Source: a virus
IMG/VR virus record: IMGVR_UViG_3300038393_002936
DNA length: 64,000 bases
Direction: 5' to 3' (one strand)
Below, piece by piece: positions 1 through 64,000 of this stretch (positions are counted from its first letter, which is position 1; each line of letters begins with the position of its first letter). The position numbers were made by a program, and so were the translations under genes. The notes beneath the pieces are model-generated. The model saw nothing but the letters and a program-made list of their open reading frames with translations. It made no database searches and was not told the origin of the DNA.

Positions 1-536
1 AGTTTTCCGCCGGCCTTACGTTTGGCCATAATCAGTCGGCCGGTCCGGCTGTAAGAGGGGTCGGCCCCGCTGAACAGCCCGTACTCGGTCAGCACGACGG
101 TATCCCCGGCGAACAGCAACCACTTGAGCCACTCGACGGGCGACGACTGGCCCTTGGCGTTCGTCGACAGGTAATACGCCCCTTCGGCCCCCAGGGCGTC
201 CCCGAAGTCCTCGCGGATGGCCCCGGCCCACACCCCACCTAGATACTCTCCTGCCGGAGGAATCACCTCAACCCGGGCGGCGACCTGAATGGCCCGGATA
301 ATCGAGGCGACAGCCTCCTTCCCGTCGACCACGCCAAACTCCTCGCGGAGTTGGCCGGCGACGAGCGAGCTGTACTCGGAGGTGGCACGCAGGGCTTCGG
401 CAACGGTCTCGCGGACTTCCGGCAGGAGAGTCTCAGCCAGGGTCCGTAATTTGGGTACGGCCTGCCGCTGGAGCTCAACCAGAATCTGACCGGGGAGGCG
501 GGCAAGGTCGGCGTCGACCGTGACGGTGATGGCCAT
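1..536 (-). CDS. partial putative neck/tail-completion protein (runs off window start)
   Basis: ATG at 536 overlaps the upstream stop; open frame MAITVTVDADL...VEWLKWLLFAGDTVVLTEY...SRTGRLIMAKRK to the window edge; function from position after head genes only. Confidence 0.55.
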   Translation of the reverse strand, partial: MAITVTVDADLARLPGQILVELQRQAVPKLRTLAETLLPEVRETVAEALRATSEYSSLVAGQLREEFGVVDGKEAVASIIRAIQVAARVEVIPPAGEYLGGVWAGAIREDFGDALGAEGAYYLSTNAKGQSSPVEWLKWLLFAGDTVVLTEYGLFSGADPSYSRTGRLIMAKRKAGGK

Positions 537-1027
537 TATGGAGCCCGCTTCCACTGTGTAACGACGAACACACCCTGGACGATGTTCGACACGTCCACGG
601 GGTCGTCGTCCCGGACGTACATCCACCGGGCGACCGCGTCGAGCTCGGGCTGCAACTGGAGCCGCTCGGCGGCCCGGAGTTTAGGGAGGTCCGTTAAATA
701 CCCCTTGGTCTGAATGGTCCCGTCGGGAATCTGGACGTTCGGCGGGGGCTTTTTCCAGAAGTCCTTGGGGTGGACGGCCACGCCCATCTTGAGCGTCTCG
801 GTCACCTCCTTCGCCCGGAACCCGTTCCCCCCGCACAGCGGGCAGGTCGTCACGTCGCCGGGCGGGGCCGGGCCGCCGCTCAGCCAGACGTTCCCCGCAC
901 ACCCGCACGCCTCCTGGGTCGGCGGATAAAACAACTTGCAGTTCTTGCCCAGCTCGGTAATCAGGTCCTCCAGGGCCTGCTGGGTGACCGATTTGATGGC
1001 CGGAGTGAGAGTGAAGAGAACTCCCAT
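536..1027 (-). CDS. putative head-closure/adaptor protein with Zn-finger
   Basis: ORF 536..1129 trimmed to MGVLFTLTP; CxC...CPLCGGNG motif; located in head-completion cluster. Confidence 0.55.
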   Translation of the reverse strand: MGVLFTLTPAIKSVTQQALEDLITELGKNCKLFYPPTQEACGCAGNVWLSGGPAPPGDVTTCPLCGGNGFRAKEVTETLKMGVAVHPKDFWKKPPPNVQIPDGTIQTKGYLTDLPKLRAAERLQLQPELDAVARWMYVRDDDPVDVSNIVQGVFVVTQWKRAP

Positions 1028-1064
1028 TGTTGCTCGCTTCGCTCGCCGTCGAACAAAGTTCGAC

Positions 1065-1295
1065 TCAAGAAGTTGCCGGGCCCCCGGGCCGTTCCCACCC
1101 GTCCGTACCGCCCACTTTGAATCGGGCATCGAGCGTCGTGCCGAGCCCAGGGTCGGTCATCCCATCGACTACCGCGAAGGTCCGGTCCAGTTCGTAATCG
1201 GTGGAACTGGCCGACGGCCCGCCCTCGGGGGCCAGGATGGTCGCCCGGACCTGGTCAATCGTTTTCTTGGAGTCGTCGTGGTAGTAGATTGGCAT
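1065..1295 (-). CDS. hypothetical protein
   Basis: MPIYYHDDSKK ORF filling the gap in the late operon. Confidence 0.45.
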   Translation of the reverse strand: MPIYYHDDSKKTIDQVRATILAPEGGPSASSTDYELDRTFAVVDGMTDPGLGTTLDARFKVGGTDGWERPGGPATS

Positions 1296-1309
1296 TTGTC
1301 CCACCCGCG

Positions 1310-1834
1310 TTAGCGGGTGCCCCACCTATAAATCCCGGCCGTCCCGAACGGCATGTCGGTCCCGTACCCGCTGAACAGCCGGAACGGGCTGACCACCGCG
1401 GCCCCGGTCTGGACCCCCCGCTGGCTGACCAAGTACTGTTCCCGCATGTCCTGGTAGACCGCGTTCCACCCCTTCAGCATCAAATCGAGTTTGGCGGTGA
1501 AGGCGGCCCGCAGGTCGACCTCGCTCGCCCCGTCGCGGACCCGGATGGCCTGGTCGGCGGCGGCGGTCGCACTCCCCCGGTCGATAATCCCGGCCGTCTT
1601 GACCGTGACCAGGTCCACGAAATTGTCGTCGGGTTGGGCCAGCAGCGTGGGGTCCGGGTCAATCGTCCGGCCGACCACATCGACCGTGAAGGCGGTCGGA
1701 AAATCCACGTCGAAAATGACGAGCCGGGCACCCACGCACAGGGCCTGGGTCAGGTCGTCGTTGCTGTACTTGGTGGACGCGCGGTCGCTCACGTACCACC
1801 GCAGCATCGGAATCATCACGTCGGTCCAGGCCAC
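1310..1834 (-). CDS. putative head-tail connector protein
   Basis: 174 aa directly downstream of MCP; helical 'MLRWYVSD...KYSNDDLTQAL' start typical of gp15/gp6-like adaptors. Confidence 0.6.
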   Translation of the reverse strand: MAWTDVMIPMLRWYVSDRASTKYSNDDLTQALCVGARLVIFDVDFPTAFTVDVVGRTIDPDPTLLAQPDDNFVDLVTVKTAGIIDRGSATAAADQAIRVRDGASEVDLRAAFTAKLDLMLKGWNAVYQDMREQYLVSQRGVQTGAAVVSPFRLFSGYGTDMPFGTAGIYRWGTR

Positions 1835-1901
1835 GGTCAGCGGGCCTCCCCCGGCGTCCCCAGCAACACAATCAGTACGAACATGGTGGCTCTCCTGCCG
1901 G

Positions 1902-1913
1902 ACTCATACACCA
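1902..1913 (-). promoter_or_regulatory. candidate late promoter motif TGGTGTATGAGT
   Basis: identical 12-mer upstream of portal (8477-8488); GTGTAT core also at 6211-6219 and 14769-14776. Confidence 0.5.
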
Positions 1914-1940
1914 CACTCGCTCTGCTCGTGTGGGCGGCAC

Positions 1941-1975
1941 AAAACGAAGGGGCCGGGCGTTTCGTGCCCGGCCCC
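1941..1975 (-). terminator. intrinsic terminator after major capsid gene
   Basis: minus strand GGGGCCGGGCAC-GAA-ACGCCCGGCCCC followed by TTCGTTTT. Confidence 0.7.
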
Positions 1976-2002
1976 ACGAGGCGACATTCTAATTTATGTC
2001 TG

Positions 2003-3037
2003 TTAGATGGCCCCGACGAGCACTCTCCGCCCGTCACAACACAACCAGCCGTTTTCTCCGTACAGATAATACGACTGTCGCCGCTGCCGCTTGAACCCCT
2101 CGTCTTCCTCAACCGTCGGCTCCTGCCGGACCGGGTTCATGAACACCCCGTCGTGGGAGAGGTCGAGCCCGACAACCAGTTCGAGCTTGGTCTGGGACGA
2201 GTTATCGCCCGTGTAGGTGTAGGTCGGAAGGCTTCCACCCAGGGTGTTCAGGTAATACTGCTGGAACTCCTGTCCGAGCCCGAGTTCGTCCAGGGACCGA
2301 ATCTCGGTCCCGAAAACCTTCATCCGGTCGAGGTCCTCGGCGTCGTAGATGTCCCGCCGGGTCCACGGGTCGAGGGTCTCGACGCCCCACGACCGAATGT
2401 CGCCCATCGCCTCGGGGCTGGTGTACAGCCGGTCGAGCCGCCCGCGGTTGACGCTCGTGCTGTTCCCCCCGGCCTGCCGCCGCATGATAATCTTCATGAG
2501 CTCGACCTGCCGCTTGGTGAAATACCCGGGCTTGGCGGCGTCGTCGTACACGGTCAGGAACCGGTTGTAGCCGGCGGCCAGGAGCACCCGCCAGGCATCG
2601 CTGTTCTTCTTGCGGGTGACCCCGCCCTCGAGCACCTCGAGGGCTCGCCCGACGATATTCCAACGGGCGTCGCGAGCGTACTTGGTGGCGAAGTCGATGC
2701 TCGAGCCGTACTCGTAGGTCGGGACCACAATGTAGTCGCCGTCCACGTGCCGCTCGGGAATCCGCCCCTGGGCCGGGACCGTGTAGGCGACGTGGTCGAC
2801 TTCGGTCCCAGGAGTGAGGAAATCCAGCGGATATTCGGCCGAGACGCCGGGTTGGAGCTTTTCCTCTTCGAAAACGTCGGACGAGATGTCGCCCTTGAGC
2901 ACGCCCTGCCTCAGGACAGGTGTGAGGGCCCTGGCCAGTTCGTACCGGCCTTGGGCGGCGACGGCCCGGTCGTCGCTCCCCGCCCGCTTCAGCAGGGCAG
3001 TCATCAGCGGGCCGGGTTCGCTCGAAAAACGGGCCAT
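2003..3037 (-). CDS. major capsid protein (HK97-like)
   Basis: 344 aa; order portal-protease/scaffold-decoration-MCP; followed by a strong terminator; AGGAG RBS. Confidence 0.8.
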   Translation of the reverse strand: MARFSSEPGPLMTALLKRAGSDDRAVAAQGRYELARALTPVLRQGVLKGDISSDVFEEEKLQPGVSAEYPLDFLTPGTEVDHVAYTVPAQGRIPERHVDGDYIVVPTYEYGSSIDFATKYARDARWNIVGRALEVLEGGVTRKKNSDAWRVLLAAGYNRFLTVYDDAAKPGYFTKRQVELMKIIMRRQAGGNSTSVNRGRLDRLYTSPEAMGDIRSWGVETLDPWTRRDIYDAEDLDRMKVFGTEIRSLDELGLGQEFQQYYLNTLGGSLPTYTYTGDNSSQTKLELVVGLDLSHDGVFMNPVRQEPTVEEDEGFKRQRRQSYYLYGENGWLCCDGRRVLVGAI

Positions 3038-3095
3038 GTTACCAAAACTCCTATTGTATGAAGTCAGTTTTATTTGTTAGTGTGAGCCGCAGGCC

Positions 3096-3563
3096 TCACG
3101 GCACCTTGATGGTGACGATGGCGAACCCGTCGGTCCCCTTGCCGGTCTGAAAATACCCGACCGCCGGGATGCTGTTGACCTGCGAGTTCTGAATCTGGCC
3201 GTTGCTGCCGAGGTACGCGGTGTCGCCGGCCGTCGGGGTCCCGCTCACCTGATTGGTCCGGACCCACCCGTCCTTGAGAATCGCCACGTTCTCGCCAACG
3301 AGCTGTTCGGTCCGCTGGAAGTTCCGGTGCTGGCGGGTCGGGTCGATGTTGACCACGTAATCCATCAGGATGCCCAGCACGCGGGTGCCCGAGGCCGGGG
3401 TGCCCGAGCCGGGGGCGGCCACGGGAGCACTATCGTTGATGCCGGGGCTGACCCCGCGGCCCCCCGACTGCGACGGGAGGACCATCACGACCCCCTGCTC
3501 CGCCGCAACATTGCAGATGTGTCGGATGTCGGTGATGTAAACGGCGCGGTCGCCCTTGAGCAC
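3096..3563 (-). CDS. capsid decoration/cement protein
   Basis: 155 aa beta-rich, 'GTPTAGDTAYLGSNG' motif, between scaffold and MCP. Confidence 0.65.
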   Translation of the reverse strand: MLKGDRAVYITDIRHICNVAAEQGVVMVLPSQSGGRGVSPGINDSAPVAAPGSGTPASGTRVLGILMDYVVNIDPTRQHRNFQRTEQLVGENVAILKDGWVRTNQVSGTPTAGDTAYLGSNGQIQNSQVNSIPAVGYFQTGKGTDGFAIVTIKVP

Positions 3564-3575
3564 GGCTATCTCCTG

Positions 3576-5192
3576 TTACTTGACGTTGTTCTTGGTCTTC
3601 TTGCGGGCGGAAGCCCGGGTGGCCTTACCGGGACGTTTGCCGTCGCCCGGGGCGTCCTGGTCGTCGCCGTCCGGGTCGTCACCCGGGTCCTTGTGGCCGA
3701 AGTAGTTCAGCATTTCCGAGGCGAGGGCCTGGGCCGCGTCGTCGGCGGTCGCGGTCGAAGTGGCCGTCAGGTCGACCTGGGTTTCAGCCGGCTTCTGGGT
3801 GGCGGAGGTAACGGCGGCAGCAGCAGCCGCAGCCTTTTCGGCCTCGGTGGGTTGGACCGCAGGGGCGGGCGGCGGGGGAGCAACAGCGACCCCCTTCTTG
3901 AGTTCAGTAATCGTCGCGAGATGAGCCGCGAAGGCCTCGTCCGGCAGGGAAGCGAGGGTGGTGACCGTGGCCAGGGCCTTTTCGTCGCTCTCGAACCCGT
4001 ACGCGGTCCGGACCTGGACAACCCGGTCGGCCTGCTTGCGGGCGGCTTCGGCCTTCGCGGTCTCTTCCTTCACCTTGTCCAGCTGGGCGGCGAGTTCGGC
4101 CTTGGCGGCTTCGGTCGTCGCGAGGGCCGTCTTGGCGGCGGTCAGTTCCGCGTCCTTGGCGACCAGCCCGGCCTTGGCCGTCTCGAGGTCGGCCGCAATC
4201 GCGGTCTTGGCCGCGGTCAGGTCTTGGACCTGTTTCTCGAAGTTCGCCTGGCGGGCCTCGTCCAGCTTCTTGTTGGCCTCGGCAAGCTCGGCCTTAAGTT
4301 TATCAAGCTCGTTCACTGATACTTCCTTTTGGTCGGCTTTATTATTGCCGCTGGCAGTCTCATACCCCGACACGGAAAAAACTTTCGAAATTTTCTTGGC
4401 GGTCGCCCCGGAGGTCGGGGGCAGGATGACCGACTGAGGGTTCGCCGGCACCCGGACGAGCCCTACGCCCGAGAACGTCAGGTTCTTAAAGACACGAAGA
4501 ACCCGGCGGTCCCGATACTTGCCGGTCCCGCCGTAAGCCCTCAAATGTTTGGTCAAAAAGGCGGTCGAGTCGTTGCGTTCGACGAGTTCGGCGTCGGCGG
4601 TCGCGATGGCTGTTCCGTCGGAGCCGGCGGGCTTCGCCAGCAAATAATCGAACCCGCGGAACCGGCACTCCATCGAGACGAACCAGGCGTTCTCGGGGGT
4701 GGGATTATCCAACTCCGCAATCGCCCGGTTCATCCACTCCTGGCGGTCGGGGTAGCCCGGCCAGTGCCGGTACAGAACCGCGGAGCCGCCGACGTGAAAG
4801 GCGTCGGGAGCACTGTCGCCTGTGAAAACCGAGCCGTCCTCGGCGAGCACGCGAGCGGCGGTCATATGCCCGATGACCACGGCCGCCTTGTGTTCTTCGT
4901 TGAAGGGTTTGTCAACGGGGGACTGTCGAGCACCCCAGGTCTCGGCGGTCGTGAAAAAGTCGTCGTTCAGGTTGGCCCCGGTCGAGGCCAACACGAAATC
5001 AATCGGGTACAGGTCCGGCAGGGAAAGGTTGGTGCCCGAACCCGCGGTGGCCCTCAACCGGTCGAGCGTGTCCTGGTTGACTTCCCTGCCGGAAAAGACA
5101 GCCCGACTGGCGGTGCAGACGGACGCACTGGCGAGGATGAGGGGCTCGAGGCCGGCGTCGATTTCGTCGCGAAAAACCGTCACGGAGTCCAC
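3576..5192 (-). CDS. prohead protease-scaffold fusion
   Basis: N-terminal 'NLNDDFF...PFNEEH...IGH...VSMEC...FSGVGLVRVPANP' protease-like domain plus Ala/Lys/Glu-rich coiled-coil C-terminus. Confidence 0.75.
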   Translation of the reverse strand: MDSVTVFRDEIDAGLEPLILASASVCTASRAVFSGREVNQDTLDRLRATAGSGTNLSLPDLYPIDFVLASTGANLNDDFFTTAETWGARQSPVDKPFNEEHKAAVVIGHMTAARVLAEDGSVFTGDSAPDAFHVGGSAVLYRHWPGYPDRQEWMNRAIAELDNPTPENAWFVSMECRFRGFDYLLAKPAGSDGTAIATADAELVERNDSTAFLTKHLRAYGGTGKYRDRRVLRVFKNLTFSGVGLVRVPANPQSVILPPTSGATAKKISKVFSVSGYETASGNNKADQKEVSVNELDKLKAELAEANKKLDEARQANFEKQVQDLTAAKTAIAADLETAKAGLVAKDAELTAAKTALATTEAAKAELAAQLDKVKEETAKAEAARKQADRVVQVRTAYGFESDEKALATVTTLASLPDEAFAAHLATITELKKGVAVAPPPPAPAVQPTEAEKAAAAAAAVTSATQKPAETQVDLTATSTATADDAAQALASEMLNYFGHKDPGDDPDGDDQDAPGDGKRPGKATRASARKKTKNNVK

Positions 5193-5199
5193 GGCACCC

Positions 5200-5544
5200 T
5201 CAATTGGTCCACTCGGGCAACTCGACCGTCTGCCCCTTCAGGTCGTGCGAGCAATCGTCAAGAAATCGAATCCGACCGTCCGTCACGAACGAATGGCACC
5301 GCGGCGTGTTGGTGACGTTGTCCGGCGAGGTGAGGGCTTCGCCCTGAAGGTCGTGGTCGACAAACGTCGGGTGCGGGCGAGCCAAGATGGACGGTATGAA
5401 CGTCGGCCGGTCGTCGCTCCCGTTCCAATCCCAGAAGAACTTGTCGGCGGCCCCGTCTTCCCGGACCGCAACGCCGTGGGCAGTCTTGCACCCCGGGCAC
5501 TTGAACATCCGGAGGCCGGGACACGGGCGGCGGAGCTTGGCCAT
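5200..5544 (-). CDS. DUF6527-like Zn-binding protein
   Basis: CPGC..H, WDWNGS..PTFIPSIL, RCHSFVTDGRIRFLDDCSH motifs. Confidence 0.7.
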   Translation of the reverse strand: MAKLRRPCPGLRMFKCPGCKTAHGVAVREDGAADKFFWDWNGSDDRPTFIPSILARPHPTFVDHDLQGEALTSPDNVTNTPRCHSFVTDGRIRFLDDCSHDLKGQTVELPEWTN

Positions 5545-5559
5545 AATAATGAACCTCCC

Positions 5560-5862
5560 TCAGCAACTCGTGTACGTGCCGTTGGTCAACCAGCCGTGCC
5601 ACCCACAACAACCTTGACAGTTGATAGAGGGCCGAAGTGTCAAAGCGTCCGGCGTACCCGTCATTTCCCAGCTCGGGGACTTCGCCGGCTTGGGATTGCC
5701 GACCCGCATGCCGCTCACCCGGCCGCAGCCGGGGCAGGCGAGAATTGCGAGTTCGCCGGACAACTCGAAAGTCCCGGGTTCGGCGTAGTCCGGATACCAG
5801 TCGGCATCAGGGAACACGACAGGTACGGCCTTCAGGTTCGTCCGCTTCGGGTCAACGGTCAC
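5560..5862 (-). CDS. DUF6527-like Zn-binding protein (second copy)
   Basis: LACPGCG...W...LTLRPSINCQGCCGWHGWLTNG; GTG start next to the upstream stop. Confidence 0.65.
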   Translation of the reverse strand: MTVDPKRTNLKAVPVVFPDADWYPDYAEPGTFELSGELAILACPGCGRVSGMRVGNPKPAKSPSWEMTGTPDALTLRPSINCQGCCGWHGWLTNGTYTSC

Positions 5863-5863
5863 G

Positions 5864-6193
5864 TCAGTCCCGCTTAAAAAACGACAGGAGCTCGTCGGCC
5901 AGCCCGTCATCACCGAAGGCTTCTGTTGCCGTCACGAACCCCGCCACAGAAGGCTTCCCCCCGGCGGAGGCGAGAGCCCGGCCCTTTTCGGTGTCGGCCG
6001 CGACCGTCCGGTGGACCTGCCGGTAATCCTCGTCGTCGTTCTCGTCGACCTGACAAATTTCGAGACTGTAGTCGTCCCGGCTGCCGTAGGGCAGGTAAAT
6101 ATTGACACTGTTGACATTCTCGAGAGCCTTGCCGTCCACCGAGCACGCCAGCGTCTTGTCGACCGTATCAAATTCAATTGCAATTTTGGCCAT
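5864..6193 (-). CDS. small acidic hypothetical protein
   Basis: ORF with GAGGA RBS, contiguous in the late operon. Confidence 0.65.
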   Translation of the reverse strand: MAKIAIEFDTVDKTLACSVDGKALENVNSVNIYLPYGSRDDYSLEICQVDENDDEDYRQVHRTVAADTEKGRALASAGGKPSVAGFVTATEAFGDDGLADELLSFFKRD

Positions 6194-6195
6194 TT

Positions 6196-8433
6196 TTATT
6201 CCTCGTCCTCACATACACCGTCGTCGTCGTCGAACGTGACAAGTGCGTACGCCATCGCCCGCAACTGGCGGGTCTGGTCGGCGGCCGGAGGCTTCCCGTA
6301 TTCGGCCACGTGCCGGGCGACCGCGGTCTGAACCAGTTGGTCGACGGCCGGGAATACGCGGGGGCCGGCGGCGAGAGCGGCCCGAACACTCTCGGGGCTG
6401 GCCGGCGAATTGACCGCGTGAGCACACAGGACGCCCAACTTGACCCGCTCGAAGGCCTCGGCGTCGGCGTCCGTCAGTTCCCGGGCGGTCTTGAGTCCCT
6501 TGGCGGCCAACAGAGACGGCCGGAGGACCTCGTCGACCGTCTTGAGGGTCGCGTCGGCCCACAACGAGGCCCGAGCCAGGGCGGCCGAAGCCTGTTTGGG
6601 AGCCGGTCGCTTGGTCTTACGTTTGGCCTGGTCTTTGGACCCGGCCGGTCGCCCGTTCGGCTTGGGGTTTTTCTTGTCGCCTGACGGCGCACCTCCGGCA
6701 GGTCGGCTTCGCCGACGTGAGCTTTGCTCACCAGGAGAGGGAGCAGTAGGACGCTTGGCCGGGGGAACCTCGCCGGGCTTGGGCGGGGGCAAGTCGAGCC
6801 CGACCTGGGACGGGGTCACCTCGCCCTGGCCCAATAGGGTCTGGTGAAGCTTCGCTTTTTGCTGAGAGTCCTGGTGGTACGGCCCGGCCTTCGGCGGCAA
6901 AGCCCCCTGCTCCCGCTTCCGCCCTTCCTGCCGGATACGGGCCTGCTCGATGTCGGGGTCGGCCCCGAACCGCTGCTGGACGTAGGTCGCACTGATGACA
7001 TCGCGGTCGATGAGGTCCCTCAACAGGGCCTTCTCGGCGGCATCGTCGGACAGGTCGGGGACCGCGAACGACAGGCTGAACGGCTGGCGGAACCCGAACG
7101 TCTGCCGGAGAATCTCGAGCTCGCCCAGCCAGAACTGCGAGAGCACCATCCGGGCGTACTGGAGTCGTTCGACGAGCACCCGCAGGGACACAAAATTGTT
7201 CGTCATCCCGGCGTCGGTCATCGCCCCGGTCAGGGTCGGCGGGACCCCCAGGCCGATGAACAGGTTCTGCATGGTCTGGGCGTACTTGTCCTTGCCCAGG
7301 AACCGGTAGATTTCCGTGCCGGTCTCGACCAGTTCGAGGTCGGGGCCCCAGACCAGGTCCATGCACCCGCCGCCGGTCGAGTGCAGGAGGATGTCCGCCA
7401 GCATTTGGCAGGCTTCCTGGTTCGGGATAATCTCCTTGTCGAGGTTCCCGAGCTTCCACACGCGGACGTGCGAGATGGCCCCGTCGAGGGCACTGCGGTC
7501 CGCCATCCGCAGCTTCTCGAACATCTGGAGGTCGTCCAAAACCGCGTTCAAAAGCGGCGTGGCCCAGACCTCGTCGTCGTCCTTCTTGTACTGCAAAATA
7601 ACGGTTTTGTTGGGTTCGAGCGGGACCCACTTGTCGTTGACCATCCGCTGCCGGAGGGCGGCCGGGATGCGGCTAACTAGCTGCTTGTCGGCGACACTCC
7701 GCGGGGTCGTGATGCGTTTGAGGAGGGAGTCCGGCGGACGGACCGCGTACGTGACGACGTCGTCGCCAATGAACTGGGCCAGTTCCCCGCCGATGGCCTC
7801 GACGGTGACCGGGTTCAGGACCTTGTAGCCGACCGGAATCTCGCCCGGGGGTAATTTCGTCCTATCGGAACCATTATCGGCCCCCACCGCCGCAACAGCC
7901 CGTAAGGAGGCTATGTCGTTATTGGCCAGTTTGGCAGTTCGACGCCTGATGGGGGCGACGGCTTCACGGAAAAGTCGACGGACAATCCGGTCGCTCACAC
8001 CGGCGATATCGGCTTTTTTGGCCCACTCTCGCCCCCACGCCTGGACCTTGGCGGCCGGGTGAACGACCTGGATTCCCTTGTTCACGAAATCCGTCATCAT
8101 GTCGACGGTATTGCGTACAATGGAGAATCGCTTATAGGCCATCTGGCAGGCGGACTGTATCCCGTGAACTTCGGTCGGGAGCCGCTCGCCCGGCCGGAAA
8201 AAGTCGTAATCCTCGCGGTTGAACCCGTCACGGACCGAGATGCCCGGCTTGTCGATGTTCCGGAACGTACCGATGGCGGTCGCCCGTTCGGCGCCCTGGG
8301 CACTGCGGCTGGCGACGGCCCCGTACCCGACCGCGGCGGCGTTCAGAGCGGCCTGCTTGCCCTTCACGTCGCTGGACTTAAAGGTCTGGTAAAGCGGGCG
8401 TTCGGGACTGTTTTCGGGGCGAGTTCTGCGCAT
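6196..8433 (-). CDS. portal protein with C-terminal extension
   Basis: directly downstream of TerL; 'IVRNTVDMMTDF', 'YKKDDDEVWATPLL', 'GLGVPPTLTG' segments; start could be the GTG at 8478. Confidence 0.8.
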   Translation of the reverse strand: MRRTRPENSPERPLYQTFKSSDVKGKQAALNAAAVGYGAVASRSAQGAERATAIGTFRNIDKPGISVRDGFNREDYDFFRPGERLPTEVHGIQSACQMAYKRFSIVRNTVDMMTDFVNKGIQVVHPAAKVQAWGREWAKKADIAGVSDRIVRRLFREAVAPIRRRTAKLANNDIASLRAVAAVGADNGSDRTKLPPGEIPVGYKVLNPVTVEAIGGELAQFIGDDVVTYAVRPPDSLLKRITTPRSVADKQLVSRIPAALRQRMVNDKWVPLEPNKTVILQYKKDDDEVWATPLLNAVLDDLQMFEKLRMADRSALDGAISHVRVWKLGNLDKEIIPNQEACQMLADILLHSTGGGCMDLVWGPDLELVETGTEIYRFLGKDKYAQTMQNLFIGLGVPPTLTGAMTDAGMTNNFVSLRVLVERLQYARMVLSQFWLGELEILRQTFGFRQPFSLSFAVPDLSDDAAEKALLRDLIDRDVISATYVQQRFGADPDIEQARIRQEGRKREQGALPPKAGPYHQDSQQKAKLHQTLLGQGEVTPSQVGLDLPPPKPGEVPPAKRPTAPSPGEQSSRRRSRPAGGAPSGDKKNPKPNGRPAGSKDQAKRKTKRPAPKQASAALARASLWADATLKTVDEVLRPSLLAAKGLKTARELTDADAEAFERVKLGVLCAHAVNSPASPESVRAALAAGPRVFPAVDQLVQTAVARHVAEYGKPPAADQTRQLRAMAYALVTFDDDDGVCEDEE
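6694..6741 (+). repeat. motif A split by two 15-nt hairpins, inside portal CDS
   Basis: TCCGGCAG GTCGGC-TTC-GCCGAC GTGAGC-TTT-GCTCAC CAGGAGAGGG. Confidence 0.75.
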
Positions 8434-8478
8434 TCCAACTACGTTGTGTTTACAGTTCCACTGTGGGTTGACGCCCAC

Positions 8479-10698
8479 TCATACACCACCGCGGATGACG
8501 ACCGCCCCACCGTACCCCCGCGACCCCAACTTGTTGGTGAACCAAGGTGGGGCCTGGTAGAGAGGTCCGCCCTCGGTACGGGCCGCCGGGTTGGTCGAGG
8601 CGATTTCCGAAATGAACCCGCCGACCCCGCCCTTGTAGGTGAAGACGGGGAGGGCCCGGGCGAGCTGGCGGGCCCCCATGTTGGCCATCAGGAGCGCGCT
8701 ATAGCGGTCTTTGCGCATCCGCCCGGCTTTTGACCCGGGCACCTTGCGGTCGGGTGTGTCCCAGCGGCGGAGTCCGGTCGACGACTCGGACACCTCAATG
8801 GTGGCCAGTTCGTCTTTCAATTTCTCGATTTCCAACATGGCCTGTTCGAGCGTGTCGTAGGTCTGGTAGACCTTCTCCCCTCGCTCGTCCTTGCCCACGC
8901 GGCCGGCGGCCTCGTCGGCGATTTCGGTCAGGCCCAGCGTCAGCGAGTTGAACATGGGGAACAGGAGCACCCGGTCTTCCAGGTCCTTCTTCATCCCGTC
9001 GTTGGCCTCGACCACCCAGGCGTTGTCGCGGAACACGACCATCTCGAGCAAATGGTCCCCGGCCAGGTTGTCGGTCGGCTTCTTGTCCTTCGGGTCGACC
9101 ACTTCGTAGACGGGCAGTTCGCCGGGTTCGAGCTTGTCCGGGTCCCCGAAGGCTTCCCGGAGCGTAATCCCGCCACCGCCCGCGTCGACCAGCACCCGAG
9201 CGGGCGGAAAGACCTTGAACAGGTCGCGAATTTTCCGCACGCAATAGCGGAAAAAGTCGTGGTCGCCGACCATCTTCTTGCGGAGCTTGTTCGTGTGGTC
9301 GGCCTTGCGAGTGGTCCAGCAGTACACGACGCGGCGGTGCTCGGGCCAGATTTCCACGATGACGACCGCGAACCGGTCGTTTTCCGAGGCGGGGTCAATT
9401 CCGTACACGTATTTACAGTTGCCACTGGCCTGCAAGGCGGCCGTGAACTTGACCGGCCCACACGACGCGAACGAAACGGGGTCGGGGTCGTCCGGTTTGC
9501 CGACCACACATTTTTCAATCAGGGAACGCTTGTAGAAACCGTCGGAGTCTAATGCCCAAACGCAATTGTATTCAAGATTAAATTGAACAGAATTCGTAAT
9601 CCGCTTGGCCCGCGCAATAGTGGCCTCGTCCATGTACCCGGGCGGGACGAGCGCGTAGGGCATGCGGATGATGCTATACTGCCGCCAGTCGAAGCCGGAC
9701 GGGACGGGTCCGGTGAAGATTTTTTCCAGCTCGTCCTTTTTCCCCCGCGACTCGATGAATGTCTTGTATTCCTTCCAGTACCGGTAGAAGTGGTTGAAGG
9801 CGTAGGTGGTCGTACCCGATAGGACGCTCTGGTTCCCCCGGACCCGCTTGGCCTCGTCGGCGTCCATCTCCGCCGTCCACATCCCGAGCCGCTTCAGGAG
9901 GCGGATGCGGGCCCCATCCATCACGTTCCCGATGGGGTCGGCGGTGACCGACGCGAACCCCTGGACGACGACCGCGTACACTTCTTCCAAAATACTTCCG
10001 ACTTCGTCGGTCAGGATATAATTACCACGAAGACCGCGAATCTTTTCGCCCGACCCCATCGGGATGCCGATAATGGACGAGTCACCGATAATGAACTCGA
10101 CTCGGTCAATGTCCCGCCGGGGGCCGCACTTCCGACCGCCCGTCCGTCCGGACCGGACCAGGCTCTGGAAGACCGGTGAGTTGTGCCAAATCCGCTCGAT
10201 GTACTCGAACACGGCCTTGGCCTGGCGAAACGCGGCGGCCGTGATGACGATTTTGGCCCCCGGGGTAAAAGTAGCACGAAGAATTGCATATAATGCTAAA
10301 ATAAAGCTCTTTCCAAATCCTCTAGTACCGATTAGCATAGGGAACTGCCGCCACCACAGTTCCCGGAGGGCGAGCTGTTGGAAGGGTAGGATGGTCAGCG
10401 GGCCACCGCCGTCCGGTCGGCAGAAGAGCGACCGGCAGGTAAATGGGAAGAAATTGGGGTCGCGGAGGAGTTTGAGCAGGTGGATGTGCGGGTTGTCGAA
10501 CTCGAACCGGGTCTTGGGGACGAGCGGCTGGTCGGGCGACGGCGAAATGTCCAGCAGGGAGAGGGCCTGTCTTGCCCCTTCCGCTCCGGGCTTAATCGAG
10601 TCCCACTGTTCGGGACTGAGGGCCCAGGCCTCTTCCGCCATCCGGAACAACACATCGTGGTCTGCCGTGAAGACCGGCTTATTTCGACTGACTGCCAT
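8479..10698 (-). CDS. terL: terminase large subunit
   Basis: Q motif LPFQ, Walker A GTRGFGKS, RGLRG, Walker B ILTDE, RNase H-like VYGIDPAS, C-terminal KDRYSA. Confidence 0.92.
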   Translation of the reverse strand: MAVSRNKPVFTADHDVLFRMAEEAWALSPEQWDSIKPGAEGARQALSLLDISPSPDQPLVPKTRFEFDNPHIHLLKLLRDPNFFPFTCRSLFCRPDGGGPLTILPFQQLALRELWWRQFPMLIGTRGFGKSFILALYAILRATFTPGAKIVITAAAFRQAKAVFEYIERIWHNSPVFQSLVRSGRTGGRKCGPRRDIDRVEFIIGDSSIIGIPMGSGEKIRGLRGNYILTDEVGSILEEVYAVVVQGFASVTADPIGNVMDGARIRLLKRLGMWTAEMDADEAKRVRGNQSVLSGTTTYAFNHFYRYWKEYKTFIESRGKKDELEKIFTGPVPSGFDWRQYSIIRMPYALVPPGYMDEATIARAKRITNSVQFNLEYNCVWALDSDGFYKRSLIEKCVVGKPDDPDPVSFASCGPVKFTAALQASGNCKYVYGIDPASENDRFAVVIVEIWPEHRRVVYCWTTRKADHTNKLRKKMVGDHDFFRYCVRKIRDLFKVFPPARVLVDAGGGGITLREAFGDPDKLEPGELPVYEVVDPKDKKPTDNLAGDHLLEMVVFRDNAWVVEANDGMKKDLEDRVLLFPMFNSLTLGLTEIADEAAGRVGKDERGEKVYQTYDTLEQAMLEIEKLKDELATIEVSESSTGLRRWDTPDRKVPGSKAGRMRKDRYSALLMANMGARQLARALPVFTYKGGVGGFISEIASTNPAARTEGGPLYQAPPWFTNKLGSRGYGGAVVIRGGV

Positions 10699-11170
10699 AC
10701 AAGTCAACGATTCGCTTGAACAAGGAAAGGGCGGCCGTACGGCCCTGTTGGCCGACGAACTCGACCCGCAGCCGGGGGTGGGCCAGCCGCATCTCGTGGT
10801 AGGTCTTGATGAGCAGGTCGGGCCGGACCTTCAGGGACCGCCATTTGGAAGGCGGGACGCCCGAGCCCCGCGGGTACTCGACCAGTTGCTTCCACTCGAA
10901 CTCGAGGAACAGGTAGGGGTGTTCGAACTCGTCGAGCCGCTCGAGTTCGCGATGGAACCGGGGCTGGAATAAATTCTGACAAAATTCTGACGATGAGAAT
11001 TTCCTCTCCAAACAAAACACTTTCTCAAAACCCTTGACCGTATAATCTCCGGTCGAAAGGGTTTGCACTTCTGTCCCAAGGCATCGCGCCCGAGCCTGAA
11101 AAATCCAGCCTTCCTGTTCGCGGGTGTCGCGAATGACCGTAAATTTAACTTCTTCTTTTTTGGGCGGCAT
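10679..11170 (-). CDS. ERCC4/XPF-family nuclease
   Basis: DTREQ...TLSTGDY...ERK signature. Confidence 0.85.
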   Translation of the reverse strand: MPPKKEEVKFTVIRDTREQEGWIFQARARCLGTEVQTLSTGDYTVKGFEKVFCLERKFSSSEFCQNLFQPRFHRELERLDEFEHPYLFLEFEWKQLVEYPRGSGVPPSKWRSLKVRPDLLIKTYHEMRLAHPRLRVEFVGQQGRTAALSLFKRIVDLYGSQSK

Positions 11171-12248
11171 TTTCCGCAATGACCCCGCACAAGTGAACGA
11201 ATTCCGATTCAGGAAGCTCTTGTTTCATGAAATTAATATCCTTGAAAATCCACTGTATATTACCTTCGACATAACCCAGTTTTGAATCGATGCGGTCTAG
11301 CGATGCGGTTCGCCTTCGCAGGTCACGGTGAGTTTCTGGCAAAACAAGCTTAATACCAGACAATGCACATCTACCCATTTGCTTCACAAACAAATCCCAG
11401 ACCTGCTCAATGGACACCTCGAAAAGTTTGGAAGTGTTTGCGACTTCCGACCAAACTGAACCTGTAATCCCGCCAAAACCTGTCCTTCGACTAAGGTCAG
11501 TTGTGAACGCATAAGGTTGAGGTGGCTTCTCTCCGCTGACCGCTCGGAGCGGAAATGCAATTAGCCCGCATAGGCCCAAGAAGTAAGGAAGGGAGTAGCT
11601 CTGCTTCATGTAGTTGATGCGACGGTCAACCCACTGGCAATTGCCAACCGAATACGGCAAGGAAGAATCAATGCGGTCCAAGGATGCCGTCGACTCCCGC
11701 AAGCGTTTACCGAAATAGATATCGAGACCACTTATGGCGCACTTACCGTCCTGCGACTCGAATAATTCAGATGCTTCAGCATGGCTGATGCCAAATTCAA
11801 TCCCTCTCGTGGCGACTGAGTTTTTGACAGGCGTCCAGTAAGCAGACGAGATTTTACCGATGTAAAAAAGCTTCTTACAACCACAAGAAGTCGCCCTGCC
11901 ACTTTTCAAGTTATCGCACGATTTAACAGTATAATTACCACAGTCACACCGACATCGCCACATTGCCGTCGGCTCATCCTGCACACCAAGACATTCTTCG
12001 GCAACCAATTTGCCCGAACGGAATCCCTTTATATTTTTAAATTTCCGAACAGCATGACAGTCACGAATTTTATATCCGTGTCTCACAAGATTGTTTTTGA
12101 CTGTCGAATAGGAACACCCGGCCATTCTGCCAATATCTTCGAGTGAAAATTTACGATTATAGTAGGCATCCACTATCACCGGCATGACCAGGCTAACTCT
12201 GACCCCTGGCTTTCTGCCCTTGTATTTTCTTTTCTCTCGATTGGTCAT
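11145..12248 (-). CDS. free-standing HNH-type homing endonuclease with duplicated nuclease domain
   Basis: low GC; N-terminal HTH, WRCRCDCG...SCGC module, two repeats of Q.G.CA.SG...ASLDRIDS...Y..GN.QW...IN.MKQ. Confidence 0.8.
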   Translation of the reverse strand: MTNREKRKYKGRKPGVRVSLVMPVIVDAYYNRKFSLEDIGRMAGCSYSTVKNNLVRHGYKIRDCHAVRKFKNIKGFRSGKLVAEECLGVQDEPTAMWRCRCDCGNYTVKSCDNLKSGRATSCGCKKLFYIGKISSAYWTPVKNSVATRGIEFGISHAEASELFESQDGKCAISGLDIYFGKRLRESTASLDRIDSSLPYSVGNCQWVDRRINYMKQSYSLPYFLGLCGLIAFPLRAVSGEKPPQPYAFTTDLSRRTGFGGITGSVWSEVANTSKLFEVSIEQVWDLFVKQMGRCALSGIKLVLPETHRDLRRRTASLDRIDSKLGYVEGNIQWIFKDINFMKQELPESEFVHLCGVIAENAAQKRRS

Positions 12249-12256
12249 CGCATTCG

Positions 12257-12412
12257 TCACTTGTCTTCCAACCCTTTGATGGCGTAGTCGCCGGTCTTCA
12301 GGGTCCCCACCTCGGTCCCCTGGCACCTCGCACGGGCCAGAAAGGTCCACCCATTTTGTTCGCGGCTGTCGCGGATGACTGTGAATTTGATTTGGTCGGG
12401 CTTGGTGGTCAT
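12257..12412 (-). pseudogene. truncated original 5' end of the ERCC4 nuclease gene (51 aa)
   Basis: translates MTTKPDQIKFTVIRDSREQNGWTFLARARCQGTEVGTLKTGDYAIKGLEDK*, colinear with the N-terminus of 10679..11170. Confidence 0.85.
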
Positions 12413-12718
12413 TTAACTACTGGTAGACTTAGTCACAGAAATAATGATTTCCGGCTTGAGCCATTCGGCCAGGGCCCGGTCGAGCTGGTCGGCGGCGAGG
12501 CCGTACACGTTCCAGTCCGTGTCACTGACGAATCGACAAATGTCCGGGCGGGAAAAACCCCACTTCAGACGGGCCTCGAGCGTCCGCTTGATTTCCCGAT
12601 AACTCGGGCCGACCACGGCCAAAATTCGCTCTTCGCCCTCGTCGGCGAGCAACAATTTGTCCAGGAGGCGAACGGCGTCTTCAGGACTGTCGATACTCAG
12701 TCGGAGTGGGGCACTCAT
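12413..12718 (-). CDS. hypothetical protein
   Basis: MSAPLRLS ORF with overlapping start/stop junctions. Confidence 0.55.
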   Translation of the reverse strand: MSAPLRLSIDSPEDAVRLLDKLLLADEGEERILAVVGPSYREIKRTLEARLKWGFSRPDICRFVSDTDWNVYGLAADQLDRALAEWLKPEIIISVTKSTSS

Positions 12719-13149
12719 GAAATTCTCATGACCGAGACGGGCTGAACCGCACCCAAATTGAAGTGCCCCCGCGGCCCGCACATCTTGATGAAGGCGGATG
12801 CGCCCCGGACCCAGAACCGACATTCGCCGTATTCGACGAGGTGGTCATCGGGTCCTGTCCCGAACGGGACAGTCACTTCTTGCCGGATGGTGTCCAGACC
12901 AGACAAAAACCGGACCGCCACCTCGTTCGGGTCGTCCTCGGGGCCGAACGGGTACAGGGCCGGCAAGCGGTCATCCAGATACCGGGTCGGGTACTGGTGA
13001 CGAGCGTCGAACTGAAAACCCTCGAACACACAGGCGTACCCAGCCGGCTTGTAATCGTTCGGGCAGCAATCACTGTGGGTGCTGCATTTGCAGCGGTAGC
13101 CTTCTTCCGGCAGGAGAGGGGCATCATGAAATAATTCAATGGGCTTCAT
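12715..13149 (-). CDS. hypothetical Cys-rich protein
   Basis: 144 aa ORF coupled to neighbours. Confidence 0.55.
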   Translation of the reverse strand: MKPIELFHDAPLLPEEGYRCKCSTHSDCCPNDYKPAGYACVFEGFQFDARHQYPTRYLDDRLPALYPFGPEDDPNEVAVRFLSGLDTIRQEVTVPFGTGPDDHLVEYGECRFWVRGASAFIKMCGPRGHFNLGAVQPVSVMRIS

Positions 13150-13999
13150 TATCAGATACTACCTCGGCATCACCGAGCCCGACCGTGTCCGGAGTGAGGA
13201 TGGGCCTATCGTAACTAGAGTCGCCGTACTGATGGTGTGCCGATAGGCGGTTGAGTTCTCCCGCGGTGGCCCGTCGCATGAGCTCGATATAACGGTCCCC
13301 CTCCTGCCGGACTGATTCTTCCTGGAGGCTCCGAAGGAGCCCCAAGAAGTCCATTTTGCCGCTCTCAATCCGGTCAACCCGCTGTTGACGGGTCGCCTTG
13401 AGGGCCTCCATCAATTTTTGGTGCTTCTCTTCCAATTTCACATATTCGACGGTCAGGTCCGCCTGTAGGCTGTTCGCCTTTTCGAGCAGTTCGTCCAAAA
13501 TTTGCAATTTCCGGACATCTTCGTCGCTGTCGGGCAGATTGAATTTCTGGAGCTTCAATAGCTGTTCGCGTGTGACCTCGAGCCGCTCGATTTCCCGCCC
13601 GACCCGCCGCTGTTTGACCGCGTTCCGGTGTTTGAGCAGGTCCAGTTTGATGACCTTGAAGACCTGGTTCTCTTCGGTCGGAAGGACCTTGTCCTCGCTG
13701 AACTGGTCCATGAGGGCGACGTACTGTTCCTCGAAGTACGCCAGTTCGTCCTTTTCGAACTCGGCCACCAACTGTTTCCAAGCCGCGCTCTGTTTGAGCC
13801 CGAGCCGGATACTGGACTGGGTTTCGGGTTCGGGCGGACGAGGAGTCGCCGGCTTGGCGCTCATCGCCTTGAGGACGACGTTGACGGACCGGTTAAGCTT
13901 GCCCGCGATATCCTGCGGGGTCATCCGGCCGGCGTTCGCCTCGATGAAGGCGACCTCGGCGTTGCTTAAGCGTCCGCTTTTGGTGGGTTGCTTGGGCAC
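13136..13999 (-). CDS. HTH + coiled-coil protein, candidate terminase small subunit
   Basis: N-terminal 'TPQDIAGKLNRSVNVV' HTH, long coiled coil, upstream of TerL; TerS role is inference. Confidence 0.5.
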   Translation of the reverse strand: MPKQPTKSGRLSNAEVAFIEANAGRMTPQDIAGKLNRSVNVVLKAMSAKPATPRPPEPETQSSIRLGLKQSAAWKQLVAEFEKDELAYFEEQYVALMDQFSEDKVLPTEENQVFKVIKLDLLKHRNAVKQRRVGREIERLEVTREQLLKLQKFNLPDSDEDVRKLQILDELLEKANSLQADLTVEYVKLEEKHQKLMEALKATRQQRVDRIESGKMDFLGLLRSLQEESVRQEGDRYIELMRRATAGELNRLSAHHQYGDSSYDRPILTPDTVGLGDAEVVSDNEAH

Positions 14000-14580
14000 G
14001 CGATGACTCTCACAGCGGCTTCGACCTTTTTCCGGCGACTGGTCGGCAGCCGCTCACCGGCCAACATTCGCAAATAATCCGAGCGAAGCGTGGGGTCGAG
14101 TTCCCGGTCGATTCTGCTACGCAGTTCGTCGAACGAGGCCAGTTCGGCGGCCCTATCATCGGCCTTGAGCCCGCTCTCGCGGTCGTCGGCAATCCCGTCC
14201 AGCGAAAGCGGCCGGGTCAGGTTGGCCTTGGTCGCGTTCCGCTTCTTCCAGGCCAGGTACTTGCGGCAGACCTTGCGGTCCGCGTGCTCGCTTTCGCGAC
14301 CCTGGTGGCACAAGTTACACGGCGGGTCGGTCCGCCTATAATTATCACGCTTGAAGTTAATAAGCCGGCGAACGGCGTGTGTGTACAGATACTTTTCGAG
14401 CGGCCGGGATGGGTCGTACTTGCCTTTGGCAAGCAGTTCTAAGCAGAACACTCGTGTTTCCTGCCGGACGTCTTCGGCCTCCAGGTATCCAAACACGAAC
14501 TTGTCGGACGCCTGGTTAACAACCTTCTCGATGGCCTCGAGGACACTTGCCTCGGTGTGGCCGGGCGGAATTTCCATCAC
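13966..14580 (-). CDS. phage sigma-70-like factor (region 2 plus C-terminal HTH, CxxC insert)
   Basis: 'AEDVRQE...KYDPSRPLEKYLYTHAVRRLINFKRD' resembles sigma region 2. Confidence 0.7.
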   Translation of the reverse strand: MMEIPPGHTEASVLEAIEKVVNQASDKFVFGYLEAEDVRQETRVFCLELLAKGKYDPSRPLEKYLYTHAVRRLINFKRDNYRRTDPPCNLCHQGRESEHADRKVCRKYLAWKKRNATKANLTRPLSLDGIADDRESGLKADDRAAELASFDELRSRIDRELDPTLRSDYLRMLAGERLPTSRRKKVEAAVRVIACPSNPPKADA

Positions 14581-14753
14581 TCGCTTTGCTCGTGTTTCAC
14601 AGGCTTGTCCTTTTCGCTGGCCCAGTCGACCCCGTAGAGGCGTCGACCGTGCGCCCTCAGTATCTCATCTGAGCCGTCAGGCTCAGGGTCCGGCAGGGAA
14701 AGTTCTACCTGGGCCCGCTCTTCGTCTTCGTCCACTGCATATTTGGGATTCAT
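14577..14753 (-). CDS. hypothetical protein
   Basis: MNPKYAVD after AGGAGG RBS and GTGTATTA motif. Confidence 0.55.
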   Translation of the reverse strand: MNPKYAVDEDEERAQVELSLPDPEPDGSDEILRAHGRRLYGVDWASEKDKPVKHEQSE

Positions 14754-15496
14754 AATTCCTCCTCTTTGTAATACACACATAAAACGCACGGCTTTTAGTG
14801 TTGCCGCACAACGAGTTGCGGACGGAGCCTTAATAGGGGGGTTTGCTTGGTTCACTTCGTTCACGGGCAAGGCTGGGGATTTTTTTGGACTCATTGTGGC
14901 GAGGGGGCCGGTGGCTGTGAAATCTAGTGGTGGTAGAAAAGGGGCGGCGTCGTTCCTACACTGATAAGAATGTCAACGGTGGATTTTGCTGCTCCCTGTT
15001 GTTTCTCGATGCCCTCGCCCGCCCCACCCCTCCCGCCTGGTCCCCCTCCCCCTCAAACAACTCCCCCGGTGGGCCTCCCCCTACATCCGGTTGAGCCGAC
15101 CGGGCGTTCCGGACGGCCGGAGGGTACATCTCGTGCGGGAGGGTAGGCGTATGGGGAGCTCAATTCTACTGGTCACGCTCGCCGGGCTCATCCTGGTTCA
15201 CGGTGCGGTGCAAGCCTGCCGGGGCAAGCGGTTCTCCCCCTCGCGGTGCAAGTGGGAGTAACGGCCGGTCTGTCGGGATGTGCGACAGGGTATTGCCCCT
15301 ACATGGGTCCGTCGGACCCTACATAGATGCGGGCGGGAGCTGGTATCCCGCCATCCGCCGGTGAGCGTTCTCTGCATTCGCAGAGGAGTGCCCGGGGGGT
15401 TGCTCCCGCGAGCTGCGGGCCGCACGTTGCGGCCCGGGTTTTTGCGGGTAGCGGACGGCGGGCCGTCGAAACGGCCCGCCCGATGGAGATTCTCAC

Positions 15497-15934
15497 ATGG
15501 CGAACTACGCGATTGCGGATATGGCGTTCACGGGGCCCGAAGTGTCGGTGACGCTACGGCACAAGGGGACGGACGGGAAGGTACGGAGCCACCAGCTCCC
15601 GGCCGGGGTGATTCCGGCGGAAGACACGCTCGCCGCGTTCGCCGACGCCGCGGCCGAACATGGGACGGCCCGCAGCACGCGGACGGTCCAACTCGACACC
15701 GATAACCAGGTCAGCCGCCGGGGCAAGTTGGCGAAGGGGGAAGAGCTCCGGCAACGCATCCTGGCATTGGGCAAGAACTACGTTCCCCCGGCCCCAGCCG
15801 TTCCGCCGGCCCCGGTGGTGAACGAGACTCCGGCCCCGGTGGTTCCCCCGACCGCGGACAGCCCGCCGGAGAACGAGACGGGCGAAAGCCGGGCACGCAA
15901 CCGGGCCCGCAAGGCGAGCAACGCGACGACGTGA
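15497..15934 (+). CDS. hypothetical protein, Pro-rich C-terminus
   Basis: GGAG RBS, 145 aa. Confidence 0.6.
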   Translation: MANYAIADMAFTGPEVSVTLRHKGTDGKVRSHQLPAGVIPAEDTLAAFADAAAEHGTARSTRTVQLDTDNQVSRRGKLAKGEELRQRILALGKNYVPPAPAVPPAPVVNETPAPVVPPTADSPPENETGESRARNRARKASNATT

Positions 15935-16035
15935 GACCGGCCGTCCCTACTGCCCCCGGACCGAACGGGGGCTATGGGGAATGCCGGTTGGCAACGTGCC
16001 AGCGGTCCGAACCAGGTTTCCACGGGGTAACGGCC

Positions 16036-16275
16036 ATGTCCGGTTACTTGTTCGTCGTCACGTGCCGCAATGTGGCTCTCGGCATCTTCGCCACGATGGA
16101 CGATGCCAAGCGGTCGATTTCGCTGACACACCAGGACTCGACCGGCCCGACGATGACGCGAACCGGCCCGAGCGGGTGTTTCGCATCCGTGCAACAGACG
16201 AACGGGAACGAGACGTTTGACTACAGTATCGTGGCGGTGAAGCCGTCGGACAAAGCGGGTAAGCTATTTTCCTGA
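16036..16275 (+). CDS. hypothetical protein
   Basis: MSGYLFVV ORF. Confidence 0.5.
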   Translation: MSGYLFVVTCRNVALGIFATMDDAKRSISLTHQDSTGPTMTRTGPSGCFASVQQTNGNETFDYSIVAVKPSDKAGKLFS

Positions 16276-16299
16276 ACACGGCCCGAACCGGAGAACGCG

Positions 16300-17148
16300 A
16301 TGCAACGCCAGTGGACGGAACACGAGCTAGCACGTGCCGAACGCGAGCGGATGGAGATAACCGGCCGCAAGGCACCGGTGAAGCGTCAGCACACGTCCCG
16401 TTCGGCCCGGCCGCGAGCCGTCGACAAGCCCATTTACACGGTCCCGGATGAAGAGTCGGGCGGGGATTTCGTTCACCGCCCGAAGCGTCTGGGGCCGGAC
16501 CGGGTCGGAACCGGTCGCCTGGTTACGATTCGCCCGGAATATCGGACGTCCGCAAAACGCCGTTCGTTTTTCCAGACGATAGAGAAAATCGGGCTCGACT
16601 ACGCGGTTATCGAATCGGCCGGACATGACGACTACTACAACGGGGAAACCGGCGAGCTCCGGGATTGGGCCGTTCTCGTTCCGGCCGTGATTCTTGTCCA
16701 GGGAGCAATCGAGAAAATAGAGCAGCTAGCTCGACACCCGGCCGTTGCGTCCGTGACTCATGTGATGTCCGTGCGGGTCGGGATGCGGGCGAGCGGGTCG
16801 GGGGAGCTGTCCGCCCGCCACAAGCGGGAATTTCGGCCGATGCCGCGGGCCGAACGGGAATCCCTTCCGTTACGGGCGGAGAACGACCGGGTATTAGCCC
16901 GGCAAGAAACCCGGGACGTGAAGCGGGCGAGTGAGGAAGCGGCCCGGTCATCCCAGAACGGCGGACGGGCGAAAACGGCCGGGCAACTAGCCTATCAGGA
17001 ATGGGCGGAAGACGGCCCGGCCGACGACATTGAATCCCGGGAACGGGACACGATGGAACTCGTGTCCCTCCAGAAACTGGGATACGACAACCTCACCCCG
17101 GAGCAATGGGCGAGAGCGGCCCAGTTACTCGCCCGGTTGGGGCTGTAA
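16300..17148 (+). CDS. hypothetical protein
   Basis: 282 aa with GGAG RBS, followed by a terminator. Confidence 0.65.
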   Translation: MQRQWTEHELARAERERMEITGRKAPVKRQHTSRSARPRAVDKPIYTVPDEESGGDFVHRPKRLGPDRVGTGRLVTIRPEYRTSAKRRSFFQTIEKIGLDYAVIESAGHDDYYNGETGELRDWAVLVPAVILVQGAIEKIEQLARHPAVASVTHVMSVRVGMRASGSGELSARHKREFRPMPRAERESLPLRAENDRVLARQETRDVKRASEEAARSSQNGGRAKTAGQLAYQEWAEDGPADDIESRERDTMELVSLQKLGYDNLTPEQWARAAQLLARLGL

Positions 17149-17173
17149 CTCAAAGGACGACACGAACGGCGAC

Positions 17174-17200
17174 AGCCCCCGGGTTTCCCGGGGCTTTTTT
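17174..17200 (+). terminator. intrinsic terminator
   Basis: AGCCCCCGGG-TTT-CCCGGGGCT followed by T-run. Confidence 0.75.
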
Positions 17201-17519
17201 CGTTTGGTAAATACGATAAACGTATCCAGATATCCGAAACGGAGCTACCATGTCGCAACTGTACGTGGCGGTCGGGGCGTGCGTGACGGCCGTGTGCCTG
17301 TGGTGGGTGTGGTCGGCGGGCCCGCGGAGCTATTAGACCGCGAGCTGTCGGGAACTATTGCTGACCTGTCGGTCAGTGGTGAAATCCAAGCGAACCGCGG
17401 GAGGGAGGGGGGAGGCCGCGATTTTGTCGCGAAAATCCCTATGGTGTTTTTACAGCGTATCCACTAGTGTAGTTTTCGAAGCGTATCCGAGTTCGAGACG
17501 CAGTCTCGTGGGGGATGCC

Positions 17520-17870
17520 ATGTCCACTGTCGCGATGAGCAAGTACCGGGAGATGACCGGTGTCCTGAAGGAGCTGGTCCGGGACGCGGTCGGCACGTCC
17601 GACCCGATTTCGCTCCTGGAGGTGGTGGCCGCTCTCGACCGTCGGTTCACCGACGCGACCAAGACGCACGGGTACGTGTGGTTCGAGTTGGCCTACCAGG
17701 GTCAGTCATTCTTGGTCGACGGCGTCAGCCGGAGCTGGGACGTTCGCATCGGGGAATACGCTTACTTGGAAGAACACCCGCGATTCCGGTCGGTCGTCGA
17801 ACGGTCCAGTCGACTCACCTCGGTTGAACTGGTGCTGCTGTTCAAGAAGGTGGTCCGGGTGCTGGGGTAG
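17520..17870 (+). CDS. hypothetical protein
   Basis: MSTVAMSKY ORF. Confidence 0.6.
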   Translation: MSTVAMSKYREMTGVLKELVRDAVGTSDPISLLEVVAALDRRFTDATKTHGYVWFELAYQGQSFLVDGVSRSWDVRIGEYAYLEEHPRFRSVVERSSRLTSVELVLLFKKVVRVLG

Positions 17871-17900
17871 GTCGGAAGTTGTCGGTGGTCGCGAGGTCAT

Positions 17901-17942
17901 TTCCGGCAGGAGAGGAAGGGTGTGTTCTCTTCCCTGCCGGAA
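17901..17942. repeat. motif A inverted pair
   Basis: TTCCGGCAGGAGAGG...CTTCCCTGCCGGAA, intergenic. Confidence 0.8.
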
Positions 17943-17963
17943 GTCCCACCAGAGGGTAAATCC

Positions 17964-18272
17964 GTGAATCAGCACGCAGCACTACAAGAGGCCCTGATTG
18001 CTCTGGACATGGTGTTGACGGGCGTGTCGCGGGCCGGGGCCGAACAGATGATGCGGTCGAACGCCCGGGACACCCGGCGGTTGGTCGTCGGCGGGGCTTA
18101 CTACCTGTCCGACGGCGGGTACAGCCGAATCGTGTTCTTCGACGGCTCCCGCACGGTCAGGTTGACGTGGAACAGCACGGACGCCGTGAAGGCGAGGTGG
18201 GCGGAATGCCCCGCGGAGGTTCAACAGGTACAGGCCGAAGTTTTGAAGGTGTTCGATAGCGGCGAATGGTAA
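17964..18272 (+). CDS. hypothetical protein
   Basis: GTG start after GAGG. Confidence 0.55.
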   Translation: MNQHAALQEALIALDMVLTGVSRAGAEQMMRSNARDTRRLVVGGAYYLSDGGYSRIVFFDGSRTVRLTWNSTDAVKARWAECPAEVQQVQAEVLKVFDSGEW

Positions 18273-18300
18273 ATCTGGTCACCAAAACGGGAGGCCTCTT

Positions 18301-18501
18301 GTGTCTGTTGACGAAGCGTTCAAGGCAGGTCTGGCGTCGGTCAGGGAATCGGGCGTGAGGGTCGACACGAAGGACATTGCCGTCCTGGCCACATGGAGCG
18401 TGTTCGAGAAACGAGCCCGGAAGGTCGAATTCGACCCGCGGTTCGAGGCGGACGGGCCGCGGTACGCCCGGCTGCTCATCCTGCAAGCTCTGATGGCGTG
18501 A
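18301..18501 (+). CDS. hypothetical protein
   Basis: GGAGG RBS. Confidence 0.55.
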   Translation: MSVDEAFKAGLASVRESGVRVDTKDIAVLATWSVFEKRARKVEFDPRFEADGPRYARLLILQALMA

Positions 18502-18767
18502 CTGTTTTTCCAACTGACATTCTCGGAGCGACTCACATGGTGTCCATTTGGTTGCTCGGAACGGTCATCCCGGTCAGTCTCGGTCGACACTCGTACATGG
18601 AAGCGGTCGAATACCTCCGGCGGTTCCGGGACACGGAACAGGTCCAGTTCTTCGGTGACGAATACCACCCGTTGTTTACCGGGAACCTGGCCGAGTCGTT
18701 CGAGTGGCTGAGCACCCAGACCGCTCGGCTCATCGAGCGCGGGCTTCGGCCGGTTGGGATGGTGTAG
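18498..18767 (+). CDS. hypothetical protein
   Basis: GTGA-coupled to the upstream gene. Confidence 0.5.
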   Translation: MTVFPTDILGATHMVSIWLLGTVIPVSLGRHSYMEAVEYLRRFRDTEQVQFFGDEYHPLFTGNLAESFEWLSTQTARLIERGLRPVGMV

Positions 18768-18829
18768 CTGGAATTCCGGCAGGGAAGTGAGGCAGTGTCG
18801 TTTTACCAAGTATTACCTGGAGTCTCACC

Positions 18830-19033
18830 GTGAACGAGTACCGCAAGCTGGTGACCAAGTGGGACCTGATGCAGGTTTTGTTCGGGAAAGGAACCGCTTA
18901 CATCGTGGTCGGCGACATCCAAGGCATCTTGGCGACCATTGAGAGGGAGAGCGGCGACGGGAGGCATTTCCTGCTGACGGTCAACACCGAGTGCGGTGGT
19001 CTTCAGGAGGTGTACTGGAAATCGGCCGACTGA
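18830..19033 (+). CDS. hypothetical protein
   Basis: GGAG RBS. Confidence 0.55.
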   Translation: MNEYRKLVTKWDLMQVLFGKGTAYIVVGDIQGILATIERESGDGRHFLLTVNTECGGLQEVYWKSAD

Positions 19034-19066
19034 GCAGTTTTACTAAATATAACCAAGGAGCCCACC

Positions 19067-19501
19067 ATGCACACCCAGGCCCGAACCCACATCCGGTGGA
19101 TGATTCAGCGGGACATGCCGGACATCCTCAGTACCGAATCCTACCTGGCCGAGCCGTGGTCGGAGAACGCCATCCTCGGCCGGCTCCGCCACCGCCACTG
19201 CATCGGGCTCGTCGTCGAGGCGGGCGACCGGGTGGTGGGGCACGCGATTTACGAGCTCCACAAGCGGAAGTTAGTTCTGACCCGGATGGCGGTCCACCCC
19301 ATCCACCGTCGGTGCGGGGTCGGCCGAGCCCTGATGACCAAACTCCTGAACAAGCTCGGCACCCACCGCCGCCCATTCCTGGTGGTGAAGGTCGATGAGC
19401 GAGACCTGCTCACGACCTGCCAGTTCCTCAAACAGTTCAACCCCGCCAGGGTCGGCCTGGCTGACGGTCGGGTCCGGTTCGTGTTCCGGGCGGATGTCTA
19501 G
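19067..19501 (+). CDS. GNAT acetyltransferase, planctomycete RimI-like
   Basis: IRWMIQRDMPDIL...CIGLV...IYELHK...AVHPIHRRCGVG (acetyl-CoA motif RRxGxG). Confidence 0.8.
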   Translation: MHTQARTHIRWMIQRDMPDILSTESYLAEPWSENAILGRLRHRHCIGLVVEAGDRVVGHAIYELHKRKLVLTRMAVHPIHRRCGVGRALMTKLLNKLGTHRRPFLVVKVDERDLLTTCQFLKQFNPARVGLADGRVRFVFRADV

Positions 19502-19572
19502 CCCGGTTGTTATACGCACCACCGGTTCCAAGTTGCCGAGAAGCCGAAATCTAACACGCGAGGTACGAGCAC

Positions 19573-19815
19573 ATGAACATCACCACCCGAAACCGGGTCC
19601 GGGCCGAGGCCATGACCGCGGTCGCCCGCGACCTGGGCCGGTTCGCCTGTCCCTACCCGCCAGGGTCGTTCGAAGAGACCACCTGGCTACAAGCCTACGC
19701 CGAATACGAACAGGTCATCGACCGGGAGCGGCTGGACTGGGCGTGGAGTGAGGAAGAGAACAGCTCAAAAGACGAGGAAGTCGCGTTGTCGAGAGTCGTC
19801 GGCAGATGGAGGTAA
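19573..19815 (+). CDS. hypothetical protein
   Basis: GAGG RBS; CPYPPGS motif. Confidence 0.5.
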   Translation: MNITTRNRVRAEAMTAVARDLGRFACPYPPGSFEETTWLQAYAEYEQVIDRERLDWAWSEEENSSKDEEVALSRVVGRWR

Positions 19816-19817
19816 TT

Positions 19818-20042
19818 ATGAACCGAACACCACAAAAAGGCGATACGGTCCGTCTCCTCACGAAACCGTCCGGGTATACCACGTCGAGCTACCCGCTCAC
19901 GGTCGGCAAGGAATATTTGGTCGTCGACTTGATGGGGTCCTGCGTCGTCACCACCTGCGATGACCCGGATTGGTTTCCGCTCCCGTCGTACTGGCGGGGA
20001 TGGGTCGAAGTGGTCAACTATGACTCTCCTGCCGGAAAGTAA
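19818..20042 (+). CDS. hypothetical protein (C-terminus overlaps motif A)
   Basis: GGAGG RBS; ends SPAGK encoded by CTCTCCTGCCGGAA. Confidence 0.55.
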   Translation: MNRTPQKGDTVRLLTKPSGYTTSSYPLTVGKEYLVVDLMGSCVVTTCDDPDWFPLPSYWRGWVEVVNYDSPAGK

Positions 20043-20054
20043 ACAAGGAGTTTT

Positions 20055-20318
20055 ATGTACACCCTGGACCTGACGCCCGACGAACTCGCCGCCTTCCAGT
20101 GGGTCGGCCACCGCTACAATGCCGGCCCCGTCATGAAATTGCTTGAGCAGTGCGAAGTGGTCCCGGCCGAGACCCGCCCGCCGGCCATTCGCTACAGTGT
20201 GCCCGAACATGTGGCCTGGCGAATCTGCGAACTACGCGACGAAGAGCACGGGTCCTGGCCCTGTTTTGATGCCTACCTGCGGCAGAAGCTGAATCGGTTT
20301 TGCGACGGGGTGGTCTGA
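20055..20318 (+). CDS. hypothetical protein
   Basis: AAGGAG RBS. Confidence 0.6.
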   Translation: MYTLDLTPDELAAFQWVGHRYNAGPVMKLLEQCEVVPAETRPPAIRYSVPEHVAWRICELRDEEHGSWPCFDAYLRQKLNRFCDGVV

Positions 20319-20586
20319 GCCCCACCCCGGCTGTCGCCCATAATAGCATCCCGGAGAACCCATGTTCGGCGTCGTCTACACGAACCACCAGGGAGTGAGG
20401 AAATACTTCATGGGGTTCGACCTCGAATCCGCCTACGCCCACGCCCGGTTTTGTGAGGCGGTGGGCATGAAAGATGTGGTCGTGACCGTCCTTTGAAGGC
20501 TTTTTCCGGCAGGAGAGGGGAACAGTCCCGACCCTCCCCCGCCCCACCCACTAACCCACCTGCGCGAGCGTGAGCTGGAGGCGAAC

Positions 20587-20838
20587 ATGGACGAGACTCA
20601 AGCACCCGACCCCGTGAGAGTCAGCGACCTACTCAAACAGGCCCGGCGTATTGCCGCCGACGCCCCGAACCGCACCTGGGCCGAAGCCTGCTGGGCCTAC
20701 GGGGTGCTCGACCGACACAAGGGCAAGAGCGGCGAACGGTACGTACTGGGAGCCAACCGGGCCAGCTACGAACAAGGCCGGAGCGACCTGGAGGCCGCTC
20801 TGGCTAACGAGGCCAAAACCCCTTCAGTGTCTAGTTAA
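20587..20838 (+). CDS. hypothetical protein
   Basis: GGAGG RBS. Confidence 0.55.
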   Translation: MDETQAPDPVRVSDLLKQARRIAADAPNRTWAEACWAYGVLDRHKGKSGERYVLGANRASYEQGRSDLEAALANEAKTPSVSS

Positions 20839-21042
20839 ACAGACACTTTTGTTGATTTCAATGGTCCCGAGTTGATTCCCCCCTAGGTCAAAAACCCGCA
20901 TCGACTGGTTTTTAACTATACATAAATATACATTAGCCACCGTTAGCAAGCACAACAACACCAGAAACGTTCGCCCGATGAAGTCCAAAAATGGGTTTTT
21001 ATAAGTCCTTGCCCCACAAGGACATAATGGAGGTTTGTCAAA

Positions 21043-21300
21043 ATGCCGGAAGTCCGGACCATCAAAACCGTACGACTCAGCCGGGTCATCTCCAAGGACC
21101 CCGATGAGTTCGCCGACCTCGTCAACACCCACGGGAAGCTCGAAGAGGGCCCCAACAACGCCTTCACCTTCTCCCCGAACGGCCGCACCGACTGGGTCGA
21201 AATGACCGCGACCAGTGTCGATAGCTACAGCGGGCATGTCGCCGTAAGTACCGACCGTGACAATGTTTTCGTGTTTCGCGTGGCGGGCACGGAGGGGTGA
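21043..21300 (+). CDS. hypothetical protein
   Basis: GGAGG RBS. Confidence 0.55.
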   Translation: MPEVRTIKTVRLSRVISKDPDEFADLVNTHGKLEEGPNNAFTFSPNGRTDWVEMTATSVDSYSGHVAVSTDRDNVFVFRVAGTEG

Positions 21301-21628
21301 AAAGTCGGGGTGGGAGGGGCATGTTTGGGGTGGGGAGCGGCAATTGACTAATAGTTGTTGGAAAGAATGGTCTTGGCGCGACATCAGGATATGCAAGAGC
21401 CCTAAGAGAGTCTGGAGAGTGAGTGTAGTGCTCTAGGTACTTCTACTGGTTGTAGTAGGGGTATGGAGCTAAAGAGTATCTAAAATAACTGGCGATAGCC
21501 AAAAGAGTTAGGGAGAAAAGGGGATGGAGCTCAACCGAGGTCCAAATGAGTGTGAAAGGGGCTATTGGGAGTTCTGAGGGTGTCCTGGAAGGGATTGGTT
21601 GAATCACAATCAAGGGGAATATCTGTGA

Positions 21629-21779
21629 CTTCCCTGCCGGATAGATTCGTCGGGAATTCCGGGAGGATGCCGGAGATTCGGCAGAGTGGGATTGTTTAAA
21701 TAGTGTCCGGCGAGACACAGGTCTTTTCCGGCAGGAGAGTTGGGGCCTGTGGAATCTGTCAATAGGGGGGATTGGAAGT
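21629..21779. repeat. composite A/A/B element
   Basis: CTTCCCTGCCGGA ... TTCCGGCAGGAGAG ... CAATAGGGGGGATTGGAAGT. Confidence 0.7.
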
Positions 21780-21793
21780 TAGGGGCAATAACA

Positions 21794-22018
21794 ATGAAAG
21801 ACAAATTCATTCTCTGCTCAGGAACGGTGCAACCCTACGTCTTCCGAGAACAACCGTGGTTTATGCGACACTTTGGCTGTGCAGTCTACGACAGAGATAA
21901 ACCCGTTCTGTCCGAAGGGAGGCGGGCAAGAGCGCAACCCATCATTGACCGGATGAATGCGGGAGAACTCACGCCCGAGCAAGGAATGGAATTACTCAAC
22001 GAACACGCTTTTTGGTAG
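21794..22018 (+). CDS. hypothetical protein
   Basis: ATG downstream of motif B. Confidence 0.55.
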   Translation: MKDKFILCSGTVQPYVFREQPWFMRHFGCAVYDRDKPVLSEGRRARAQPIIDRMNAGELTPEQGMELLNEHAFW

Positions 22019-22047
22019 CCACGAGCCAACAAGGGGGATTGGAAGCC

Positions 22048-22377
22048 ATGACCACAAACAAAACATGCATCAAGTGCAAAGTGGCCAACTCACCCCATGC
22101 GGTCTGCGACGAGTGCGTTAAGAAATACGCCGCAATCAAACTCAGCCCCCAAGGGGTAGCCGCCGTCCAGGCCGCGATGAAGGCCAACCCCGATGTTTCT
22201 TCATGGTACTTGTTCCACGATGGGCGAGTCATTCTAGAGCAAGAGTATCAACAACAAATGACAAGCAGGACTGCCCAGCTGGTGGCAATCAGCCGAGACG
22301 GGTTTCCGATTCTGGTCAACCGACGATTCATGAACATTATGCACCTCCCAGCCGCAACCACGGAAGACACGACATGA
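22048..22377 (+). CDS. hypothetical protein with CxxC...CxxC
   Basis: ATG directly after motif B variant AAGGGGGATTGGAAGCC. Confidence 0.55.
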   Translation: MTTNKTCIKCKVANSPHAVCDECVKKYAAIKLSPQGVAAVQAAMKANPDVSSWYLFHDGRVILEQEYQQQMTSRTAQLVAISRDGFPILVNRRFMNIMHLPAATTEDTT

Positions 22378-23030
22378 CGATTTACCAGACAATTACGGCT
22401 CTTACGAAGGCCCGGGAAACCGGCAAGAGCATCGTGGTAATCGAGCCGGTCATCTTGGACCAGTGGCGAACGCCCGATGTGATGAAGTTAGCGTATCGGG
22501 TGTTCGTTGAGGACGACATCGGTAGCCTCCCCATCCTGGCCGACGCCCTTCAAGACGCCGGGTGTGAAAACCTCGAAATTCTGATGTCGTGCCAGACGGG
22601 GGAGATGACCCCGGATGCGGTGGCGGTAGTCGAGGCCGTTCTCACCACGCCCGAAGTGGACCGGTTCTTTCAGGATTTTATACGGGCGGCTCTGTGGTCT
22701 TCAAACGATGAGGACGGGATTCCACTCGACGAAAGTCACGACGTCGAGGACATCGAACCGTCTACACGGGTGCTGATGAAGGCCGAATGTGTAGAGTTCT
22801 ACACAAAGAACCGGCACGATATCGAAACCGCCTGCCTCAAGGTCCACGACGACAACGGGCCGGAAGGACAAGCCGGGTACGACTTCTGGATGACCCGACA
22901 TGGGCATGGCGTCGGATTCTGGGAAACAAACGATTGGGAAGAAAAGGCCGGGGAACGGCTCACCGTGTCAGCGGGAAAATATGAAGAATGGTATCTGTAC
23001 GTCGAGGATGGGGCCATCTACGGGAACTAG
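22374..23030 (+). CDS. chimeric protein: Gemmata-type 'LPILADALQDAGC' motif fused to a phage domain
   Basis: WRTPDV...LPILADALQDAGCEN then ALWSS...AGYDFWMTRHGHGVGFWE. Confidence 0.65.
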   Translation: MTIYQTITALTKARETGKSIVVIEPVILDQWRTPDVMKLAYRVFVEDDIGSLPILADALQDAGCENLEILMSCQTGEMTPDAVAVVEAVLTTPEVDRFFQDFIRAALWSSNDEDGIPLDESHDVEDIEPSTRVLMKAECVEFYTKNRHDIETACLKVHDDNGPEGQAGYDFWMTRHGHGVGFWETNDWEEKAGERLTVSAGKYEEWYLYVEDGAIYGN

Positions 23031-23129
23031 GCAACGCGGAGCCCAGCCCCTTTCGGCCCCGAGCTCCCCTGTGCCTCTCCCGCCGATAATAGAAGGGATT
23101 GGAAGTTTCAACCGCCGGAGGTATCAGAA

Positions 23130-23393
23130 ATGATTCAAAAAGGCTCTGTCCTCCGCCTGCACGAAAAAGGGCTTTATAGGGTCGGGGACTTTCGAATTAC
23201 CATCAGTGAAGAGTCAGGAAATTACGTGGCCCAGCTGATGATGACGGGAGACGATGGGGTCGAATACTGGTATCCGGTAGAAATGGTCGTGGAGCTCATT
23301 CGCGACAGTAAACTCTACCCACACGGGCAAGAAGACATCATTGGCCGGCTTCACAAGATTCTGGCAGAGAAGCGACAAGGAACGGAGCCTTAA
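23130..23393 (+). CDS. hypothetical protein flanked by motif B copies
   Basis: GGAGG RBS; TAA stop supplied by motif B. Confidence 0.55.
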   Translation: MIQKGSVLRLHEKGLYRVGDFRITISEESGNYVAQLMMTGDDGVEYWYPVEMVVELIRDSKLYPHGQEDIIGRLHKILAEKRQGTEP

Positions 23394-23436
23394 TAGAGGG
23401 GATTGGAAGTTTAGACTACGCCTGAAGGAGCATCCC

Positions 23437-23859
23437 GTGACCATTATTGACCGCGATTTGAAGAACGCGAACTTCGACACCGTAACGGCCGCCTGTGACT
23501 GTTGTGGGACCAAGTGCCCCGAGACCACGCGGTGCGGGACGGGCCACTGGGAAAAGGAAATGGCTCGGCTGAATGCGCTGGACAAGGGGTGGTCGGAGAA
23601 GCCCTGGGGCTCAATGCGGGTGCTCGTCTGCCCTACCTGCCAGCAGCACGACACGAACCGCCAGCTGGCGATGTTCAAGTGGCGGGACATCCGGACCGGC
23701 CGCCGGGTGGTGATGACCGAGGCCCAGCTCGAGGCCCTGGTGTCGCACCTGATGACTGTGAACGGGGAGGAAAACGAACTGGCGAACCGTCTGGCATCCG
23801 AGCCAAACCCAAACCGGGTGGGGACACTGGATAGCTTGGTGGTCTTCATCCGTTATTAG
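23437..23859 (+). CDS. hypothetical Zn-finger protein
   Basis: AAGGAG RBS, CDCC...CPTC. Confidence 0.55.
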   Translation: MTIIDRDLKNANFDTVTAACDCCGTKCPETTRCGTGHWEKEMARLNALDKGWSEKPWGSMRVLVCPTCQQHDTNRQLAMFKWRDIRTGRRVVMTEAQLEALVSHLMTVNGEENELANRLASEPNPNRVGTLDSLVVFIRY

Positions 23860-23899
23860 AGCAAAGTGCCTACCCGACCGTTCCTACTACCTAACGGGC

Positions 23900-23928
23900 T
23901 TGACTCACGCTGTCGTTTACACTATTTT
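23900..23928 (+). promoter_or_regulatory. sigma70-like promoter
   Basis: TTGACT-17 bp-TATTTT. Confidence 0.7.
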
Positions 23929-24032
23929 AAAGCATTGCTCCGGCAGGAAGGGGGGCAGTGGGCGGGAAGACTTCCAATCCCCCCATCAAAGCTTCCTAGG
24001 GATATTTCCAACTCCGCCAGGGGACGCAGTCC

Positions 24033-24257
24033 ATGGACCCCGCACTCTGCTACGACGAATTCTTCGACGCCCTCAAGGCAGGTCGCCTATCGGAGGCCTG
24101 TGACAGGGCGGACGACCTCGAACAGTGGTTTCGTAAAGGCGGCTTTGTTCCGCCAAAGCTCGAAGCCCGAAAGATGTCGGCTCCGCTTTTAGCGGAAATG
24201 TTCTTTCAGACCAGTTTGGTCCTGATGTGGGCTCGGTCGGACATCGAGGACGACTAG
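24033..24257 (+). CDS. hypothetical protein, paralog of 26063..26287
   Basis: MDPALCYDEFFDALKAGRLS...WFRKGGFVPPKL. Confidence 0.7.
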   Translation: MDPALCYDEFFDALKAGRLSEACDRADDLEQWFRKGGFVPPKLEARKMSAPLLAEMFFQTSLVLMWARSDIEDD

Positions 24258-24305
24258 CTGGCTTCGCCAGCGAATAGTTATTCCAAAAATAGGAGCGCAA
24301 CACCT

Positions 24306-24593
24306 GTGACTATTCAGGAAAGGGTTCAGCGAGGGATTGAACTGCTTGATGCGAAAGTTCCCGGCTGGGCCAGCAGGATTAACCTGGACAACCTTCAGTT
24401 AAGCGACTGTGTCGAGTGCGTTCTGGGCCAACTCTTCGGCCGGTTTTCGAAAGGGGCGGACGAGCTCGGCCTGGACTACTGCTCAAGCAAAATCAGAGAC
24501 CACGGATTCGACGCCCAACCGAGTGACGCAACAGGTGACTTCCAAAGACTCCAAAAAGAGTGGGTGCGACGAATCCAGGAACGCAAGGCTTAA
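24306..24593 (+). CDS. 'QERVQRG...CxxCVLGQLF' family protein 1
   Basis: paralogs at 26333 and 26623. Confidence 0.7.
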   Translation: MTIQERVQRGIELLDAKVPGWASRINLDNLQLSDCVECVLGQLFGRFSKGADELGLDYCSSKIRDHGFDAQPSDATGDFQRLQKEWVRRIQERKA

Positions 24594-24691
24594 TAGAGGG
24601 GATTGCTTGGGTGAGCTTCGCTCACGGTGGCCCATTCTGTTCGTCCCTTATGTACCGAAAAACAGAAAAAGCGACCGCCACCATCAGGTAA

Positions 24692-24731
24692 TTCCGGCAG
24701 GAGAGGGAGACACTGCCACTTTCCTGCCGGA
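24692..24731. repeat. motif A inverted pair
   Basis: TTCCGGCAGGAGAGGG...CTTTCCTGCCGGA. Confidence 0.8.
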
Positions 24732-24845
24732 CAAAGTGCCGTCGGTTGTCCAAGCAAACTCCCCCATTAAGACCGAGCGAAGCGAGTCAAGTTTCTAACC
24801 ACCTACTCGTGCCCACCAGGGCACTTTCAGCTCTGACAGGGAACC

Positions 24846-25082
24846 ATGACAAGGGACCAAAGACACCAGATGGTCGAGGAACTTGCCGGCAAACTAGGAC
24901 TGCAAATAAAACGAACGGCCAATAATGACTGGGCAGTTAGCGGCCCCGAAGGGCATCGAGGGATGCTGTCGTACAACCAGAAATCGGGAGTCTGGAAAGC
25001 AATTGGAGGCAGCCTAAGTAAAGCTCACTACGGGGAAGTTGGTGGCCTCTTGAATTTATTTGCCTGCACAAAAGCTAAGTGA
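24846..25082 (+). CDS. hypothetical protein
   Basis: AGGGG RBS, 78 aa. Confidence 0.55.
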   Translation: MTRDQRHQMVEELAGKLGLQIKRTANNDWAVSGPEGHRGMLSYNQKSGVWKAIGGSLSKAHYGEVGGLLNLFACTKAK

Positions 25083-25098
25083 TGTGGGGAGAAGCAAG

Positions 25099-25551
25099 AT
25101 GCGGAAAAAAGTAGAAACTGTGCCCGTCGACTTCGTCCGCACCATAGGCAAGGACGGGAACCGGCTTTTTGACTACATCGAGACGCAGATTTGAGAACAG
25201 GACCCAGACGAGCCAAAAGGATACGTGCGGTTCGTCCAGTGCCGACCCTTGAAAGATGTGCGGTACTTGCTCCGCAAGGCCCTCGACGCCGCGGGTATTT
25301 CTTACGAATACGTCAGCAATTACCCGGAGGCTGACAAGGGCCAGCCGTGGCCGGGCGCCCGGGACGGTGAGACCTTCGTCAACCTGGAGCCGGGTGGGAA
25401 CGAGGGTTATTCGCTGTACGTGAACGTGCGAGTCCCGAGCCCGAACCGCGACGGGACTTACACGCTTTTTCAGCCAATTCGAGTCAAGCTACTGAGCACA
25501 GTCGATGAAGCCCTAAAGGCTCATGGCTTCGTGTCTTACTTGTTTCAATAG
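25099..25551 (+). pseudogene. hypothetical gene with in-frame TGA at 25192-25194 (or a CDS starting at 25225)
   Basis: MRKKVETVPVDF...ETQI*EQDPDEPKGYVRFVQ in one frame with a GGGGAG RBS. Confidence 0.5.
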
Positions 25552-25568
25552 TTAACCCGACGGCGGTC

Positions 25569-25597
25569 TTGACAATCGCTGTTATTTACACTATTTT
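25569..25597 (+). promoter_or_regulatory. sigma70-like promoter
   Basis: TTGACA-17 bp-TATTTT; spacer similar to 23900 and 25929. Confidence 0.7.
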
Positions 25598-25654
25598 ACG
25601 AAAACCGCACGGGACGCAGTCCCGACGCAGGGCAAAGCCCCGACAGGAGCAAGC

Positions 25655-25873
25655 GTGCTAGCATCTGAACGGAACCCAATTGTCGTGGACATTGAATTTA
25701 AGATAGATATGTTAAAAATTGGAACAACAAAGACCAAACTGGAGCTTTCACTATCTGACACTGGAGAATCAGCCGAACAAGAAGCCATCGAAGCGGCAAC
25801 CGCACGCATTCAGCGACTGTTCGCCGGGACGAGGGCAATGATGCCACAATCGGAAAATCCCAATGAGGCATGA
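25655..25873 (+). CDS. hypothetical protein
   Basis: AGGAG RBS downstream of a promoter. Confidence 0.5.
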   Translation: MLASERNPIVVDIEFKIDMLKIGTTKTKLELSLSDTGESAEQEAIEAATARIQRLFAGTRAMMPQSENPNEA

Positions 25874-26062
25874 ACACCAAGCTCGGTAGGCTCGACCGAG
25901 TTTTTTCGGAACTGCGGCCCGGTCGGGCTTGAGACACGCTGTCGTTTACTCTATTTTATAGCATTGTTCCGGCAGGAAAGGGGGCAGTGGGCGAGCGAAC
26001 TTCCAATCCTCCCCATTAAGGCTTCCTAAGGATTTTTCCAACTCCGCCCGGGAGCGAAGCTC

Positions 26063-26287
26063 ATGGACCCAACAGTCTGCTACGACGAGTTCCTCGACGC
26101 CCTCAAGGCGGGTCGTCTGTCGGTAGCCTGCGACCGGGCGGACGACCTCGAAGGGTGGTTTCGCAAGGGCGGCTTTGTCCCGCCGAAGCTCCAGACACGA
26201 AAAATGTCAGGCTCAGTATTAACGGGAATGTTCTTTAAGACCAGTTTGGTCCTGATGTGGGCTCGGTCGGACATCGAGGACGATTAA
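26063..26287 (+). CDS. hypothetical protein, paralog of 24033..24257
   Basis: MDPTVCYDEFLDALKAGRLS. Confidence 0.7.
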   Translation: MDPTVCYDEFLDALKAGRLSVACDRADDLEGWFRKGGFVPPKLQTRKMSGSVLTGMFFKTSLVLMWARSDIEDD

Positions 26288-26332
26288 CGGTTCCGACAGG
26301 CTTGCAAAGCAAGGGTTAATAAGGGGGATAGG

Positions 26333-26611
26333 ATGGACGCCATGCAAGAGCGAGTCCAGCGAGGAATCGAGCTGCTCAACGCGAAAGTTCCCGGCTGGGT
26401 TGAGCGGATAAACATCGACGAACTCAATATGGCAATCTGCGCAAGGTGTGTTCTTGGGCAGCTTTTCGAACACTTTGACCGAGGAAGAAAAGAACTCGGC
26501 ATTAAAGGCTTCGAATACACTCACGGTTTCGATGTCGAACGCTTCGCGACAGAATATCCCAGCCTGCGAAAGGAATAGGTCCGGAGAATTAAGGAACTCA
26601 AGGCTCAATAG
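26333..26611 (+). pseudogene. 'QERVQRG' family protein 2 with premature TAG at 26576-26578
   Basis: KE*VRRIKELKAQ versus paralog KEWVRRI (TGG to TAG). Confidence 0.65.
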
Positions 26612-26622
26612 AGGGGGATTGC

Positions 26623-26940
26623 ATGGACAGGTGTGAAACGCCGACGATAAGTATTCAAGAACGAGTTCAAAAAGGAATCGACCTCCTCAACGGGGTCGAC
26701 CTGCTGTGGTTCGAAAAGGTAGACCCCAAAACCCTTGCCATGTCCAGTTGCACACGATGTGTCCTGGGCCAAATTTTCGGGCAATTTCACACGGGCTTAG
26801 AGCAAATAAACCTCGAAGAACCCGCTGCAAATTACGGCTTCGACCGCTTCAACCGGGGGATGGAAATCGGAAGCTTTCGAGAATTCGTCGACCTCAAAAA
26901 AGAATGGGTCCGACGCATTACCGAATTACGGGCATCTTAA
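26623..26940 (+). CDS. 'QERVQRG' family protein 3
   Basis: IQERVQKGIDLL...CTRCVLGQIF...KEWVRRI. Confidence 0.7.
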   Translation: MDRCETPTISIQERVQKGIDLLNGVDLLWFEKVDPKTLAMSSCTRCVLGQIFGQFHTGLEQINLEEPAANYGFDRFNRGMEIGSFREFVDLKKEWVRRITELRAS

Positions 26941-26963
26941 CAATTTCCGCGAGGTTCGCAGTC

Positions 26964-27482
26964 ATGCGAATGAATAGGCAAGAATACCTCGACCTCCTAA
27001 TCAAAACCAGTCGAGACGGCAAATTCCCGAGCCGCTGCGAGGACGAGCGAGGACCGGACTGCCGCTACCGAACACCCGATGGCGAGCGGCAATGTGCCGT
27101 CGGACTACTTATTCCGCCCGAGAAATACGTCGCGGGGATGGAATGCGGCTGTGCCCACGAATTGTTCCGCAAATTCCCATCGCTGGAAACCGTCGTCCCC
27201 GAAGGATTAACCGTCGATGACCTGCGAGAAGTTCAAATGGTCCACGACCGCCATTGTCTGTGGGACCACGAGAAGTTTGTCTTGCAGCTCATGGAACTGG
27301 AGTGCTTTCAGGGCCTGTGTCCTTCGGACGGTGAGCAAAACTCACAAGAGCGGTGCGACCAGTGCTTGGGAGTCGGAATGATGCAAACCCACACTTGGGT
27401 CGAACATGGAAAGGTTCGTTACGAAAAGTGCCCAAAATGCAAAGGTAACGGGTTCGTCTCGACGACCCAAGACAAGAAGTAG
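26964..27482 (+). CDS. 'YLDLL..TS...CxYR...CAVG' family protein 1 with C-terminal Zn-finger
   Basis: paralogs at 31423, 36852, 37498; extra CDQCLGVG...CPKCKGNG. Confidence 0.7.
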   Translation: MRMNRQEYLDLLIKTSRDGKFPSRCEDERGPDCRYRTPDGERQCAVGLLIPPEKYVAGMECGCAHELFRKFPSLETVVPEGLTVDDLREVQMVHDRHCLWDHEKFVLQLMELECFQGLCPSDGEQNSQERCDQCLGVGMMQTHTWVEHGKVRYEKCPKCKGNGFVSTTQDKK

Positions 27483-27516
27483 GCACTATTTCCGGCAGGA
27501 GAGAGGAGCATTGACC

Positions 27517-28203
27517 ATGTGCAGTAGCTGGCAGGCGGGCCTGGTTGTCGCCCAAACCACTCCCAAGGAACGGGCAGACACCAACAACGGCCTGCGATGG
27601 GCCACTTACCGAGTCCGCCGAATCGACGCGGCCGAGCACCAACTATTGAGGGTGGCCGGGACCGTCGGTCAGTTCGCCCCCTTTCAGCCTTTCGTGCTGG
27701 AGGTCCAACGCACCAAGACTGAGGGGAGCCAGGTCGACGAAGGAAACTGGGAATTCTGGGCCTCGGGTGACAGCCCAGAAGCGGTCATTAACGAGATGTT
27801 GGGGGACACAAGCTTCCTCGAAGCCCAGTCCCTACATCCACTGCATGCGGAGCTGGTCGCCGCGACCCGCGAACTGCGAGAGGCCCAGGACCAAGAATAT
27901 AGTGCCGAACGCCGCATGAAGGCCGCCCACCAGGTAGTCCAGGACTTTAAGGACGAGAAGAACCGGGCGTATGCGGCGAAAATCGCCGGCATCACGGACG
28001 AGGACAAGGTCCGGGAGATTGGCAAACGCATGCTGGCCTCGGCACTGCCTCGATTGGAAGAACTCAGACGAGAGGCGACCGAGGCCGATGCCGCATTCCG
28101 GGTCGCAACGAAGAAGGCGGAACAGCTACGGGCACGCGACAAACAACTTTCCCACCGGACCTCCGGTCAGGTCAGCGAAGCTGACTGCCGGAACGAGGAT
28201 TGA
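27517..28203 (+). CDS. hypothetical coiled-coil protein
   Basis: RBS GAGGAG at the 3' end of motif A. Confidence 0.6.
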   Translation: MCSSWQAGLVVAQTTPKERADTNNGLRWATYRVRRIDAAEHQLLRVAGTVGQFAPFQPFVLEVQRTKTEGSQVDEGNWEFWASGDSPEAVINEMLGDTSFLEAQSLHPLHAELVAATRELREAQDQEYSAERRMKAAHQVVQDFKDEKNRAYAAKIAGITDEDKVREIGKRMLASALPRLEELRREATEADAAFRVATKKAEQLRARDKQLSHRTSGQVSEADCRNED

Positions 28204-28586
28204 CCATGCAAAACCTGCGAATCTTCTCGGCCTTCGTCTCGCCCGACGCCGTTTACGAGCACCCGCCGGACTTGCCGACGAACCCGAAGGAACTGCCAGA
28301 AGGCCCGATTGAAGGATGGGAGTGTTACGCGAGCGTATTCGGAGAATTCCGGTGTGTGAGGCTCAAGGCGGAAATCAAGTTCGAACAGACGCGGGACTCG
28401 GGCCGAGTGCCGTTCATCAGGGCCGCAGGCAGCCAGTTCTACTTCAAAGAAAAAGGCCCGGCCGGACACCCGTGCTGGTATCAGAGTGGGTTCACGCTGC
28501 GGTTCGTCCGCGAACAGCAAGACGCACATGATGTCGCGACACAGCCACCAAAACAGCTCCGAAAACTGCTCGAGGACGACACATGA
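28200..28586 (+). CDS. hypothetical protein
   Basis: coupled ORF. Confidence 0.55.
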   Translation: MTMQNLRIFSAFVSPDAVYEHPPDLPTNPKELPEGPIEGWECYASVFGEFRCVRLKAEIKFEQTRDSGRVPFIRAAGSQFYFKEKGPAGHPCWYQSGFTLRFVREQQDAHDVATQPPKQLRKLLEDDT

Positions 28587-28681
28587 CAATCGGCTTACCA
28601 GCCACCATCCTGTTCATAATTGTGCTGTTCGCGGTTTTTGACCGCTCGCATCACTAATGACTACTTCCGAAGGAAGTAATT

Positions 28682-29038
28682 ATGTTATTTCACTCACGAA
28701 TTTACATCCCGGCCGCCATCGAACTCCCTGGTGGTCCTCTCAGGCTCACCTACAGCAAACACGCCCTGCACAAGGCGGCAGACAACTACAACGGTGACAT
28801 TACCTCTCTCCTGCCGGAAATCCTGGACCCCGCCGACGCCGAGCTGATTGAGGTCGAGACGGACGCGAACCTGCGTCTCATCAAGGTGGTTTACCGTCTC
28901 GAAGTTCGGAACGAACTTTTCGACATCGTGTTGGCCATCCAGACCGACCGAAACCTGGTCCGCACCGTGTGGACTAACGACGTGAGAGACGAGCACCGGA
29001 GCCTCCGCAAGGCTCGATACGTAGGAGCACCGGTCTAA
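28682..29038 (+). CDS. hypothetical protein, possible DUF4258/RelE-like RNase fold
   Basis: 'YSKHA...IEV...KVVYR...DIVLAI...VRTVW' pattern; fold assignment is tentative. Confidence 0.5.
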   Translation: MLFHSRIYIPAAIELPGGPLRLTYSKHALHKAADNYNGDITSLLPEILDPADAELIEVETDANLRLIKVVYRLEVRNELFDIVLAIQTDRNLVRTVWTNDVRDEHRSLRKARYVGAPV

Positions 29039-29041
29039 AAA

Positions 29042-29254
29042 ATGAATGACGACCAAAAACTATTCCGAGTCGAAAAAGTGCTCGTGCCCGAATGGGGCAA
29101 GTCGACCACCGAATTCACTCGTTATTTCGTGGCCACAAGTCGCCACAGTGTCGAAGTCATTGTCCGCGAACGATTCGGACGTGGGGGATGGTCGCAGTGG
29201 GACCGATGCGAAACACGGTTCGAAATCGAAGAAGTTCCGGTCGAGATTCTGTGA
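29042..29254 (+). CDS. hypothetical protein
   Basis: ORF followed by a terminator. Confidence 0.55.
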   Translation: MNDDQKLFRVEKVLVPEWGKSTTEFTRYFVATSRHSVEVIVRERFGRGGWSQWDRCETRFEIEEVPVEIL

Positions 29255-29257
29255 CTG

Positions 29258-29290
29258 TGCCCCGGGATAATCCCGGGGCATTTTTTATTT
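29258..29290 (+). terminator. intrinsic terminator
   Basis: TGCCCCGGGA-TAA-TCCCGGGGCA followed by TTTTTT. Confidence 0.75.
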
Positions 29291-29377
29291 CCCCAAGGTT
29301 GTCGCCTCTAGCGACATGACTGAAGGTCCGGCAGGGAAGAGTTCTGCCGAAGCCCACCTCACCCTTGGGGAAACAAG

Positions 29378-30067
29378 ATGCCCAAGACCATGAATGCCGC
29401 CCCGCGACTGCTCAGGCCGGCCGCCCACACGAACATTTCGATTCCGTTCGAGTTACCCGTTGTTCAGCTGGTCCCCATCAAAAACTTGAAAGAGGCCGAC
29501 TACAACCCAAAAGACCGAAGCGACCCGAAAAGCACCCAGAAGGTGCTTCAGCTGGCCTCCGCCATTCAGGCGACTCGCACGTGTGGTATTATCTGGATTC
29601 GGCCGGACCTGACAATTATCGAGGGCCATCGAACGGTCGCGGCCCTCAAGGTGCTCGACGCAAGTCACGCACCATGCGTGACATACGAAGGTGACCCGCA
29701 CCAACTGTACGCCCTAATCAATGCGAATCAGAAGCCGCTATCTTCTCGGCACAAACTGGTCAACTACCTGGCCCAGATGACCAGCGTGACCCCGTACATG
29801 CAGGTCGCATTCGCCCGGATGGAACGAATCGTCGGCCGAGTCGCGATGGAACAGGTGTGCCAGAAAGGAGGCAGCCTCGCGACCTTCAAACAGGCCATCG
29901 CCATCGCCGAATATTGCGGCGAAGAGGATGACCGGTTCGTCAAGAAAGCTCTTCTGTGGCTGGTCAACCTCCGGATGACTCGCTTGGCCCGCCAGTTCAT
30001 GGACGCCCGCAAACCCGCCACCCGTCTTCTCGCCGCCATCGCCGGAAACACGAAATTGTGCTGTTGA
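29378..30067 (+). CDS. ParB/Srx N-terminal domain protein
   Basis: VPIKNLKEADYNPK...IIEGHRTVAALK. Confidence 0.7.
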   Translation: MPKTMNAAPRLLRPAAHTNISIPFELPVVQLVPIKNLKEADYNPKDRSDPKSTQKVLQLASAIQATRTCGIIWIRPDLTIIEGHRTVAALKVLDASHAPCVTYEGDPHQLYALINANQKPLSSRHKLVNYLAQMTSVTPYMQVAFARMERIVGRVAMEQVCQKGGSLATFKQAIAIAEYCGEEDDRFVKKALLWLVNLRMTRLARQFMDARKPATRLLAAIAGNTKLCC

Positions 30068-30076
30068 GGAGCCACC

Positions 30077-30346
30077 GTGACCGCTCTTACTGAGGCACGA
30101 AACATCGCCCAGGCCGTCTTCCATCACCTGCCGTTCGACGAGGTACTTGTCAAAATCGACGGCCGGGAGCTGCTTTTCACCGCCCCGTCCCCGCAGTTAC
30201 CGGACGCCGTCCTGGACGAACTTTGTGAGTCCAAGGGACACGTCTGGGAAACAGTTTACTGGTCCGAGGCCGAGCCACCGGCCCGTTACTGCCCTCACTG
30301 CACCCGTGTCGAAGACGAACACTATTTTTTACGCTGTCAGACTTGA
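30077..30346 (+). CDS. hypothetical Zn-finger protein
   Basis: GAGGAG RBS; C..KGH.W...YCPHC. Confidence 0.55.
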   Translation: MTALTEARNIAQAVFHHLPFDEVLVKIDGRELLFTAPSPQLPDAVLDELCESKGHVWETVYWSEAEPPARYCPHCTRVEDEHYFLRCQT

Positions 30347-30406
30347 ACCCACCGCCGAGCCTGCTACAGTAAACGGGCCGGCGGACTTCTTAAGAACGGA
30401 GTTCTG

Positions 30407-30628
30407 ATGTTCCCGCTCGAATTGTTCGCCTCGCAAATCCAAGCCGGAGACGTGTGGTCCAATCGCGTCGTCCAGCAAGTCTTGCATAGTGGGCCAAAGG
30501 TTCGAATTACGGTCGAACCAGAACAGCCGGGACCGTACGGGGGTGAAATCGTCGTGCGAGACGCGGCGGACAGACTTGTTGTTCATGTGCGTTCCGCACT
30601 TGTCCGTTCCGGACGCTGCCGCAGTTGA
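30407..30628 (+). CDS. hypothetical protein
   Basis: GGAG RBS. Confidence 0.45.
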   Translation: MFPLELFASQIQAGDVWSNRVVQQVLHSGPKVRITVEPEQPGPYGGEIVVRDAADRLVVHVRSALVRSGRCRS

Positions 30629-30647
30629 ATTCATCACGGAGTCAGCC

Positions 30648-31202
30648 ATGACTTTTGAAGAATGGTGGTCGAAACGACCAGGAGAGGGGTTCTTCACCTA
30701 CACCCAAGTTTTGTTTGCGGAAAAGATTGCTCGAGAGGCATTCGAAGCGAGCCAAGACGAAATTCTCAGACAGGAAGAGCGAGCGAACAAGGCCGAGGCC
30801 CTGAACGCCCCACTCCTCGAGCGTATCGAGCAGTTGAGAGCCGCGAGAGCCCAAGCAGAAGGTGAACTCAAAACCCTCGTGACGCTGACGAATGCCCACA
30901 GACGGGTTCACCCCAAGTGCCAGCACTGCGGCTGGGAACAGCAGTTTCCGGTGACCCAATACGAGGCGGCCCGGGATGCCATTAATGAGCATGCGGCCGT
31001 CTGTGAAAAGCACCCGCAGCGGGCAGTCGAAAGAGAACTCAAGGCTCTCAAGCAGGAACTCGAGGCGATTCTGGACCGTGTTCCGGAGGCGGTCCGAGTT
31101 CGGGAGGGAGGAGGTCAGGAGAACTTGGCGGCGAGCCTAGCCATGACGGTTTTCAAACTTCGCGACGAACTCAGGAACCTGAAGGGAGTTCGGCCACATT
31201 GA
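30648..31202 (+). CDS. hypothetical coiled-coil/Zn-finger protein
   Basis: MTFEEWW; CQHCG...H..VCEKHP. Confidence 0.6.
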   Translation: MTFEEWWSKRPGEGFFTYTQVLFAEKIAREAFEASQDEILRQEERANKAEALNAPLLERIEQLRAARAQAEGELKTLVTLTNAHRRVHPKCQHCGWEQQFPVTQYEAARDAINEHAAVCEKHPQRAVERELKALKQELEAILDRVPEAVRVREGGGQENLAASLAMTVFKLRDELRNLKGVRPH

Positions 31203-31216
31203 TGAAAAAGGCCATG

Positions 31217-31283
31217 TTCCGGCAGGAAAGGTTAATAGGGGTGATTGGATGGATAACCACAACACTCCCCTCTCCTGCCGGAA
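31217..31283. repeat. A-B-A' element
   Basis: TTCCGGCAGGAAAGG TTAATAGGGGTGATTGGATGG ... CCCCTCTCCTGCCGGAA. Confidence 0.85.
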
Positions 31284-31422
31284 ATTAGTTAGTCGCTTCA
31301 ACGAGGAACGAGCAGGGGTTTACCCAAGCAATCCCCCTCATTAAGTCCGAGCAACGCGAGTAAAGTAAGCGACCACCTGACCAAACTTCAAGGACCATTC
31401 CAACTCCGCCAGGGGCGAAGCC

Positions 31423-31821
31423 ATGCTGAGCAAACAACAATACCTAGACCTTCTCGTCCAAACCAGTCGCAAGGGCATGTTTCCGTCGCAAGATGGCTCG
31501 GGCTGCCTGTATCGAGGACCAAACGGGCGAAAGTGTGCAGTCGGGCTTTTGGTCCCGGATGAGTGCTTCGATAGAAGCATGAATAGTCTTTGTGCTTCTA
31601 CTCTTTTTCAAAGACGTCCGGAATTACAAAGCATTATCCCGGATGGCATGAAGATTGAAGACATGACCCGAATTCAACGCATTCACGACACACAACCTTT
31701 TGAGACCGACTGGAATCACGATGGGTTCGTAAGTCGACTCTTGGCACTGGAGTGTTTCCAGGGTCTCAAACCTTCGGTTGCTGCCGCCCAGGACAGCATC
31801 CCAGACCCGGCCATTAACTGA
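31423..31821 (+). CDS. 'CxYR...CAVG' family protein 2
   Basis: YLDLLVQTS...GCLYRGPNGRKCAVGLLVP. Confidence 0.7.
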   Translation: MLSKQQYLDLLVQTSRKGMFPSQDGSGCLYRGPNGRKCAVGLLVPDECFDRSMNSLCASTLFQRRPELQSIIPDGMKIEDMTRIQRIHDTQPFETDWNHDGFVSRLLALECFQGLKPSVAAAQDSIPDPAIN

Positions 31822-31929
31822 CTACCCATCAACTTCGAAACTTTGGCGGGTTCACCGAACAGATGCTGTCGTTATTGACGGGGGAACTGACGGACATGAC
31901 TGCTGTGTAGAAGAGTTTTACTGTTTCTA

Positions 31930-32034
31930 GCAGTCGACTCTGTCGACGGGAGTGAAACTCCGGCAGGAAAGTGAGCAGGGGTGGCCACAAAGCGAACCAT
32001 GCAATCCCCCCTGTTAACACCTTCCCCTGCCGGA
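31930..32034. repeat. hairpin-A-B'-A' element
   Basis: GTCGAC-TCT-GTCGAC, GGAGT-GAA-ACTCC, CCGGCAGGAAAG ... GCAATCCCCCCTGTTAAC ... CCCTGCCGGA. Confidence 0.8.
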
Positions 32035-32092
32035 CAGCCACTTGCTCAAACCATCCCAAAGACACTTATGACTCCACCAGGGAGCGAAGCTC

Positions 32093-32584
32093 ATGTTTAG
32101 AACCGAAATCTCCCGCATCATTACCGACCTCCGATACGCCCTCTGTCCCCCGTCGCGGCCCGAGCAAGACGGTCGTCACAAGGGCATCATTTTCAACCTG
32201 ACGTTGGACCTGAGCGATTACAGGGAAGATGGGACATCGAGCCTGCGGCAATTCGTCCAGATACTATTTTGCGGGAACACGAGCGTCTTTTACCGCAAAT
32301 CAGACTGGCCATTTACGAACCGTAATAATGAAATGGATTCATGGGTGAACACCTGCAATCATGATAGCTGTTGGCGGAGCGACGGGCTCCGGGTCCTAAA
32401 CCAGATGTATTTCGAAATGGCCGAAGCGGTGAACAGCGAAAAGGCCCCAATTTCACTGCACGACCATTCAGGCCTCGGAGTCATCGGTTCCCAACTCTGG
32501 GACCTAGTCTGGGTTCAACATGAGCGGGACCCAGACGACCAGCACAGATACAAGCGACGGCTTGTGAAACTGGAGGCGAGATGA
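32093..32584 (+). CDS. hypothetical protein
   Basis: ATG after GAGC-GAA-GCTC hairpin. Confidence 0.6.
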   Translation: MFRTEISRIITDLRYALCPPSRPEQDGRHKGIIFNLTLDLSDYREDGTSSLRQFVQILFCGNTSVFYRKSDWPFTNRNNEMDSWVNTCNHDSCWRSDGLRVLNQMYFEMAEAVNSEKAPISLHDHSGLGVIGSQLWDLVWVQHERDPDDQHRYKRRLVKLEAR

Positions 32585-32796
32585 GCACGACTCAAACTTG
32601 CCCATCCTGCGGAAGTGAGATGGAGAAAAAGAACAGGAGGCGAATGAGCGACGAGCAAAAGTGGTGTGGCGAATGGTGGAATTGCCTGTGCCGCAATGGG
32701 AAACAGTGCAACTCGACCGTTCTGATTCCAAGTCAAGAACTCGAGTCATTTTTGACAAAACAGGCTCTGGTTTCCGACAGGGGGCGAAGCCCATGA
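32581..32796 (+). CDS. hypothetical Zn-ribbon protein
   Basis: CPSCG...CGEWWNC. Confidence 0.55.
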   Translation: MSTTQTCPSCGSEMEKKNRRRMSDEQKWCGEWWNCLCRNGKQCNSTVLIPSQELESFLTKQALVSDRGRSP

Positions 32797-33242
32797 ATTG
32801 GCAACATTCATTCATCGCCAGAATCGACCTCCCCGAAGTGCTAAAAATAGACCCAGAGTGGGACGAACAGACTTACCTTGCCGTACTCAAGCACCGCGTG
32901 GCCCGTGTTGCCCGGTGTCCGATTGGACACGGAATAGTCGGGGTGGTGGTGTACGGGGCGACTCGACGCCTCCAGGAAGTCGACCGACTCCTGGTGGACC
33001 CCCAGTATCGGCGGTGCGGGGTGGGAACCGCCATGTTGCGCGACCTGGCGGCCCTCGGGCTTCGCAAGCACCGTCCGTGGATTGCCGGGTGGGTCGGCGA
33101 AGCCGATTTAGCCTCCCAGATTTGGCTCCGGGACCTCGGGGCCCAGGCTGTTTGTACGGAGGGAGACCAATATCGCTTTGTGTTGGCCTCCGGCCAACTG
33201 GTAAACACCGAGACTGCGAAATTGACTGGAGGTGTCTCATGA
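32793..33242 (+). CDS. GNAT acetyltransferase (RimI-like paralog)
   Basis: DLPEVLKID...LLVDPQYRRCGVGTAML. Confidence 0.75.
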   Translation: MNWQHSFIARIDLPEVLKIDPEWDEQTYLAVLKHRVARVARCPIGHGIVGVVVYGATRRLQEVDRLLVDPQYRRCGVGTAMLRDLAALGLRKHRPWIAGWVGEADLASQIWLRDLGAQAVCTEGDQYRFVLASGQLVNTETAKLTGGVS

Positions 33243-33586
33243 ACACTGAGCGTTTATTGAAGCTGGCTGACTTCCTCGACACTGTGCCGGCGGAGCAATT
33301 CGACCTATCGAGTTGGAAATGCAGCACAACGGCGTGTGCGGTCGGATGGGCATGCACCATCCCTGAATTCCAAGACGAAGGACTACGCTCGGCCAACATG
33401 GCCCACGCGGGATTGCCTTTGTTCGATAATAAGAGCGGATGGGATGCGGTTAACGCATTCTTCGCAGTTACAGACGAACAAGCCGACCATCTGTTTTATG
33501 ATTTGAATTATCCAAACCGACACAGAACCACACCCGCCGAGGTGGCGAATCGAATCCGTAAATTGGTCATCGATTCAAGCAAATAA
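33239..33586 (+). CDS. 'ERLLKLADFL...CxTTACAVGWA' family protein 1
   Basis: tandem paralogs at 33611 and 34123. Confidence 0.7.
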   Translation: MNTERLLKLADFLDTVPAEQFDLSSWKCSTTACAVGWACTIPEFQDEGLRSANMAHAGLPLFDNKSGWDAVNAFFAVTDEQADHLFYDLNYPNRHRTTPAEVANRIRKLVIDSSK

Positions 33587-33610
33587 CTCGACTTCTGTTT
33601 AGGAGCAAAC

Positions 33611-33973
33611 ATGCATAAAGAACGATTGCTGAAACTGGCCGATTTCCTGGGCGAGGTTCCGGCCGAACAATTCGACCTGGCCCGGTGGCGATGTGACTCG
33701 AGTGCGTGCGCCGTAGGTTGGGCTTGCACGATGCCGGCCTTTATAGCCGAAGGCCTGAAAATCGCACACGACGGCCTTGGGTGGTTTCCCGCCTTTAAAG
33801 GTCGAGGCGGCTGGGAAGCTGTGGACATTTTTTTCGAGCTTAATCCTTATGACTCGGAATATTTGTTCGACGAAGGTTGTTACGATGGTGAAACGAAAGC
33901 GTCTCCCGCCGAAGTCGCCGACCGTATCCGAAAGTTCATAGAAAGTGGCGGCAAACGAGACGCTTGTAACTGA
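33611..33973 (+). CDS. 'ERLLKLADFL' family protein 2
   Basis: MHKERLLKLADFL...CDSSACAVGWACT. Confidence 0.7.
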   Translation: MHKERLLKLADFLGEVPAEQFDLARWRCDSSACAVGWACTMPAFIAEGLKIAHDGLGWFPAFKGRGGWEAVDIFFELNPYDSEYLFDEGCYDGETKASPAEVADRIRKFIESGGKRDACN

Positions 33974-33993
33974 ACAGTCTCTTCGTGAATTAT

Positions 33994-34072
33994 TTCCGGC
34001 AGTTGACTTCGTCAACGGGACCGGAGGTCCGGCAGGCGGCTTTGCCGCCGTCAACGAAGCTGACCAGGGAAG
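33994..34072. repeat. four-hairpin A element
   Basis: TTCCGGCA GTTGAC-TTC-GTCAAC G GGACC-GGA-GGTCC GGCA GGCGGC-TTT-GCCGCC GTCAAC-GAA-GCTGAC CAGGGAAG. Confidence 0.85.
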
Positions 34073-34122
34073 CCAGGGTTCTTCAGGGATGATTTCGATT
34101 GTGCCAACCGGAGTGAAACGAC

Positions 34123-34491
34123 GTGAGATTTGACCGCCTTACCCTCCTCGCCTCTTTCCTCGAATCCGACCATGTGCCAGAGGCACACTTCAATCTGGAG
34201 AACTGGGAGTGCGGCACCACCGCGTGTGCGTGCGGCTGGGCCGCTCGAATTCCCCAATTCAAGGAATCAGGATTCAAACTAAGCTCATTAGGTAATCCGC
34301 TCTTTGAAGAGTTTTCTCGCTGGGACGCCGTAATGAGGTTCTTTGAACTGAACAGGAGCCAGGCCGAGTACCTGTTTTTGGCCAGGTGTTACAAAGGTGG
34401 TTACCAAACCACCAAGTGGGAAGTCGCCGAGCGTATTCGGGATTTCGTGGAGGTGAACCGCCTGACACCATCACTTACTACTGAGTGCTGA
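34123..34491 (+). CDS. 'ERLLKLADFL' family protein 3
   Basis: DRLTLLASFL...CGTTACACGWAA...EVAERIR. Confidence 0.7.
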   Translation: MRFDRLTLLASFLESDHVPEAHFNLENWECGTTACACGWAARIPQFKESGFKLSSLGNPLFEEFSRWDAVMRFFELNRSQAEYLFLARCYKGGYQTTKWEVAERIRDFVEVNRLTPSLTTEC

Positions 34492-34517
34492 CGCACTCAA
34501 GCTATTCTAAGAAGACT

Positions 34518-34647
34518 TTCCGGCAGTCGTCTCCGACGACGGGAGCGAAGCTCCCACAGTCGGCTTTGCCGACAGGACCGGAGGTCCGGCAGGAGAGGGA
34601 GAATGGGGCGAACATCCAATCCCCCTTATTAACCTTCTCTGCCGGAA
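34518..34647. repeat. full-length composite element (4 hairpins-A-B'-A')
   Basis: aligns with the reverse complement of 55401-55482 with compensatory stem changes. Confidence 0.85.
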
Positions 34648-34702
34648 CTACGTTCTCGCCAGCTCCGCTGACTGCTTGATTGACTACTTATTGGAGAAGT
34701 TT

Positions 34703-35665
34703 ATGTCTTACACGATGACCGCTGCCGACCTGTTCGCCGGACTAGGCGGAAATACAGAAGGAGCGGCCCAGGCTGGGGTTCACGTAGTGGTCGCAGCTAA
34801 TCACCTGCCCCATGTTGTTGAGACCCACGCGAGGAATCATCCCGAGACCTCGCACTATACACAAGACCTTCAACAGGCCAACTTCGGCACCTGGCCCGAT
34901 TTCGACCTGCTTCTCGCCAGTCCCTGCTGTCAAGGTTTCAGCAACGCGAGGGGCAAGGATAAGCCCCAGCACGACGTGAGCCGGTCGACGGCATGGGCCG
35001 TCATCTCGGCGGCCGAGGCGAAAAAGCCCAAATTCTTGATGGTGGAGAACGTGCTGGGCTTCCGGCGGTGGACACTGTTCCCGCAATGGAAATCGTGCCT
35101 GGAAAACTTGGGGTACGTCCTACACGAGAACGTCCTGGACGCGGCCGACTTCGGGGTCCCCCAGGAGCGAGAGCGGCTGTTCGTAACCGGCGTCCACCGG
35201 TCCGTGTCCGACTGCCCGGCGGTGGTCGCCCGCCCGGGGCTTAACCGAGTGCCGGCCTCGGCTATCATCGACTGGGAGTTCGACCGAAGGAGCCTAGTCA
35301 ACAAGCCAGGACGGGCCGAAGCCACCCTTCAGCGAATCGCCAACGGTCGCCAGCAATTCGGCTCGCGGTTTCTTGCCCCTTTCTACGGGAGCGGGTCGGG
35401 GACAACCGGTCGCAGCCTGGACCGCCCGGTGGGGACGATTACACGGAAGGACAGGTGGATGCTGGTCGACAGCGACCGTTGTCGCATGCTCCAACTCCAC
35501 GAGAATCGGCGGGCGATGGGATTTCGGGACGACTACCTTCTGCCCGACGACCCGAAAACGGCCCTGGCCATGCTCGGGAACGCGACCTGTCCACCGGTCG
35601 TCCGCCAAGTGGTTCAGACTTTTCAAAATTACGCGGGAGCGACCACTGAAAGGAGTGCCGCATGA
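34703..35665 (+). CDS. C5 cytosine DNA methyltransferase
   Basis: DLFAGLGG (motif I), SPCCQGFS (IV), ENV (VI), PQERER (VIII), MLGNA (X). Confidence 0.9.
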   Translation: MSYTMTAADLFAGLGGNTEGAAQAGVHVVVAANHLPHVVETHARNHPETSHYTQDLQQANFGTWPDFDLLLASPCCQGFSNARGKDKPQHDVSRSTAWAVISAAEAKKPKFLMVENVLGFRRWTLFPQWKSCLENLGYVLHENVLDAADFGVPQERERLFVTGVHRSVSDCPAVVARPGLNRVPASAIIDWEFDRRSLVNKPGRAEATLQRIANGRQQFGSRFLAPFYGSGSGTTGRSLDRPVGTITRKDRWMLVDSDRCRMLQLHENRRAMGFRDDYLLPDDPKTALAMLGNATCPPVVRQVVQTFQNYAGATTERSAA

Positions 35666-35934
35666 CGAGCACATGGCAGGTCCAGACCATCGCCACCTTC
35701 GACCACAAGTACCTAATTGTGAACTTCCCTGCCGGAATCGGCGAACGCGAGTTGAACGCCCAGAAGGCTGTCGCCGAGCAAGCCCCGGTTCTCCTCCGGA
35801 GTGTTCGGGAATTGCTTACCGCTGGTCATGTCACCGTCCCTGGAGGGAATACGTTGGTGGCGGTTGACCGGGCCAAGTTCGAGCAACTCCAAAAGGTAGT
35901 CGAGTCTATCGACCCTATTCCGGCAGGGAAGTGA
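35662..35934 (+). CDS. hypothetical protein (contains two motif A copies)
   Basis: ATGA coupling; FPAG and IPAGK are encoded by motif A. Confidence 0.55.
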   Translation: MTSTWQVQTIATFDHKYLIVNFPAGIGERELNAQKAVAEQAPVLLRSVRELLTAGHVTVPGGNTLVAVDRAKFEQLQKVVESIDPIPAGK

Positions 35935-36132
35935 GGTAGTCCGACGACTCACCTGTGAGCACAGCGAACCATCCAAACTCCCCCATTAACGGGAGCGAGC
36001 AACAATGAGGCACCGTAACCAGCCCGTATTACAAATTGACGTTTCATAACACCCCGTAATGGGCTTTGCCTTCTAAGCTCGGTCACACTGTCCGAGTTCA
36101 GGCACTATAACTTTTCCGCGAGGGACGAAGTC

Positions 36133-36447
36133 ATGAGAATTGTGGTTTACGACTATTATGGCCAGGCCGTTTACGTGGACGGCAAGTTAGCCGGATATTA
36201 CGGACACAACAACGACTTTGATGTCGCAGAACTTTGTGGCCAACTCGGCATCTCTTTCGAGAAACGCTCGGTGCGGTGGGAAGACTGGCCGGGCCTAAAA
36301 GAAAATATGCGAGCGGTATACGACCCGCCCGTAAAGCTGGAGACCGTCGAGCAGCATTTTGCGGAACTGAACCGACGGCGGAAAGTCGACCGTCTGGAAC
36401 AACTCAAAATGGAAGTGGCCAAACTGGAACAGGAACTGAGTCACTAA
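36133..36447 (+). CDS. hypothetical protein
   Basis: ATG after GAC-GAA-GTC hairpin. Confidence 0.6.
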   Translation: MRIVVYDYYGQAVYVDGKLAGYYGHNNDFDVAELCGQLGISFEKRSVRWEDWPGLKENMRAVYDPPVKLETVEQHFAELNRRRKVDRLEQLKMEVAKLEQELSH

Positions 36448-36459
36448 AAAGGAGCAATT

Positions 36460-36630
36460 ATGAGTTTCCCCCTCGCACCGGAAGACCTCATCGACATGAT
36501 TTACGAACGAGTCCGCGGCATGAACACCGCGGAACTGGTCGCGTTTTGGCGAAAGAATTTTGACGATGTCGATGTGCGGGAGTCTCAGACTGGGACTGGG
36601 TGTGTCGCGGTGTTTGAAATCGCCGTCTGA
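36460..36630 (+). CDS. small hypothetical protein (56 aa, not in ORF track)
   Basis: AAGGAG RBS; MSFPLAPEDLIDMIYERVRGM. Confidence 0.5.
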   Translation: MSFPLAPEDLIDMIYERVRGMNTAELVAFWRKNFDDVDVRESQTGTGCVAVFEIAV

Positions 36631-36640
36631 GGAGGTGCCC

Positions 36641-36865
36641 GTGACCACCTTACTCCGAGACTACAAGGAAATCGACGCCCACCACGAAGTTTATTGTCGC
36701 CAGCGGGCCCAAATTGAGCTCCTGAACATCCTGCTCGAAGCGGAGCGGAACACGCCGGGTCACCGGATGAACCGCACGAACCGGCTCTGGCGACTCCGGG
36801 AAATTATCGAGCGGTATCCCGAGTTCGAATATTTAGCCGAAGGAGTTTTAGGTGACAAAACGTGA
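36641..36865 (+). CDS. hypothetical protein
   Basis: GGAGGT RBS, GTG start. Confidence 0.55.
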   Translation: MTTLLRDYKEIDAHHEVYCRQRAQIELLNILLEAERNTPGHRMNRTNRLWRLREIIERYPEFEYLAEGVLGDKT

Positions 36866-37232
36866 ATATTTTGACCTACTGGTGCAGACCTCGGCGGCCG
36901 GCAAGTTTCCAGCGGGAGACCTTGCGGGATGTTATTACCGCGTCCCGGAAGGTGTGACTAGTTGTGGCGACCGCTGTGCGGTTGGGGTGCTGATTCCGGA
37001 CGAGGTTTATTGCCAATCGTTTGAAGAAGCCGGGCCGGTTAATTCCCTTTTTGAGACCTATTCTGACCTGGAGCAATTTATCCCCGAAGGTCTAACCACT
37101 GAAGACCTGCGGCGGATTCAAGTTCGCCACGACCGACACAGTTCGCGGCCGTGGAATCACGACAGATTTGTGCAGGAACTGCTCGCGTTGGACTGTTCCC
37201 GAGAGTTCGACTCGGTGCGCAATAACCCGTAG
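36852..37232 (+). CDS. 'CxYR...CAVG' family protein 3
   Basis: EYFDLLVQTS..GKFP...GCYYR...RCAVGVLIP. Confidence 0.7.
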   Translation: MTKREYFDLLVQTSAAGKFPAGDLAGCYYRVPEGVTSCGDRCAVGVLIPDEVYCQSFEEAGPVNSLFETYSDLEQFIPEGLTTEDLRRIQVRHDRHSSRPWNHDRFVQELLALDCSREFDSVRNNP

Positions 37233-37497
37233 ACCCGAAGGTATGTTGCTTGAGGTGTTTTACTACTCCTCAGGAGTAGCTCTTCCTCTGGCAAAAGGTG
37301 ATTGAGGTAGTCGGCAATGCGAGATGTTGACGCCTACTCCCTCTTCGACTGCCGGAGTAATACCGAGGTGAAAGGCCAATTTTCGATGCGGGCTCGCGTG
37401 AAAAATGCAGTGGTTTTTCTTAAGTCGTTGCGTAGCAAAGACAAGAAAAAGTGTCGATTTTTCCGACACATCAAAAATACTTGGGAGACCGTGCAAA

Positions 37498-37917
37498 ATG
37501 CACGATAAACTGACTCGCCAGGCCTATTTCGACCTGCTCGTCAAGACCAGTGCTGAGGGAGGCTTCCCGTCATGGGGCCTTGTTGACCCCGACTGCGGCG
37601 ATGGGTGCCTTTATAGGGGTCCCGATGGTCGCCAGTGTGCAGTGGGACTCCTGGTACCCGACGAGCTTTACGCTGACTACATGGAAGATGTCAGGGCGGA
37701 CCAACTATTCGAAGAGAATCCGGCTTTGCGACAGGTGATTCCCGAAGGGCTGACGGCTGGTGACCTGAGCGGAATCCAGAATGTCCACGACGCTCTCGCG
37801 GGTCGGGTGTCGCACTATGGCGGGATATGGCCGCACGAGGAATTCGTGGCGAAGTTGTCAGGACTCGACTGTTTTCGTGGTTTGACTGTCTCTGCCAGTA
37901 GTTTTTGTATCAGTTAA
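37498..37917 (+). CDS. 'CxYR...CAVG' family protein 4
   Basis: AYFDLLVKTS...GCLYRGPDGRQCAVGLLVP. Confidence 0.7.
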   Translation: MHDKLTRQAYFDLLVKTSAEGGFPSWGLVDPDCGDGCLYRGPDGRQCAVGLLVPDELYADYMEDVRADQLFEENPALRQVIPEGLTAGDLSGIQNVHDALAGRVSHYGGIWPHEEFVAKLSGLDCFRGLTVSASSFCIS

Positions 37918-37923
37918 GGAGTA

Positions 37924-38124
37924 TTGATGACACTTGAAGAACGCCGGACTCGGCTAAATACCCTGTCCAAAGACCAGCTCATAAAGCTCCTGGAAAACAT
38001 TCACGACCAACTTTACTTGTCAACCGAAAGCGGAGCGTCCTGCCTGGATTTTGATAGTCCGTGGAACGGAAGCGACATTTGCGAGGCTGTTACCTCGGTT
38101 TTTGACCAGATTCTTCCTCGTTAA
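37924..38124 (+). CDS. hypothetical protein
   Basis: AAGGAG RBS. Confidence 0.5.
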   Translation: MMTLEERRTRLNTLSKDQLIKLLENIHDQLYLSTESGASCLDFDSPWNGSDICEAVTSVFDQILPR

Positions 38125-38138
38125 CCTGTGGAGCACCC

Positions 38139-38486
38139 ATGAACACGAACGGAACCATCAAGACCCGCCGCGTCAACGCTATGAAGAAGGCCGACGAGTA
38201 CAAGTTCATGCAATGGCTTGATACCAAACGGGACTACTTGAGGAACCAGCGGCTGACGGCCCAGCAGATTGCCGAAGAAGCCACGAAGGCCGTCGGGGCG
38301 ATGGTCACCCGCAATAACGTAGTCAGTGCGTGTCGGGCCCTGGAATTCTCGCTGCCCAAGTCGAGCATCAACCGTGTCAGCAAGGCCCGGCGACGAATTC
38401 AGGAGTTGGAAGCGAAGGTCGGAGAACTGGAAGCCCGGCTCTCGCACCTTGAAGCACAGTTGGGTGTGACGGCCAAGGTCGCTTGA
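38139..38486 (+). CDS. putative HTH + leucine-zipper DNA-binding protein
   Basis: LTAQQIAEEA...VTRNNVVSAC; C-terminal heptad repeat. Confidence 0.6.
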   Translation: MNTNGTIKTRRVNAMKKADEYKFMQWLDTKRDYLRNQRLTAQQIAEEATKAVGAMVTRNNVVSACRALEFSLPKSSINRVSKARRRIQELEAKVGELEARLSHLEAQLGVTAKVA

Positions 38487-38507
38487 GCATGTGCCTTCGA
38501 CACCATT

Positions 38508-38534
38508 GGCCCCGGTTCCCGCCGGGGCTTTTCT
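38508..38534 (+). terminator. intrinsic terminator
   Basis: GGCCCCGG-TTCCCG-CCGGGGCT followed by TTTCT. Confidence 0.6.
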
Positions 38535-38550
38535 CATAAAGGACACAAGT

Positions 38551-40368
38551 ATGTGCATGACCGCAACTTATGACCCGGCCGACAACAAGCTTCGCTTGTA
38601 CTCGGACAGCCGACTTCCCCGTCAAACCTACGAACAGGTCCGGGCCGCTGGCTTCATCTGGGCTGCCAAGCAAGAGTTGTTTGTAGCTCCGGCCTGGACA
38701 CCTGAGCGAGAGGACTTGTTGCTGGAGCTGTGCGGGGAAATCGGGGACGAGGACACTTCGCTCGTTGAGCGAGCCGAAGAGCGAGCCGAAAGATTTGAAG
38801 AGTACAGTGAGAAGCGAGAAAACGAGGCCGAACGGGCTCACACAGCGGTCGAGCAGCTAGTGGACGGGATTCCGCTCGGCCAGCCGATTTTGGTCGGGCA
38901 TCACTCGGAGCGACGAGCCCGCAAGGACAAGGAGAAGATTGAGGCCGGGCTTCGCAAGGCGGTCAACCTATGGCGGACATCGCAATACTGGGAGGAACGA
39001 GCCCGTGGAGCACTGCGGCACGCCAAGTACAAGGAATTGCCGGCCGTCCGATACCGGCGAATCAAGGGGCTGGAGGCCGACAAGCGGAAGCAGGAGCGAG
39101 TCCTGGCGGACTCTGAAAAATCGACGAAGTCGTGGTTGGCGGAAGGTCTGGAACTGACGCCTGAGCGGGCGTTAGCTATCGCCAACTATGACCATATCTC
39201 GCGGTGCTTTCCGCTCGCCGAATATCCGAGGGAGTCGCCTGCCTCTCTGTACGAGGGCCAAATGTCCCTTTGGTCAGCTCTCGAAGACCAAATTATTACG
39301 CCCGACCAGGCCCGGGACATTGCCGTGAAGGCTCACGCGGCGACGGCTGTGAGGGCTCGGCGGTGGCTGGAGCACATCGAAAACCGGCTGCGGTACGAAC
39401 GGGCGATGTTGGGAGAACAAGGTGGGATTGTGGCGAACAAGAGCAGGCCCGAGGTCGGGGGCGGGTGCAAGTGCTGGGCTTCTCCCCGCGGCGGCTGGTC
39501 CTTCGTCAAGAAAGTGAACAAGGTGTCGGTGACGGTCGAGGACAACTGGGGAAACGGCGGCAAAAACTTTACGCGGACTATCCCCTTTGACAAGCTCACG
39601 GCCCTGATGAGCAAAGAAGAGGTCGAGACGAAGAGGGCCACGGGGGAATTGGTGGTAACGGAGGACGGGCGAGGTTACTTCGTGTCGTCTGCGACGACAG
39701 TCGGCAAAGCTGACGAGGACGAGGCCTCGCCAGTTGGCGGGAACGGAATTCCGGCAGGAGAAGGGTTAATAGGGGGGATTGGAAGTTTGCCACACTTCCC
39801 TACTCCTCTGCCGGAAAAGAACAAGTTCGAGGTCGCCGCAGAGGCCCTGCGAAACGGGGTCCAAACCGTCTCCGCCCCAAACCTGTTCCCGACCCCGCCC
39901 GACATCGCCCGGCAACTCGTGGGACTGGCGGACATCAGCGACGGGATGAGCGTGCTCGAACCCTCGGCCGGCACCGGAAACCTGGCCGACGCCGTCATGC
40001 AGCACAGTAAGCCGGGGTCGCTCTGCCTGGTCGAGCTGAACAGCCAGCTGTGTGCTTTGCTGGCGAGCAAGGGCTACTCGGTGGTCCAGGGCGATTTTTT
40101 GGAGCAAAACGGCGATATCGGTCAATTCGACCGAGTCGTGATGAACCCGCCTTTTGACCACGGTCTGGACATCAAGCACGTCAGGCATGCCCTGACGAAG
40201 CTGAAGCCGGGCGGTCGACTGGTCTCGGTTATGGCGAACGGACCCCGACAGCGTGAGGCTTTCGAACCCGTCGCCACGACCTGGGTCGACCTGCCGCCGG
40301 ACTCGTTCAAACAGCAGGGGACGAGCGTGAACACGGCCATCGTCGTGCTGGACGCTTCGGCGGCTTGA
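38551..40368 (+). CDS. DUF3560 domain fused to N6-adenine-type SAM methyltransferase
   Basis: TATYDPADNKLRLY, GQPILVGHHSE (DUF3560); FPTP, LEPSAGTG, NPPF (amino-MTase). Confidence 0.85.
   Translation: MCMTATYDPADNKLRLYSDSRLPRQTYEQVRAAGFIWAAKQELFVAPAWTPEREDLLLELCGEIGDEDTSLVERAEERAERFEEYSEKRENEAERAHTAVEQLVDGIPLGQPILVGHHSERRARKDKEKIEAGLRKAVNLWRTSQYWEERARGALRHAKYKELPAVRYRRIKGLEADKRKQERVLADSEKSTKSWLAEGLELTPERALAIANYDHISRCFPLAEYPRESPASLYEGQMSLWSALEDQIITPDQARDIAVKAHAATAVRARRWLEHIENRLRYERAMLGEQGGIVANKSRPEVGGGCKCWASPRGGWSFVKKVNKVSVTVEDNWGNGGKNFTRTIPFDKLTALMSKEEVETKRATGELVVTEDGRGYFVSSATTVGKADEDEASPVGGNGIPAGEGLIGGIGSLPHFPTPLPEKNKFEVAAEALRNGVQTVSAPNLFPTPPDIARQLVGLADISDGMSVLEPSAGTGNLADAVMQHSKPGSLCLVELNSQLCALLASKGYSVVQGDFLEQNGDIGQFDRVVMNPPFDHGLDIKHVRHALTKLKPGGRLVSVMANGPRQREAFEPVATTWVDLPPDSFKQQGTSVNTAIVVLDASAA
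39684..39816. repeat. composite element inserted in frame in the DUF3560-MTase linker
   Basis: GTCGTC-TGC-GACGAC, GTCGGC-AAA-GCTGAC, TTCCGGCAGGAGAAGGG, TTAATAGGGGGGATTGGAAG, CCTCTGCCGGAA. Confidence 0.85.
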
Positions 40369-40602
40369 CTTCGTCAAGTGGAGCAGGTCGGCTCCGCCGA
40401 CGTAAGCTCCACTCACCAGGAAAAGAGGATGGCCATGCTAGACAAGCTGCTGAACTGGTTAAGGCGACTCCTTGGGCTGGAGCTAATTTATTGTCGGTCG
40501 TGTGGGTCTCGGCCGTCGTCTTGGAATCACCCAGAAGACGACTGTCCAGAAGATTGCTGGTCTGCGTACTACGGACTCCGAGACTCATTCTAATGAAGGC
40601 TG

Positions 40603-40666
40603 TTCCGGCAGGGAAGTGGGCATGGGTCGTCCAAGCAATCCCCCCTATTGACCCTCTTCTGCCGGA
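40603..40666. repeat. A-B'-A' element
   Basis: TTCCGGCAGGGAAG...CCAAGCAATCCCCCCTATTGA...CTTCTGCCGGA. Confidence 0.8.
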
Positions 40667-40764
40667 CCTTCGCTCTTGCCAATATCCCCCTTTGCACCAT
40701 CTCAAGTAACGACTCGCTGGCGAAAGCCTCGCGTAGCGAGTGACTAATTTAATGAGGAGTTTCC

Positions 40765-41529
40765 ATGCACCTGACTTTTGGTCGCGGCAACTCGAAATTA
40801 GACCCCTCAATATACACGTTCAGCTTGCCGGCTGGCCACACTTGTCCCGGGGCCTCACTTTGTTTGACAAAGTCGAACCGGGCAACCGGTACGATTCAGG
40901 ACGGGGACAAAAGTGACCCACGCAGTTTTCGGTGTTATGCGGCGACGATGGAAGCGAGGTACAGGAGTGTTCGGGAAAGTCGCTGGAGTAACCTTCGGTT
41001 ACTCAGGAAGGCAAAAACAGAATCGAGAATGAGCCGACTTATTCTCACTTCCCTGCCGGAAAAGGCGGCTCTCGTTAGAGTCCACGATAGCGGCGATTTT
41101 TTCTCCGAGGTATACTTAAAAGCATGGCTGGCGGTCGCCCGAGCCCGTCCTCAGACTCGGTTTTATTGGTACTCAAAGAGCATCGAGTTCTGGGTTCGGC
41201 ACCTGGAGGAACTCGGGACCGGGCACGAGCCAGGCCGGGTGGCGAACGTGGTGCCCACGGCGAGTTTGGGTGGTCGGTGTGACGAGCTTGCTCGTCAGCA
41301 CGGGTTGAGAACTGCTCAGGTGGTTTTCAGCGAAGACGAAGCCGAGAATCTTGGACTCATAATCGACCATAATGACAGCCTCGCCATGCGACACGGACCC
41401 GACTTCGCCCTCCTGCTGCACGCCACGCAGCCGGCCGGGACGTCCGCGGCGGCGGCACACCGGGAGCTGAAGGCGAAAGGTTGGACGGGATACGCCAAGG
41501 AGCGAAGAGTGCCACTGGCCTTGGCCTAG
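40765..41529 (+). CDS. phage Gp88-like protein (radical-SAM-like Cys motif)
   Basis: GNSKL, FSLPAGHTCPGASLC, CYA, RVHDSGDF, YWYSK. Confidence 0.75.
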   Translation: MHLTFGRGNSKLDPSIYTFSLPAGHTCPGASLCLTKSNRATGTIQDGDKSDPRSFRCYAATMEARYRSVRESRWSNLRLLRKAKTESRMSRLILTSLPEKAALVRVHDSGDFFSEVYLKAWLAVARARPQTRFYWYSKSIEFWVRHLEELGTGHEPGRVANVVPTASLGGRCDELARQHGLRTAQVVFSEDEAENLGLIIDHNDSLAMRHGPDFALLLHATQPAGTSAAAAHRELKAKGWTGYAKERRVPLALA

Positions 41530-41642
41530 TGGACTCCGCCCATGTCGGCGAAGCCGACTTTCCGAAAAGTCGCCGGGCTCCTCTTGCGGGGAGCCCACTT
41601 CATTTAATAGTGTAGTTAACAGCCACGACGAAAGACCTAGTC

Positions 41643-41996
41643 ATGCTGTCGCAATGTCCAGTCTGCACCCGCCAAGTCGCCCACGGCGAGAAAATCGCGA
41701 GAACCACGGCCGGAATCTGGTGCCACACGGCCTGCGCGACGGGAGATGGCCCGACCATCGCGGGTCCCATCATTACTAATCACCTGCACTATTATGTGAG
41801 CGTCGGCGACCCAGAAAACAGTTGCAAACGAGGGGTCTTACTCGGGCCGTTCCCCGACTACGACGAGGCGAATCGCAATGTGAATAAAGGCCGGGAACTT
41901 GCCCAGAAGGCGGACCCGTGGGCGGCTTTTTGCATGTTCGGAGTTTGCAGTTCGAACCACTTGCTAAAGACAGTTTTTGACCACACACAAGATTAG
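41643..41996 (+). CDS. hypothetical Zn-finger protein
   Basis: CPVC...WCHTAC; LLGPF motif. Confidence 0.55.
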   Translation: MLSQCPVCTRQVAHGEKIARTTAGIWCHTACATGDGPTIAGPIITNHLHYYVSVGDPENSCKRGVLLGPFPDYDEANRNVNKGRELAQKADPWAAFCMFGVCSSNHLLKTVFDHTQD

Positions 41997-42016
41997 GAAA
42001 TATCGCTTGCGACAGC

Positions 42017-42658
42017 GTGAGCGACCAAAGGGAGCGAACAATCGAAAGGAGCGGAGCGAACTTGAGATTCAACCATAACTTGCTCGTGTTCGACATCGAA
42101 ACCACGGACCCTCGCGAGGACGGTCCGCCGGCCATTATTGAGATTGGGGCCGTCATGCTCGGCGGCGATTTGGAGCAGCTCGGCAGGTTTCAATCTTTTG
42201 TGTTCCCGGGGCGACCCGTTTCGGACCGCATCCTGGAACTTACGGCGATAAACAAAGAAGACCTGGAGCGAGCCGACGGATGGTTGGTTGTTGCACAACG
42301 GTTCGAAAACTGGGTGAGTTCCTATCGGAATCCTCAAAAGGTCCGATTGACCACTTGGGGCATGTACGACGTGGGCTGTCTTCGACAACACTATGAAGGA
42401 TACGAGCGGCCTTATCCTTTTGCCGGAAGCAGTCTGGATGTTAAGACTGCGGCGACCATGTGGTGTGCGTTGAGCGGCCAACGAACTGACCCCTTGGGCC
42501 TGGCAAAGGCCGCCGAATATTTGGGGCTCAAATGGACGGGGGTTCAGCACCGTGCTTTGGCGGACGCCGAAATGACCGCGGCGGTGTTCAGGAAAGTTAT
42601 GGAGGATGTCGGCGGAGGCGTTTGGCTTAACAAACAGTATGTAAAGGTTAGCTTTTAG
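42017..42658 (+). CDS. DEDDh 3'-5' exonuclease (ERI-1/KapD-like)
   Basis: VFDIETT, IIEIGAV, WGMYD, HRALADA. Confidence 0.88.
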   Translation: MSDQRERTIERSGANLRFNHNLLVFDIETTDPREDGPPAIIEIGAVMLGGDLEQLGRFQSFVFPGRPVSDRILELTAINKEDLERADGWLVVAQRFENWVSSYRNPQKVRLTTWGMYDVGCLRQHYEGYERPYPFAGSSLDVKTAATMWCALSGQRTDPLGLAKAAEYLGLKWTGVQHRALADAEMTAAVFRKVMEDVGGGVWLNKQYVKVSF

Positions 42659-42671
42659 AAGGGAGTTCAAA

Positions 42672-42983
42672 GTGCGATTTTACGAATTGGCAGTACGGCT
42701 TCGTCGAGATAAAGACCCGTCTTCGGGTCACTATTTACATAGTCGCTTTGTGTGCCAGGACCACTGCGGCCGGTTTTATGTGGGGTTCGAGCCCATGCCG
42801 ATTGCTTCGCATAAGGTGGGCATGGCGACGGGTTCGTGTTATGCCCAGATGACCGATGTTGAGTGTGTCGAAGTTCGTGTTGCCGAACGCGATAGCGTTA
42901 AATTCGACTCAAAGGAGGACCCGTGGAACTCGACAAACCCATCACCATCCAAGACGTTTTGTCTTTGGTTCATGGCCTGCTGA
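42672..42983 (+). CDS. hypothetical protein
   Basis: GGGAG RBS. Confidence 0.45.
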   Translation: MRFYELAVRLRRDKDPSSGHYLHSRFVCQDHCGRFYVGFEPMPIASHKVGMATGSCYAQMTDVECVEVRVAERDSVKFDSKEDPWNSTNPSPSKTFCLWFMAC

Positions 42984-43180
42984 ATTTTCCCTACCCCCGG
43001 ATTTGCCGCCATGCGGTCGCAAGCAACCTTCTGTCAGAACTCGAAGCGAGAGGCTGGAAGTGTCCGCCTGAATTGGAGGAGGCGGTCGTCCGATGTCAGG
43101 ATGATGACGCAATCGCCATAATCGACAGGCTTGTTGGCGAAGCCGACGGGACCGGAGGTCCGGCAGGAGAGGTTAAGTAG
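42923..43180 (+). CDS. hypothetical protein (C-terminus overlaps repeat)
   Basis: AGGAGG RBS; ends GEADGTGGPAGEVK encoded by the hairpin-A element. Confidence 0.55.
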   Translation: MELDKPITIQDVLSLVHGLLNFPYPRICRHAVASNLLSELEARGWKCPPELEEAVVRCQDDDAIAIIDRLVGEADGTGGPAGEVK

Positions 43181-43205
43181 GAACGCCCTCCCTTCCCTGC
43201 CGGAA
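43133..43205. repeat. two-hairpin A/A' element
   Basis: GTTGGC-GAA-GCCGAC G GGACC-GGA-GGTCC GGCAGGAGAGG...CCTTCCCTGCCGGAA. Confidence 0.85.
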
Positions 43206-43255
43206 CTTTGTTATTGATAGTTCAGCTGGCCACCAGAGTATTTCGAGGAACAATC

Positions 43256-43501
43256 ATGGCCCACTGGCGTGAAAAACTGGACATCAAGCAATTTTTACAG
43301 GGCGATTCTCTTCCTCCTGACGAGCCCGTTCCTGTGGAATTGGTCACGCAAGTTCGGGAGGAAATCAAGAAGAGTAGGCTACTGCCCGTCGCCTCATTGC
43401 TAGAAGAGCTCGACTATGTGGCTACGGTCGAGGATTTTGATAACTGGCTCGAGGAACTTTACAACGAGGCGGATGCAAAGCGTGTGTGGTTGGGTCTGTA
43501 A
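43256..43501 (+). CDS. hypothetical acidic protein
   Basis: MAHWREKLDI...FDNWLEELYNEAD. Confidence 0.6.
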   Translation: MAHWREKLDIKQFLQGDSLPPDEPVPVELVTQVREEIKKSRLLPVASLLEELDYVATVEDFDNWLEELYNEADAKRVWLGL

Positions 43502-43521
43502 ATCGAAACAAGGAGCCAATA

Positions 43522-44520
43522 ATGAGTCCAAAAGATGTGGCGATTACGCTATCAAGTTTAATTAATTCTCTTAAGTCTGTCTTTCTGTGGGGTCCGCCGG
43601 GCGTAGGTAAAAGCAGCGTCGTTAAGCAAGTCGCCAACGAGCTCGGCCATCGGCTTATCGACGTGCGGGCAAGCCTGTTGGACCCCGTGGACCTTCGCGG
43701 GCTTCCGAGCGTGGCCGGCGGAATCACTCGGTGGAATCCTCCGGAATTCCTGCCCCAGGATAACGAGCCCACCATCCTGTTTCTGGACGAACTCCCGCAG
43801 GCCCCGCCCCTGGTCCAGTCGTCTTTACTTCAGCTGATTCTCGACCGCCGCCTGGGTGAGTATTCGGCCCCGTCCAAGACCTACATCATGGCGGCAGGAA
43901 ACCGGGCAGAAGACCGGACGGGTTCGCATAGGCTATCATCGGCCCTCTTGAATCGCTTCATTCATATTGACTTTGAGATGTCGAACGAGGACTGGCAGGA
44001 GTGGGCTGCCGCGAATGGTGTGGCCCCGGAAATCCGGGCTTTTTTGCGGCTGAGGTCACACCTGCTGTTTGATTTTAAACCCGAGAGTAACCCCCGGAGC
44101 TTCCCGACCCCCCGGACCTGGGCGTATGTCAGTGAAATTTTGCATGTGACCCCGGCTCACCTCCAGCAGTCCGTCGTGGCCGGATGTGTCGGGGACGGGC
44201 CGGCGGCCGAGTTCATGGGGTTCCTGAAGCTGTACCAGCAACTGCCGGACATTGACCAGGTGCTCACGAATCCCAAGACAACTCCGGTTCCGAAGGAGCC
44301 ATCGGTGCTGTACGCCCTGGTGTCCGCTCTCGCGGACACGTTGAAAAAGAAGAAGAGCCTGGCTAATGCTTATGTGCAATTTGCGACCAGGTTGCCTGAT
44401 GAATTCAGTATGCTCGCTCTTCGCGAGGCCCTTTCGGTGGACAAGATGCTGATTACGAACCCCCTGGTTTCACAGTGGGTGAATACGGCACGGGCCAAAG
44501 GTATGTTTGCCGGTGCCTAA
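43522..44520 (+). CDS. AAA+ ATPase (MoxR/CbbQ-like)
   Basis: GPPGVGKS, ILFLDE, AAGNR, ALLNRF, PTPRTW. Confidence 0.88.
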   Translation: MSPKDVAITLSSLINSLKSVFLWGPPGVGKSSVVKQVANELGHRLIDVRASLLDPVDLRGLPSVAGGITRWNPPEFLPQDNEPTILFLDELPQAPPLVQSSLLQLILDRRLGEYSAPSKTYIMAAGNRAEDRTGSHRLSSALLNRFIHIDFEMSNEDWQEWAAANGVAPEIRAFLRLRSHLLFDFKPESNPRSFPTPRTWAYVSEILHVTPAHLQQSVVAGCVGDGPAAEFMGFLKLYQQLPDIDQVLTNPKTTPVPKEPSVLYALVSALADTLKKKKSLANAYVQFATRLPDEFSMLALREALSVDKMLITNPLVSQWVNTARAKGMFAGA

Positions 44521-44609
44521 CGGCACCGTGGAAAGACTCAATATAAGAATAGTTTCTGTGAGGAACAAACCTCGCCCGCTTCTCGAACCCTTACCTCTAG
44601 GTAACAAAA

Positions 44610-45494
44610 ATGGTTATTGGCAAGATTAACCCGACCGGCCTTATCACGTTCTGGTCACTTTCGGAATACTCGAATCGCGAGAAACTGATGGGGGCATGGT
44701 CCCCCCTCGGACTCGGCAAGTTGGTGCCGGAACCGCGACCTGCGGTCACCTGCTTGAAGGATGCCATGATTGAGGTCGTCGGGTCCTCGAAGAACCTAGT
44801 GCGACCTCTGGCCTCGCGGACCGGCTTCGTGGTGGTCAACGAGACGCGGGGGACCGAGGAGAACCAGTACCAACCGCGGTTTTCGGCTCGGGTCACCGAG
44901 GGTATCAACAAGCCTTTGTTCTCGATTGATACCGAGGAGACCCGCAAGGTCGAGGAGAGTTTCTACAAGCATCTGGGCCGGCTCCGCAACACGCAAGTCA
45001 CGGCCGCCCTGGTTGCCGCCGTATCGCAACTGGGTGGAACTCGCCTGCGGCCTTCGGGCGGCATCTACTGGTTGGCCGGAGACAGGCTGGAGGCCTGGGA
45101 GCAGCTGGCCGCAGGAGCGACCGACGCAGCAGAAGATGGCCAAAACACAATCTATCTTTTGAAACACGATTTGGACGCCTCGGCGGTTACCGCCGTAAAG
45201 GATGCCATCGTGGCCGAAATCGAGTACGAGACGAACCGACTAGTGACCGAACTCCGCGAGGGAGACCTGGGCCGTCGGGCGGTCGAGTCTCGGAAGCGTG
45301 AAGCCGCGGCTTTGCGGGACAAAGTGAGTGAGTACGAAAGCATCCTGAACGTGGGCCTTGAACACCTCCGCAAACACCTGGACGCGGTCGACCAGACGGC
45401 CGCTCTGTCGGCCCTGTTGTTGGCGGCGGACTTGGAATCGGCCGACCAGGAAGACGCGAGCGGGAAGGAGGTGCGAGATGCCGTCACGGTGTGA
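44610..45494 (+). CDS. AAA/vWA-module-associated protein (DUF3150/DUF6744-like)
   Basis: between AAA and vWA genes; 'LRPSGGIYW' motif and coiled coil. Confidence 0.55.
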   Translation: MVIGKINPTGLITFWSLSEYSNREKLMGAWSPLGLGKLVPEPRPAVTCLKDAMIEVVGSSKNLVRPLASRTGFVVVNETRGTEENQYQPRFSARVTEGINKPLFSIDTEETRKVEESFYKHLGRLRNTQVTAALVAAVSQLGGTRLRPSGGIYWLAGDRLEAWEQLAAGATDAAEDGQNTIYLLKHDLDASAVTAVKDAIVAEIEYETNRLVTELREGDLGRRAVESRKREAAALRDKVSEYESILNVGLEHLRKHLDAVDQTAALSALLLAADLESADQEDASGKEVRDAVTV

Positions 45495-46770
45495 TTCGGG
45501 TTCGGAGAACCCGTTCGGAGCCCTCGAAGAACTTGCGGCACGCCAACAAGCCGCCGACAAGGCGAAGTTGGCCATCACGGCGGCCCGAGCCCGCTTGCTG
45601 CTCGGGCGAGACGCCAAAAGCGTGTTCTTCGCGACCCTGGCCTTGCGGCTGAAGGTGGAGGAGGACTGGACCTGCGAGACGGCGTGGGTCGACGGCAAGA
45701 CTTTGGGCTACAACCCCAGCTTCATTAGTGGTCTGACGCTGGACGAGGTGGTCGGGGTACTCGTCCACGAGACGTTACACGTCGGATTGGCCCACCATGT
45801 GCGGCGAGGGGACAGGGACCCGACCAAATTCAACGAAGCAGCAGACCTGGCCGCCAATTCCATCATGAAAGGAGCGAGCTTTAAACTGCCGAAAGGAGCG
45901 TTGTTTCCCGGCGAGGGTAAGTACAAAGATTTTGCGTCTGACTTGTCTGCCGAGGAGTATTATGTAATGTTGCCGCCGGACCCACCACCGAGCGAGAGCA
46001 ATGACGGTCAGGGTGACGGAGGCGGAAACGGCGAAGGTCAGGATGAAAACGTGAGCGACAGCGTGCGACCGGGTCGGGACCCGGGGCGCACAGGGGAGGT
46101 CCGAGACCCCGGCCAGGGCAGTCCCGCAGAGAAGGCGGACGCCAAAGCCGATTGGGAAGTGGCGGTCGCCCAGGCCGAGCAGGCAGCCAAGCAGAGAGGC
46201 CCCCTTCCTGCCGGACTAGCCCGAATGGTGGACCAGGTGTTGAGGACGCCCGCCGACTGGCGGGCTATTCTGCGAGAGTTCGTTTCCCAACAAGCCCGCA
46301 ACGATTTCAGTTGGAGCAAACCGAACAGGCGGTTTATCGCCCAGGGGCTGTACCTGCCCGGTTTGCACAGCGAGGAGCTCGGTGAAGTGGTCATCATGGT
46401 GGACTGCTCGGGGTCTGTCGGCCCGAACGAGCTGGCCATGTTCGGTTCGGAAATCGACGGGATTCTGTCCAGCTACGAATGTGAAGCGACCATCCTCTAT
46501 CACGACGTGGAAGTGGTTGGGGTCGAGCACTGGCGGTCGTCGGACGGCCCGCTAAAGCTGGAGCCTGTCGGGGGCGGGGGCACGTCGCACCGCCCGGCGT
46601 TCGACTGGGTGAGCGGAGCTCACCAGGGAAGTGGAGCAGCATGTGTGGTTGCCCTGACCGACCTCTACACGGAGTTTCCTCGTCAAGCACCAGATGTTCC
46701 GGTCTTATGGGCGGTGGTCGGAAACAAGGGGGCCGAGGCTCCTTTTGGTCGGATTATTCATTTGGACTAA
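45478..46770 (+). CDS. DUF2201-type metallopeptidase + vWA domain protein
   Basis: TAWVDG, HETLH (HExxH), N.AADLA.N, DCSGS MIDAS, GGGGT, LTD. Confidence 0.85.
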   Translation: MPSRCDSGSENPFGALEELAARQQAADKAKLAITAARARLLLGRDAKSVFFATLALRLKVEEDWTCETAWVDGKTLGYNPSFISGLTLDEVVGVLVHETLHVGLAHHVRRGDRDPTKFNEAADLAANSIMKGASFKLPKGALFPGEGKYKDFASDLSAEEYYVMLPPDPPPSESNDGQGDGGGNGEGQDENVSDSVRPGRDPGRTGEVRDPGQGSPAEKADAKADWEVAVAQAEQAAKQRGPLPAGLARMVDQVLRTPADWRAILREFVSQQARNDFSWSKPNRRFIAQGLYLPGLHSEELGEVVIMVDCSGSVGPNELAMFGSEIDGILSSYECEATILYHDVEVVGVEHWRSSDGPLKLEPVGGGGTSHRPAFDWVSGAHQGSGAACVVALTDLYTEFPRQAPDVPVLWAVVGNKGAEAPFGRIIHLD

Positions 46771-46791
46771 GGCATTAATAGGGAGGATTGC

Positions 46792-47229
46792 ATGGATATG
46801 TACACCGGTCTTCGGGCGTCGGTCGTCGTCAAGCCCGAATGGCGAGCGGCCATCGGCCTTTTGCACGAAACGGAAGCAGATGACCGTTGGCGGCGAGTAT
46901 TTGATTCCTTCCCGGCAATTCCGGGTCTGAACAAGTGGGTCGAAGTTTGGCGGCGGGATTATATCCCATTCGGCGACCTGGCTTATATGCCAGAGGACTT
47001 TAGCGAGGCTGAAGACAGAGAATCCTACTCGACATACGAATTCGCCAGCGGCAAATGGACCTTTTGTTGTTCGCTGAAGAACTACGAAAATGAAATTAAA
47101 ATTTTCGTCGAAAACGTTCTTGCCCACATCGTGGAACGGGTCGAATATTGCGAGTCTCTCTATGAAGACTATCCGCCGGGTGACTGGCGGAAGTGGACCA
47201 CAAGATGGCTTAAGGAGGGGAACGTATGA
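46792..47229 (+). CDS. hypothetical protein
   Basis: RBS supplied by motif B (TTAATAGGGAGGATTGC ATG). Confidence 0.65.
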   Translation: MDMYTGLRASVVVKPEWRAAIGLLHETEADDRWRRVFDSFPAIPGLNKWVEVWRRDYIPFGDLAYMPEDFSEAEDRESYSTYEFASGKWTFCCSLKNYENEIKIFVENVLAHIVERVEYCESLYEDYPPGDWRKWTTRWLKEGNV

Positions 47230-47540
47230 AGTGGAAGTTGTTGTTCAAGGCCCCGGGCGGCCACCGGTATTTCGAAGCCGAAGACGGTCGCGTTGCCGTC
47301 GCGGATGATTCGGGAGCGACCCCGGACAAAACCGAAGACGGAGTGCTGTACCTGGACAAGAGTCGACCTATCAAGATGGGGAAATTCGGGTCAATCCCGG
47401 TCCTCACGGAAGAAGGTGAACAAACGTCTGTTCTGGAAGTGGCGGAAGGTGCCATTTTGGTTGCAAACCGGTTCAAAATGTTGATTAATGCCGGCCAGCA
47501 GCACTTCGACGTTGCCCCGGTGATGGAGATGCCGTCCTGA
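47226..47540 (+). CDS. hypothetical protein
   Basis: ATGA coupling, AAGGAGG RBS. Confidence 0.6.
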   Translation: MKWKLLFKAPGGHRYFEAEDGRVAVADDSGATPDKTEDGVLYLDKSRPIKMGKFGSIPVLTEEGEQTSVLEVAEGAILVANRFKMLINAGQQHFDVAPVMEMPS

Positions 47541-47582
47541 GTCACTCTTGTGCTTGCTTTTTGTGTCTAACTGGAGAAAAGC

Positions 47583-47846
47583 ATGGCTAACGGAAATTCG
47601 AGTGGCGGGATGGGACTGGGTGGGTTCTTGATGGGTGGCCTGACGATTTTGTTCGTCGGGCTGAAGCTGGGCGGTGTCATTGATTGGGACTGGCTATGGG
47701 TGCTCGCACCTCTCTGGCTACCCATCGTGGCAGTAATCGGGATTTTCCTTGCCAGCGTAGTTTTGGTCGCCATCGGGGCGAGCATTTATTATCTGTGCGG
47801 GGCTCTGGCGGGCTATTTATCCGACCGCAAACGGACTATTCGCTAA
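47583..47846 (+). CDS. small membrane protein
   Basis: LTILFVGLKLGGVIDWDWLWVLAPLW, hydrophobic. Confidence 0.7.
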   Translation: MANGNSSGGMGLGGFLMGGLTILFVGLKLGGVIDWDWLWVLAPLWLPIVAVIGIFLASVVLVAIGASIYYLCGALAGYLSDRKRTIR

Positions 47847-47879
47847 AGTAGATAGTCGGTTTTACCGACAGAAGCGTAA

Positions 47880-47977
47880 TTCCGGCAGGGAAGGGACACA
47901 GGGGTGATTGGCGGGTGGAGTTTCAGCGAGCGAAGCGGACCATGCAATCCCCCCTATTGGCCCCTACCCTGCCGGAA
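47880..47977. repeat. A-B'-A' element
   Basis: TTCCGGCAGGGAAGGG...GAGCGAAGCG...GCAATCCCCCCTATTG...CCCTGCCGGAA. Confidence 0.8.
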
Positions 47978-48018
47978 TTTTACCTATTCGCTTCTTTAGT
48001 CCCTTAAAAATAAAACAA

Positions 48019-48222
48019 ATGCCAACCCGCGAGATGGTTCTGTTTGTGTTCGTTCCCCTGAGTGGGGGTCTAATTTCACTCTGGTTTGGCTACAGATTTA
48101 GCCATATCGCACCACCCGTGCGTCTGCTAATTTCATTTTGCGCCGCGGGCATCTACGGCTGGCTAATGGCTCATCTTTATAACAAGCTGGAGGCTTGGAA
48201 TGGCCGCCGAAAAGCTTCTTGA
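48019..48222 (+). CDS. small membrane protein
   Basis: two hydrophobic segments. Confidence 0.5.
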   Translation: MPTREMVLFVFVPLSGGLISLWFGYRFSHIAPPVRLLISFCAAGIYGWLMAHLYNKLEAWNGRRKAS

Positions 48223-48760
48223 CCAACGCGACTACGAAATCAGCTGGGCTACCCCGCCACTGCACCGCCCCGCTCGAGTCGTCATTAAAGGGGAGTCTTA
48301 TGGGCTCCAGGCCGCACTACACCTTTTAAACCAAAATCCAGCCCTCTGGCCACTCCGCGTTTGCTGGTCGCCCGCGACAGCGATGGAGGTTGAAAAAGCC
48401 GGTGCCGGGGTGCGAAAATTGGAGGATGGGACCGTCGCGGTACTGGCCGAAGACGGTCGAACCTTGCTGATGGGTAAACCGGCCCCGCTCACTCGACAGG
48501 AGGCCGGACGGCTCTGGAAGCTGGCGGACGACCTCGTTTCAATACTACAGGTTGCCGGGGTTCATGTGGACCAAGGACCGGATGAGGTGGTCTACTCGGC
48601 TGGCGACGAGTTGGAAACCGTGGCGGTCGTGGGAGCCACTGGCGACCTGACGTACAGTCAGGTCTGGTGGGCACACCACCACCAGTACCAGGCCAGCCTC
48701 ATCGCGGCTCATGCTGTACTATGGCCTCTTTATGTTGTGGCTAGTCGCGTCTATAGCTAA
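48200..48760 (+). CDS. hypothetical protein
   Basis: GGAGG RBS, 186 aa. Confidence 0.6.
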   Translation: MAAEKLLDQRDYEISWATPPLHRPARVVIKGESYGLQAALHLLNQNPALWPLRVCWSPATAMEVEKAGAGVRKLEDGTVAVLAEDGRTLLMGKPAPLTRQEAGRLWKLADDLVSILQVAGVHVDQGPDEVVYSAGDELETVAVVGATGDLTYSQVWWAHHHQYQASLIAAHAVLWPLYVVASRVYS

Positions 48761-48773
48761 AAGGAGTAAGCCA

Positions 48774-49157
48774 ATGTCTGAGATTAACCCCTGCACGCTT
48801 TGGGCGTTTCTTGAGAAGTTTTACCAAAGCGATGAAAAAGACCTGACATCTTTACTTGTTGCCTGTGATTATCTGGGAGAACATGGCGATTCTCGGGGTG
48901 AGAACCTTCGTCGTCGCATCAAGCGGCAGGCTGCTCTGAAGGCAAAAGTAGCCGTTAAGTATGGGGACGGATACTCACAACGAACAAGCTGTGGGCTACA
49001 CAATTATGTACGTGACATGTTTCCCGAATGCAAAACCTCATACAGCCTCTTAATGAGAGAAAAGGTCGACAGAACAATGAGGCGACTGTGGGGCCTTTTA
49101 CCGAGTCGCCAGGAACAGTCGCACGACACCGGAGAAGTGTCCTGGAGCTCGAAATAA
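48774..49157 (+). CDS. degenerate TIGR02996-like protein
   Basis: DLTSLLVACDYLGEHGDSRGENLR resembles D.PRLVYADWLEE.G..RAEFIR. Confidence 0.55.
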   Translation: MSEINPCTLWAFLEKFYQSDEKDLTSLLVACDYLGEHGDSRGENLRRRIKRQAALKAKVAVKYGDGYSQRTSCGLHNYVRDMFPECKTSYSLLMREKVDRTMRRLWGLLPSRQEQSHDTGEVSWSSK

Positions 49158-49261
49158 TCACGCACGACCTTGTGCGAGCCCAGTATTACGCTAAAATATG
49201 CTCTATTGAACCGAATGAGGCAAGAACGCAGGCCCTGGCGGGGCCGACTTCAGGAGGCCCC

Positions 49262-49993
49262 ATGAATCAAGAAAACGCCTTGCTCCGAGCTATTTGCGAG
49301 AATATCGACGACGACACGCCTCGGCTTGTTTTCGCCGACTACCTCGAAGAACGTGGCGAAGAAGCCTGGGCCCAGTTCATCCGAAGCCACATTGCCGCCA
49401 CAAGAGCTGGCGTAGCCGAGTTCGGAGACGAATCGAACGACCGCTCGTTGAAACTCGAGTTTGTGCCACCCAAAACCGTGGTGGTCAAGGTTGTTCCTCC
49501 GGACGGCCCCGATAAGACTGGTTCAGACTCGAGCGTGCCGCTTTTTCTTCAGTGGGCTAAGCGACTTGGGCTTCCTGACTGCCTCGAATATTGCAAGCTG
49601 AGTCGATGGGACCGCGGATTTCCTGCTGTTTATAGTATCGAATCCGCAGTTGGCTTCTCCCGGTCTGTTAAGACATCACTATTTTCTCGAGTGCCCATCC
49701 GACATTTTAAGGTCGAGTCCAGACAACCACAAGAAATGTCGGCATATGCCGGCTCGCATTCTTGGTTTGAGTGGCGCAAGCAAATAAAAGGCAACCGCGG
49801 GAGATATTTTCTTCCAGCAAGTATTTTTGAGATACTCGACAATCCAGCCCAAAACATAAGCTTAGTGCATTTTTTCTCCAGAAAAGAAGCGGACGAAGCC
49901 GCGTGGACTGCGTATGCGAGGCGAGGGCGGGTTTTGAATTTGGGTCATACTGGGGAGAACCGGGTTGCCGGGTGCTTAGTCACGGAGCGTTAA
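49262..49993 (+). CDS. TIGR02996 domain protein
   Basis: ALLRAICENIDDDTPRLVFADYLEERGEEAWAQFIR...WDRGFP. Confidence 0.85.
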   Translation: MNQENALLRAICENIDDDTPRLVFADYLEERGEEAWAQFIRSHIAATRAGVAEFGDESNDRSLKLEFVPPKTVVVKVVPPDGPDKTGSDSSVPLFLQWAKRLGLPDCLEYCKLSRWDRGFPAVYSIESAVGFSRSVKTSLFSRVPIRHFKVESRQPQEMSAYAGSHSWFEWRKQIKGNRGRYFLPASIFEILDNPAQNISLVHFFSRKEADEAAWTAYARRGRVLNLGHTGENRVAGCLVTER

Positions 49994-50237
49994 TAGAGGG
50001 GATTGGATGGACTCCGTCCATCGGAGGCGGCTGTGAACCCTGACGAAATCCGAGCCGAATATGCCCGTATCGAAGCCGAGGAAGAGGCCGCCGAACGCGA
50101 AACTCAAACTTGTCTCTCTCTGGCTTCGAATGCAGAAATTGCGGGAGTAGTGTTCACACTCGCGGGCGGAACCTTGTGCGGACGAGTGCTCTGACTACCG
50201 CCAGGCTTTTGACTAACATGCCTTCCGGAGAAGAAGC

Positions 50238-50444
50238 GTGGAAAGGATGAAATGGATACGGGACGCCGACAGCAGCGACCAGCGAAGTGCGTGCGGCCGG
50301 TTCCTCATCCGCCGAACCTGCACGAATCCCAAATGGTGGGGTTACTGGAGTTTGACCGACACCACAACCGGAGAAGAATTTCCTTGTAGGACAGAGTCTT
50401 CAGCTAAGACCGCGGCCCGCAATAGGCGAAATGCAACTGGCTGA
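50238..50444 (+). CDS. hypothetical protein
   Basis: GGAG RBS. Confidence 0.5.
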   Translation: MERMKWIRDADSSDQRSACGRFLIRRTCTNPKWWGYWSLTDTTTGEEFPCRTESSAKTAARNRRNATG

Positions 50445-50475
50445 TGTTCTGAGTCCTTTAAATCGTCAAAGTCTA

Positions 50476-50629
50476 TTCCGGCAGGAGAGGGACAGGGTGG
50501 TGTCGGAAGAAGGCTCGGCCCACCCAAGCAATCCCCCCTATTAAGAGTGAGTGAAGCGAATTTACCCCTCTCTAACCCTTACTTCCCTGCCGGACCTTCG
50601 GTCCCGTCGGCGGACGCCGACTGCCGGAA
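50476..50629. repeat. composite A-B'-A'-hairpins element
   Basis: TTCCGGCAGGAGAGGG...CAATCCCCCCTATTAA...CTTCCCTGCC GGACC-TTC-GGTCC...ACTGCCGGAA. Confidence 0.85.
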
Positions 50630-50662
50630 ATAAACTCTGGCGACAGCACGAGCGGAGCGAGT

Positions 50663-51448
50663 ATGTCTGAGGAATCTTTCTTACAGGCCATCTACCGCAA
50701 TCCCCGAGACGACATGCCGAGACTGGTCTACGCGGATTGGCTGGACGAGAACAGCAACAGTGACCGGGCCGAATTCATCCGTCTCCAATTCGAGATTGCA
50801 GCCCAACGAGCGGGCCTCGTCGCTGCTTCAGAAGAGAATGACCGGCGACAGGATTGGTTAGAGCAGCGAGAAAGGGAACTTTTAGAGAAGAACTGGCAAC
50901 AATGGCTGCGACCTCTTCATAGTTGGATACTCTATCGAAATTGCGATACAAACATACTCACTTATGAAAACATAACAGGGAACCGTGCCGTTGTACGTTT
51001 TCGCAAGGGCTTCCCCGGCGAAGTGAATTTAAACACAGACACTTTTCTCGGTATTCCCTGCCTAGCCCATGCTAGGTCCGGCGAGAACTGCATTAACTGT
51101 GGCGGAACAGGTGCCACAAAGGGGGCCGCCCTCACTCTCCTACCGGAACTGCCCACTGTTACCAAAATAAGCTTAGCTGACAAGCGGCCATCCGAGTGGT
51201 CCGAAGACGCAGGCTCCTCATCGTTCGACGGACGAACTTTTTACTCGTGGTTTGGCCCTGAATCTATCCTTGGGCTGGACCAAGAACATACCAGGATTCC
51301 TGAACCTTTATTTCAGCTGATGATGCGAGCGGGGCACAAACAGGGGAATTTTGGTCACACCCTGCGGTTTGAGACGGCGGCAGATGCCCAAGAGGCTTTG
51401 TCCGAGGCCTGCCTGGGCTACGCCCAGAGTTTAAAGGAGAAGTTATGA
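50663..51448 (+). CDS. TIGR02996 domain protein with CxxC insert
   Basis: FLQAIYRNPRDDMPRLVYADWLDE...RAEFIRLQ...FRKGFP...CINCGGTG. Confidence 0.85.
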   Translation: MSEESFLQAIYRNPRDDMPRLVYADWLDENSNSDRAEFIRLQFEIAAQRAGLVAASEENDRRQDWLEQRERELLEKNWQQWLRPLHSWILYRNCDTNILTYENITGNRAVVRFRKGFPGEVNLNTDTFLGIPCLAHARSGENCINCGGTGATKGAALTLLPELPTVTKISLADKRPSEWSEDAGSSSFDGRTFYSWFGPESILGLDQEHTRIPEPLFQLMMRAGHKQGNFGHTLRFETAADAQEALSEACLGYAQSLKEKL

Positions 51449-52575
51449 ACGACGAGACAGCCTTGTTAAAAGCCATCACGGAACATCCCAACGAAGACAC
51501 CCCGCGACTCGTTTATGCTGACTATCTTTAAGAACAGGGTAAACCCGACAGGGCCGAGTTTATTCGAGTTCAGTGTGAGTTAGCGAAGCTTGCACCGCCG
51601 AGGGTTATCCGGGTCGGGTCTTGTTACAGCTTTCAGTTCGAAGCCGAGCTGGAGCTAGGAACTCGTGTCGACCAAGCAGACCTATCTTGGCGAATCGGCG
51701 AGGTGTTCGACCTCAAACAAATCACATCGCGAATTTCGGCTACCTGGCACCATGATATGATTCTGACCAGCATTTCACCTCGGTCTGGTGGAGGGGCCGA
51801 GCTTCTTTTTCGCCAGGGAAAGGTGTGGGGGCACCGCTTGCGGTACGAGTATCTTCTTAATCGTCAACACCACCTCCTGTGTTTCAGCGAAACCGGCCCG
51901 TCGCCCTGGTATTCGTGGGCTTTCGTACCGCACAAGGACGAAGAGGGAAGCCCTTCGGGACCCGGTAATCGGGGCGGAATGACGCTCCACCCGGCTCACT
52001 GCGACCAGTTTCCATACATCGAGGTGTCGCCACGGATTCGCCAGACGTTTCGACGGGGCTTCGTGGACGAGGTCGAGTTGCCCATCGGGGCCTTCGCCGG
52101 GCATTGCCCGGCGTGTGAAGACGGCTGGTTTATCAACGAGACACCGAATGCAGGAGACGGTGAAGACGGTGTTGTTGGGGGCAGCCGGATGAGGTGCGAG
52201 GTGTGCTACGGGGCTGGTCAGCGAGAAGGCTACGCCGGAGCTCTGTTCCGAGAGCATCCAGCGATTCGGAAGGTCATCTTCAGGAGCAGAAATCCCGTCC
52301 TACCGAGGGCATTAGGCCGCCAGGTCCGGCTGCCAGAGTGGCGGGCTCGGTCGAGCGATTTGGGTCTTGATTTTATCGACACTGTTCCGTTCGGCTTGTT
52401 TAAGCTACTTGAAAATGGCGAGTATTCCGAAGCGTTCCGAGGACCTGGACTCAAGGAGCCTGTAATTTCTGTTAGTCGAACCTACCAATCGACCGAAGAC
52501 GCAGTCGCGGACCTATCTGACGCTGCCATCACCTACGGCAGGAATGAAGCTCTAAAGATGGCGGTGACAGTATGA
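51445..52575 (+). pseudogene. TIGR02996 domain protein with in-frame TAA at 51529-51531
   Basis: MNDETALLKAITEHPNEDTPRLVYADYL*EQGKPDRAEFIRVQ continues in frame into ORF 51703..52575 (FRRGFV, CPAC, CEVCYGAG). Confidence 0.8.
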
Positions 52576-53486
52576 CGGAAAGCGTAGCTTTCAAGCGGGC
52601 GATTCTTGAAAACCCGGCCGAAGACACACCCCGACTCGTTTACGCCGATTGGCTCGACGAACACGCCGGTTTTATAAAGTGCCCGTACTGCTATGGGGAT
52701 GGCATCCTGGGACCGATTGCCGGGATTCCGAAGGGTGAATGTGAAGACTGTAAGGGTACGGGAGAAGTGTCCGACAAAAGTCGGGAGCGAGCTAGTTTCA
52801 TTCGGGCCCAGGTCCAGGCCGCATGCGGGTTCGAGCTAGAAAGTATGCGGCTCTGGAACTTGCTCCACCACTCCGCAGAATGGTTCCCCGATGTGTGCAA
52901 GTCGCTCAATCTTGGCGTTAACCACTGGGGCGTGATGCACGATAACACGGTGCATTTTGAGCACAAGAACACCGTGAACGAGTTCTTTGTTCGCCGGGGC
53001 TTCGTGGATGAAATTCGTGTGCCACTGTCGTGGCTGATAGGAAGGGACTGCGAGCGGTGTCAGGGCCGGGGTCACGAGCTAGTTCCAGTATACGAGCCAG
53101 TCCGGGAGACAACCTGCGGAGGATGTGGAGGTCGGCTGGTCACCCGCGATGACACCCCTGCTGGTCGTGGGGCGAAGTGGTGTTCGTCGTGCTGGGGGAT
53201 GACTTCTCCGCGGTACGCTGGGCACGAACAAGCCGTTGACTGCCTGTGGTGCGTCAGCGGCCGAGTCGGCGGCTGTCAGTCAGTCCTCGAAGCGAATCCC
53301 GTTAAGAAAATCGTGGTCGGGGACCTAAGAATCGAAATTGAGCCACCGGGTCCTGACTACGGTTGGCAAGCGTATTTTTATAGAGCAGAAGAAGAATCAT
53401 ATCATTATTTTATCGGCGGTGGCCTGAGTCGATGCGAAATGCTGGCTGAACTTTTTGAATGCGTCTCGTCAGTGCTCACACCTTGA
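52572..53486 (+). CDS. TIGR02996 domain protein with multiple Zn-finger inserts
   Basis: AFKRAILENPAEDTPRLVYADWLDE; CPYCYGDG, CEDCKGTG, CERCQGRG; RRGFV. Confidence 0.85.
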   Translation: MTESVAFKRAILENPAEDTPRLVYADWLDEHAGFIKCPYCYGDGILGPIAGIPKGECEDCKGTGEVSDKSRERASFIRAQVQAACGFELESMRLWNLLHHSAEWFPDVCKSLNLGVNHWGVMHDNTVHFEHKNTVNEFFVRRGFVDEIRVPLSWLIGRDCERCQGRGHELVPVYEPVRETTCGGCGGRLVTRDDTPAGRGAKWCSSCWGMTSPRYAGHEQAVDCLWCVSGRVGGCQSVLEANPVKKIVVGDLRIEIEPPGPDYGWQAYFYRAEEESYHYFIGGGLSRCEMLAELFECVSSVLTP

Positions 53487-53495
53487 AGGTGTTTT

Positions 53496-53897
53496 ATGAA
53501 CCGCATAAGTGTCTATTGGAATTTGCACACTCGAAATTACTCCTTGAAGGACTCCGGCAGTCGCCTTCGGCGACCGGAACGTAGTTCCGGCAGAGGAGGA
53601 AGGGTATTTGCCCACCAGGACATCGTCTTGCTCCGCGATTGCACGTTCAAAGTCTGGGAAGGAGGCCGCCAGCGGGTCTTGCGAGAAGGCCAGAAAATGG
53701 TCCACGCATTCGTCTGCGGCACACCGGTTAAGCCGCAGGATTTACCAACGCACCTTGGGTGCCCAGAGCGAGTTCGCTATAATCCTTACGAAACGAAGAC
53801 GTTCGTTCGGGCCGATTCCGGCGAACCTATTTTTGAGGCTGCTTGGGTGCTACTGAAGAAGGAGGGAGACAAGCCCGTGGTTTTGGCTTATCCATGA
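53496..53897 (+). CDS. conserved phage hypothetical protein carrying an in-frame repeat insertion
   Basis: VYWNLH...GRV.AH...GRQRVLRE..KMVHAFV.G...YNPY pattern; repeat at 53553-53604. Confidence 0.7.
   Translation: MNRISVYWNLHTRNYSLKDSGSRLRRPERSSGRGGRVFAHQDIVLLRDCTFKVWEGGRQRVLREGQKMVHAFVCGTPVKPQDLPTHLGCPERVRYNPYETKTFVRADSGEPIFEAAWVLLKKEGDKPVVLAYP
53553..53604. repeat. two-hairpin A element inside CDS
   Basis: TCCGGCA GTCGCC-TTC-GGCGAC C GGAAC-GTA-GTTCC GGCAGAGG. Confidence 0.8.
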
Positions 53898-54065
53898 CTT
53901 CCCTTGCGGGAAGTTTTAACAATTCCGATAGGGGGCGAAGCCTATGTACGACTTACTGGCCGACATCACCATCGAACGCGGTTCCGATTTTTGGCTAGCC
54001 GGGTTCATCGTGATGATAATCGGGGGAATCAAGGTGTTTATTGAGGAACTTACCAAGGAGTAGCT

Positions 54066-54551
54066 ATGCTACACTACAGGGCAGTTCACCACAGTTTATG
54101 GCCTGGTGGCCTGGACGAAGTCCTGAAGACCGAGCGGAGCCAGCCCGAGCCGTTCACGCGGCGAGAGCTCGAGCACCGCCTGGGCGACCAACGGTCCCCG
54201 ACTTATTTGGTGCTGGCGGTCGACACCCGCGATAGGGTTGCCGGCCACCTGATTTACACCTGCGGTGAGAAAGAGCGGTTCGTCGTAGTAGACCGAATTG
54301 CGGCTCGTGGTCGACACTCGCTCGGTGCGATAGCACCGACACTCCTGGAGCACCTGAAGGAGGGTGGGCAGTTTAAGAGGCGTAGGTGGGTGAGGGCCTG
54401 GGTGCCCCTGGTCTCCGACCAGACGGCACTTTGCCAAGCCCTTGCTGACTGCGGGTTTTCCTCGTTCTTGGAAGACCACAACGTGATTCGTTTTGGACTC
54501 CGTTCTTGTGCCGAGCGAAGCGAGACATGGACATTACAAAAGAAGTCGTGA
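54066..54551 (+). CDS. degenerate GNAT/RimI-like protein
   Basis: LDEVLKTE...EPFT...VAGHLIY...DRIA...RAWV...LADCGF; acetyl-CoA loop altered. Confidence 0.6.
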   Translation: MLHYRAVHHSLWPGGLDEVLKTERSQPEPFTRRELEHRLGDQRSPTYLVLAVDTRDRVAGHLIYTCGEKERFVVVDRIAARGRHSLGAIAPTLLEHLKEGGQFKRRRWVRAWVPLVSDQTALCQALADCGFSSFLEDHNVIRFGLRSCAERSETWTLQKKS

Positions 54552-54829
54552 CGGGTGTTTTTGTTTTGTGTTTCGGGATGTTGGTAGCCGGTGTGGTTAA
54601 CTCGACCATCTGGGCCGCCAACAAGATTGCCCGAAGCGGAATTGTGGGGTTGTGCGTGGCCGGCACTGGCTTCGCCGGTCTTGGCACATTTGGCGCCGTA
54701 GGCGTTCGGGCGGGGTCTCTGTCCGACGAAGTGTTTATCCCCCTCACGGTGATGTCGTTCATGGCCTGTGGCTTCTGTCTGGTGGCCGCGCAACTGCGGT
54801 TTCTTTCCGCCCGCAATCTACCTGATTAA
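54527..54829 (+). CDS. membrane protein
   Basis: three hydrophobic segments. Confidence 0.55.
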   Translation: MDITKEVVTGVFVLCFGMLVAGVVNSTIWAANKIARSGIVGLCVAGTGFAGLGTFGAVGVRAGSLSDEVFIPLTVMSFMACGFCLVAAQLRFLSARNLPD

Positions 54830-54842
54830 AAGGGAACCAACT

Positions 54843-55214
54843 ATGACCATCAACAAGTTCTTCACGACCACAAAAGAACTGCTGTGGCCACCTCTCGGCG
54901 ACGGTTTTTACAAAGCGCTCCATCTCCTGCAAGAAGAATCTGGTAAGTGGACTATCCTGAAACACGACGACACCATCCAGTACGCGACAAACGACCTGGT
55001 CATCACGGCCGGTTTCAACCGTGTGCTCGGACGGCGCATCACCGTCAACGGGTATCCCGTTTTCAACTGGCGAGAAGAGAGTAAGCTACTGAAGGTCGCC
55101 GAAAAACTTTTGCTGCTAAAGTTGGCTGACAAAGCAACCAAGGAAGCTCGTGCGGTGTCGGAGGGACACAAGCGAGCTCTCAAGACCCTCTTGGGACATC
55201 CTCAAAATGCCTGA
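54843..55214 (+). CDS. hypothetical protein
   Basis: MTINKFF ORF. Confidence 0.55.
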   Translation: MTINKFFTTTKELLWPPLGDGFYKALHLLQEESGKWTILKHDDTIQYATNDLVITAGFNRVLGRRITVNGYPVFNWREESKLLKVAEKLLLLKLADKATKEARAVSEGHKRALKTLLGHPQNA

Positions 55215-55269
55215 AGCGGCTTTGCCGCCTGGTTGTGTCGCCCCAAGAAGAAGTTCGTTCTCTCAAGTC

Positions 55270-55298
55270 TTGACTTCCCTCCGGTTCAGTCACACAAT
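55270..55298 (+). promoter_or_regulatory. sigma70-like promoter abutting motif A
   Basis: TTGACT-17 bp-CACAAT then TTCCGGCAGG at 55301. Confidence 0.5.
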
Positions 55299-55300
55299 TA

Positions 55301-55482
55301 TTCCGGCAGGAGAGGGGACAGTAGGGCGGGAAAGGTGAACTCGTGGGCGGGTAGCCGCATCACCCGTGAACGAAGTGAACCATCCAATCCCACCTATTAA
55401 CCTCTCCTGCCGGAACTTCGTTCCCGTCGGTTTCGCCGACTGTGGAAAGCTTCGCTTCCGTTGACGGAGTCAACTGCCGGAA
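55301..55482. repeat. longest composite element (A-B'-A'-4 hairpins)
   Basis: reverse complement aligns with 34518-34600 and with 14830-14867 (B + TTCACTTCGTTCACGGG). Confidence 0.85.
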
Positions 55483-55561
55483 CTTCTTTCAGCATTCTCC
55501 AGACTCCGGGATAATTGCATAGCCGCCAGGGTGGTCCGGAACTACCACAGGAATTACTACC

Positions 55562-55813
55562 GTGAGCAATAAACCGGACCACGTGCCGTCCCACTATAGA
55601 CAGTTCAGGTCCAAGAACCGGGACTTCGTTCATATCGAAAACGGGTGGTGTGCCAGACAGGTCCGGGGCAAATGGCGGGTTTTTTATGGTCTTTTACGGC
55701 CGGGGCAAGAATACCCGACCTATGTGACCACTTATCAAGAAGCCGACTCCTATCTGGATTTCATCCAGTTTGCAGAACTCGAACAGTGGGTCTTGGCTCG
55801 GAGAACGCTATGA
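55562..55813 (+). CDS. hypothetical protein
   Basis: coupled to the LexA-like gene. Confidence 0.55.
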   Translation: MSNKPDHVPSHYRQFRSKNRDFVHIENGWCARQVRGKWRVFYGLLRPGQEYPTYVTTYQEADSYLDFIQFAELEQWVLARRTL

Positions 55814-56313
55814 ACGCCCCTGAGCTAAGCTCCCGCCAGCTCGAACTCCTGCTTTTTTACATCAAGCACATCGAAGAACACGGCTACCAGCCGACTTACC
55901 GCGAGGCTGCGACCCATTTTGGAATTACGTCCCGAGCCATTCAGGACCGTCTCTTACAACTGGCCCGCAAGGGTTACTGTGAAATGCCCGTGAAGCGAGG
56001 TGACCGCTGCGTGCGGTTCCCCCACCTGCGCTTTGAACATCACTTCGTGTCCGAACCCACCCCTCCCGAAATAGTGGACGAACCCCATCCCCAGACCGGC
56101 GAAATCATCCGACTTGCCCTTCAGACCTTCTTCTTCAATAATGATAACGAACCTGCCAAGGTCGCCACCATGGCTGAGACCATCGGGGCTGCAATTCCGA
56201 AGGTCTACGCGGCTCTGAACCACGATAAGGAAGGGATTTTTCGAAAGGTCAAAGGGCCAGGGAGGGCCATCTTGTGGCAACTGAGGACCGGTGCCAAAGA
56301 TGCTCGAGTCTGA
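55810..56313 (+). CDS. LexA-type winged-HTH regulator lacking peptidase domain (candidate repressor)
   Basis: LSSRQLELLLFYIKHIEEHGYQPTYREAATHFGITSRAIQDRLLQLARKGY; second wHTH-like C-terminal domain. Confidence 0.75.
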   Translation: MNAPELSSRQLELLLFYIKHIEEHGYQPTYREAATHFGITSRAIQDRLLQLARKGYCEMPVKRGDRCVRFPHLRFEHHFVSEPTPPEIVDEPHPQTGEIIRLALQTFFFNNDNEPAKVATMAETIGAAIPKVYAALNHDKEGIFRKVKGPGRAILWQLRTGAKDARV

Positions 56314-56353
56314 TTTTCACAATTCGGAAACAGAGAGTGGGGAGGGTGACGAG

Positions 56354-56926
56354 ATGGCGAGGGGACGTAAACCGGGCGGCGGACACCACAATTCAAGGGC
56401 CGAGCCCCCAAAAGAAGAAGTCGAAGAGGAAAATCAGGAAGAGGGGCAGGAAACTCACGGGAGAATAGCTCCGGCCGCAGCGGCTACCACGGCGAGCGAA
56501 GCGGAGCCGATTAACAAAAGTCGGATTGTCGAGGAGATTGTCCGGAGTATCGGCGACGTGGCCGAGGTGAACGCCAAGAGGGTCGGCGAGCTCATCCTTC
56601 GAGACCACGGCGAAGAGGTGTTCGCCCAGTTTTCGCCGACGATATTAAGCAATTACACCTCGAACGCCAAAAAGAAGGTGTACGGCGGCAGTACCGGTGG
56701 CGGAGGAGATGGTGGAGGCCATACGAGGGTCGCCAGGGCCTCCACCGCAGGAGGTGAACCGTCCTTCTCAGACCTCATGAGGGCTAAGCAGGTGTCCGAA
56801 GAATTTGGCGGCTCCCTGCGGCTGGTCAAGAGTCTGGTGGCCCTCGCTCGCCTCACGGGCGACACGGGCTTTGTGGGCGAACTGGCGGTCGAACTGGCCA
56901 GTTCTCTGGAGCAGTCTTCGGAGTGA
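56354..56926 (+). CDS. planctomycete-type putative DNA-binding protein
   Basis: INKSRIVEE...SNAKKK...SDLMRAKQVSEEFGG pattern recalled from small planctomycete proteins. Confidence 0.6.
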   Translation: MARGRKPGGGHHNSRAEPPKEEVEEENQEEGQETHGRIAPAAAATTASEAEPINKSRIVEEIVRSIGDVAEVNAKRVGELILRDHGEEVFAQFSPTILSNYTSNAKKKVYGGSTGGGGDGGGHTRVARASTAGGEPSFSDLMRAKQVSEEFGGSLRLVKSLVALARLTGDTGFVGELAVELASSLEQSSE

Positions 56927-57035
56927 ATAAAAGTGGTGGGGCAGAGGGACCGACTTGCTGCCTCTGCCCCACTGTGCGTCAGCTCCGTTCGGGACAGAGA
57001 GAGCACCCGCCAGATACTGCCCTCCCCTCCTTCGT

Positions 57036-57377
57036 CTACTCCGGAAGCCGCTCCAGAATCACCCGCCCCACCTCGTTCGTCCGCGGGTCGAGCAGGACCA
57101 GGCCCTCTTCGTCGCGGCCGGCATACACTCCTGCCGGAAGAGCCAGCAGAAGCCTGTCGAGCATGCCCGAGGCCGGTTCCAGCGACAGAAATCGCGGCAG
57201 GTCCGATTTCGGCATTTCCTTGAGCTGGACGCCGGCCAGGCGGAAGGCCTTGGCCATCGCGTCAACTCGGTTCGGGCTCACCCGCACCCCCTGCCTGCGG
57301 AGCAGGACGGATGCGTGCGTGACGGACGCGGCCTCTTCCCAGCACAAGGCGAACAGCCGGACACTCAACCTCGTCAT
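57036..57377 (-). CDS. putative HTH protein, related to 61861..62481
   Basis: FALCWEEAASV...AKAFRLAGVQLKEMP. Confidence 0.6.
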   Translation of the reverse strand: MTRLSVRLFALCWEEAASVTHASVLLRRQGVRVSPNRVDAMAKAFRLAGVQLKEMPKSDLPRFLSLEPASGMLDRLLLALPAGVYAGRDEEGLVLLDPRTNEVGRVILERLPE

Positions 57378-57905
57378 GGCGACCTTTCACGGAGATATTT
57401 CGGACGGTTGCTCCATTCTGGTCCGACCCCGACAATTGGTAAAGGTGCGGCAATTTTGCAGAAGTCCAGATAGGCAACTGACTTTTACCGTTTCTCACAA
57501 TCTTTTCATGAAAATTTATCGGACATGACTATTGAGGTTTTGCCACAACTATGCTGGTCCAACACACTTCGTCTGACTTTCTGCTGGTGACTTGCTCGAG
57601 CTTTTACCCGCCGAGACCGCAATCCCCTCTTTTTCAGGAATTTTTTCCTGACTCTGTTCGCCGACAGAATTGGTCCAAGAAACCAGAGCACATTATCATA
57701 ATTATTTATAAGTCAATATTTACAACGAAGCCTTGGTGCTCGGATTCACGCCGCACCCGGCACTCTCTTGGTTGGGGCTGTCGCCCGGAAACCTCGGCTT
57801 TCCGACGCGCTTAAAACGCGCTTATATTACGTCATGAACCATTCTCTTATCAGAACAGCCATCATGGCTTTCCGCAAGTCCAAGTTCCAAAGGAACTTGC
57901 CACAG

Positions 57906-57949
57906 TGGGTCCGGCGGGATTCGAACCCGCAACCAAGGGATTATGAGTC
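57906..57949 (-). mobile_element. attP core: 3' half of a tRNA with CAU anticodon (Ile2/Met-like)
   Basis: minus strand GACTCATAATCCCTTGGTTGCGGGTTCGAATCCCGCCGGACCCA (anticodon loop, T-arm, acceptor 3' strand); no 5' half; about 140 bp from the integrase stop. Confidence 0.8.
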
Positions 57950-58088
57950 GTGCGTTTCACGCACCGCTATAGGCAAACGCCAGTACAGGTCACCGCCGTA
58001 AGTTCAGCCATCAGCAACTATTGCTCTCCCGCGCTCTTTGCCGCCGGCTACCACGCAGCTCGGAGTCGCGAAAAAATAATCGCGCTGT

Positions 58089-59258
58089 TCAGTCGGCCCT
58101 GGACTCCTTGGCGAGTTGCTCGAAGAGCAGGTCTGCGTCGTACGCTTGCTTGGCGTCGAGATAGTATTGCTGAGCGGTCTGTGAAGTGGTCCCGATGGCA
58201 TTCGCCGCCGCATCGACACTGCCCGCCATCCGGGTGGCCAAGGTGATAGCCCGCCGCTTCAGCGAATGGGGCGTAAGACGGGGCTGACCAGGGCGTTCAT
58301 CATTAAACTCTCTGAATATGTTGGAAACGGCCCAAAAGAGCGTTTTAGGGTCGAATTCGTCCTTGTTCTTGGTCCCTGGGCGGAATTTCTTGGCGTCCTC
58401 TGCGTATCGCTCCCACAGCCAGGTCGGGCCGGCGATGGTCTGGAGGCTTGCGAACAAATTAGGGGACAGCTTGATGACTCGGTCGCGACGTTCTTTTTTC
58501 ACCGAAGCGGGGAAGAACAGGCGGCCATCTCGAAGGTCGCTCGTTTTGAGAGAGCAAAGGTCCATCGTCCGACATCCGGCCAGGGCTTTCGTAATGACCC
58601 AAAGCCGCACGAGTGTCCAATCAGGATACCGCTTCTGGAGCCAATCCAGAAATTTGTCGTACTCGTCGGTAGTCGGGACGTGTTTTCGGACCTTGTCGAC
58701 CAGCGGCGGAGAGATGCCGGACCACGGGTTGCTTTTAACGTAGCCCAACTCGTCAAAGTGCTTGTTCCAGAGGGCAGATAGTTTTCGGAGGTAGGTCGCA
58801 GTTGTCGTGGAGCTTCGTTTGTAAACAGTGGCGTCTTTGGCCTTACTCCGCGTAAATCCGGTTGAGCCAAACAGGCGTTTAAATCGTTTGGCGTGTTCGA
58901 CCGTAACGTCAGCCGGCCCCCTCGTGCCTTTAATTGTATCCCGAAATACCCGAACGGTTTTTAAATAATCCTGGAGCGTCCCGGGCCTAATGTCGGTCGT
59001 TTTTTGAAGCTCTTGGACAACATCGTCCCACGAGACGACCACCTCGCCTTCGGGTGTCTTCTCGTAGGCCTTGTGTATCATGCGAACCGCCACCTCGTGG
59101 GCTTCGGTGATGGTTCGACAGCCCGTGCTCAGTCGCCGGAACTTGTCCAGTCCCGGAGGTTGGAACCGTACCTGGTAAACCCCCCGTTGGTCCTGAAGAC
59201 CGTAACTGACCAAAAGTCCATTTGGCAGAAGGGTGCTGAATTCGGGCCGCTTTGGCAC
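58089..59258 (-). CDS. int: tyrosine recombinase/integrase
   Basis: GCRTMDL (R), K, TPHSLKR (HxxR), QQYY (Y); SAM-like core-binding domain; adjacent tRNA-derived att. Confidence 0.88.
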   Translation of the reverse strand: MPKRPEFSTLLPNGLLVSYGLQDQRGVYQVRFQPPGLDKFRRLSTGCRTITEAHEVAVRMIHKAYEKTPEGEVVVSWDDVVQELQKTTDIRPGTLQDYLKTVRVFRDTIKGTRGPADVTVEHAKRFKRLFGSTGFTRSKAKDATVYKRSSTTTATYLRKLSALWNKHFDELGYVKSNPWSGISPPLVDKVRKHVPTTDEYDKFLDWLQKRYPDWTLVRLWVITKALAGCRTMDLCSLKTSDLRDGRLFFPASVKKERRDRVIKLSPNLFASLQTIAGPTWLWERYAEDAKKFRPGTKNKDEFDPKTLFWAVSNIFREFNDERPGQPRLTPHSLKRRAITLATRMAGSVDAAANAIGTTSQTAQQYYLDAKQAYDADLLFEQLAKESRAD

Positions 59259-59378
59259 GGGAATCCTCCTTGCACAAAGAAGGGCTGTTCCCGTAATTTT
59301 ACGCCGAAGGGGTCGGCGGTGCTAGTTCGAGCGGCTCAAGGGGGAAGTGCGGTAGGTAGCGGAACCGAAGAGGCGAGA

Positions 59379-59423
59379 TTCCGGCAGGAAAGGGAGTATG
59401 TCCATACTGCTCTCCTGCCGGAA
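59379..59423. repeat. motif A inverted pair upstream of integrase
   Basis: ATTCCGGCAGGAAAG...CTCTCCTGCCGGAAT. Confidence 0.8.
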
Positions 59424-59821
59424 TATGGCACTAGACTGCACAGCTCGGCTCAGGTTCAGCGAGTATCCCTGCTTCTTGACCAGGGAATCGCTATTGCCAC
59501 CCTAATAAGCCCCTACGCCATCTCCACCTACACCTACACACCTCCCCGCGAGCGGTTCCTGTTTCGCGGCCTCAAGAAACCTCATTTCGAACCACCCTCT
59601 CGCGGGCGAGTGCCGCTTGTCTCTACAGTGGTGCTCAACGCCTCTTGGCGTCACTCGGACTCCGGCGGCTGCCTGGCCCAAGAAGCACTTCGCGAAAAAT
59701 TCAACTTTAAAGTTGAAATATCGCACCAAGCAATATCACAGCGGATGGCAACCGCTACATTTAACATAGTCTTTTTTAGTGTAGTCATCCGCAGAGGTCA
59801 AGGCTGCTTCGCAGTTTTTAG

Positions 59822-59938
59822 TCCGGCAGGGAAGTGGGTGTGCCCGCCCCCACCAGGGGAGTTTGCATGTTCGCCCGACCCCCCTGCCCTACTCTCCTGC
59901 CGGACCTCCGGTCCTGTCGGCTTCGCCGACTGCCGGAA
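59822..59938. repeat. composite A-A'-hairpins element
   Basis: TCCGGCAGGGAAG...CTCTCCTGCC GGACC-TCC-GGTCC T GTCGGC-TTC-GCCGAC TGCCGGAA. Confidence 0.85.
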
Positions 59939-59964
59939 AAACTCCCTCTCGCTCCCAGCCACCC

Positions 59965-59993
59965 TTGCACAACACTGAATTTAGCACTATTAT
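59965..59993 (+). promoter_or_regulatory. sigma70-like promoter
   Basis: TTGCAC-17 bp-TATTAT. Confidence 0.6.
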
Positions 59994-60026
59994 ATAAGAA
60001 GTTCAACTCCAACCCGAAAGGCAACT

Positions 60027-60524
60027 ATGACCACCACGAAGGCCACCCTCGTTTCGACCCGCTATGTGGAGAGCCAAGACCAGGCTCGTATCCTCGAACT
60101 CGAAGCCCTCAATCATCTTTTTCCGGCCGCCGACGAGCCCAGTCTGTCCGTGAAGGACAGTCGTCAGATGTCCCGGACCGACCTGCTCCACTTTGTGGAG
60201 CGAGAACGCACCCGAGCTGTCGTACTGGTCGCCGGGCCCGACAAGACCGTCGAGGGATTCTTGCTGGTCGACGCCAGCGACCGGGACCGCACCGTCATCC
60301 ACCGCTTGAGCGTTTCAGAGAAACGACGGGGATTTGGGTCCGCCCTGTTAATCGAGGCCGAAGGGGTTGCCCGACGAGCCGGCACATCGAAACTGGTTGC
60401 GTACGTCTACGAGCAAGATGTGGCAGTTCAGAAATTCCTCGCTGCCCGAGGTTTCACCTCGAAGGTAGTCCGCCGGCATTTCGACGGCAAACAGGATGCG
60501 GTGGAGTTTGCCAAACGAATTTGA
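60027..60524 (+). CDS. GNAT acetyltransferase (RimI-like paralog)
   Basis: ILELE...HRLSVSEKRRGFGSALL...VYEQDVAVQKFLAARGF...F.GKQDA. Confidence 0.8.
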   Translation: MTTTKATLVSTRYVESQDQARILELEALNHLFPAADEPSLSVKDSRQMSRTDLLHFVERERTRAVVLVAGPDKTVEGFLLVDASDRDRTVIHRLSVSEKRRGFGSALLIEAEGVARRAGTSKLVAYVYEQDVAVQKFLAARGFTSKVVRRHFDGKQDAVEFAKRI

Positions 60525-60560
60525 CTAGCTTCGCGAGTGGAAATTTACTTAGGAGCCCCA

Positions 60561-60935
60561 ATGAGCACAACTCGTCGACCGCTCCAGTACCAAGAACTTG
60601 CCAAAATCCTGGGTCCCCTGCCCCGCCAGGACCAGAATTACGTTCTCCAGTTCTTGTTGGCAGCTGAAAAGCGGTGTGAACGGCGAATCGAAGCACTCGA
60701 AGTGAAAGAGCGTGAGCTCACGCGCCAACAACTCGTGAAAGAGAACGACCGGGGACAGCTCGACAAAATCCGTGTTCTCGGAAAAATTCTCAAGAAAGAC
60801 GTGCGGTCAGCACTAAAGGCAGTCAGGAAAGGCACTTCGGATAAATCTCACGAACAACTTTTGACCTCGTTGTCTACCGCTCTCGTCCAATTCGAACACA
60901 TTCTAGATGGTTCCCCGCTCGCCCCGCAGGCATAA
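60561..60935 (+). CDS. hypothetical coiled-coil protein
   Basis: AGGAG RBS. Confidence 0.6.
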   Translation: MSTTRRPLQYQELAKILGPLPRQDQNYVLQFLLAAEKRCERRIEALEVKERELTRQQLVKENDRGQLDKIRVLGKILKKDVRSALKAVRKGTSDKSHEQLLTSLSTALVQFEHILDGSPLAPQA

Positions 60936-61191
60936 TCCACACCGCAAGAGCATGGACGCTCTCTTATTCTACCAATTGTTATCGGAACAAACCGGAAAAT
61001 TGGCAAGACGCCGGAAGAGACTTGAGCCGACCCAGAGAGCGCAGATATACTGGCGTTCACTATCGCGATACCTCGATTCGAATCGAGGCAACTCGCCCCA
61101 GGAAGGGAAAAGACAGAATATTCCGGTAGGCCGCCGAACCCACACACCGGGTGCTTTGCACCCCGTCACCGCCCAAACCCAGGTCCCAAAA

Positions 61192-61755
61192 ATGAATAAA
61201 GCTGCCGCGGAGGCCCAATCTCTCTCGCTCATGGCCCGCCACGGCCTCACGCAGCCCCGCTGGTCTTTCTGCTGGTGCGACAGTCTCGAATTCGTCGGCC
61301 TCTGTTGCCGGTTCCCATCCGACCGAGGCGGGTTCATCCGCCTGAGCCACCCCTGGGCCCAGGCCAACTATTTTTCGCCCCGCTTCGTAGACGCCGTCAT
61401 TCTGCACGAAGTCGCCCACGCCCTGGTCGGCCCCGCCCGCATGCACGACGAGGTCTGGCTCGCGAAGTGTCTCGAAATCGGCGGGTGTCCTTGGCCCGTC
61501 GACACGTTTATCAGCCCCATGCCGCCCAAGGAACTGTTCTTGGCCCGTGCCGCCCAGTGCATGCGAAGTAGGTTTTTCCAGCTACAAATAACGGCGGACG
61601 ACGAAAACGCCTGCCTGCAAGCTTTTCAGCGAATTCCAGGTCGGTTTTTTCAGGACACAGACGCAGAGCGAAGTGTCGTGGAATTGGCCACTTACAGCTT
61701 TTTTTGCGATGATTTTTCGGTCCTTCCACAGCGTCTAGCACAGTTTCTGAGTTGA
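61192..61755 (+). CDS. SprT-like metalloprotease
   Basis: GLC...IRLS...VILHEVAHAL...HDEVWLAKCLEIGG. Confidence 0.8.
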   Translation: MNKAAAEAQSLSLMARHGLTQPRWSFCWCDSLEFVGLCCRFPSDRGGFIRLSHPWAQANYFSPRFVDAVILHEVAHALVGPARMHDEVWLAKCLEIGGCPWPVDTFISPMPPKELFLARAAQCMRSRFFQLQITADDENACLQAFQRIPGRFFQDTDAERSVVELATYSFFCDDFSVLPQRLAQFLS

Positions 61756-61860
61756 CCCACTGCGAAAAACAGCGTACAAAGCAAATGGGATTCAGGAATG
61801 CGATTCGAAAGAAATCGCCAAATCACATCCAGAATGAAATCGCCCTGACGGAGAATTGCC

Positions 61861-62481
61861 GTGGCGAAGAAAAAGAAACCGGAAGAAACTGAAAAAATCG
61901 AAGCCGCTCCACTGGCCAGCTCCACTGGGAAGAAACCCTCTCCACTCCTTGGTCGTCTCAAGACGGACTACGGTATCGACCGTGATGCATTCATCATAAT
62001 GTGGGAAGAAGGCGACGACCTCGAGGATACCTATCACCGAATGGTCGAATACTGCGTCTCGAGAAACATGCCCCCGATTCCCAAGGCGATTATGTGTGCG
62101 AGGGCATCTTACTACCGCCAAGAAGGGTACAGAGTCAAAAAGCACCCACCCGGCCGCAAGAAACCTGCGAACGACGTGACCAAGGTCAACCGGATGATAG
62201 CCGAAATTCGGGCTCGAAAACTGGCCGGCGGTTCGACCCCCATACCGCCTGCAACACCCCTGGCGGCCCCTCCGGAGTCTCCGCCACAGCACAAGGTGGT
62301 GGAGGGGCTCAGGGAGGCCCTCGGGACTCGGGATATCCCGCCGTCACCTCCGGCTGCCGCCCCCACCCCGACTGAAGAAACTGGGGTGGGGGCGAAGCCC
62401 CAGAAGGGCCCGGCCTACACCCAACAACAGGCCCTGGACATCCTTCGGCGACTGGGCTCAGCAAACCCGAAAAACTCCTAG
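61861..62481 (+). CDS. putative HTH protein with Pro-rich tail
   Basis: AFIIMWEEGDDL...ARASYYRQEGYRVKKHP; similar to 57036..57377. Confidence 0.65.
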   Translation: MAKKKKPEETEKIEAAPLASSTGKKPSPLLGRLKTDYGIDRDAFIIMWEEGDDLEDTYHRMVEYCVSRNMPPIPKAIMCARASYYRQEGYRVKKHPPGRKKPANDVTKVNRMIAEIRARKLAGGSTPIPPATPLAAPPESPPQHKVVEGLREALGTRDIPPSPPAAAPTPTEETGVGAKPQKGPAYTQQQALDILRRLGSANPKNS

Positions 62482-62506
62482 AGCATCTCACAAAACGAAC
62501 ATCGCC

Positions 62507-62548
62507 GGCCCGGGGGAGTCTTTTTTGGCTTCCCCGGGTCTTTTTATT
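62507..62548 (+). terminator. intrinsic terminator
   Basis: GGCCCGGGGGAGTC...GGCTTCCCCGGGTC followed by TTTTTATT. Confidence 0.7.
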
Positions 62549-62549
62549 G

Positions 62550-62578
62550 TTGATTCGCGAAGCTTCTGCATTTACAGT
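62550..62578 (+). promoter_or_regulatory. sigma70-like promoter
   Basis: TTGATT-17 bp-TACAGT. Confidence 0.45.
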
Positions 62579-62623
62579 GTTCTTGACAGTGTTTAGAATA
62601 ACTGTAGAGAACCAGACCGCGAG

Positions 62624-63130
62624 GTGAACATGTCCGAGTATCTCCCGTCAGCGTTCCGAGATTTGGCACAGTCCCTTTCCCTGCCGGAACTCGACGTCAT
62701 TATTGTCGCCGACGGAAGTGGCACGGTCCCGAGCAAGTCAGGCGGGTGTGCTGCCCTTATTTGGGACCGCCGAACAGATGAAACTCACGAAATCAGGTCT
62801 GCCCTGTCGCACTCCACGAACAACTTTTCCGAACTCTTCCCATTCGTCCACGCCCTCTGGATGATTCAAAAAACCGCCAGCCTGGCCCGGGGCGACTCGG
62901 TCGGCTGCGTGAGCGATAGCCAGATAACCGTAAAGGCAGGCCAGAAACTCTATTCTCGGTCGGCAAACGAATGCCTGTGGGACGCAATCGAGTATTTCGA
63001 GACAGGAGGAATCAGGTTCGAGTGGAGATGGGTTCCTCGAAATTCAAACCCGCTCAACGCCTGGTGTGACAAGCGCAGCCGGGAAATGAGAATTTTATTA
63101 GAACCACAAGTTGTGCCAACCCAGACTTAG
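62624..63130 (+). CDS. RNase HI-like protein
   Basis: IVADGSG, STNNFSEL, VSDSQ, WRWVPRNSNPLNAWCD. Confidence 0.8.
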   Translation: MNMSEYLPSAFRDLAQSLSLPELDVIIVADGSGTVPSKSGGCAALIWDRRTDETHEIRSALSHSTNNFSELFPFVHALWMIQKTASLARGDSVGCVSDSQITVKAGQKLYSRSANECLWDAIEYFETGGIRFEWRWVPRNSNPLNAWCDKRSREMRILLEPQVVPTQT

Positions 63131-63148
63131 CAAACCAGGAACTCCGCA

Positions 63149-63343
63149 GTGGACAACATCGAAAGCCGTATCCAAAAAGCACTCGCGGTCATTGAAAAAT
63201 TCAGTAGATGCGACGGTGCCCACCACAAACAGTGGGTTATCGACCAAGTTGTCAGGCCTCTAACCCAAGACAAGTACGAAGAATGGGTCAAGCAATACGA
63301 GCAACGTGGCGAGTTCGAATGGGATAAAGGAAAGGCACCATAG
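63149..63343 (+). CDS. hypothetical protein
   Basis: DGAHHKQWVIDQVVR...WDKGKAP, phage-like motif. Confidence 0.6.
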   Translation: MDNIESRIQKALAVIEKFSRCDGAHHKQWVIDQVVRPLTQDKYEEWVKQYEQRGEFEWDKGKAP

Positions 63344-63455
63344 CCGCCCTTTCTAGTAAGAGGTGCTGTCTCGGCCACAAGCCGAGGAATGCACGTGCGA
63401 CAAGCGGAGCCGTGAAATGAGAAATTTATTAGAGCCACAGACCTCGTCAGCTTAG

Positions 63456-63497
63456 TTCCGGCAGGAAAGGGAGCACATTACCACTTTCCTGCCGGAA
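63456..63497. repeat. motif A inverted pair
   Basis: TTCCGGCAGGAAAGGG...CCACTTTCCTGCCGGAA. Confidence 0.85.
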
Positions 63498-63541
63498 CTC
63501 TTATTAGTGATGCCAACTAACTCTTTAAAAGAGGAGCTATC

Positions 63542-63898
63542 GTGGTCGAATTCTTCCTGCTGGCCGTTCTGGTCCATTTCACGGTCGACATTGTTTTTCA
63601 GCCGGACTTTGTGGCGAAGTTCAAGGCCAGGAAAAATAGCTTGGCGGCGATTCCGTGGTACTACGTGCTGATGGGGCACGCGGCCTCTCACGGGCTCGCT
63701 CTCGGCTTTCTCGCCCTGGTGCTGTGCGATGGACTCCCAAAACAAATAGCCATCAACCTTGTCCTGTTTGAAACTTTCGCCCACTTCGTTATCGATGTCC
63801 TCAAGAACGAGGACTTGACGAACATCCACAGCGACCAATTCCTGCACGTTGTGTGCAAAGCAGTCTACGCCGTTTCTGCGGCCCAGGCGGCAAGCTGA
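63542..63898 (+). CDS. DUF3307-family membrane protein
   Basis: HFTVDIVFQ...H...H...HFVID..K...DQFLH. Confidence 0.75.
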   Translation: MVEFFLLAVLVHFTVDIVFQPDFVAKFKARKNSLAAIPWYYVLMGHAASHGLALGFLALVLCDGLPKQIAINLVLFETFAHFVIDVLKNEDLTNIHSDQFLHVVCKAVYAVSAAQAAS

Positions 63899-64000
63899 AC
63901 AGCCGAGTCGCCCGTCGTCCTCACCACAGGAGATAGTCCACCCATGCTCGTGAAGTCTCTAACCGGCCATTTTGGGTGCAAGAGGATGCAGGCTCCCGGC

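Follow-up and report, generated by a model that had tools for sequence, protein, structure and literature searches.

Motif A, a 33-nt double-hairpin unit and motif B pairs form a three-part repeat system in a bacteriophage genome

Mitochondria and, in the form of REPs, bacteria carry hairpin mini-elements of similar size, whose mode of movement is unsettled. The phages of Planctomycetota have, to our knowledge, scarcely been described. Among the closest described systems, the GC clusters of yeast mitochondria (GC42; PMC4478555) and the double-hairpin elements of fungi and sponges (PMC2800124) are, like the units described here, non-coding hairpin units of 30-45 nt. REP/REPIN elements, CGTC-tagged REPs and Ssn-related motifs (PMC3733652, PMC11893778), and the Rickettsia palindromic elements, also consist of short hairpins and inverted dimers. 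Short repeats at accessory-gene junctions are likewise found in the PeSL cassettes of T4-type phages (PMC2839356, PMC4122927), and the orientation of stoperators in cluster A mycobacteriophages follows transcription (PMC9283540).

The window analysed here is the whole stretch of 64,000 nucleotides taken from IMG/VR record IMGVR_UViG_3300038393_002936; the phage is a large one from soil, and neither it nor its host is cultured. Its repeats resolve into three things, motif A, a 33-nt hairpin unit, and motif B with the A-B-A' pairs, and are not a single element. The mobile part is the 33-nt unit, and motif A is its conserved genome-wide target. An earlier note had proposed one mobile element across the whole arrangement; mobility holds for the unit, and not for motif A or for the A-B-A' pairs, at which no empty sites were found in the strains compared. 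A literature search found no published description of such a motif and hairpin system.

Copies, conservation and distribution of motif A

Motif A is an asymmetric word of 13 bp, TCCGGCAGG(AG/GA/AA)AG, dispersed on both strands from 250 to 63496 at about one copy per 1-1.2 kb. The exact core TCCGGCAGG occurs 55 times in the window (29 plus, 26 minus) against 1.10 expected and a shuffle maximum of 4, which bears out the earlier count by eye of about 55 copies where chance would give about one. The extended core also stands, since the four bases 3′ of the core are R, R, A and G in 53, 53, 47 and 47 of the 55 copies; the base directly 5′ is T in 32. The copies crowd at gene junctions and also occur singly inside genes, as had been noticed: the 10.8 kb between genes holds 33 of them, and the 53 kb of coding DNA holds 22, in several reading frames. 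The enrichment persists under a codon-aware null, a test named in advance as able to refute it, with 22 genic copies against 2.8. None of 30 third codon positions in motif cores was changed, compared with 15.9% in the flanks (P about 0.006). A clade-wide, orientation-free phage word maintained within structural genes is without established explanation.

Motif A behaves like a binding site, putatively one that is read in either orientation. The leading candidate for its reader is a tandem LexA-type winged-helix protein encoded near the integrase (55810..56313, plus strand), with a LexA-type winged helix, a second winged-helix-like domain and no peptidase domain; two winged-helix domains of LexA fold are predicted at pLDDT 90. 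Proteins of the candidate reader's family occur on contigs of 165,822 and 61,150 bp, which are the sizes of related-terminase contigs, and a Gemmataceae prophage has a one-domain version alongside a shorter word, the co-occurrence of reader and word being a single informative pair. The phage is probably temperate, since a tRNA(CAU)-like 3′ half, the putative attP, lies beside a tyrosine integrase gene (57903..59258, minus strand). This half had no match in 61 genomes of the likely host family with two mismatches allowed.

These features could suggest that motif A is a stoperator-like immunity site which silences the prophage, and that the hairpins and pairs are regulatory decoration and not selfish DNA. 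Such a role would suit the asymmetric 13-bp word, its lineage-specific variants, a probably temperate phage and the two-domain, repressor-like candidate protein. Sigma70-like promoters adjoin three copies of motif A, which lie 4-11 nt behind the -10 boxes, and lone intergenic copies are 9 sense to 2 antisense (P 0.065). However, orientation is 31 sense to 24 antisense overall and 10 to 12 within genes, and for the polymorphic in-frame inserts in the portal gene and elsewhere no regulatory role is evident, which makes an immunity site quite improbable. For regulation of accessory genes by motif A, a promoter link was seen at only these three copies in the window.

Two other origins were considered and rejected. 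A ribosome-site origin does not fit the window, in which the purine tail rarely lies ahead of starts; in relatives it does so in about one quarter of copies, as judged by eye. The reading of the reverse strand as an ECF -35 element was dropped because the letters concerned vary in relatives.

Five other high-GC relatives have 7-15 copies of the core GCAGGRRRG where 1.7-2.4 are expected, and the high-GC related phages have this core in common, each lineage with 5′ letters of its own. In the stretches compared from two close terminase relatives there was little or no enrichment (1 against 1.3 in L016, 3 against 0.8 in L002). The core was absent from the low-GC distant relatives in which it was looked for, and no double-hairpin units were seen in distant relatives. 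On a single contig of the Gemmataceae genome G001, the core occurs 23 times in a 40-kb prophage and twice in 38.5 kb of host flank (P 2e-5). Among 81 genomes of Gemmataceae, the likely host family, 79 have 0-5 copies of the motif, which is background; the other two have 20 copies in 9.5 Mb and 11 in 13.7 Mb, far below phage density. The motif is thus far less dense in chromosomes of the likely host family than in the phage; equal abundance in the host chromosome is what the earlier note had named as refuting it.

The same genomes bear on invasion of the phage by a host REP or MITE family. One of them, G015, has inverted-repeat elements with TCCGGCAGGAAAG in the arms and REP-like interiors, as a host source would predict. 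But these elements number about 20 in 9.5 Mb, their flanks and interiors are different, and they include no 33-nt units; almost every other genome of the host family shows background counts, and across 252 genomes the end of the 33-nt unit turns up once at most. In G001 the word keeps to the prophage, and among the phages it occurs clade-wide. Neither strand of the window matches the SRM consensus of Ssn/CGTC REPs, and a GTAG/CGTC tag lies within 10 nt upstream of only 2 of the 55 copies; motif A is not a tagged palindrome. A host family as the source is very unlikely.

Motif A might also have no regulatory role and build up through molecular drive, as a DUS- or Chi-like signal that biases uptake, packaging or recombination. 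It lies at about one copy per 1.2 kb on both strands and in several frames, with lineage dialects and with convergent pairs where genes end, and DUS/USS share its density, strand and frame distribution, inverted pairs and dialects. Unlike DUS/USS, which the uptake pilus of a competent host reads and which abound in that host's chromosome, motif A is limited to phages: host-type chromosomes are not enriched, and the phage has no uptake system and no machinery for competence. An analogue found only in phages would be without precedent and lacks a candidate protein, and we attach very little probability to molecular drive. It is the selected binding word that we prefer: motif A would be retained by selection genome-wide in a temperate, Gemmataceae-type phage, and would most likely be bound by a phage protein.

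The element had no match in 50,697 GenBank phages. The paired pattern gave 1, 2 and 3 isolated matches in viral, genome and metagenome collections, none with local enrichment or related genes, and scans with the unit end and a looser pair pattern gave unrelated single matches only. Rfam and ARAGORN returned no match.

Structure and alleles of the 33-nt unit

The hairpins reported earlier do lie outside the pairs, although not in free number: they form fixed 33-nt units of two 15-nt hairpins and 3 nt, each hairpin with a 6-bp stem and a 3-nt GNA loop. Tandem 15+15 hairpins occur 10 times in the window against 0-1 in shuffles. The unit sits within motif A at CAG, and every unit begins at one fixed point of the motif. 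Both unit types are flanked by GCA or CAG on either side, and the unit terminus is a copy of the 5′ half of motif A. The 27 distinct units have a common phase, and most of their stem positions occur with 2-4 different base pairs, the pairing counts being inflated by selection of units for pairing. One right-hand hairpin recurs at unlinked sites, which indicates that units are copied and not built from the local flank.

Strains differ in presence or absence of the unit at a minimum of five orthologous sites, of which three lie in frame within genes, the portal gene among these. Exact alleles of plus or minus 33 nt were found at three sites in 2-3 assemblies each, an allele of +63 at a fourth, and filled and empty forms at 35919; a single soil sequencing campaign may be the source of all the strains compared, and the JGI and Logan records may have raw reads in common. 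L013 and L014 lack the unit that lies in motif A at 6694..6739 (plus), in frame in the portal gene (6196-8400, minus strand) and with CAG on both sides. The unit at 53552..53598 (plus) is in frame in a PF25735 (L5 gp82-like) gene, and the empty allele in L047 and L050 has a single intact motif A; from the length of the PF25735 profile, the long allele is the derived one. A two-unit array at 33994..34072 (plus) has one extra unit (+33) in L039, L040 and L043, and the insert is also present in run X7; this +33 allele, at 34018, is shifted in register, as expected from unequal exchange between arrays. The hairpin-free motif A at 35919..35990 (plus) has as its counterpart in L039 two motif copies, holding 66 and 33 nt, with a different gene between them. 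At 62380..62403 (plus), within ORF 61861-62481, L146 and L147 are longer by 63 nt net through a two-unit array that is in frame and partly decayed; its flanks have diverged. A further unit, on the minus strand at 28146..28193, lies at a gene 3′ end and its right motif copy is decayed.

A 33-nt indel at 57002 was excluded from the count, as it is hairpin-free and lies in a diverged stretch. A 318-nt indel at 5545 and a terminase intein both lie away from the motifs.

The abundant and near-identical copies of motif A would have made it a landing pad. The unit, two GNA-triloop DNA mini-hairpins, enters motif A at CAG and rebuilds or keeps the motif copy on its right, as the empty and filled alleles show; with its length of 11 codons, it is tolerated within genes. 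Recombination between motif copies, or template switching from one copy to another, is most likely how units spread, expand and contract; 8-13 nt of motif on each side may provide the homology, and the units would have no transposase of their own.

A different account makes motif A the site of a nicking or cutting enzyme, and the unit a non-autonomous transposon with a target duplication of 3 nt (or about 8 nt), on the model of yeast mitochondrial GC clusters or RAYT-moved REPs. The fixed entry point and the GCA or CAG flanks of both unit types agree with it, and entry at CAG with a 3-nt repeat suits a nuclease or transposase equally well. Selection appears to act on the hairpins as DNA, since GNA loops occur on either strand, and the proteins of the phage include nucleases (HNH, ERCC4 and others) besides the tyrosine integrase. 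However, RAYT, HUH, Ssn and GIY-YIG proteins are not among the families listed for about 110 proteins (about 80 kb of the genome of about 166 kb, each list running to 25 families). Cutting sites are usually lost, whereas motif A is conserved, and a unit end that is the motif 5′ half is explained by homology-driven copying, enzyme-free. A transposon of this kind is possible but doubtful. It is also unlikely that a phage enzyme reads motif A, inserts units at CAG and rebuilds the target as a minimal site-specific insertion system. If true, that system would write 11-codon inserts into proteins and build recombination cassettes, and would be unrelated to RAYT, Ssn and known transposases. Recombination between motif copies is the preferred means of spread, ahead of a dedicated enzyme. 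Because a defined 13-bp target exists in both filled and empty form, in a small genome with few candidate proteins, the question of movement is testable.

Motif B, A-B-A' pairs and accessory genes

The motif B family (AATAGRGGGGATTG-like) has 15 strict copies between 21761 and 50542, in both orientations. Forward copies often read as a stop codon, a purine-rich ribosome site and ATG; six reversed copies are inside A-A' pairs. Convergent pairs of motif A within 140 bp number 15 against 2.4 expected, with only one divergent pair. All 14 pairs located by the earlier note, which had claimed at least 15, are among them, and the fifteenth (5014/5093) is inside a gene. Its statement that the interiors often hold motif B is true of nine pairs, with motif-B-like interiors, but not of five short pairs (39-46 bp).

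The short pairs are exemplified by 17902..17941, with similar ones at 24693, 43159, 59380 and 63457. Two A-B-A' pairs lie within 31218..32034, one with B forward (31218-31282) and one with B reversed and one unit ahead (31959-32034), and another at 50477..50628 is accompanied by a minus-strand unit. At 39683..39815 (plus), a decayed hairpin array and an A-B-A' pair are in frame in the linker of a DUF3560-methyltransferase gene and fixed among the strains compared. The pair at 55302..55481, directly behind a sigma70-like promoter, is followed by a 66-nt minus-strand array, and L050 differs here in stems and loops. At 59822..59938, an A-A' pair whose B has decayed is joined by a 33-nt unit on the minus strand; L146 has this arrangement in a shorter, decayed form.

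Two clean whole-gene gains or losses were observed, bounded by B-B and by A-B-A' duplicates. At the motif B copy 23088..23105 (plus), six strain records have a 253-nt insert at 23105, in which two B copies flank a 71-aa gene. At 34518..34680 (plus), a 66-nt array, an A-B-A' pair and a further unit are present, and L039 and L040 have two such pairs around an extra 133-aa gene (+802/803 nt). Presence/absence variation and breakpoints at the repeats, which the earlier note had expected of relatives, are thus seen both as 33-nt alleles and as gene gain and loss. Motif B and the A-B-A' pairs bound these events and would act as PeSL-like crossover points for gene gain and loss in the accessory arm. 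Of the suggestion that the element both controls and shuffles accessory genes, the shuffling agrees with gene gain and loss at the repeats, but control does not go beyond promoters at three copies.

The A-B-A' pairs do not behave as MITEs: they have inverted arms but no common flanking repeat (target duplication), and no empty allele was found at the seven pairs compared between strains. An invertible switch was rejected, as B orientation is constant at each orthologous pair compared. One opposite-strand joint, at a depth of 2.4, is probably a paralogous copy.

Taken as a whole, a selected protein-binding word, 33-nt units spread by recombination and PeSL-like crossovers at B and A-B-A' repeats form an explanation to which we give about an even chance. 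The genome shows a conserved DNA word into which a frame-preserving element has moved, and which has become part of cassettes that shuffle genes.

Comparison with described repeat systems

The phage repeats resemble REP-type and Rickettsia elements in their mosaic arrays and in-frame genic copies. They differ in being phage-limited, with 6-bp stems and 3-nt loops, and no RAYT or Ssn is among the families listed, which cover about half of the genome. Motif A shares with stoperators (PMC9283540) a 13-bp asymmetric word in dozens of copies, a temperate phage and lineage variants; the two-domain reader in this likeness is a candidate. Unlike stoperators, motif A has no orientation bias, is 40% genic, forms convergent pairs and is an insertion target.

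As in PeSL cassettes, one repeat is replaced by two around a gene, at 23105 (+253 nt) and 34612 (+803 nt). PeSL cassettes each have a strong sigma70 promoter and a terminator stem-loop, and neighbouring cassettes form mini-circles. Unlike PeSL, the pairs have no promoter-plus-terminator anatomy and are not called as terminators, they occur in both orientations, and the word also saturates core genes; the likeness is one of layout, and sequence likeness is not expected.

GC clusters and double-hairpin elements have, like the phage units, 2-3 nt flanking repeats, presence and absence between strains and conserved stems; they also merge into arrays and have no known dedicated enzyme. Unlike GC clusters, the unit is found in a tailed bacteriophage and not in an organelle, and its target is a conserved genome-wide word of 13 bp as against 2-3 nt. 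The phage unit is fixed at 15+15+3 with GNA triloops and rebuilds its own target. The likeness to GC clusters is thus in unit layout and behaviour, and the two are set side by side by organisation and not by sequence kinship.

Motif A is maintained as a DNA word

The core of motif A, an asymmetric 13-bp repeat, occurs 55 times in the window against 1.1 expected, as the earlier note had judged by eye. Its convergent pairs, for which at least 15 had been claimed, number 15 (2.4 expected), and there is one divergent pair. The enrichment persists under a codon-aware null. After synonymous-codon shuffling, coding DNA was expected to carry 2.85 copies of the 9-mer (500 shuffles, maximum 8) and 0.05 of the 13-mer; 22 and 10 were found. 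The coding copies lie in several frames, 10 sense and 12 antisense. When the window was compared with one strain 93-94% identical to it, none of the 30 third codon positions inside motif A cores had changed, whereas 15.9% of those in the flanks had (P about 0.006). Thus, from the unchanged third positions, the coding excess and the mixed strands and frames, motif A is maintained at the DNA level, whatever the encoded protein.

The core GCAGGRRRG is also enriched in five high-GC relatives (7-15 copies vs 1.7-2.4) with terminases 51-64% identical to that of the window; the letters 5′ of the core and the favoured tail are particular to each. Enrichment was absent in low-GC distant relatives, and little or none was seen in the stretches examined of two near relatives. 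An ECF-like sigma gene (13966-14577) and a 287-aa helical gene (13136-13999), upstream of the terminase, are kept in every near relative checked; L002, in which motif enrichment is not clear, is one of these.

The window comes from the genome of a large tailed phage. Its major capsid, portal and terminase genes occupy the minus strand up to ~14.7 kb; beyond that, a long arm of small genes runs on the plus strand. A tyrosine integrase (58089-59258) adjoins a tRNA half. A Gemmataceae planctomycete is the probable host, since three window proteins carry the TIGR02996 domain above cut-off and, in a contig from a Gemmataceae genome, a relative borders host genes. Of the core copies on that contig, 23 fall within the prophage part (40 kb) and two within the host part (38.5 kb). 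The 13-mer is at background in 81 Gemmataceae-family genomes except two, a 13.7-Mb genome (11 copies) and G015 (20 copies), so that the host-REP abundance raised in the earlier note is not seen. Confinement to the prophage and the host-family background therefore mark motif A as a word belonging to the phage rather than a REP or uptake sequence of the host. In G015 the 13-mer forms the arms of a separate REPIN- or MITE-like family (about 20 copies; L024-L037), whose TA-ended inverted arms enclose REP-like palindromes; this may reflect either coincidence or shared origin with the phage word. A related prophage bordering host genes (G001:C5 38500-78816; L143-L145) has ~11 kb between its LexA-like and sigma genes, compared with ~41 kb in the window, and carries a local TTACTGAC repeat.

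A 33-nt hairpin unit enters motif A at a fixed point

Short hairpins in the window are mostly C-G-closed triloops with GNA, TNC, AAA or TTT loops, a kind of loop that gives unusually stable DNA mini-hairpins (PMC13037366). Beside motif A they are arranged as units of 15+15+3 nt, and strict tandem pairs number 10, against 0-1 in shuffles. The 27 distinct units found across strains, which were chosen for pairing, differ in the base pair at each stem position, with several alternatives apiece, and their loops occur both ways round. Strain records were gathered through protein look-ups; they are metagenome assemblies, possibly of one campaign, and every main allele is present in at least two records.

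Units come and go between strains, in genes with the frame preserved. In the portal gene, motif A holds 33 nt that L013 and L014 lack, so that a proline-rich linker is 11 residues longer. The PF25735 gene likewise exceeds L047 and L050 by 33 nt, the empty site there being one intact motif A; the long allele is derived, because the short one fits the profile length. An array at 34002 has one extra unit in three records and in sequencing run X7, a motif A at 35919 that is bare in the window is filled in L039, and L146 and L147 carry a decayed in-frame two-unit array at about 62380. Every unit starts behind the GCA or CAG of the motif, and to its right a motif copy remains, either whole or half. 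A LAGLIDADG intein in the terminase (L013 10001-13447; window ~10045) is present in a close strain and absent from the window. A single triloop hairpin that does not lie at motif A (61149-61166) is tandemly duplicated in L146 at ~5600 (+19 nt), so hairpin expansion occurs outside motif A too.

Because the same right-hand hairpin turns up at unlinked places, units may be copied from one site to another. Such copying would use the motif halves as homology, a step suggested by the register-shifted 34018 allele and by the unit's end, which copies the motif's start. Movement by a dedicated nuclease or transposase is a serious rival to copying by homology: the entry point is fixed, and the families listed for about 110 proteins, among which HUH, RAYT and GIY-YIG do not appear, cover about half of the genome.

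Gene exchange at the repeats and a candidate reader

Forward copies of motif B, the second repeat family, often read stop codon, purine run, ATG. Genes are gained and lost at the repeats, as had been proposed: six strain records carry an extra 71-aa gene between two motif B copies at a place with a single copy in the window, and at 34585, the site of one A-B-A′ pair (convergent motif A copies around motif B) in the window, two records have two such pairs flanking an additional 133-aa gene. A replacement at 35637-36139 also begins and finishes at arrays and motif B. The A-B-A′ pairs fold into long stems. The mobility claimed earlier thus holds for the 33-nt units; for the A-B-A′ pairs, the strains compared showed neither empty sites nor inversions, and no flanking repeat was common to the pairs, leaving MITE status unsupported.

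The gene at 23130-23859, split or frameshifted in its window version, forms in L018 one frame of 242 aa that runs through a motif B copy. At 49262-53486, four or five consecutive phage genes begin with the Gemmataceae TIGR02996 domain; one is broken by a stop near 51531, and C-termini differ between strains. Half a unit lies at 46608, within the VWA gene of a three-gene module (43522-46770; AAA ATPase, DUF6744, metallopeptidase-VWA).

A phage protein would bind motif A. The candidate reader (55810-56313) lacks a peptidase; its LexA DNA-binding domain precedes another domain, of winged-helix-like type. Mycobacteriophage repressors provide precedent for a two-DNA-binding-domain monomer reading an asymmetric 13-mer (PMC9283540). 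Contigs bearing family members match in size those bearing related terminases, and in the Gemmataceae prophage a one-domain version, located at the junction, goes with a shorter word. Three motif A copies, two of them stemming from one duplication, follow sigma70-like -10 boxes at a distance of 4-11 nt. The case for this reader is circumstantial. Its peptidase-less tandem family (P0127-P0165), of which one-domain versions exist too, appears to belong with this phage clade. A tandem duplication (23895-24600 and 25924-26600, 86% identical, 2.03 kb apart) takes in a promoter, two genes, motif A and a motif B in reverse orientation.

Likeness to known systems

The system does not pass the tests for REPs or for SRM, the consensus of Ssn-related motifs. 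As a word, motif A resembles stoperators and uptake sequences, but it does not pass the orientation test for the former or the host-enrichment test for the latter. A literature search found no published description of this repeat system. The 33-nt unit behaves like the GC clusters of yeast mitochondria and like double-hairpin elements (PMC4478555, PMC2800124), and the cassettes behave like the PeSLs of T4-type phages, in which gene gain or loss likewise accompanies the change from one repeat to two around a gene (PMC2839356).

Follow-up and report, generated by a model that had tools for sequence, protein, structure and literature searches.

The phage DNA examined here carries pairs of abutting mini-hairpins that are probably a selfish, non-coding insertion element of 33 nt and not a fixed replication or transcription signal. 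The pair is present in one strain and absent from the same site in a sister strain, which argues for a mobile element rather than a fixed signal. Features of the window, which is the entire 64,000-nt stretch analysed, are listed in Table 1.

Perfect triloop hairpins with stems of at least 5 bp were counted in the interval 33994-59938 and compared with 60 trinucleotide-preserving shuffles. C-GNA-G triloops occurred 13 times (0.75 in shuffles, maximum 3) and C-TNC-G triloops 15 times (0.70, maximum 4), giving 28 C-closed GNA/TNC triloops against about 1.5. C-TTT/AAA-G triloops were found 4 times against 0.26, while the remaining triloop types were not enriched (23 against 26.3). Loops of 3 nt numbered 55 over a background of 15.9, and loops of 5-8 nt were at or near background. 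The loop and closing-pair bias proposed in the preliminary description is thus strong, and all the hairpins it quoted were recovered (34526, 34575, 53560, 53574, 59916 and 39683, and on the minus strand 55460 and 55412); its statement that nearly all loops are GNA or TNC holds for the excess but not for the hairpins as a whole, 23 of 63 being background. The family extends beyond that interval to 6702, 28153, 29301 and 31933 and also past both window ends. The paired hairpins are very stable DNA mini-hairpins in the triloop, DNA-type register; no RNA tetraloop register was found in the units, and two cUUCGg strings considered as RNA tetraloops were rejected as lying out of stem register.

About 40% of the hairpins are halves of a 33-nt unit, composed of a 15-nt hairpin (H1), an abutting 15-nt hairpin (H2) and 3 further nucleotides. 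Adjoining 15-mers with at least 11 of 12 pairs formed numbered 10 against 0.13 in shuffled sequence, 15 nt being the dominant spacing, and the predicted DNA folds of the units are stacked hairpins. The units form a sequence family with 79% column identity at about 20 distant loci, in a single register of a 13-mer, motif A, which is entered at its CA^G step. The unit begins with G and finishes with CA, and subtype B ends with CAG repeated, as at 6702..6734, where H1 (6702-6716) and H2 (6717-6731) are followed by CAG. One subtype carries a new target core at its own end, so that further units can insert there and build arrays of 66 and 99 nt; arrays also vary by whole units. Units had been thought to be gained or lost as 15-nt modules, whereas the step observed is 33 nt (or 66 nt); a single 15-nt difference within a unit, at 59905, was the only such case seen.

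Motif A is non-palindromic and occurs 70 times against 4.3 expected, in both coding and intergenic DNA, with 27 copies on the plus and 28 on the minus strand in 15001-64000. A hairpin formed by motif A itself was rejected, because its stem would have just 3 bp or so and does not covary. Identity at the unit junctions is 3-8 nt, and the junction core CAG/CTG contains both CT and CA dinucleotides. A GCAG or ACAG tetranucleotide overlaps the start of H1 but forms part of the target. As a separate observation, motifs A and B are associated with gene shuffling in the variable region, and motif-B repeats border strain-specific gene cassettes.

Table 1. Positions of motif A, the 33-nt units and related features in the window.
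Feature	Position	Strand	Remarks
Motif A (target), first to last copy	251..63496	both	TCCGGCAG core + GRRAG; 70 copies
33-nt unit, subtype B, in-frame in portal gene (gene on -)	6702..6734	+	L009, L013, L014 comparison
33-nt unit, decayed 3' end, at end of 228-aa ORF	28153..28185	-	
Old unit, 5' half-site gone, 8/11 pairs	29301..29333	+	
Unit, 11/11 pairs, some decay of 5' half-site	31933..31965	+	
Unit, probably chimera of two tandem units	34002..34034	+	strain L032 +33 nt at site
Subtype B unit, 32 nt, within motif A regenerated by preceding unit	34035..34066	+	
Two tandem units, 66 nt, four hairpins, one motif A	34526..34591	+	
Older unit on inverted motif A of A-B-A' composite	34640..34672	-	
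Empty motif A	35919..35931	+	L032 filled: one 33-nt unit, 17716-17748; same flanks, 8-nt ambiguity
Hairpin pair + decayed unit, in frame, linker of DUF3560-methyltransferase gene	39684..39756	+	
Subtype B unit, CAG both sides, decayed motif A	40387..40419	+	
Tentative, badly decayed unit; only an H2 remnant left	40660..40692	-	
Decayed unit, neither junction left	41526..41558	-	
Unit, 5' half-site gone, 3' motif A intact	43133..43165	+	
Old unit, H2 paired 2/5	47855..47887	+	
Unit, 34 nt, 4-nt H1 loop	50588..50621	-	
Unit, 11/11 pairs	53560..53592	+	strain L019/L024 empty (+33 nt, flanks differ too)
Two tandem units, 67 nt	55408..55474	-	
Tyrosine recombinase gene, candidate mobiliser	58089..59258	-	no evidence of link to units
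Unit, 11/11 pairs	59898..59930	-	L019 version 15 nt shorter, diverged

Comparison of orthologous sites in sister strains, covering two or three mosaic haplotypes, gave five length differences of +33, +33, +33, +66 and +33 nt, with either strain carrying the longer allele; the difference at 34020 was also recovered in an independent run. In the portal gene the unit is an in-frame insert of 11 aa, and the sister strain L009 is without it between identical flanks (+33 nt), as are the outgroup portals L013 and L014. Only at this site could sequence comparison assign the polarity as insertion, and the empty alleles could alternatively result from exact deletion across the 3-8-nt repeats. The DUF3560-methyltransferase linker, which holds a hairpin pair and a decayed unit, measures 49 aa here; 19 of 20 homologues have a linker of 20-27 aa. 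Clean filled/empty pairs have a junction ambiguity of 4 and 8 nt. The flanks beside the insert were changed in two of the five pairs and unchanged in three, and the latter fit clean enzymatic insertion equally well. An H2 loop of GGA accompanied a GGAGA 3' half-site in 4/5 against 1/12 cases (post hoc, p = 0.01) and did so again at a later-found locus, a hint of flank co-transfer.

Loops had been described on either strand, and this is so for hairpin 1 only; in the window, 17 of 17 copies carry the H2 GNA loop on the same strand as motif A. Unit orientation was 11 on the plus and 8 on the minus strand in a region where all genes are on plus (p = 0.65), and the units, which also lie within genes, do not keep to any set distance from gene starts. 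A structure that is of DNA type by its triloop register, covaries and is independent of transcription direction is thus supported, as first proposed. From the constant strand of H2 and an orientation blind to transcription we infer a strand-specific ssDNA intermediate.

In 22 aligned units 89.8% of the cells pair, with two-sided changes at 8 of the 12 pairs. The proposed stem covariation was borne out by 35 two-sided cells against 11.6 in shuffled alignments (0/500), with no slid control exceeding 11; no p-value is attached since the copies are related. Two-sided changes alone are not proof of selection, because copying between units and template switching make them in one step, the latter as documented (PMC8794818). 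Orthologous copies showed 7 uncompensated stem changes and 1 compensated event, in which three bases were altered together to give the hairpin found at 53574. A second compensated pair, 34563/34569, was left out of the counts because it lies on short contig ends and probably stems from another copy. Stem mismatches numbered 2 across 7 units with an intact 5' junction and 22 across 8 with a decayed one (p = 0.006). Old resident copies decay, and as they do so without compensation the fold appears to be selected mainly for spreading; covariation in a repeat family does not necessarily mean function for the host genome.

The unit would move at the DNA level via one single strand, that reading motif A, and its two stacked mini-hairpins would hold the two junctions no more than 3 nt apart and may confer exonuclease resistance. 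The likeliest of the routes, although slightly short of probable, would be homology-guided copying, in which an empty motif A receives the unit from a filled one while the DNA is replicated or recombined; the step itself would be strand annealing, a template switch or gene conversion. Homology on both sides would come from the 13-mer while the folded insert loops out, but some 13 nt in common is little for conversion driven by annealing. Covariation would then reflect which variants spread together with one-step arm copying. Its length of 33 nt would let the unit survive inside genes. As a tentative proposal, and a possibility rather than an expectation, a tailed phage may here host a minimal selfish replicator: a 33-nt ssDNA dumbbell which without a dedicated enzyme homes to the iterated 13-mer of its own phage, rebuilds its target, keeps reading frames and belongs to a wider set of GNA mini-hairpin elements propagated solely through their fold.

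It is rather unlikely that the same element is moved in trans by an HUH/Y1 transposase of the TnpA-REP or IS200/IS605 type, encoded by the host or by the other half of the phage genome and acting via a 33-nt ssDNA circle. The single cut position would suit such an enzyme, and the GCAG/ACAG beside the base of H1 is similar to the GTAG/GYAG that REPs have there (PMC3733652). TnpA-REP recognises perfect stems capped by 3-nt loops, on one strand only, and cleaves at CT or CA (PMC8266576), with which the dinucleotides of the unit junction core are at most compatible. One Gemmataceae genome does encode Y1 proteins, one of them flanked by GAA/TTC triloop hairpins, but the unit was found neither there nor, as an exact pattern, in 185,579 species genomes. 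No Y1_Tnp match was found in about 115 proteins (Pfam) or in the precomputed families of the flanking loci, and the half of the 166-kb genome seen contained neither a Y1 transposase nor a reverse transcriptase. We know of no REPs that target a 13-mer. Integron attC sites have a GTT/AAC core, a long imperfect stem and extrahelical bases and are served by an IntI integrase, and the phage tyrosine recombinase might use the folded unit as attC and motif A as attI. The presence of this gene, the junction identity and the motif-B repeats at cassette borders would agree; the units, however, lack the core and the extrahelical bases, their 6-bp stems leave no room for two binding sites, the integron-integrase model was unmatched and Xer-type matches were weak only, which leaves this improbable. 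An identity as integron cassettes was rejected, with no IntI model match and no attC features in the alignment.

Mini-hairpins function in phage G4 origins, ssiA and N4 promoters (PMC13037366), and the strong loop and closing-pair bias would suit cis-acting signals retained by selection locus by locus, be they N4-type ssDNA promoters, priming sites or cruciforms, in line with the preliminary description. The ninefold enrichment of solo hairpins would suit them too, being explicable by weak selection. The likening to standing signals such as N4 promoters and ssDNA origins could not be upheld: units are dispensable at orthologous sites, lie in either orientation, within genes and at no set distance from gene starts, and decay uncompensated, so that this explanation has a low probability. 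Still less probable is a purely mutational origin, in which template switching at stable mini-hairpins builds inverted repeats in place without a mobile unit. The mechanism is documented (PMC8794818) and would account for strain-specific solo hairpins without indels, one-arm changes and loop flips, but it leaves unexplained one 33-nt family at about 20 distant loci in a single motif-A register, and solo divergence did not exceed that of the flanks. For the units it is refuted by the sequence shared among copies. An RNA route has been proposed for Allomyces elements and yeast GC clusters (PMC2800124, PMC4478555), yet a role as terminators or processing sites, or an origin as reverse-transcribed copies, is very improbable here given the indifference to direction, the DNA-type triloops and the absence from the units of an RNA tetraloop register and U-tails, and no reverse transcriptase in the genome part seen; Rfam and ARAGORN scans gave no match.

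Solo hairpins, lying outside units, make up 32 of 53 strict hairpins (3.6 expected). Strain-specific ones appear without indels, often via one-arm changes, and loop flips GAA/TTC are seen. Mini-hairpin loops were present in 10 of 17 C-closed strain-specific solo cases (about 15% expected, p = 3e-5). No excess of multi-base mutation was found within solo hairpins (divergence 0.18 against 0.16 in flanks). They probably constitute a second layer, turning over in place by template-switch perfecting around mini-hairpin loops; in-place template switching is a moderately likely source of the solo hairpins and a poor one for the 33-nt units.

Exact-match scans of viral, metagenome and species-genome sequences with motif B, inverted motif-A pairs and the unit, which would pass over a diverged family, returned chance matches or nothing. 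Across 96 related loci, with 1.37 Mb of sequence surrounding the capsid gene, a covariance model gave 0 matches and no abutting hairpins were found; these are head modules only, where the window itself has one unit in 15 kb. Nor did the unit pattern match two complete relatives, one Gemmataceae genome or cultured phages.

The literature yielded no report of such a double-hairpin element in a phage. Closest in form are the mitochondrial double-hairpin elements (DHEs) known from Allomyces and Schizosaccharomyces (Paquin et al. 2000, summarised in PMC10085805 and PMC2800124), which are likewise short, GC-rich, adjacent hairpins, non-coding, patchy among close relatives and tolerated in genes. The phage unit has the two adjacent GC-rich hairpins, the short non-coding nature and the orthologous presence/absence. 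DHEs are organellar, whereas the phage unit has a fixed 33 nt, one cut position in a 13-mer and strict DNA mini-hairpin loops; Allomyces DHEs are reported without flanking duplications (PMC2800124), whereas the phage junctions repeat 3-8 nt. SDR5 of Nostoc, which inserts precisely into HIP1 (Elhai et al. 2008, via PMC4390886), is similarly a tiny repeat that enters, in one register, a word repeated very many times across the genome; the phage unit differs in a target that is one phage lineage's 13-mer, in two perfect triloop hairpins and in a subtype that regenerates the target and nests. Yeast mitochondrial GC42 is also palindromic and flanked by 2-3-nt repeats, is quickly gained and lost, has units that merge and are reshuffled, and shows flank changes tied to its presence, but its stems are conserved in sequence (PMC4478555) whereas those of the phage unit covary, and host and target differ. 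REP/BIME/REPIN elements share small strand-specific ssDNA hairpins, 3-nt loops and arrays (PMC3733652, PMC8266576), the strand-specific hairpin being H2 in the phage unit; the tetranucleotide at the start of H1 is GYAG-like but belongs to the target. Unlike them, the phage unit lies in a phage, has a spacer-free hairpin pair and a defined target word and is seen without a cognate transposase, no tnpA-REP gene flanked by units being found in about half of the phage genome or in one Gemmataceae genome. The PeSL cassettes of T4-type phages are dispersed stem-loops of a variable region with gene shuffling, in which motifs A and B are alike, but they are sigma70 promoter-terminator cassettes oriented with genes (PMC2839356), whereas the 33-nt units have neither orientation bias nor U-tail. 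The Lobosphaera LIMP repeat was rejected as a GNA-loop analogue for its 7-nt loops.

How mitochondrial DHEs, GC clusters and cyanobacterial SDRs move has been an open question for more than 20 years. The mobility mechanism of ultra-short hairpin elements is still called unresolved (PMC4478555, PMC10085805). With a defined 33-nt unit, cut position, target and strand, natural empty and filled alleles and a bacterial system, the routes become testable with plasmids and oligonucleotides. The source is an uncultured soil phage with a probable 33-base parasitic DNA element, mobile and of minimal size, and an element this short is able to add 11 residues to the essential portal protein.

C-closed GNA triloop mini-hairpins (TNC on the other strand), which the preliminary description had reported at 33994-59938, are over-represented there: with a stem length of at least 5, 13 GNA hairpins were found against 0.75 in shuffles and 15 TNC hairpins against 0.70, and hairpins with other loops were at the background level of the shuffles. 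All hairpins quoted in that description are present in the sequence. Stem covariation was likewise recovered, with two-sided changes at 8 of 12 pairs in 22 aligned copies and far lower values in all slid controls. Perfect hairpins with 4-nt loops were about twofold enriched (29 versus 15 in 15001-64000), with no common loop sequence and few U-tails.

Abutting pairs of 15-nt hairpins occur in large excess (10 versus 0.13 in shuffles, at least 11 of 12 pairs formed) and adjoin the 13-mer motif A (core TCCGGCAG), which is present in 70 copies against 4.3 expected, evenly between strands and in coding DNA as well. The resulting 33-nt unit consists of hairpin H1 (15 nt), hairpin H2 (15 nt) and 3 further nt; its first base is G, its last two are CA, and it is positioned at the CA^G step within motif A. 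Units of the common subtype rebuild the target core with the H2 3′ arm and the final three bases, so that motif A is intact after insertion and open to another hit, giving arrays of two and three units; in a rarer subtype (6702, 34035, 40387) just CAG or CA is repeated. A covariance model identified 14 strong copies and several weak ones inside the window, and further copies past both its ends. Inverted motif A pairs 30-40 nt apart form long palindromes at 17901-17942, 24693-24731, 59380-59422 and 63456-63497, with more outside the window. At 62883 and 10431, both in coding DNA, one strain has motif A and the other lacks it; differences are clustered in a short stretch around the motif, which looks as though conversion had introduced it.

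Units occur in both orientations (11 versus 8), though nearly all genes in the region are on the + strand, and the portal copy is antisense to its gene; the direction of transcription is therefore irrelevant to them. Relative to the unit's own orientation, the H2 loop is GNA on the motif-A strand in 17/17 window copies, and the H1 loop varies and flips (TNC, GNA or TTT/TCT). Since only GNA triloops form an exonuclease-resistant DNA mini-hairpin (PMC13037366), this one-strandedness of H2 makes a folded single strand the likely working form. DNA fold prediction stacked the two hairpins and brought the unit junctions together.

The window is part of a 165,690-nt contig from an uncultured tailed phage of soil/rhizosphere; besides the structural genes tabulated here, the window carries a long series of small genes on the + strand. 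A planctomycete is the likely host, because three phage proteins carry the TIGR02996 domain (Gemmata) and a capsid homologue sits in a Gemmataceae genome bin. Genes with this Gemmata repeat-companion domain cluster at 49028-53486; in that at 52572-53486 the window copy has extra Cys-rich segments missing from a sister strain. GATC is missing from the whole window (0 versus 159 expected) and GCGC is heavily avoided (43 versus 247), pointing to host restriction systems.

Sites differing by whole units between strains, and structural genes (L004, L005 and L032 are sister-strain loci)
Feature	Position	Strand	Difference	Flanks
Portal gene site			window +33 nt	identical
Unit site	35919		empty in window; L032 +33 nt	
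Unit array	34002		L032 +33 nt	
L004 versus L005			L004 +66 nt	
Unit site	53560		window +33 nt	
Major capsid gene	2003-3037	-		
Portal gene	6196-8433	-		
Terminase gene	8479-10698	-		

Comparison with sister haplotypes, which are mosaic and share 85-100% identity with the window, revealed whole-unit differences at five orthologous sites. The additional 33 nt of L032 in the 34002 array were also seen in an independent run (X8). In the portal gene the insert contributes 11 residues, and as two more distant phages are without them the portal unit is a derived insertion; at the remaining four sites we infer the direction of gain or loss. Outside units, single-hairpin modules are supported solely by two indels between strains, at 1048-1064 (16 nt) and 61149-61185 (19 nt), the latter a duplicated hairpin with its loop flipped. 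The DUF3560-methyltransferase linker holds hairpins and an A-B-A′ composite (motif A, the G-rich motif B, inverted A) in frame at 39684-39816, and measures 49 aa in the window versus 20-27 aa in 19 of 20 homologues and 37 in one; the composite may itself be mobile.

As to how the unit moves, we tentatively favour its being copied between motif-A sites, guided by homology, because the same 13 nt surround the cut at every site, one hairpin swap resembles conversion, H2 type tracks which form the 3′ half-site takes (4/5 versus 1/12, post hoc) and two of the five strain pairs have differing flanks. Movement in trans by a TnpA-REP-like enzyme is a less likely alternative, in favour of which enzymes of this type recognise hairpins with 3-nt loops in a strand-specific way and cleave at CT or CA (PMC8266576). 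A Pfam scan of about 115 proteins, together with flanking loci, covered about half of the genome and detected neither a Y1 transposase nor a reverse transcriptase. A Y1 transposase gene in a Gemmataceae genome (L139:1377-2065) is flanked by an inverted, REP-like pair of GAA/TTC triloop hairpins, which show no sequence kinship to the phage unit. The phage encodes HNH/endonuclease VII-like proteins and a tyrosine recombinase, the latter only a candidate mobiliser of the unit. Free-standing HNH/endonuclease VII-like genes, at 11145-12350 in the window and 8293-8922 in locus L010, are possible homing endonucleases or cruciform cutters. The terminase of another sister strain (L009:1444-4890; 1148 aa versus 739 aa in the window) has an intein containing a LAGLIDADG domain.

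Strict hairpins number 53 in the window, 21 in units and 32 solo, the latter against 3.6 expected. Solo hairpins are strain-specific without indels and often within coding DNA, and 10 of the 17 C-closed strain-specific cases have mini-hairpin loops (p=3e-5). Template switching can build stems and flip loops in a single step (PMC8794818), and the solo layer, with the earlier impression that sequence is free, is attributed either to it or to weak selection.

The unit was not found outside its own phage lineage by exact-match scans, which are blind to diverged families, or by the covariance model on head-module loci. In the outgroup phage L014, at 67% identity, motif A is enriched too (12 versus 1.8) and the 21 kb covered contain no unit, suggesting that the target predates the element. 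Among described systems the unit comes closest to mitochondrial double-hairpin elements, GC clusters, Nostoc SDR5 in HIP1 and REPs; it is classed as a variant of this kind, a full match having been established with none of them. No paper on such an element in a phage was found within a partial coverage of the literature. Motif B, a 17-20-mer, has about 20 copies in both orientations. A strain-specific 71-aa gene lies between two direct motif B copies in a sister strain (L032:3477-3711; window 23086-23106), and a similar cassette swap between A-B-A′ composites is seen near a C5 methyltransferase (L032:15240-16130), resembling PeSL shuffling.

Unit copies with an intact 5′ junction have near-perfect stems and those with a decayed junction many mismatches (p=0.006). 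When orthologous copies were compared between strains, seven stem changes were uncompensated, and in two cases the strains had broken the same hairpin in different ways. A single compensated event was seen, in which three bases were swapped at once to give the hairpin found at 53574. From these two patterns resident copies rot, perfect covarying stems being a property of spreading variants. Such decay marks a selfish element rather than a signal required at each locus.

Follow-up and report, generated by a model that had tools for sequence, protein, structure and literature searches.

In-frame capture of palindromic repeats has precedents in a few bacteria and in organelles. Rickettsia palindromic elements (RPEs) insert in frame in many genes (PMC10969869), and in-frame fusions have also been described for prokaryotic MITEs, namely ERIC, BOX and Coxiella QMITE1 (PMC10969869, PMC5896051). 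The double-hairpin or repetitive hairpin-forming elements of fungal and sponge mitochondrial DNA occupy length-variable sites of genes and stay in the transcripts (PMC2800124). Among phages, the stoperators of Cluster A mycobacteriophages are simple sites of 13-14 bp (PMC9283540, PMC6550527). A limited full-text literature search returned no description of an interdomain linker formed by a repeat of the phage itself. Here we describe a phage gene in which a copy of the modular DNA repeat of the same phage has probably overwritten the tether of a methyltransferase, a reading to which we assign a probability of about 0.7.

The DNA that was analysed (the window) is a stretch of 64,000 nt from the virus record IMGVR_UViG_3300038393_002936, with a GC content of 0.58 and a tailed-phage-like gene content. 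The structural genes are followed by a long series of small plus-strand genes, among them those for a C5 DNA methylase, a GP88-family protein, an RNase T-like exonuclease, a MoxR ATPase and a DUF2201 protein. The window also encodes three TIGR02996 proteins and, at 55786-56310, a LexA-type DNA-binding protein, and it contains one weak integrase-like match. A Pfam scan of 41 window proteins identified no transposase and only this weak integrase-like match. Rfam gave no match, no tRNA was found, and the phage GenBank collection contained no match to the element. Moreover, a search of IMG/VR for related phages via the portal protein returned nothing. The features discussed below are collected in the table.

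Table. Positions of the genes, domains and repeat modules in the 64,000-nt window
Feature	Position (nt)	Strand	Description
Structural genes	536 to 14735	minus	includes portal gene 6199-8433
Comparator 33-nt double-hairpin unit in portal gene	6703..6735	-	in frame; absent from sister strain
Closest intergenic copy	34517..34680		word, two 33-nt hairpin units, word, interior, reversed box B, inverted word
DUF3560-methyltransferase gene	38557..40368	+	603 aa; open frame from 38491/38557
Mini-hairpin 1, GTCGTC-TGC-GACGAC	39684..39698	+	perfect 6-3-6; with CAG, a 16-nt truncated unit
Interdomain linker	39685..39825	+	47 codons, aa 377-423; first 44 codons (39685-39816) element-coded
Second hairpin, GTCGGC-AAA-GCTGAC	39700-39714	+	one G.T mismatch
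Full-length 33-nt double-hairpin unit, CAG to CAG	39701..39733	+	GTCGGC-AAA-GCTGAC and a decayed second hairpin
24-nt unit	39734..39757	+	33-nt unit minus 9 nt in frame (compared with the copy at ~43133); adjoins word
Hairpin GGAAC-GGA-ATTCC	39740-39752	+	within the 24-nt unit
Word A, TTCCGGCAGGAGAAGGG	39749..39765	+	translated I-P-A-G-E-G
Box B, TTAATAGGGGGGATTGG	39766..39782	+	TAA and TAG out of frame; translated L-I-G-G-I-G
Interior mini-hairpin, stems GGAAGT/ACTTCC	39781..39799	+	between box B and A'
Inverted word A', CCCTACTCCTCTGCCGGAA	39798..39816	+	imperfect, 1 extra nt; translated P-T-P-L-P-E
Methyltransferase domain	39859..40365	+	profile matches, AlphaFold2 (AF2) model, Foldseek
Intergenic copy with module order as in the gene	55295..55482	-	two hairpin units, A, B, interior, A'

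In the product of the methyltransferase gene, a conserved N-terminal module (aa 1-376) is joined by a linker to a class I SAM methyltransferase domain with an NPPF motif, seen as VMNPPFDHG. The combination of PF12083 (DUF3560, E 2.3e-36) with a C-terminal class I SAM methyltransferase domain carrying NPPF places the protein among the DUF3560-methyltransferase fusion proteins. The protein further matched PF05175 (E 2.5e-5) and phrog_15406 (DNA methyltransferase, E 3.6e-41), and Foldseek matched it to N6-adenine DNA methyltransferases as well as to other class I SAM methyltransferases, including those acting on RNA. In total, 3814 homologs were scored, and an identical protein (P0001) is present in the public collection. 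Conserved blocks lie on both sides of the linker in a single frame. Both halves share their closest homologs, and a domain swap at the element was rejected for this reason. These comparisons show a genuine gene that had both modules ancestrally. The methyltransferase protein is presumably produced and active. In the AlphaFold2 model, which was built from 97 aligned sequences and had a mean pLDDT of 89.7, the sole segment with a pLDDT below 50 was aa 379-417, located between two confidently folded modules.

The repeat copy at 39684-39816 has a length of 133 nt and consists, in this order, of mini-hairpins, the word TTCCGGCAGG..., the box TTAATAGGGGGGATTGG, another mini-hairpin and the inverted word. 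Given that the G at 39684 is part of the conserved Val376 codon, the element-coded part covers 132 nt, or 44 codons (aa 377-420). The linker is flanked by a strand (E373-376) and a helix (H423-433) in the AlphaFold2 model, and its only residues from outside the element are K-N-K. The boundaries of the element-coded peptide, the linker and the low-confidence segment therefore coincide (aa 377-420, 377-423 and 379-417, respectively). The element has only one open frame among its three on the plus strand (two among all six), and the methyltransferase ORF crosses the element without a stop. The first-pass annotation had described a complete element inside this ORF that leaves the frame unbroken, and its sequence, the quoted peptide and the open frame were all found as described. 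It had also located the element between the DUF3560 and methyltransferase domains. The interdomain position was borne out, but the element follows the whole conserved 376-aa module, and the Pfam match to DUF3560 ends earlier, spanning aa 71-189 only, or about aa 69-187 of the 603-aa protein.

The hairpin part of the element is composed of units in different states of preservation. Mini-hairpin 1 and the copy at 34526-34540 agree in 14 of 15 positions, and two decayed hairpins were found at 39715-39739. In the full-length unit, the decayed second hairpin carries a duplication of GACGAG, which yields the peptide DEDE. A distance of 33 nt, the unit length of the intergenic arrays, separates the CAG triplets at 39698 and 39731. 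We could not decompose the 132 nt cleanly into in-frame steps, as the first unit is 16 nt long and thus 17 nt short of a full unit. On the left side, the conserved Val376 codon directly adjoins the element, and TTCGTG is found instead of the word that flanks the intergenic arrays. On the right side, the 24-nt unit is followed by the word, as expected for word-flanked units. No target-site duplication was identified, since the flanks TTCGTG and AAAGAAC share no repeat. Folded as a single strand, the element was more stable than shuffled sequences, both as RNA (-58.6 kcal/mol, z -3.1) and as DNA (-30.7 kcal/mol, z -3.3), and A paired with A' in both folds.

We found that the modules of this element are strongly over-represented in the window. 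The core word TCCGGCAGG occurred 55 times in 64 kb, compared with a mean of 0.97 and a maximum of 5 in shuffled sequences, and perfect 6-3-6 hairpins occurred 66 times, compared with 18.5 +/- 4.4. Hairpins of the type GTCGNC-NNN-GNCGAC were present in 11 copies, with an estimated expectation of ~0.015. Box B was present in 22 copies at three or fewer mismatches and in both orientations relative to transcription. The word has a density of about one per kb, genes included, and in-gene words are translated in several frames, giving PAG in 8 cases, the methyltransferase copy among them. When the element was compared with the window by BLAST, the best match was 34585-34664 (82% over 85 nt), and further matches were obtained at 55383-55426, 31217-31284 and 40600-40682. 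In an alignment of 10 copies, box B was the best conserved part, the word and the spacer were common to most copies, and the 5' hairpin and the inverted word aligned wherever the segments reached them. Taken together, the enrichment, the module match, the BLAST copies and the fold indicate that 39684-39816 is a real member of the repeat family, in agreement with the first-pass annotation.

The members of the family are 60-90% alike and vary in module content and interior length. In the intergenic arrays, the word is followed by one or more 33-nt units and by the word again, with word-to-word spacings of 33, 66, 33, 33, 67 and 34 nt, and each unit consists of two short hairpins and ends in a duplicated CAG or word. 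From A to A', the intergenic copy at 31217-31283 spans 67 nt, compared with 68 nt in the methyltransferase gene. A sub-family with box B followed by GGAAGT was identified at 21760, 23087 and 23391, with reverse-strand members near 24000 and 26030. Within genes, a single full composite copy was seen, and its hairpins have decayed further than those of the intergenic copies. No sigma-70-like promoter or intrinsic terminator was detected by a scan at the elements. Outside the window, searches of IMG/VR and of 185,579 species genomes with a 16-mer pattern (word) and a 19-mer pattern (hairpin and word) yielded only scattered single chance matches.

We then compared the linker with those of 120 homologs that were 51-61% identical. 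All aligned homologs share a strand ending in G-x-G-F/Y-F/V-L/V, a variable tether and a helix starting with F-x-A-[LM]. The linker of the query is 47 aa long and the sixth longest of 120, while the median is 20.5 aa (5th-95th percentile 18-43). Five of the 119 homologs have longer linkers and carry unrelated insertions of 60-167 aa at this position. The best local score between the query linker and any homolog linker was 36, which did not exceed the shuffled null (35.1 +/- 4.3), and residual homology to these linkers was rejected. PTPLPE, the last six element-coded residues, aligned with PTPxPE at the linker end in three homologs, an agreement not above chance, and the placement of the right boundary of the element is uncertain in view of this alignment. 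Moreover, a HMMER search with the 47-aa peptide against 1.84 billion representative proteins identified no relative and only two repetitive low-complexity chance matches. The homolog comparison proposed by the first-pass annotation was thus in favour of its reading, and homologs with equally long linkers of similar residues, which would have spoken against it, were not observed.

At the fetched homolog loci, box B was absent and the word occurred at background level only. Over-represented words at two of these loci (L017 and L032) were considered as parallels and rejected, as they proved to be an intergenic palindrome and a tandem coding repeat. A single metagenome scan and a single scan of IMG/VR with the protein identified only homologs that were at most about 72% identical and had no synteny with the window, and the nearest element-free homolog in the comparison set was 61% identical. 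Given this distance and that no empty-site relative was found, the insertion is deduced from a distant comparison. The homologs L015-L018 match only as far as the linker, and the ORF of L017 stops there without a methyltransferase. Together with the inserts of 60-167 aa, these ends show that the junction tolerates change in general. The first-pass annotation had predicted an insertion of about 44 aa coinciding with the element boundaries. The boundaries do match the linker, but the query linker exceeds the median by a net ~27 aa instead of 44. Given that nearly the whole linker is element-coded, this smaller excess suggests that the ancestral tether of ~20 aa was lost, and hence that it was replaced rather than extended.

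A sister strain provided a view of the age and mobility of the element. The sister proteins P0121 and P0122 have a linker amino-acid sequence identical to that of the query, and P0121 differs from the query at many N-terminal residues. The identical linker indicates that the in-gene composite predates the split of these strains. The decayed hairpins and the best match of only 82% to another copy, together with the linker kept in the sister strain, indicate that the methyltransferase copy is old. At the portal gene, the proteins P0123 (745 aa) and P0124 (734 aa, from the sister) are 98% identical and differ in length by a single 11-aa gap, which maps to the comparator 33-nt unit. A presence/absence difference is established only for this double-hairpin sub-unit, and the methyltransferase copy shows no such difference between the proteins of the sister strains. 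The first-pass annotation had considered the element to be mobile or amplified by gene conversion. Mobility is evident for the 33-nt sub-unit, which is polymorphic, but is not supported for the whole block of hairpins, A, B and A', whose copies are modular and whose linker is the same in the sister. Since the copies are modular and 60-90% alike, a single mobile 133-nt unit is unlikely.

The linker might also have grown stepwise in place. The word would then have arisen by point mutation in a Pro/Ala/Gly/Glu-rich linker (as P-A-G-E) and attracted hairpin units, and B and A' would have been added by local conversion. Words are indeed found inside many genes and read as PAG in the 8 cases mentioned above, hairpin units insert at the word in a frame-neutral manner, and 38 of the 119 homolog linkers end in PE, which is how the inverted word reads. 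However, the order of the modules and the A-to-A' span agree with the intergenic copy at 31217-31283, and the order agrees with that at 55295-55482 as well, so that copying of a block is the simplest explanation. The lack of significant residual homology to the ancestral linkers also argues against growth in place, and we regard such growth as unlikely. We further considered that the gene is read through by mistake, with two separate genes and a stop-free intergenic element between them, or that the resemblance to the repeat arose by chance. The homologs that end at the linker, and in particular the ORF of L017, would be in line with two genes. On the other hand, 44 codons are free of stops although the element has stops in two of its three plus-strand frames, the boundary of the methyltransferase has no start codon or ribosome-binding site, and the conserved helix FEVAAEALRNG runs on in the same frame. 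Fused homologs are found in thousands, and the motif counts are far above the chance expectation. We therefore consider an artefact of this kind very improbable.

A further alternative is that the copy has been kept for a role of its DNA or RNA, the peptide being a by-product. It could serve as a putative operator or roadblock, or it could provide an internal start at the in-frame TTG at 39787, behind the G-rich box, which would free the methyltransferase. The density of the word inside genes, the LexA-type protein and the weak integrase-like gene of the window, and the strong predicted fold of the RNA are all compatible with such a role, as is the amino-acid sequence of the element, which is identical in the sister strain despite the diverged N-terminus. 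However, signals of a sigma-70-like promoter or an intrinsic terminator were absent from the elements, box B lies in either orientation with respect to transcription, and the hairpins are more decayed here than in the intergenic copies. On balance, we find it quite unlikely that such a role accounts for the copy.

Thus, we favour the replacement of the methyltransferase tether by a repeat copy, and propose the following course for it. The ancestral gene would have possessed both modules, joined by a Pro/Glu/Ala-rich linker of ~20 aa. A composite repeat, made up of double-hairpin units, A, B, the mini-hairpin and A', would have entered this linker, either through gene conversion with an intergenic copy as the donor or through insertion at a word. 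Later deletions would have eliminated the former linker and shortened the hairpin units, and only versions with an open frame would have survived, one plus-strand frame being open. Since the 33-nt hairpin units correspond to 11 codons, their gain would not shift the frame. The outcome would be a 44-aa Gly/Pro-rich peptide without relatives that acts as a disordered tether and is tolerated, since almost any length is acceptable at this junction. Both the direction and the mechanism of this event are our interpretation of the pattern, which fits the entry of a composite followed by trimming and fits less well a single clean 133-nt transposition. The DNA in the gene may possibly act like the other ~25 composite copies, as a putative site for a word-reading protein of the phage. 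More speculatively, and with considerable doubt, the 33-nt units and the Gly/Pro open frame might be adapted to disordered protein segments, so that the repeat writes tethers (in the portal protein, the methyltransferase and at gene 3' ends) while its DNA stays a putative regulator site.

The behaviour of the element can be compared with the systems described above. Like the RPEs, it is a dispersed palindromic repeat of ~100-150 bp that lies in frame in unrelated genes and adds peptide without destroying the protein, and its peptide is compatible with the fold, here as a stretch between domains that is disordered in the AlphaFold2 model. Unlike the RPEs, it resides in a phage, is modular (word, 33-nt hairpin units and box) rather than built on a single consensus, is represented by one full composite in a gene, and takes the place of a linker instead of extending a folded domain by a helix. 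By analogy, the phage element may be said to work like an RPE. A relation in sequence is not expected, and we do not claim membership. With this restriction, the parallel to RPEs drawn by the first-pass annotation is apt (PMC10969869).

The 33-nt units resemble the mitochondrial double-hairpin elements in being tiny, gene-less two-hairpin units that are mostly intergenic and sometimes found at length-variable sites of genes. They differ in that they insert at a genome-wide word with duplicated CAG or word, have 33 nt and therefore 11 codons, and belong to a virus. With MITEs, the element shares imperfect inverted arms (A at 39749-39765 and A' at 39798-39816), a small size, the lack of its own coding capacity and the in-frame fusion. 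In contrast to MITEs, the methyltransferase copy has no target-site duplication, and only the hairpin sub-units are flanked by the duplicated word or CAG. Its copies are also non-uniform in length and modules. No transposase was found among the 41 window proteins that were scanned. Similar to stoperators, the word is short and asymmetric and occurs across the phage genome, on both strands and inside genes, in a window that encodes a LexA-type protein. However, stoperators are not known to be associated with hairpin units or to give rise to coding sequence, and the phage word is a putative binding site.

The formation of a whole interdomain linker from non-coding repeat DNA represents a concrete route from selfish or regulatory DNA to protein sequence, and the case marks parts of viral proteins that are free to vary. 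For the annotation of such phages, it follows that repeat copies within an ORF should not be taken for frameshifts or gene boundaries. In the widespread DUF3560-methyltransferase family, the linker could serve as a permissive insertion site.

Inside genes of the window, word A, the short repeat word, is read as PAG in 8 of its 19 occurrences. Pro-Ala-Gly is encoded in one frame both by the word (CCG GCA GGA) and by its reverse complement (CCT GCC GGA). The predicted 85-aa ORF 42923-43180 may be a second instance in which the repeat provides coding sequence. Its C-terminus is VGEADGTGGPAGEVK followed by the stop codon, and the repeat frame is the same as in the linker copy, the in-frame composite repeat of the DUF3560-methyltransferase gene. 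Furthermore, the TAA of box B, the second repeat module, serves as the stop codon of two predicted small genes, indicating that box B may often define gene ends.

Features discussed, with positions in the window except in the last row
Feature	Position	Strand	E value	Remark
ERCC4-type nuclease domain	10679-11176	-
Sigma70 region 2, weak match	13966-14577	-	6e-4	under cutoff
Predicted small gene	23130-23393			stop is TAA of box B at 23391-23405
Predicted small gene	24306-24593			stop is TAA of box B at 24591-24605
Mini-hairpins CTTGAC-TTC-GTCAAG and GTCGGC-TCC-GCCGAC	40364-40401			begin at methyltransferase stop codon
Full composite copy	40600-40690			reverse orientation; 3' of the mini-hairpin pair
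Predicted ORF, 85 aa	42923-43180	+		3' end within hairpin unit (33-nt double hairpin), word and B-like TAA
Three paralogous TIGR02996-domain proteins	49028-49993, 50663-51448, 52572-53486		1e-17 to 1e-20
LexA-type DNA-binding protein	55786-56310		5e-13
Integrase-like gene, weak match	58089-59255
L017 intergenic palindrome	7643, 9867, 11185, 11842, 12437			positions on the L017 contig

We compared the window's DUF3560-methyltransferase protein (P0001) with its sister-strain form (P0121), and found many differing positions within the first ~155 residues (window 38557-39020) and identity thereafter. Between these strains, the portal protein shows only one substitution and an 11-aa gap. Divergence confined to the N-terminal residues, together with nearly identical portal proteins, suggests that the DUF3560 part contains a recombinant patch. 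The homolog at locus L017 (9941-11170) terminates in the linker and carries DUF3560 only, without the methyltransferase. Its contig has an intergenic palindrome of its own, ATACGCCCCA with the complementary sequence, which lies at five boundaries between genes.

The weak Sigma70 region 2 match and the ERCC4-type nuclease domain adjoin structural genes. Composite repeats at 55295-55482 and 59380-59940 adjoin the genes for the LexA-type protein and the weak integrase-like match, a region that could be an immunity region and supply a candidate reader of the word. The TIGR02996 model is named rpt_mate_G_obs, which refers to Gemmata obscuriglobus, and this name hints that the host of the phage belongs to the Planctomycetota.
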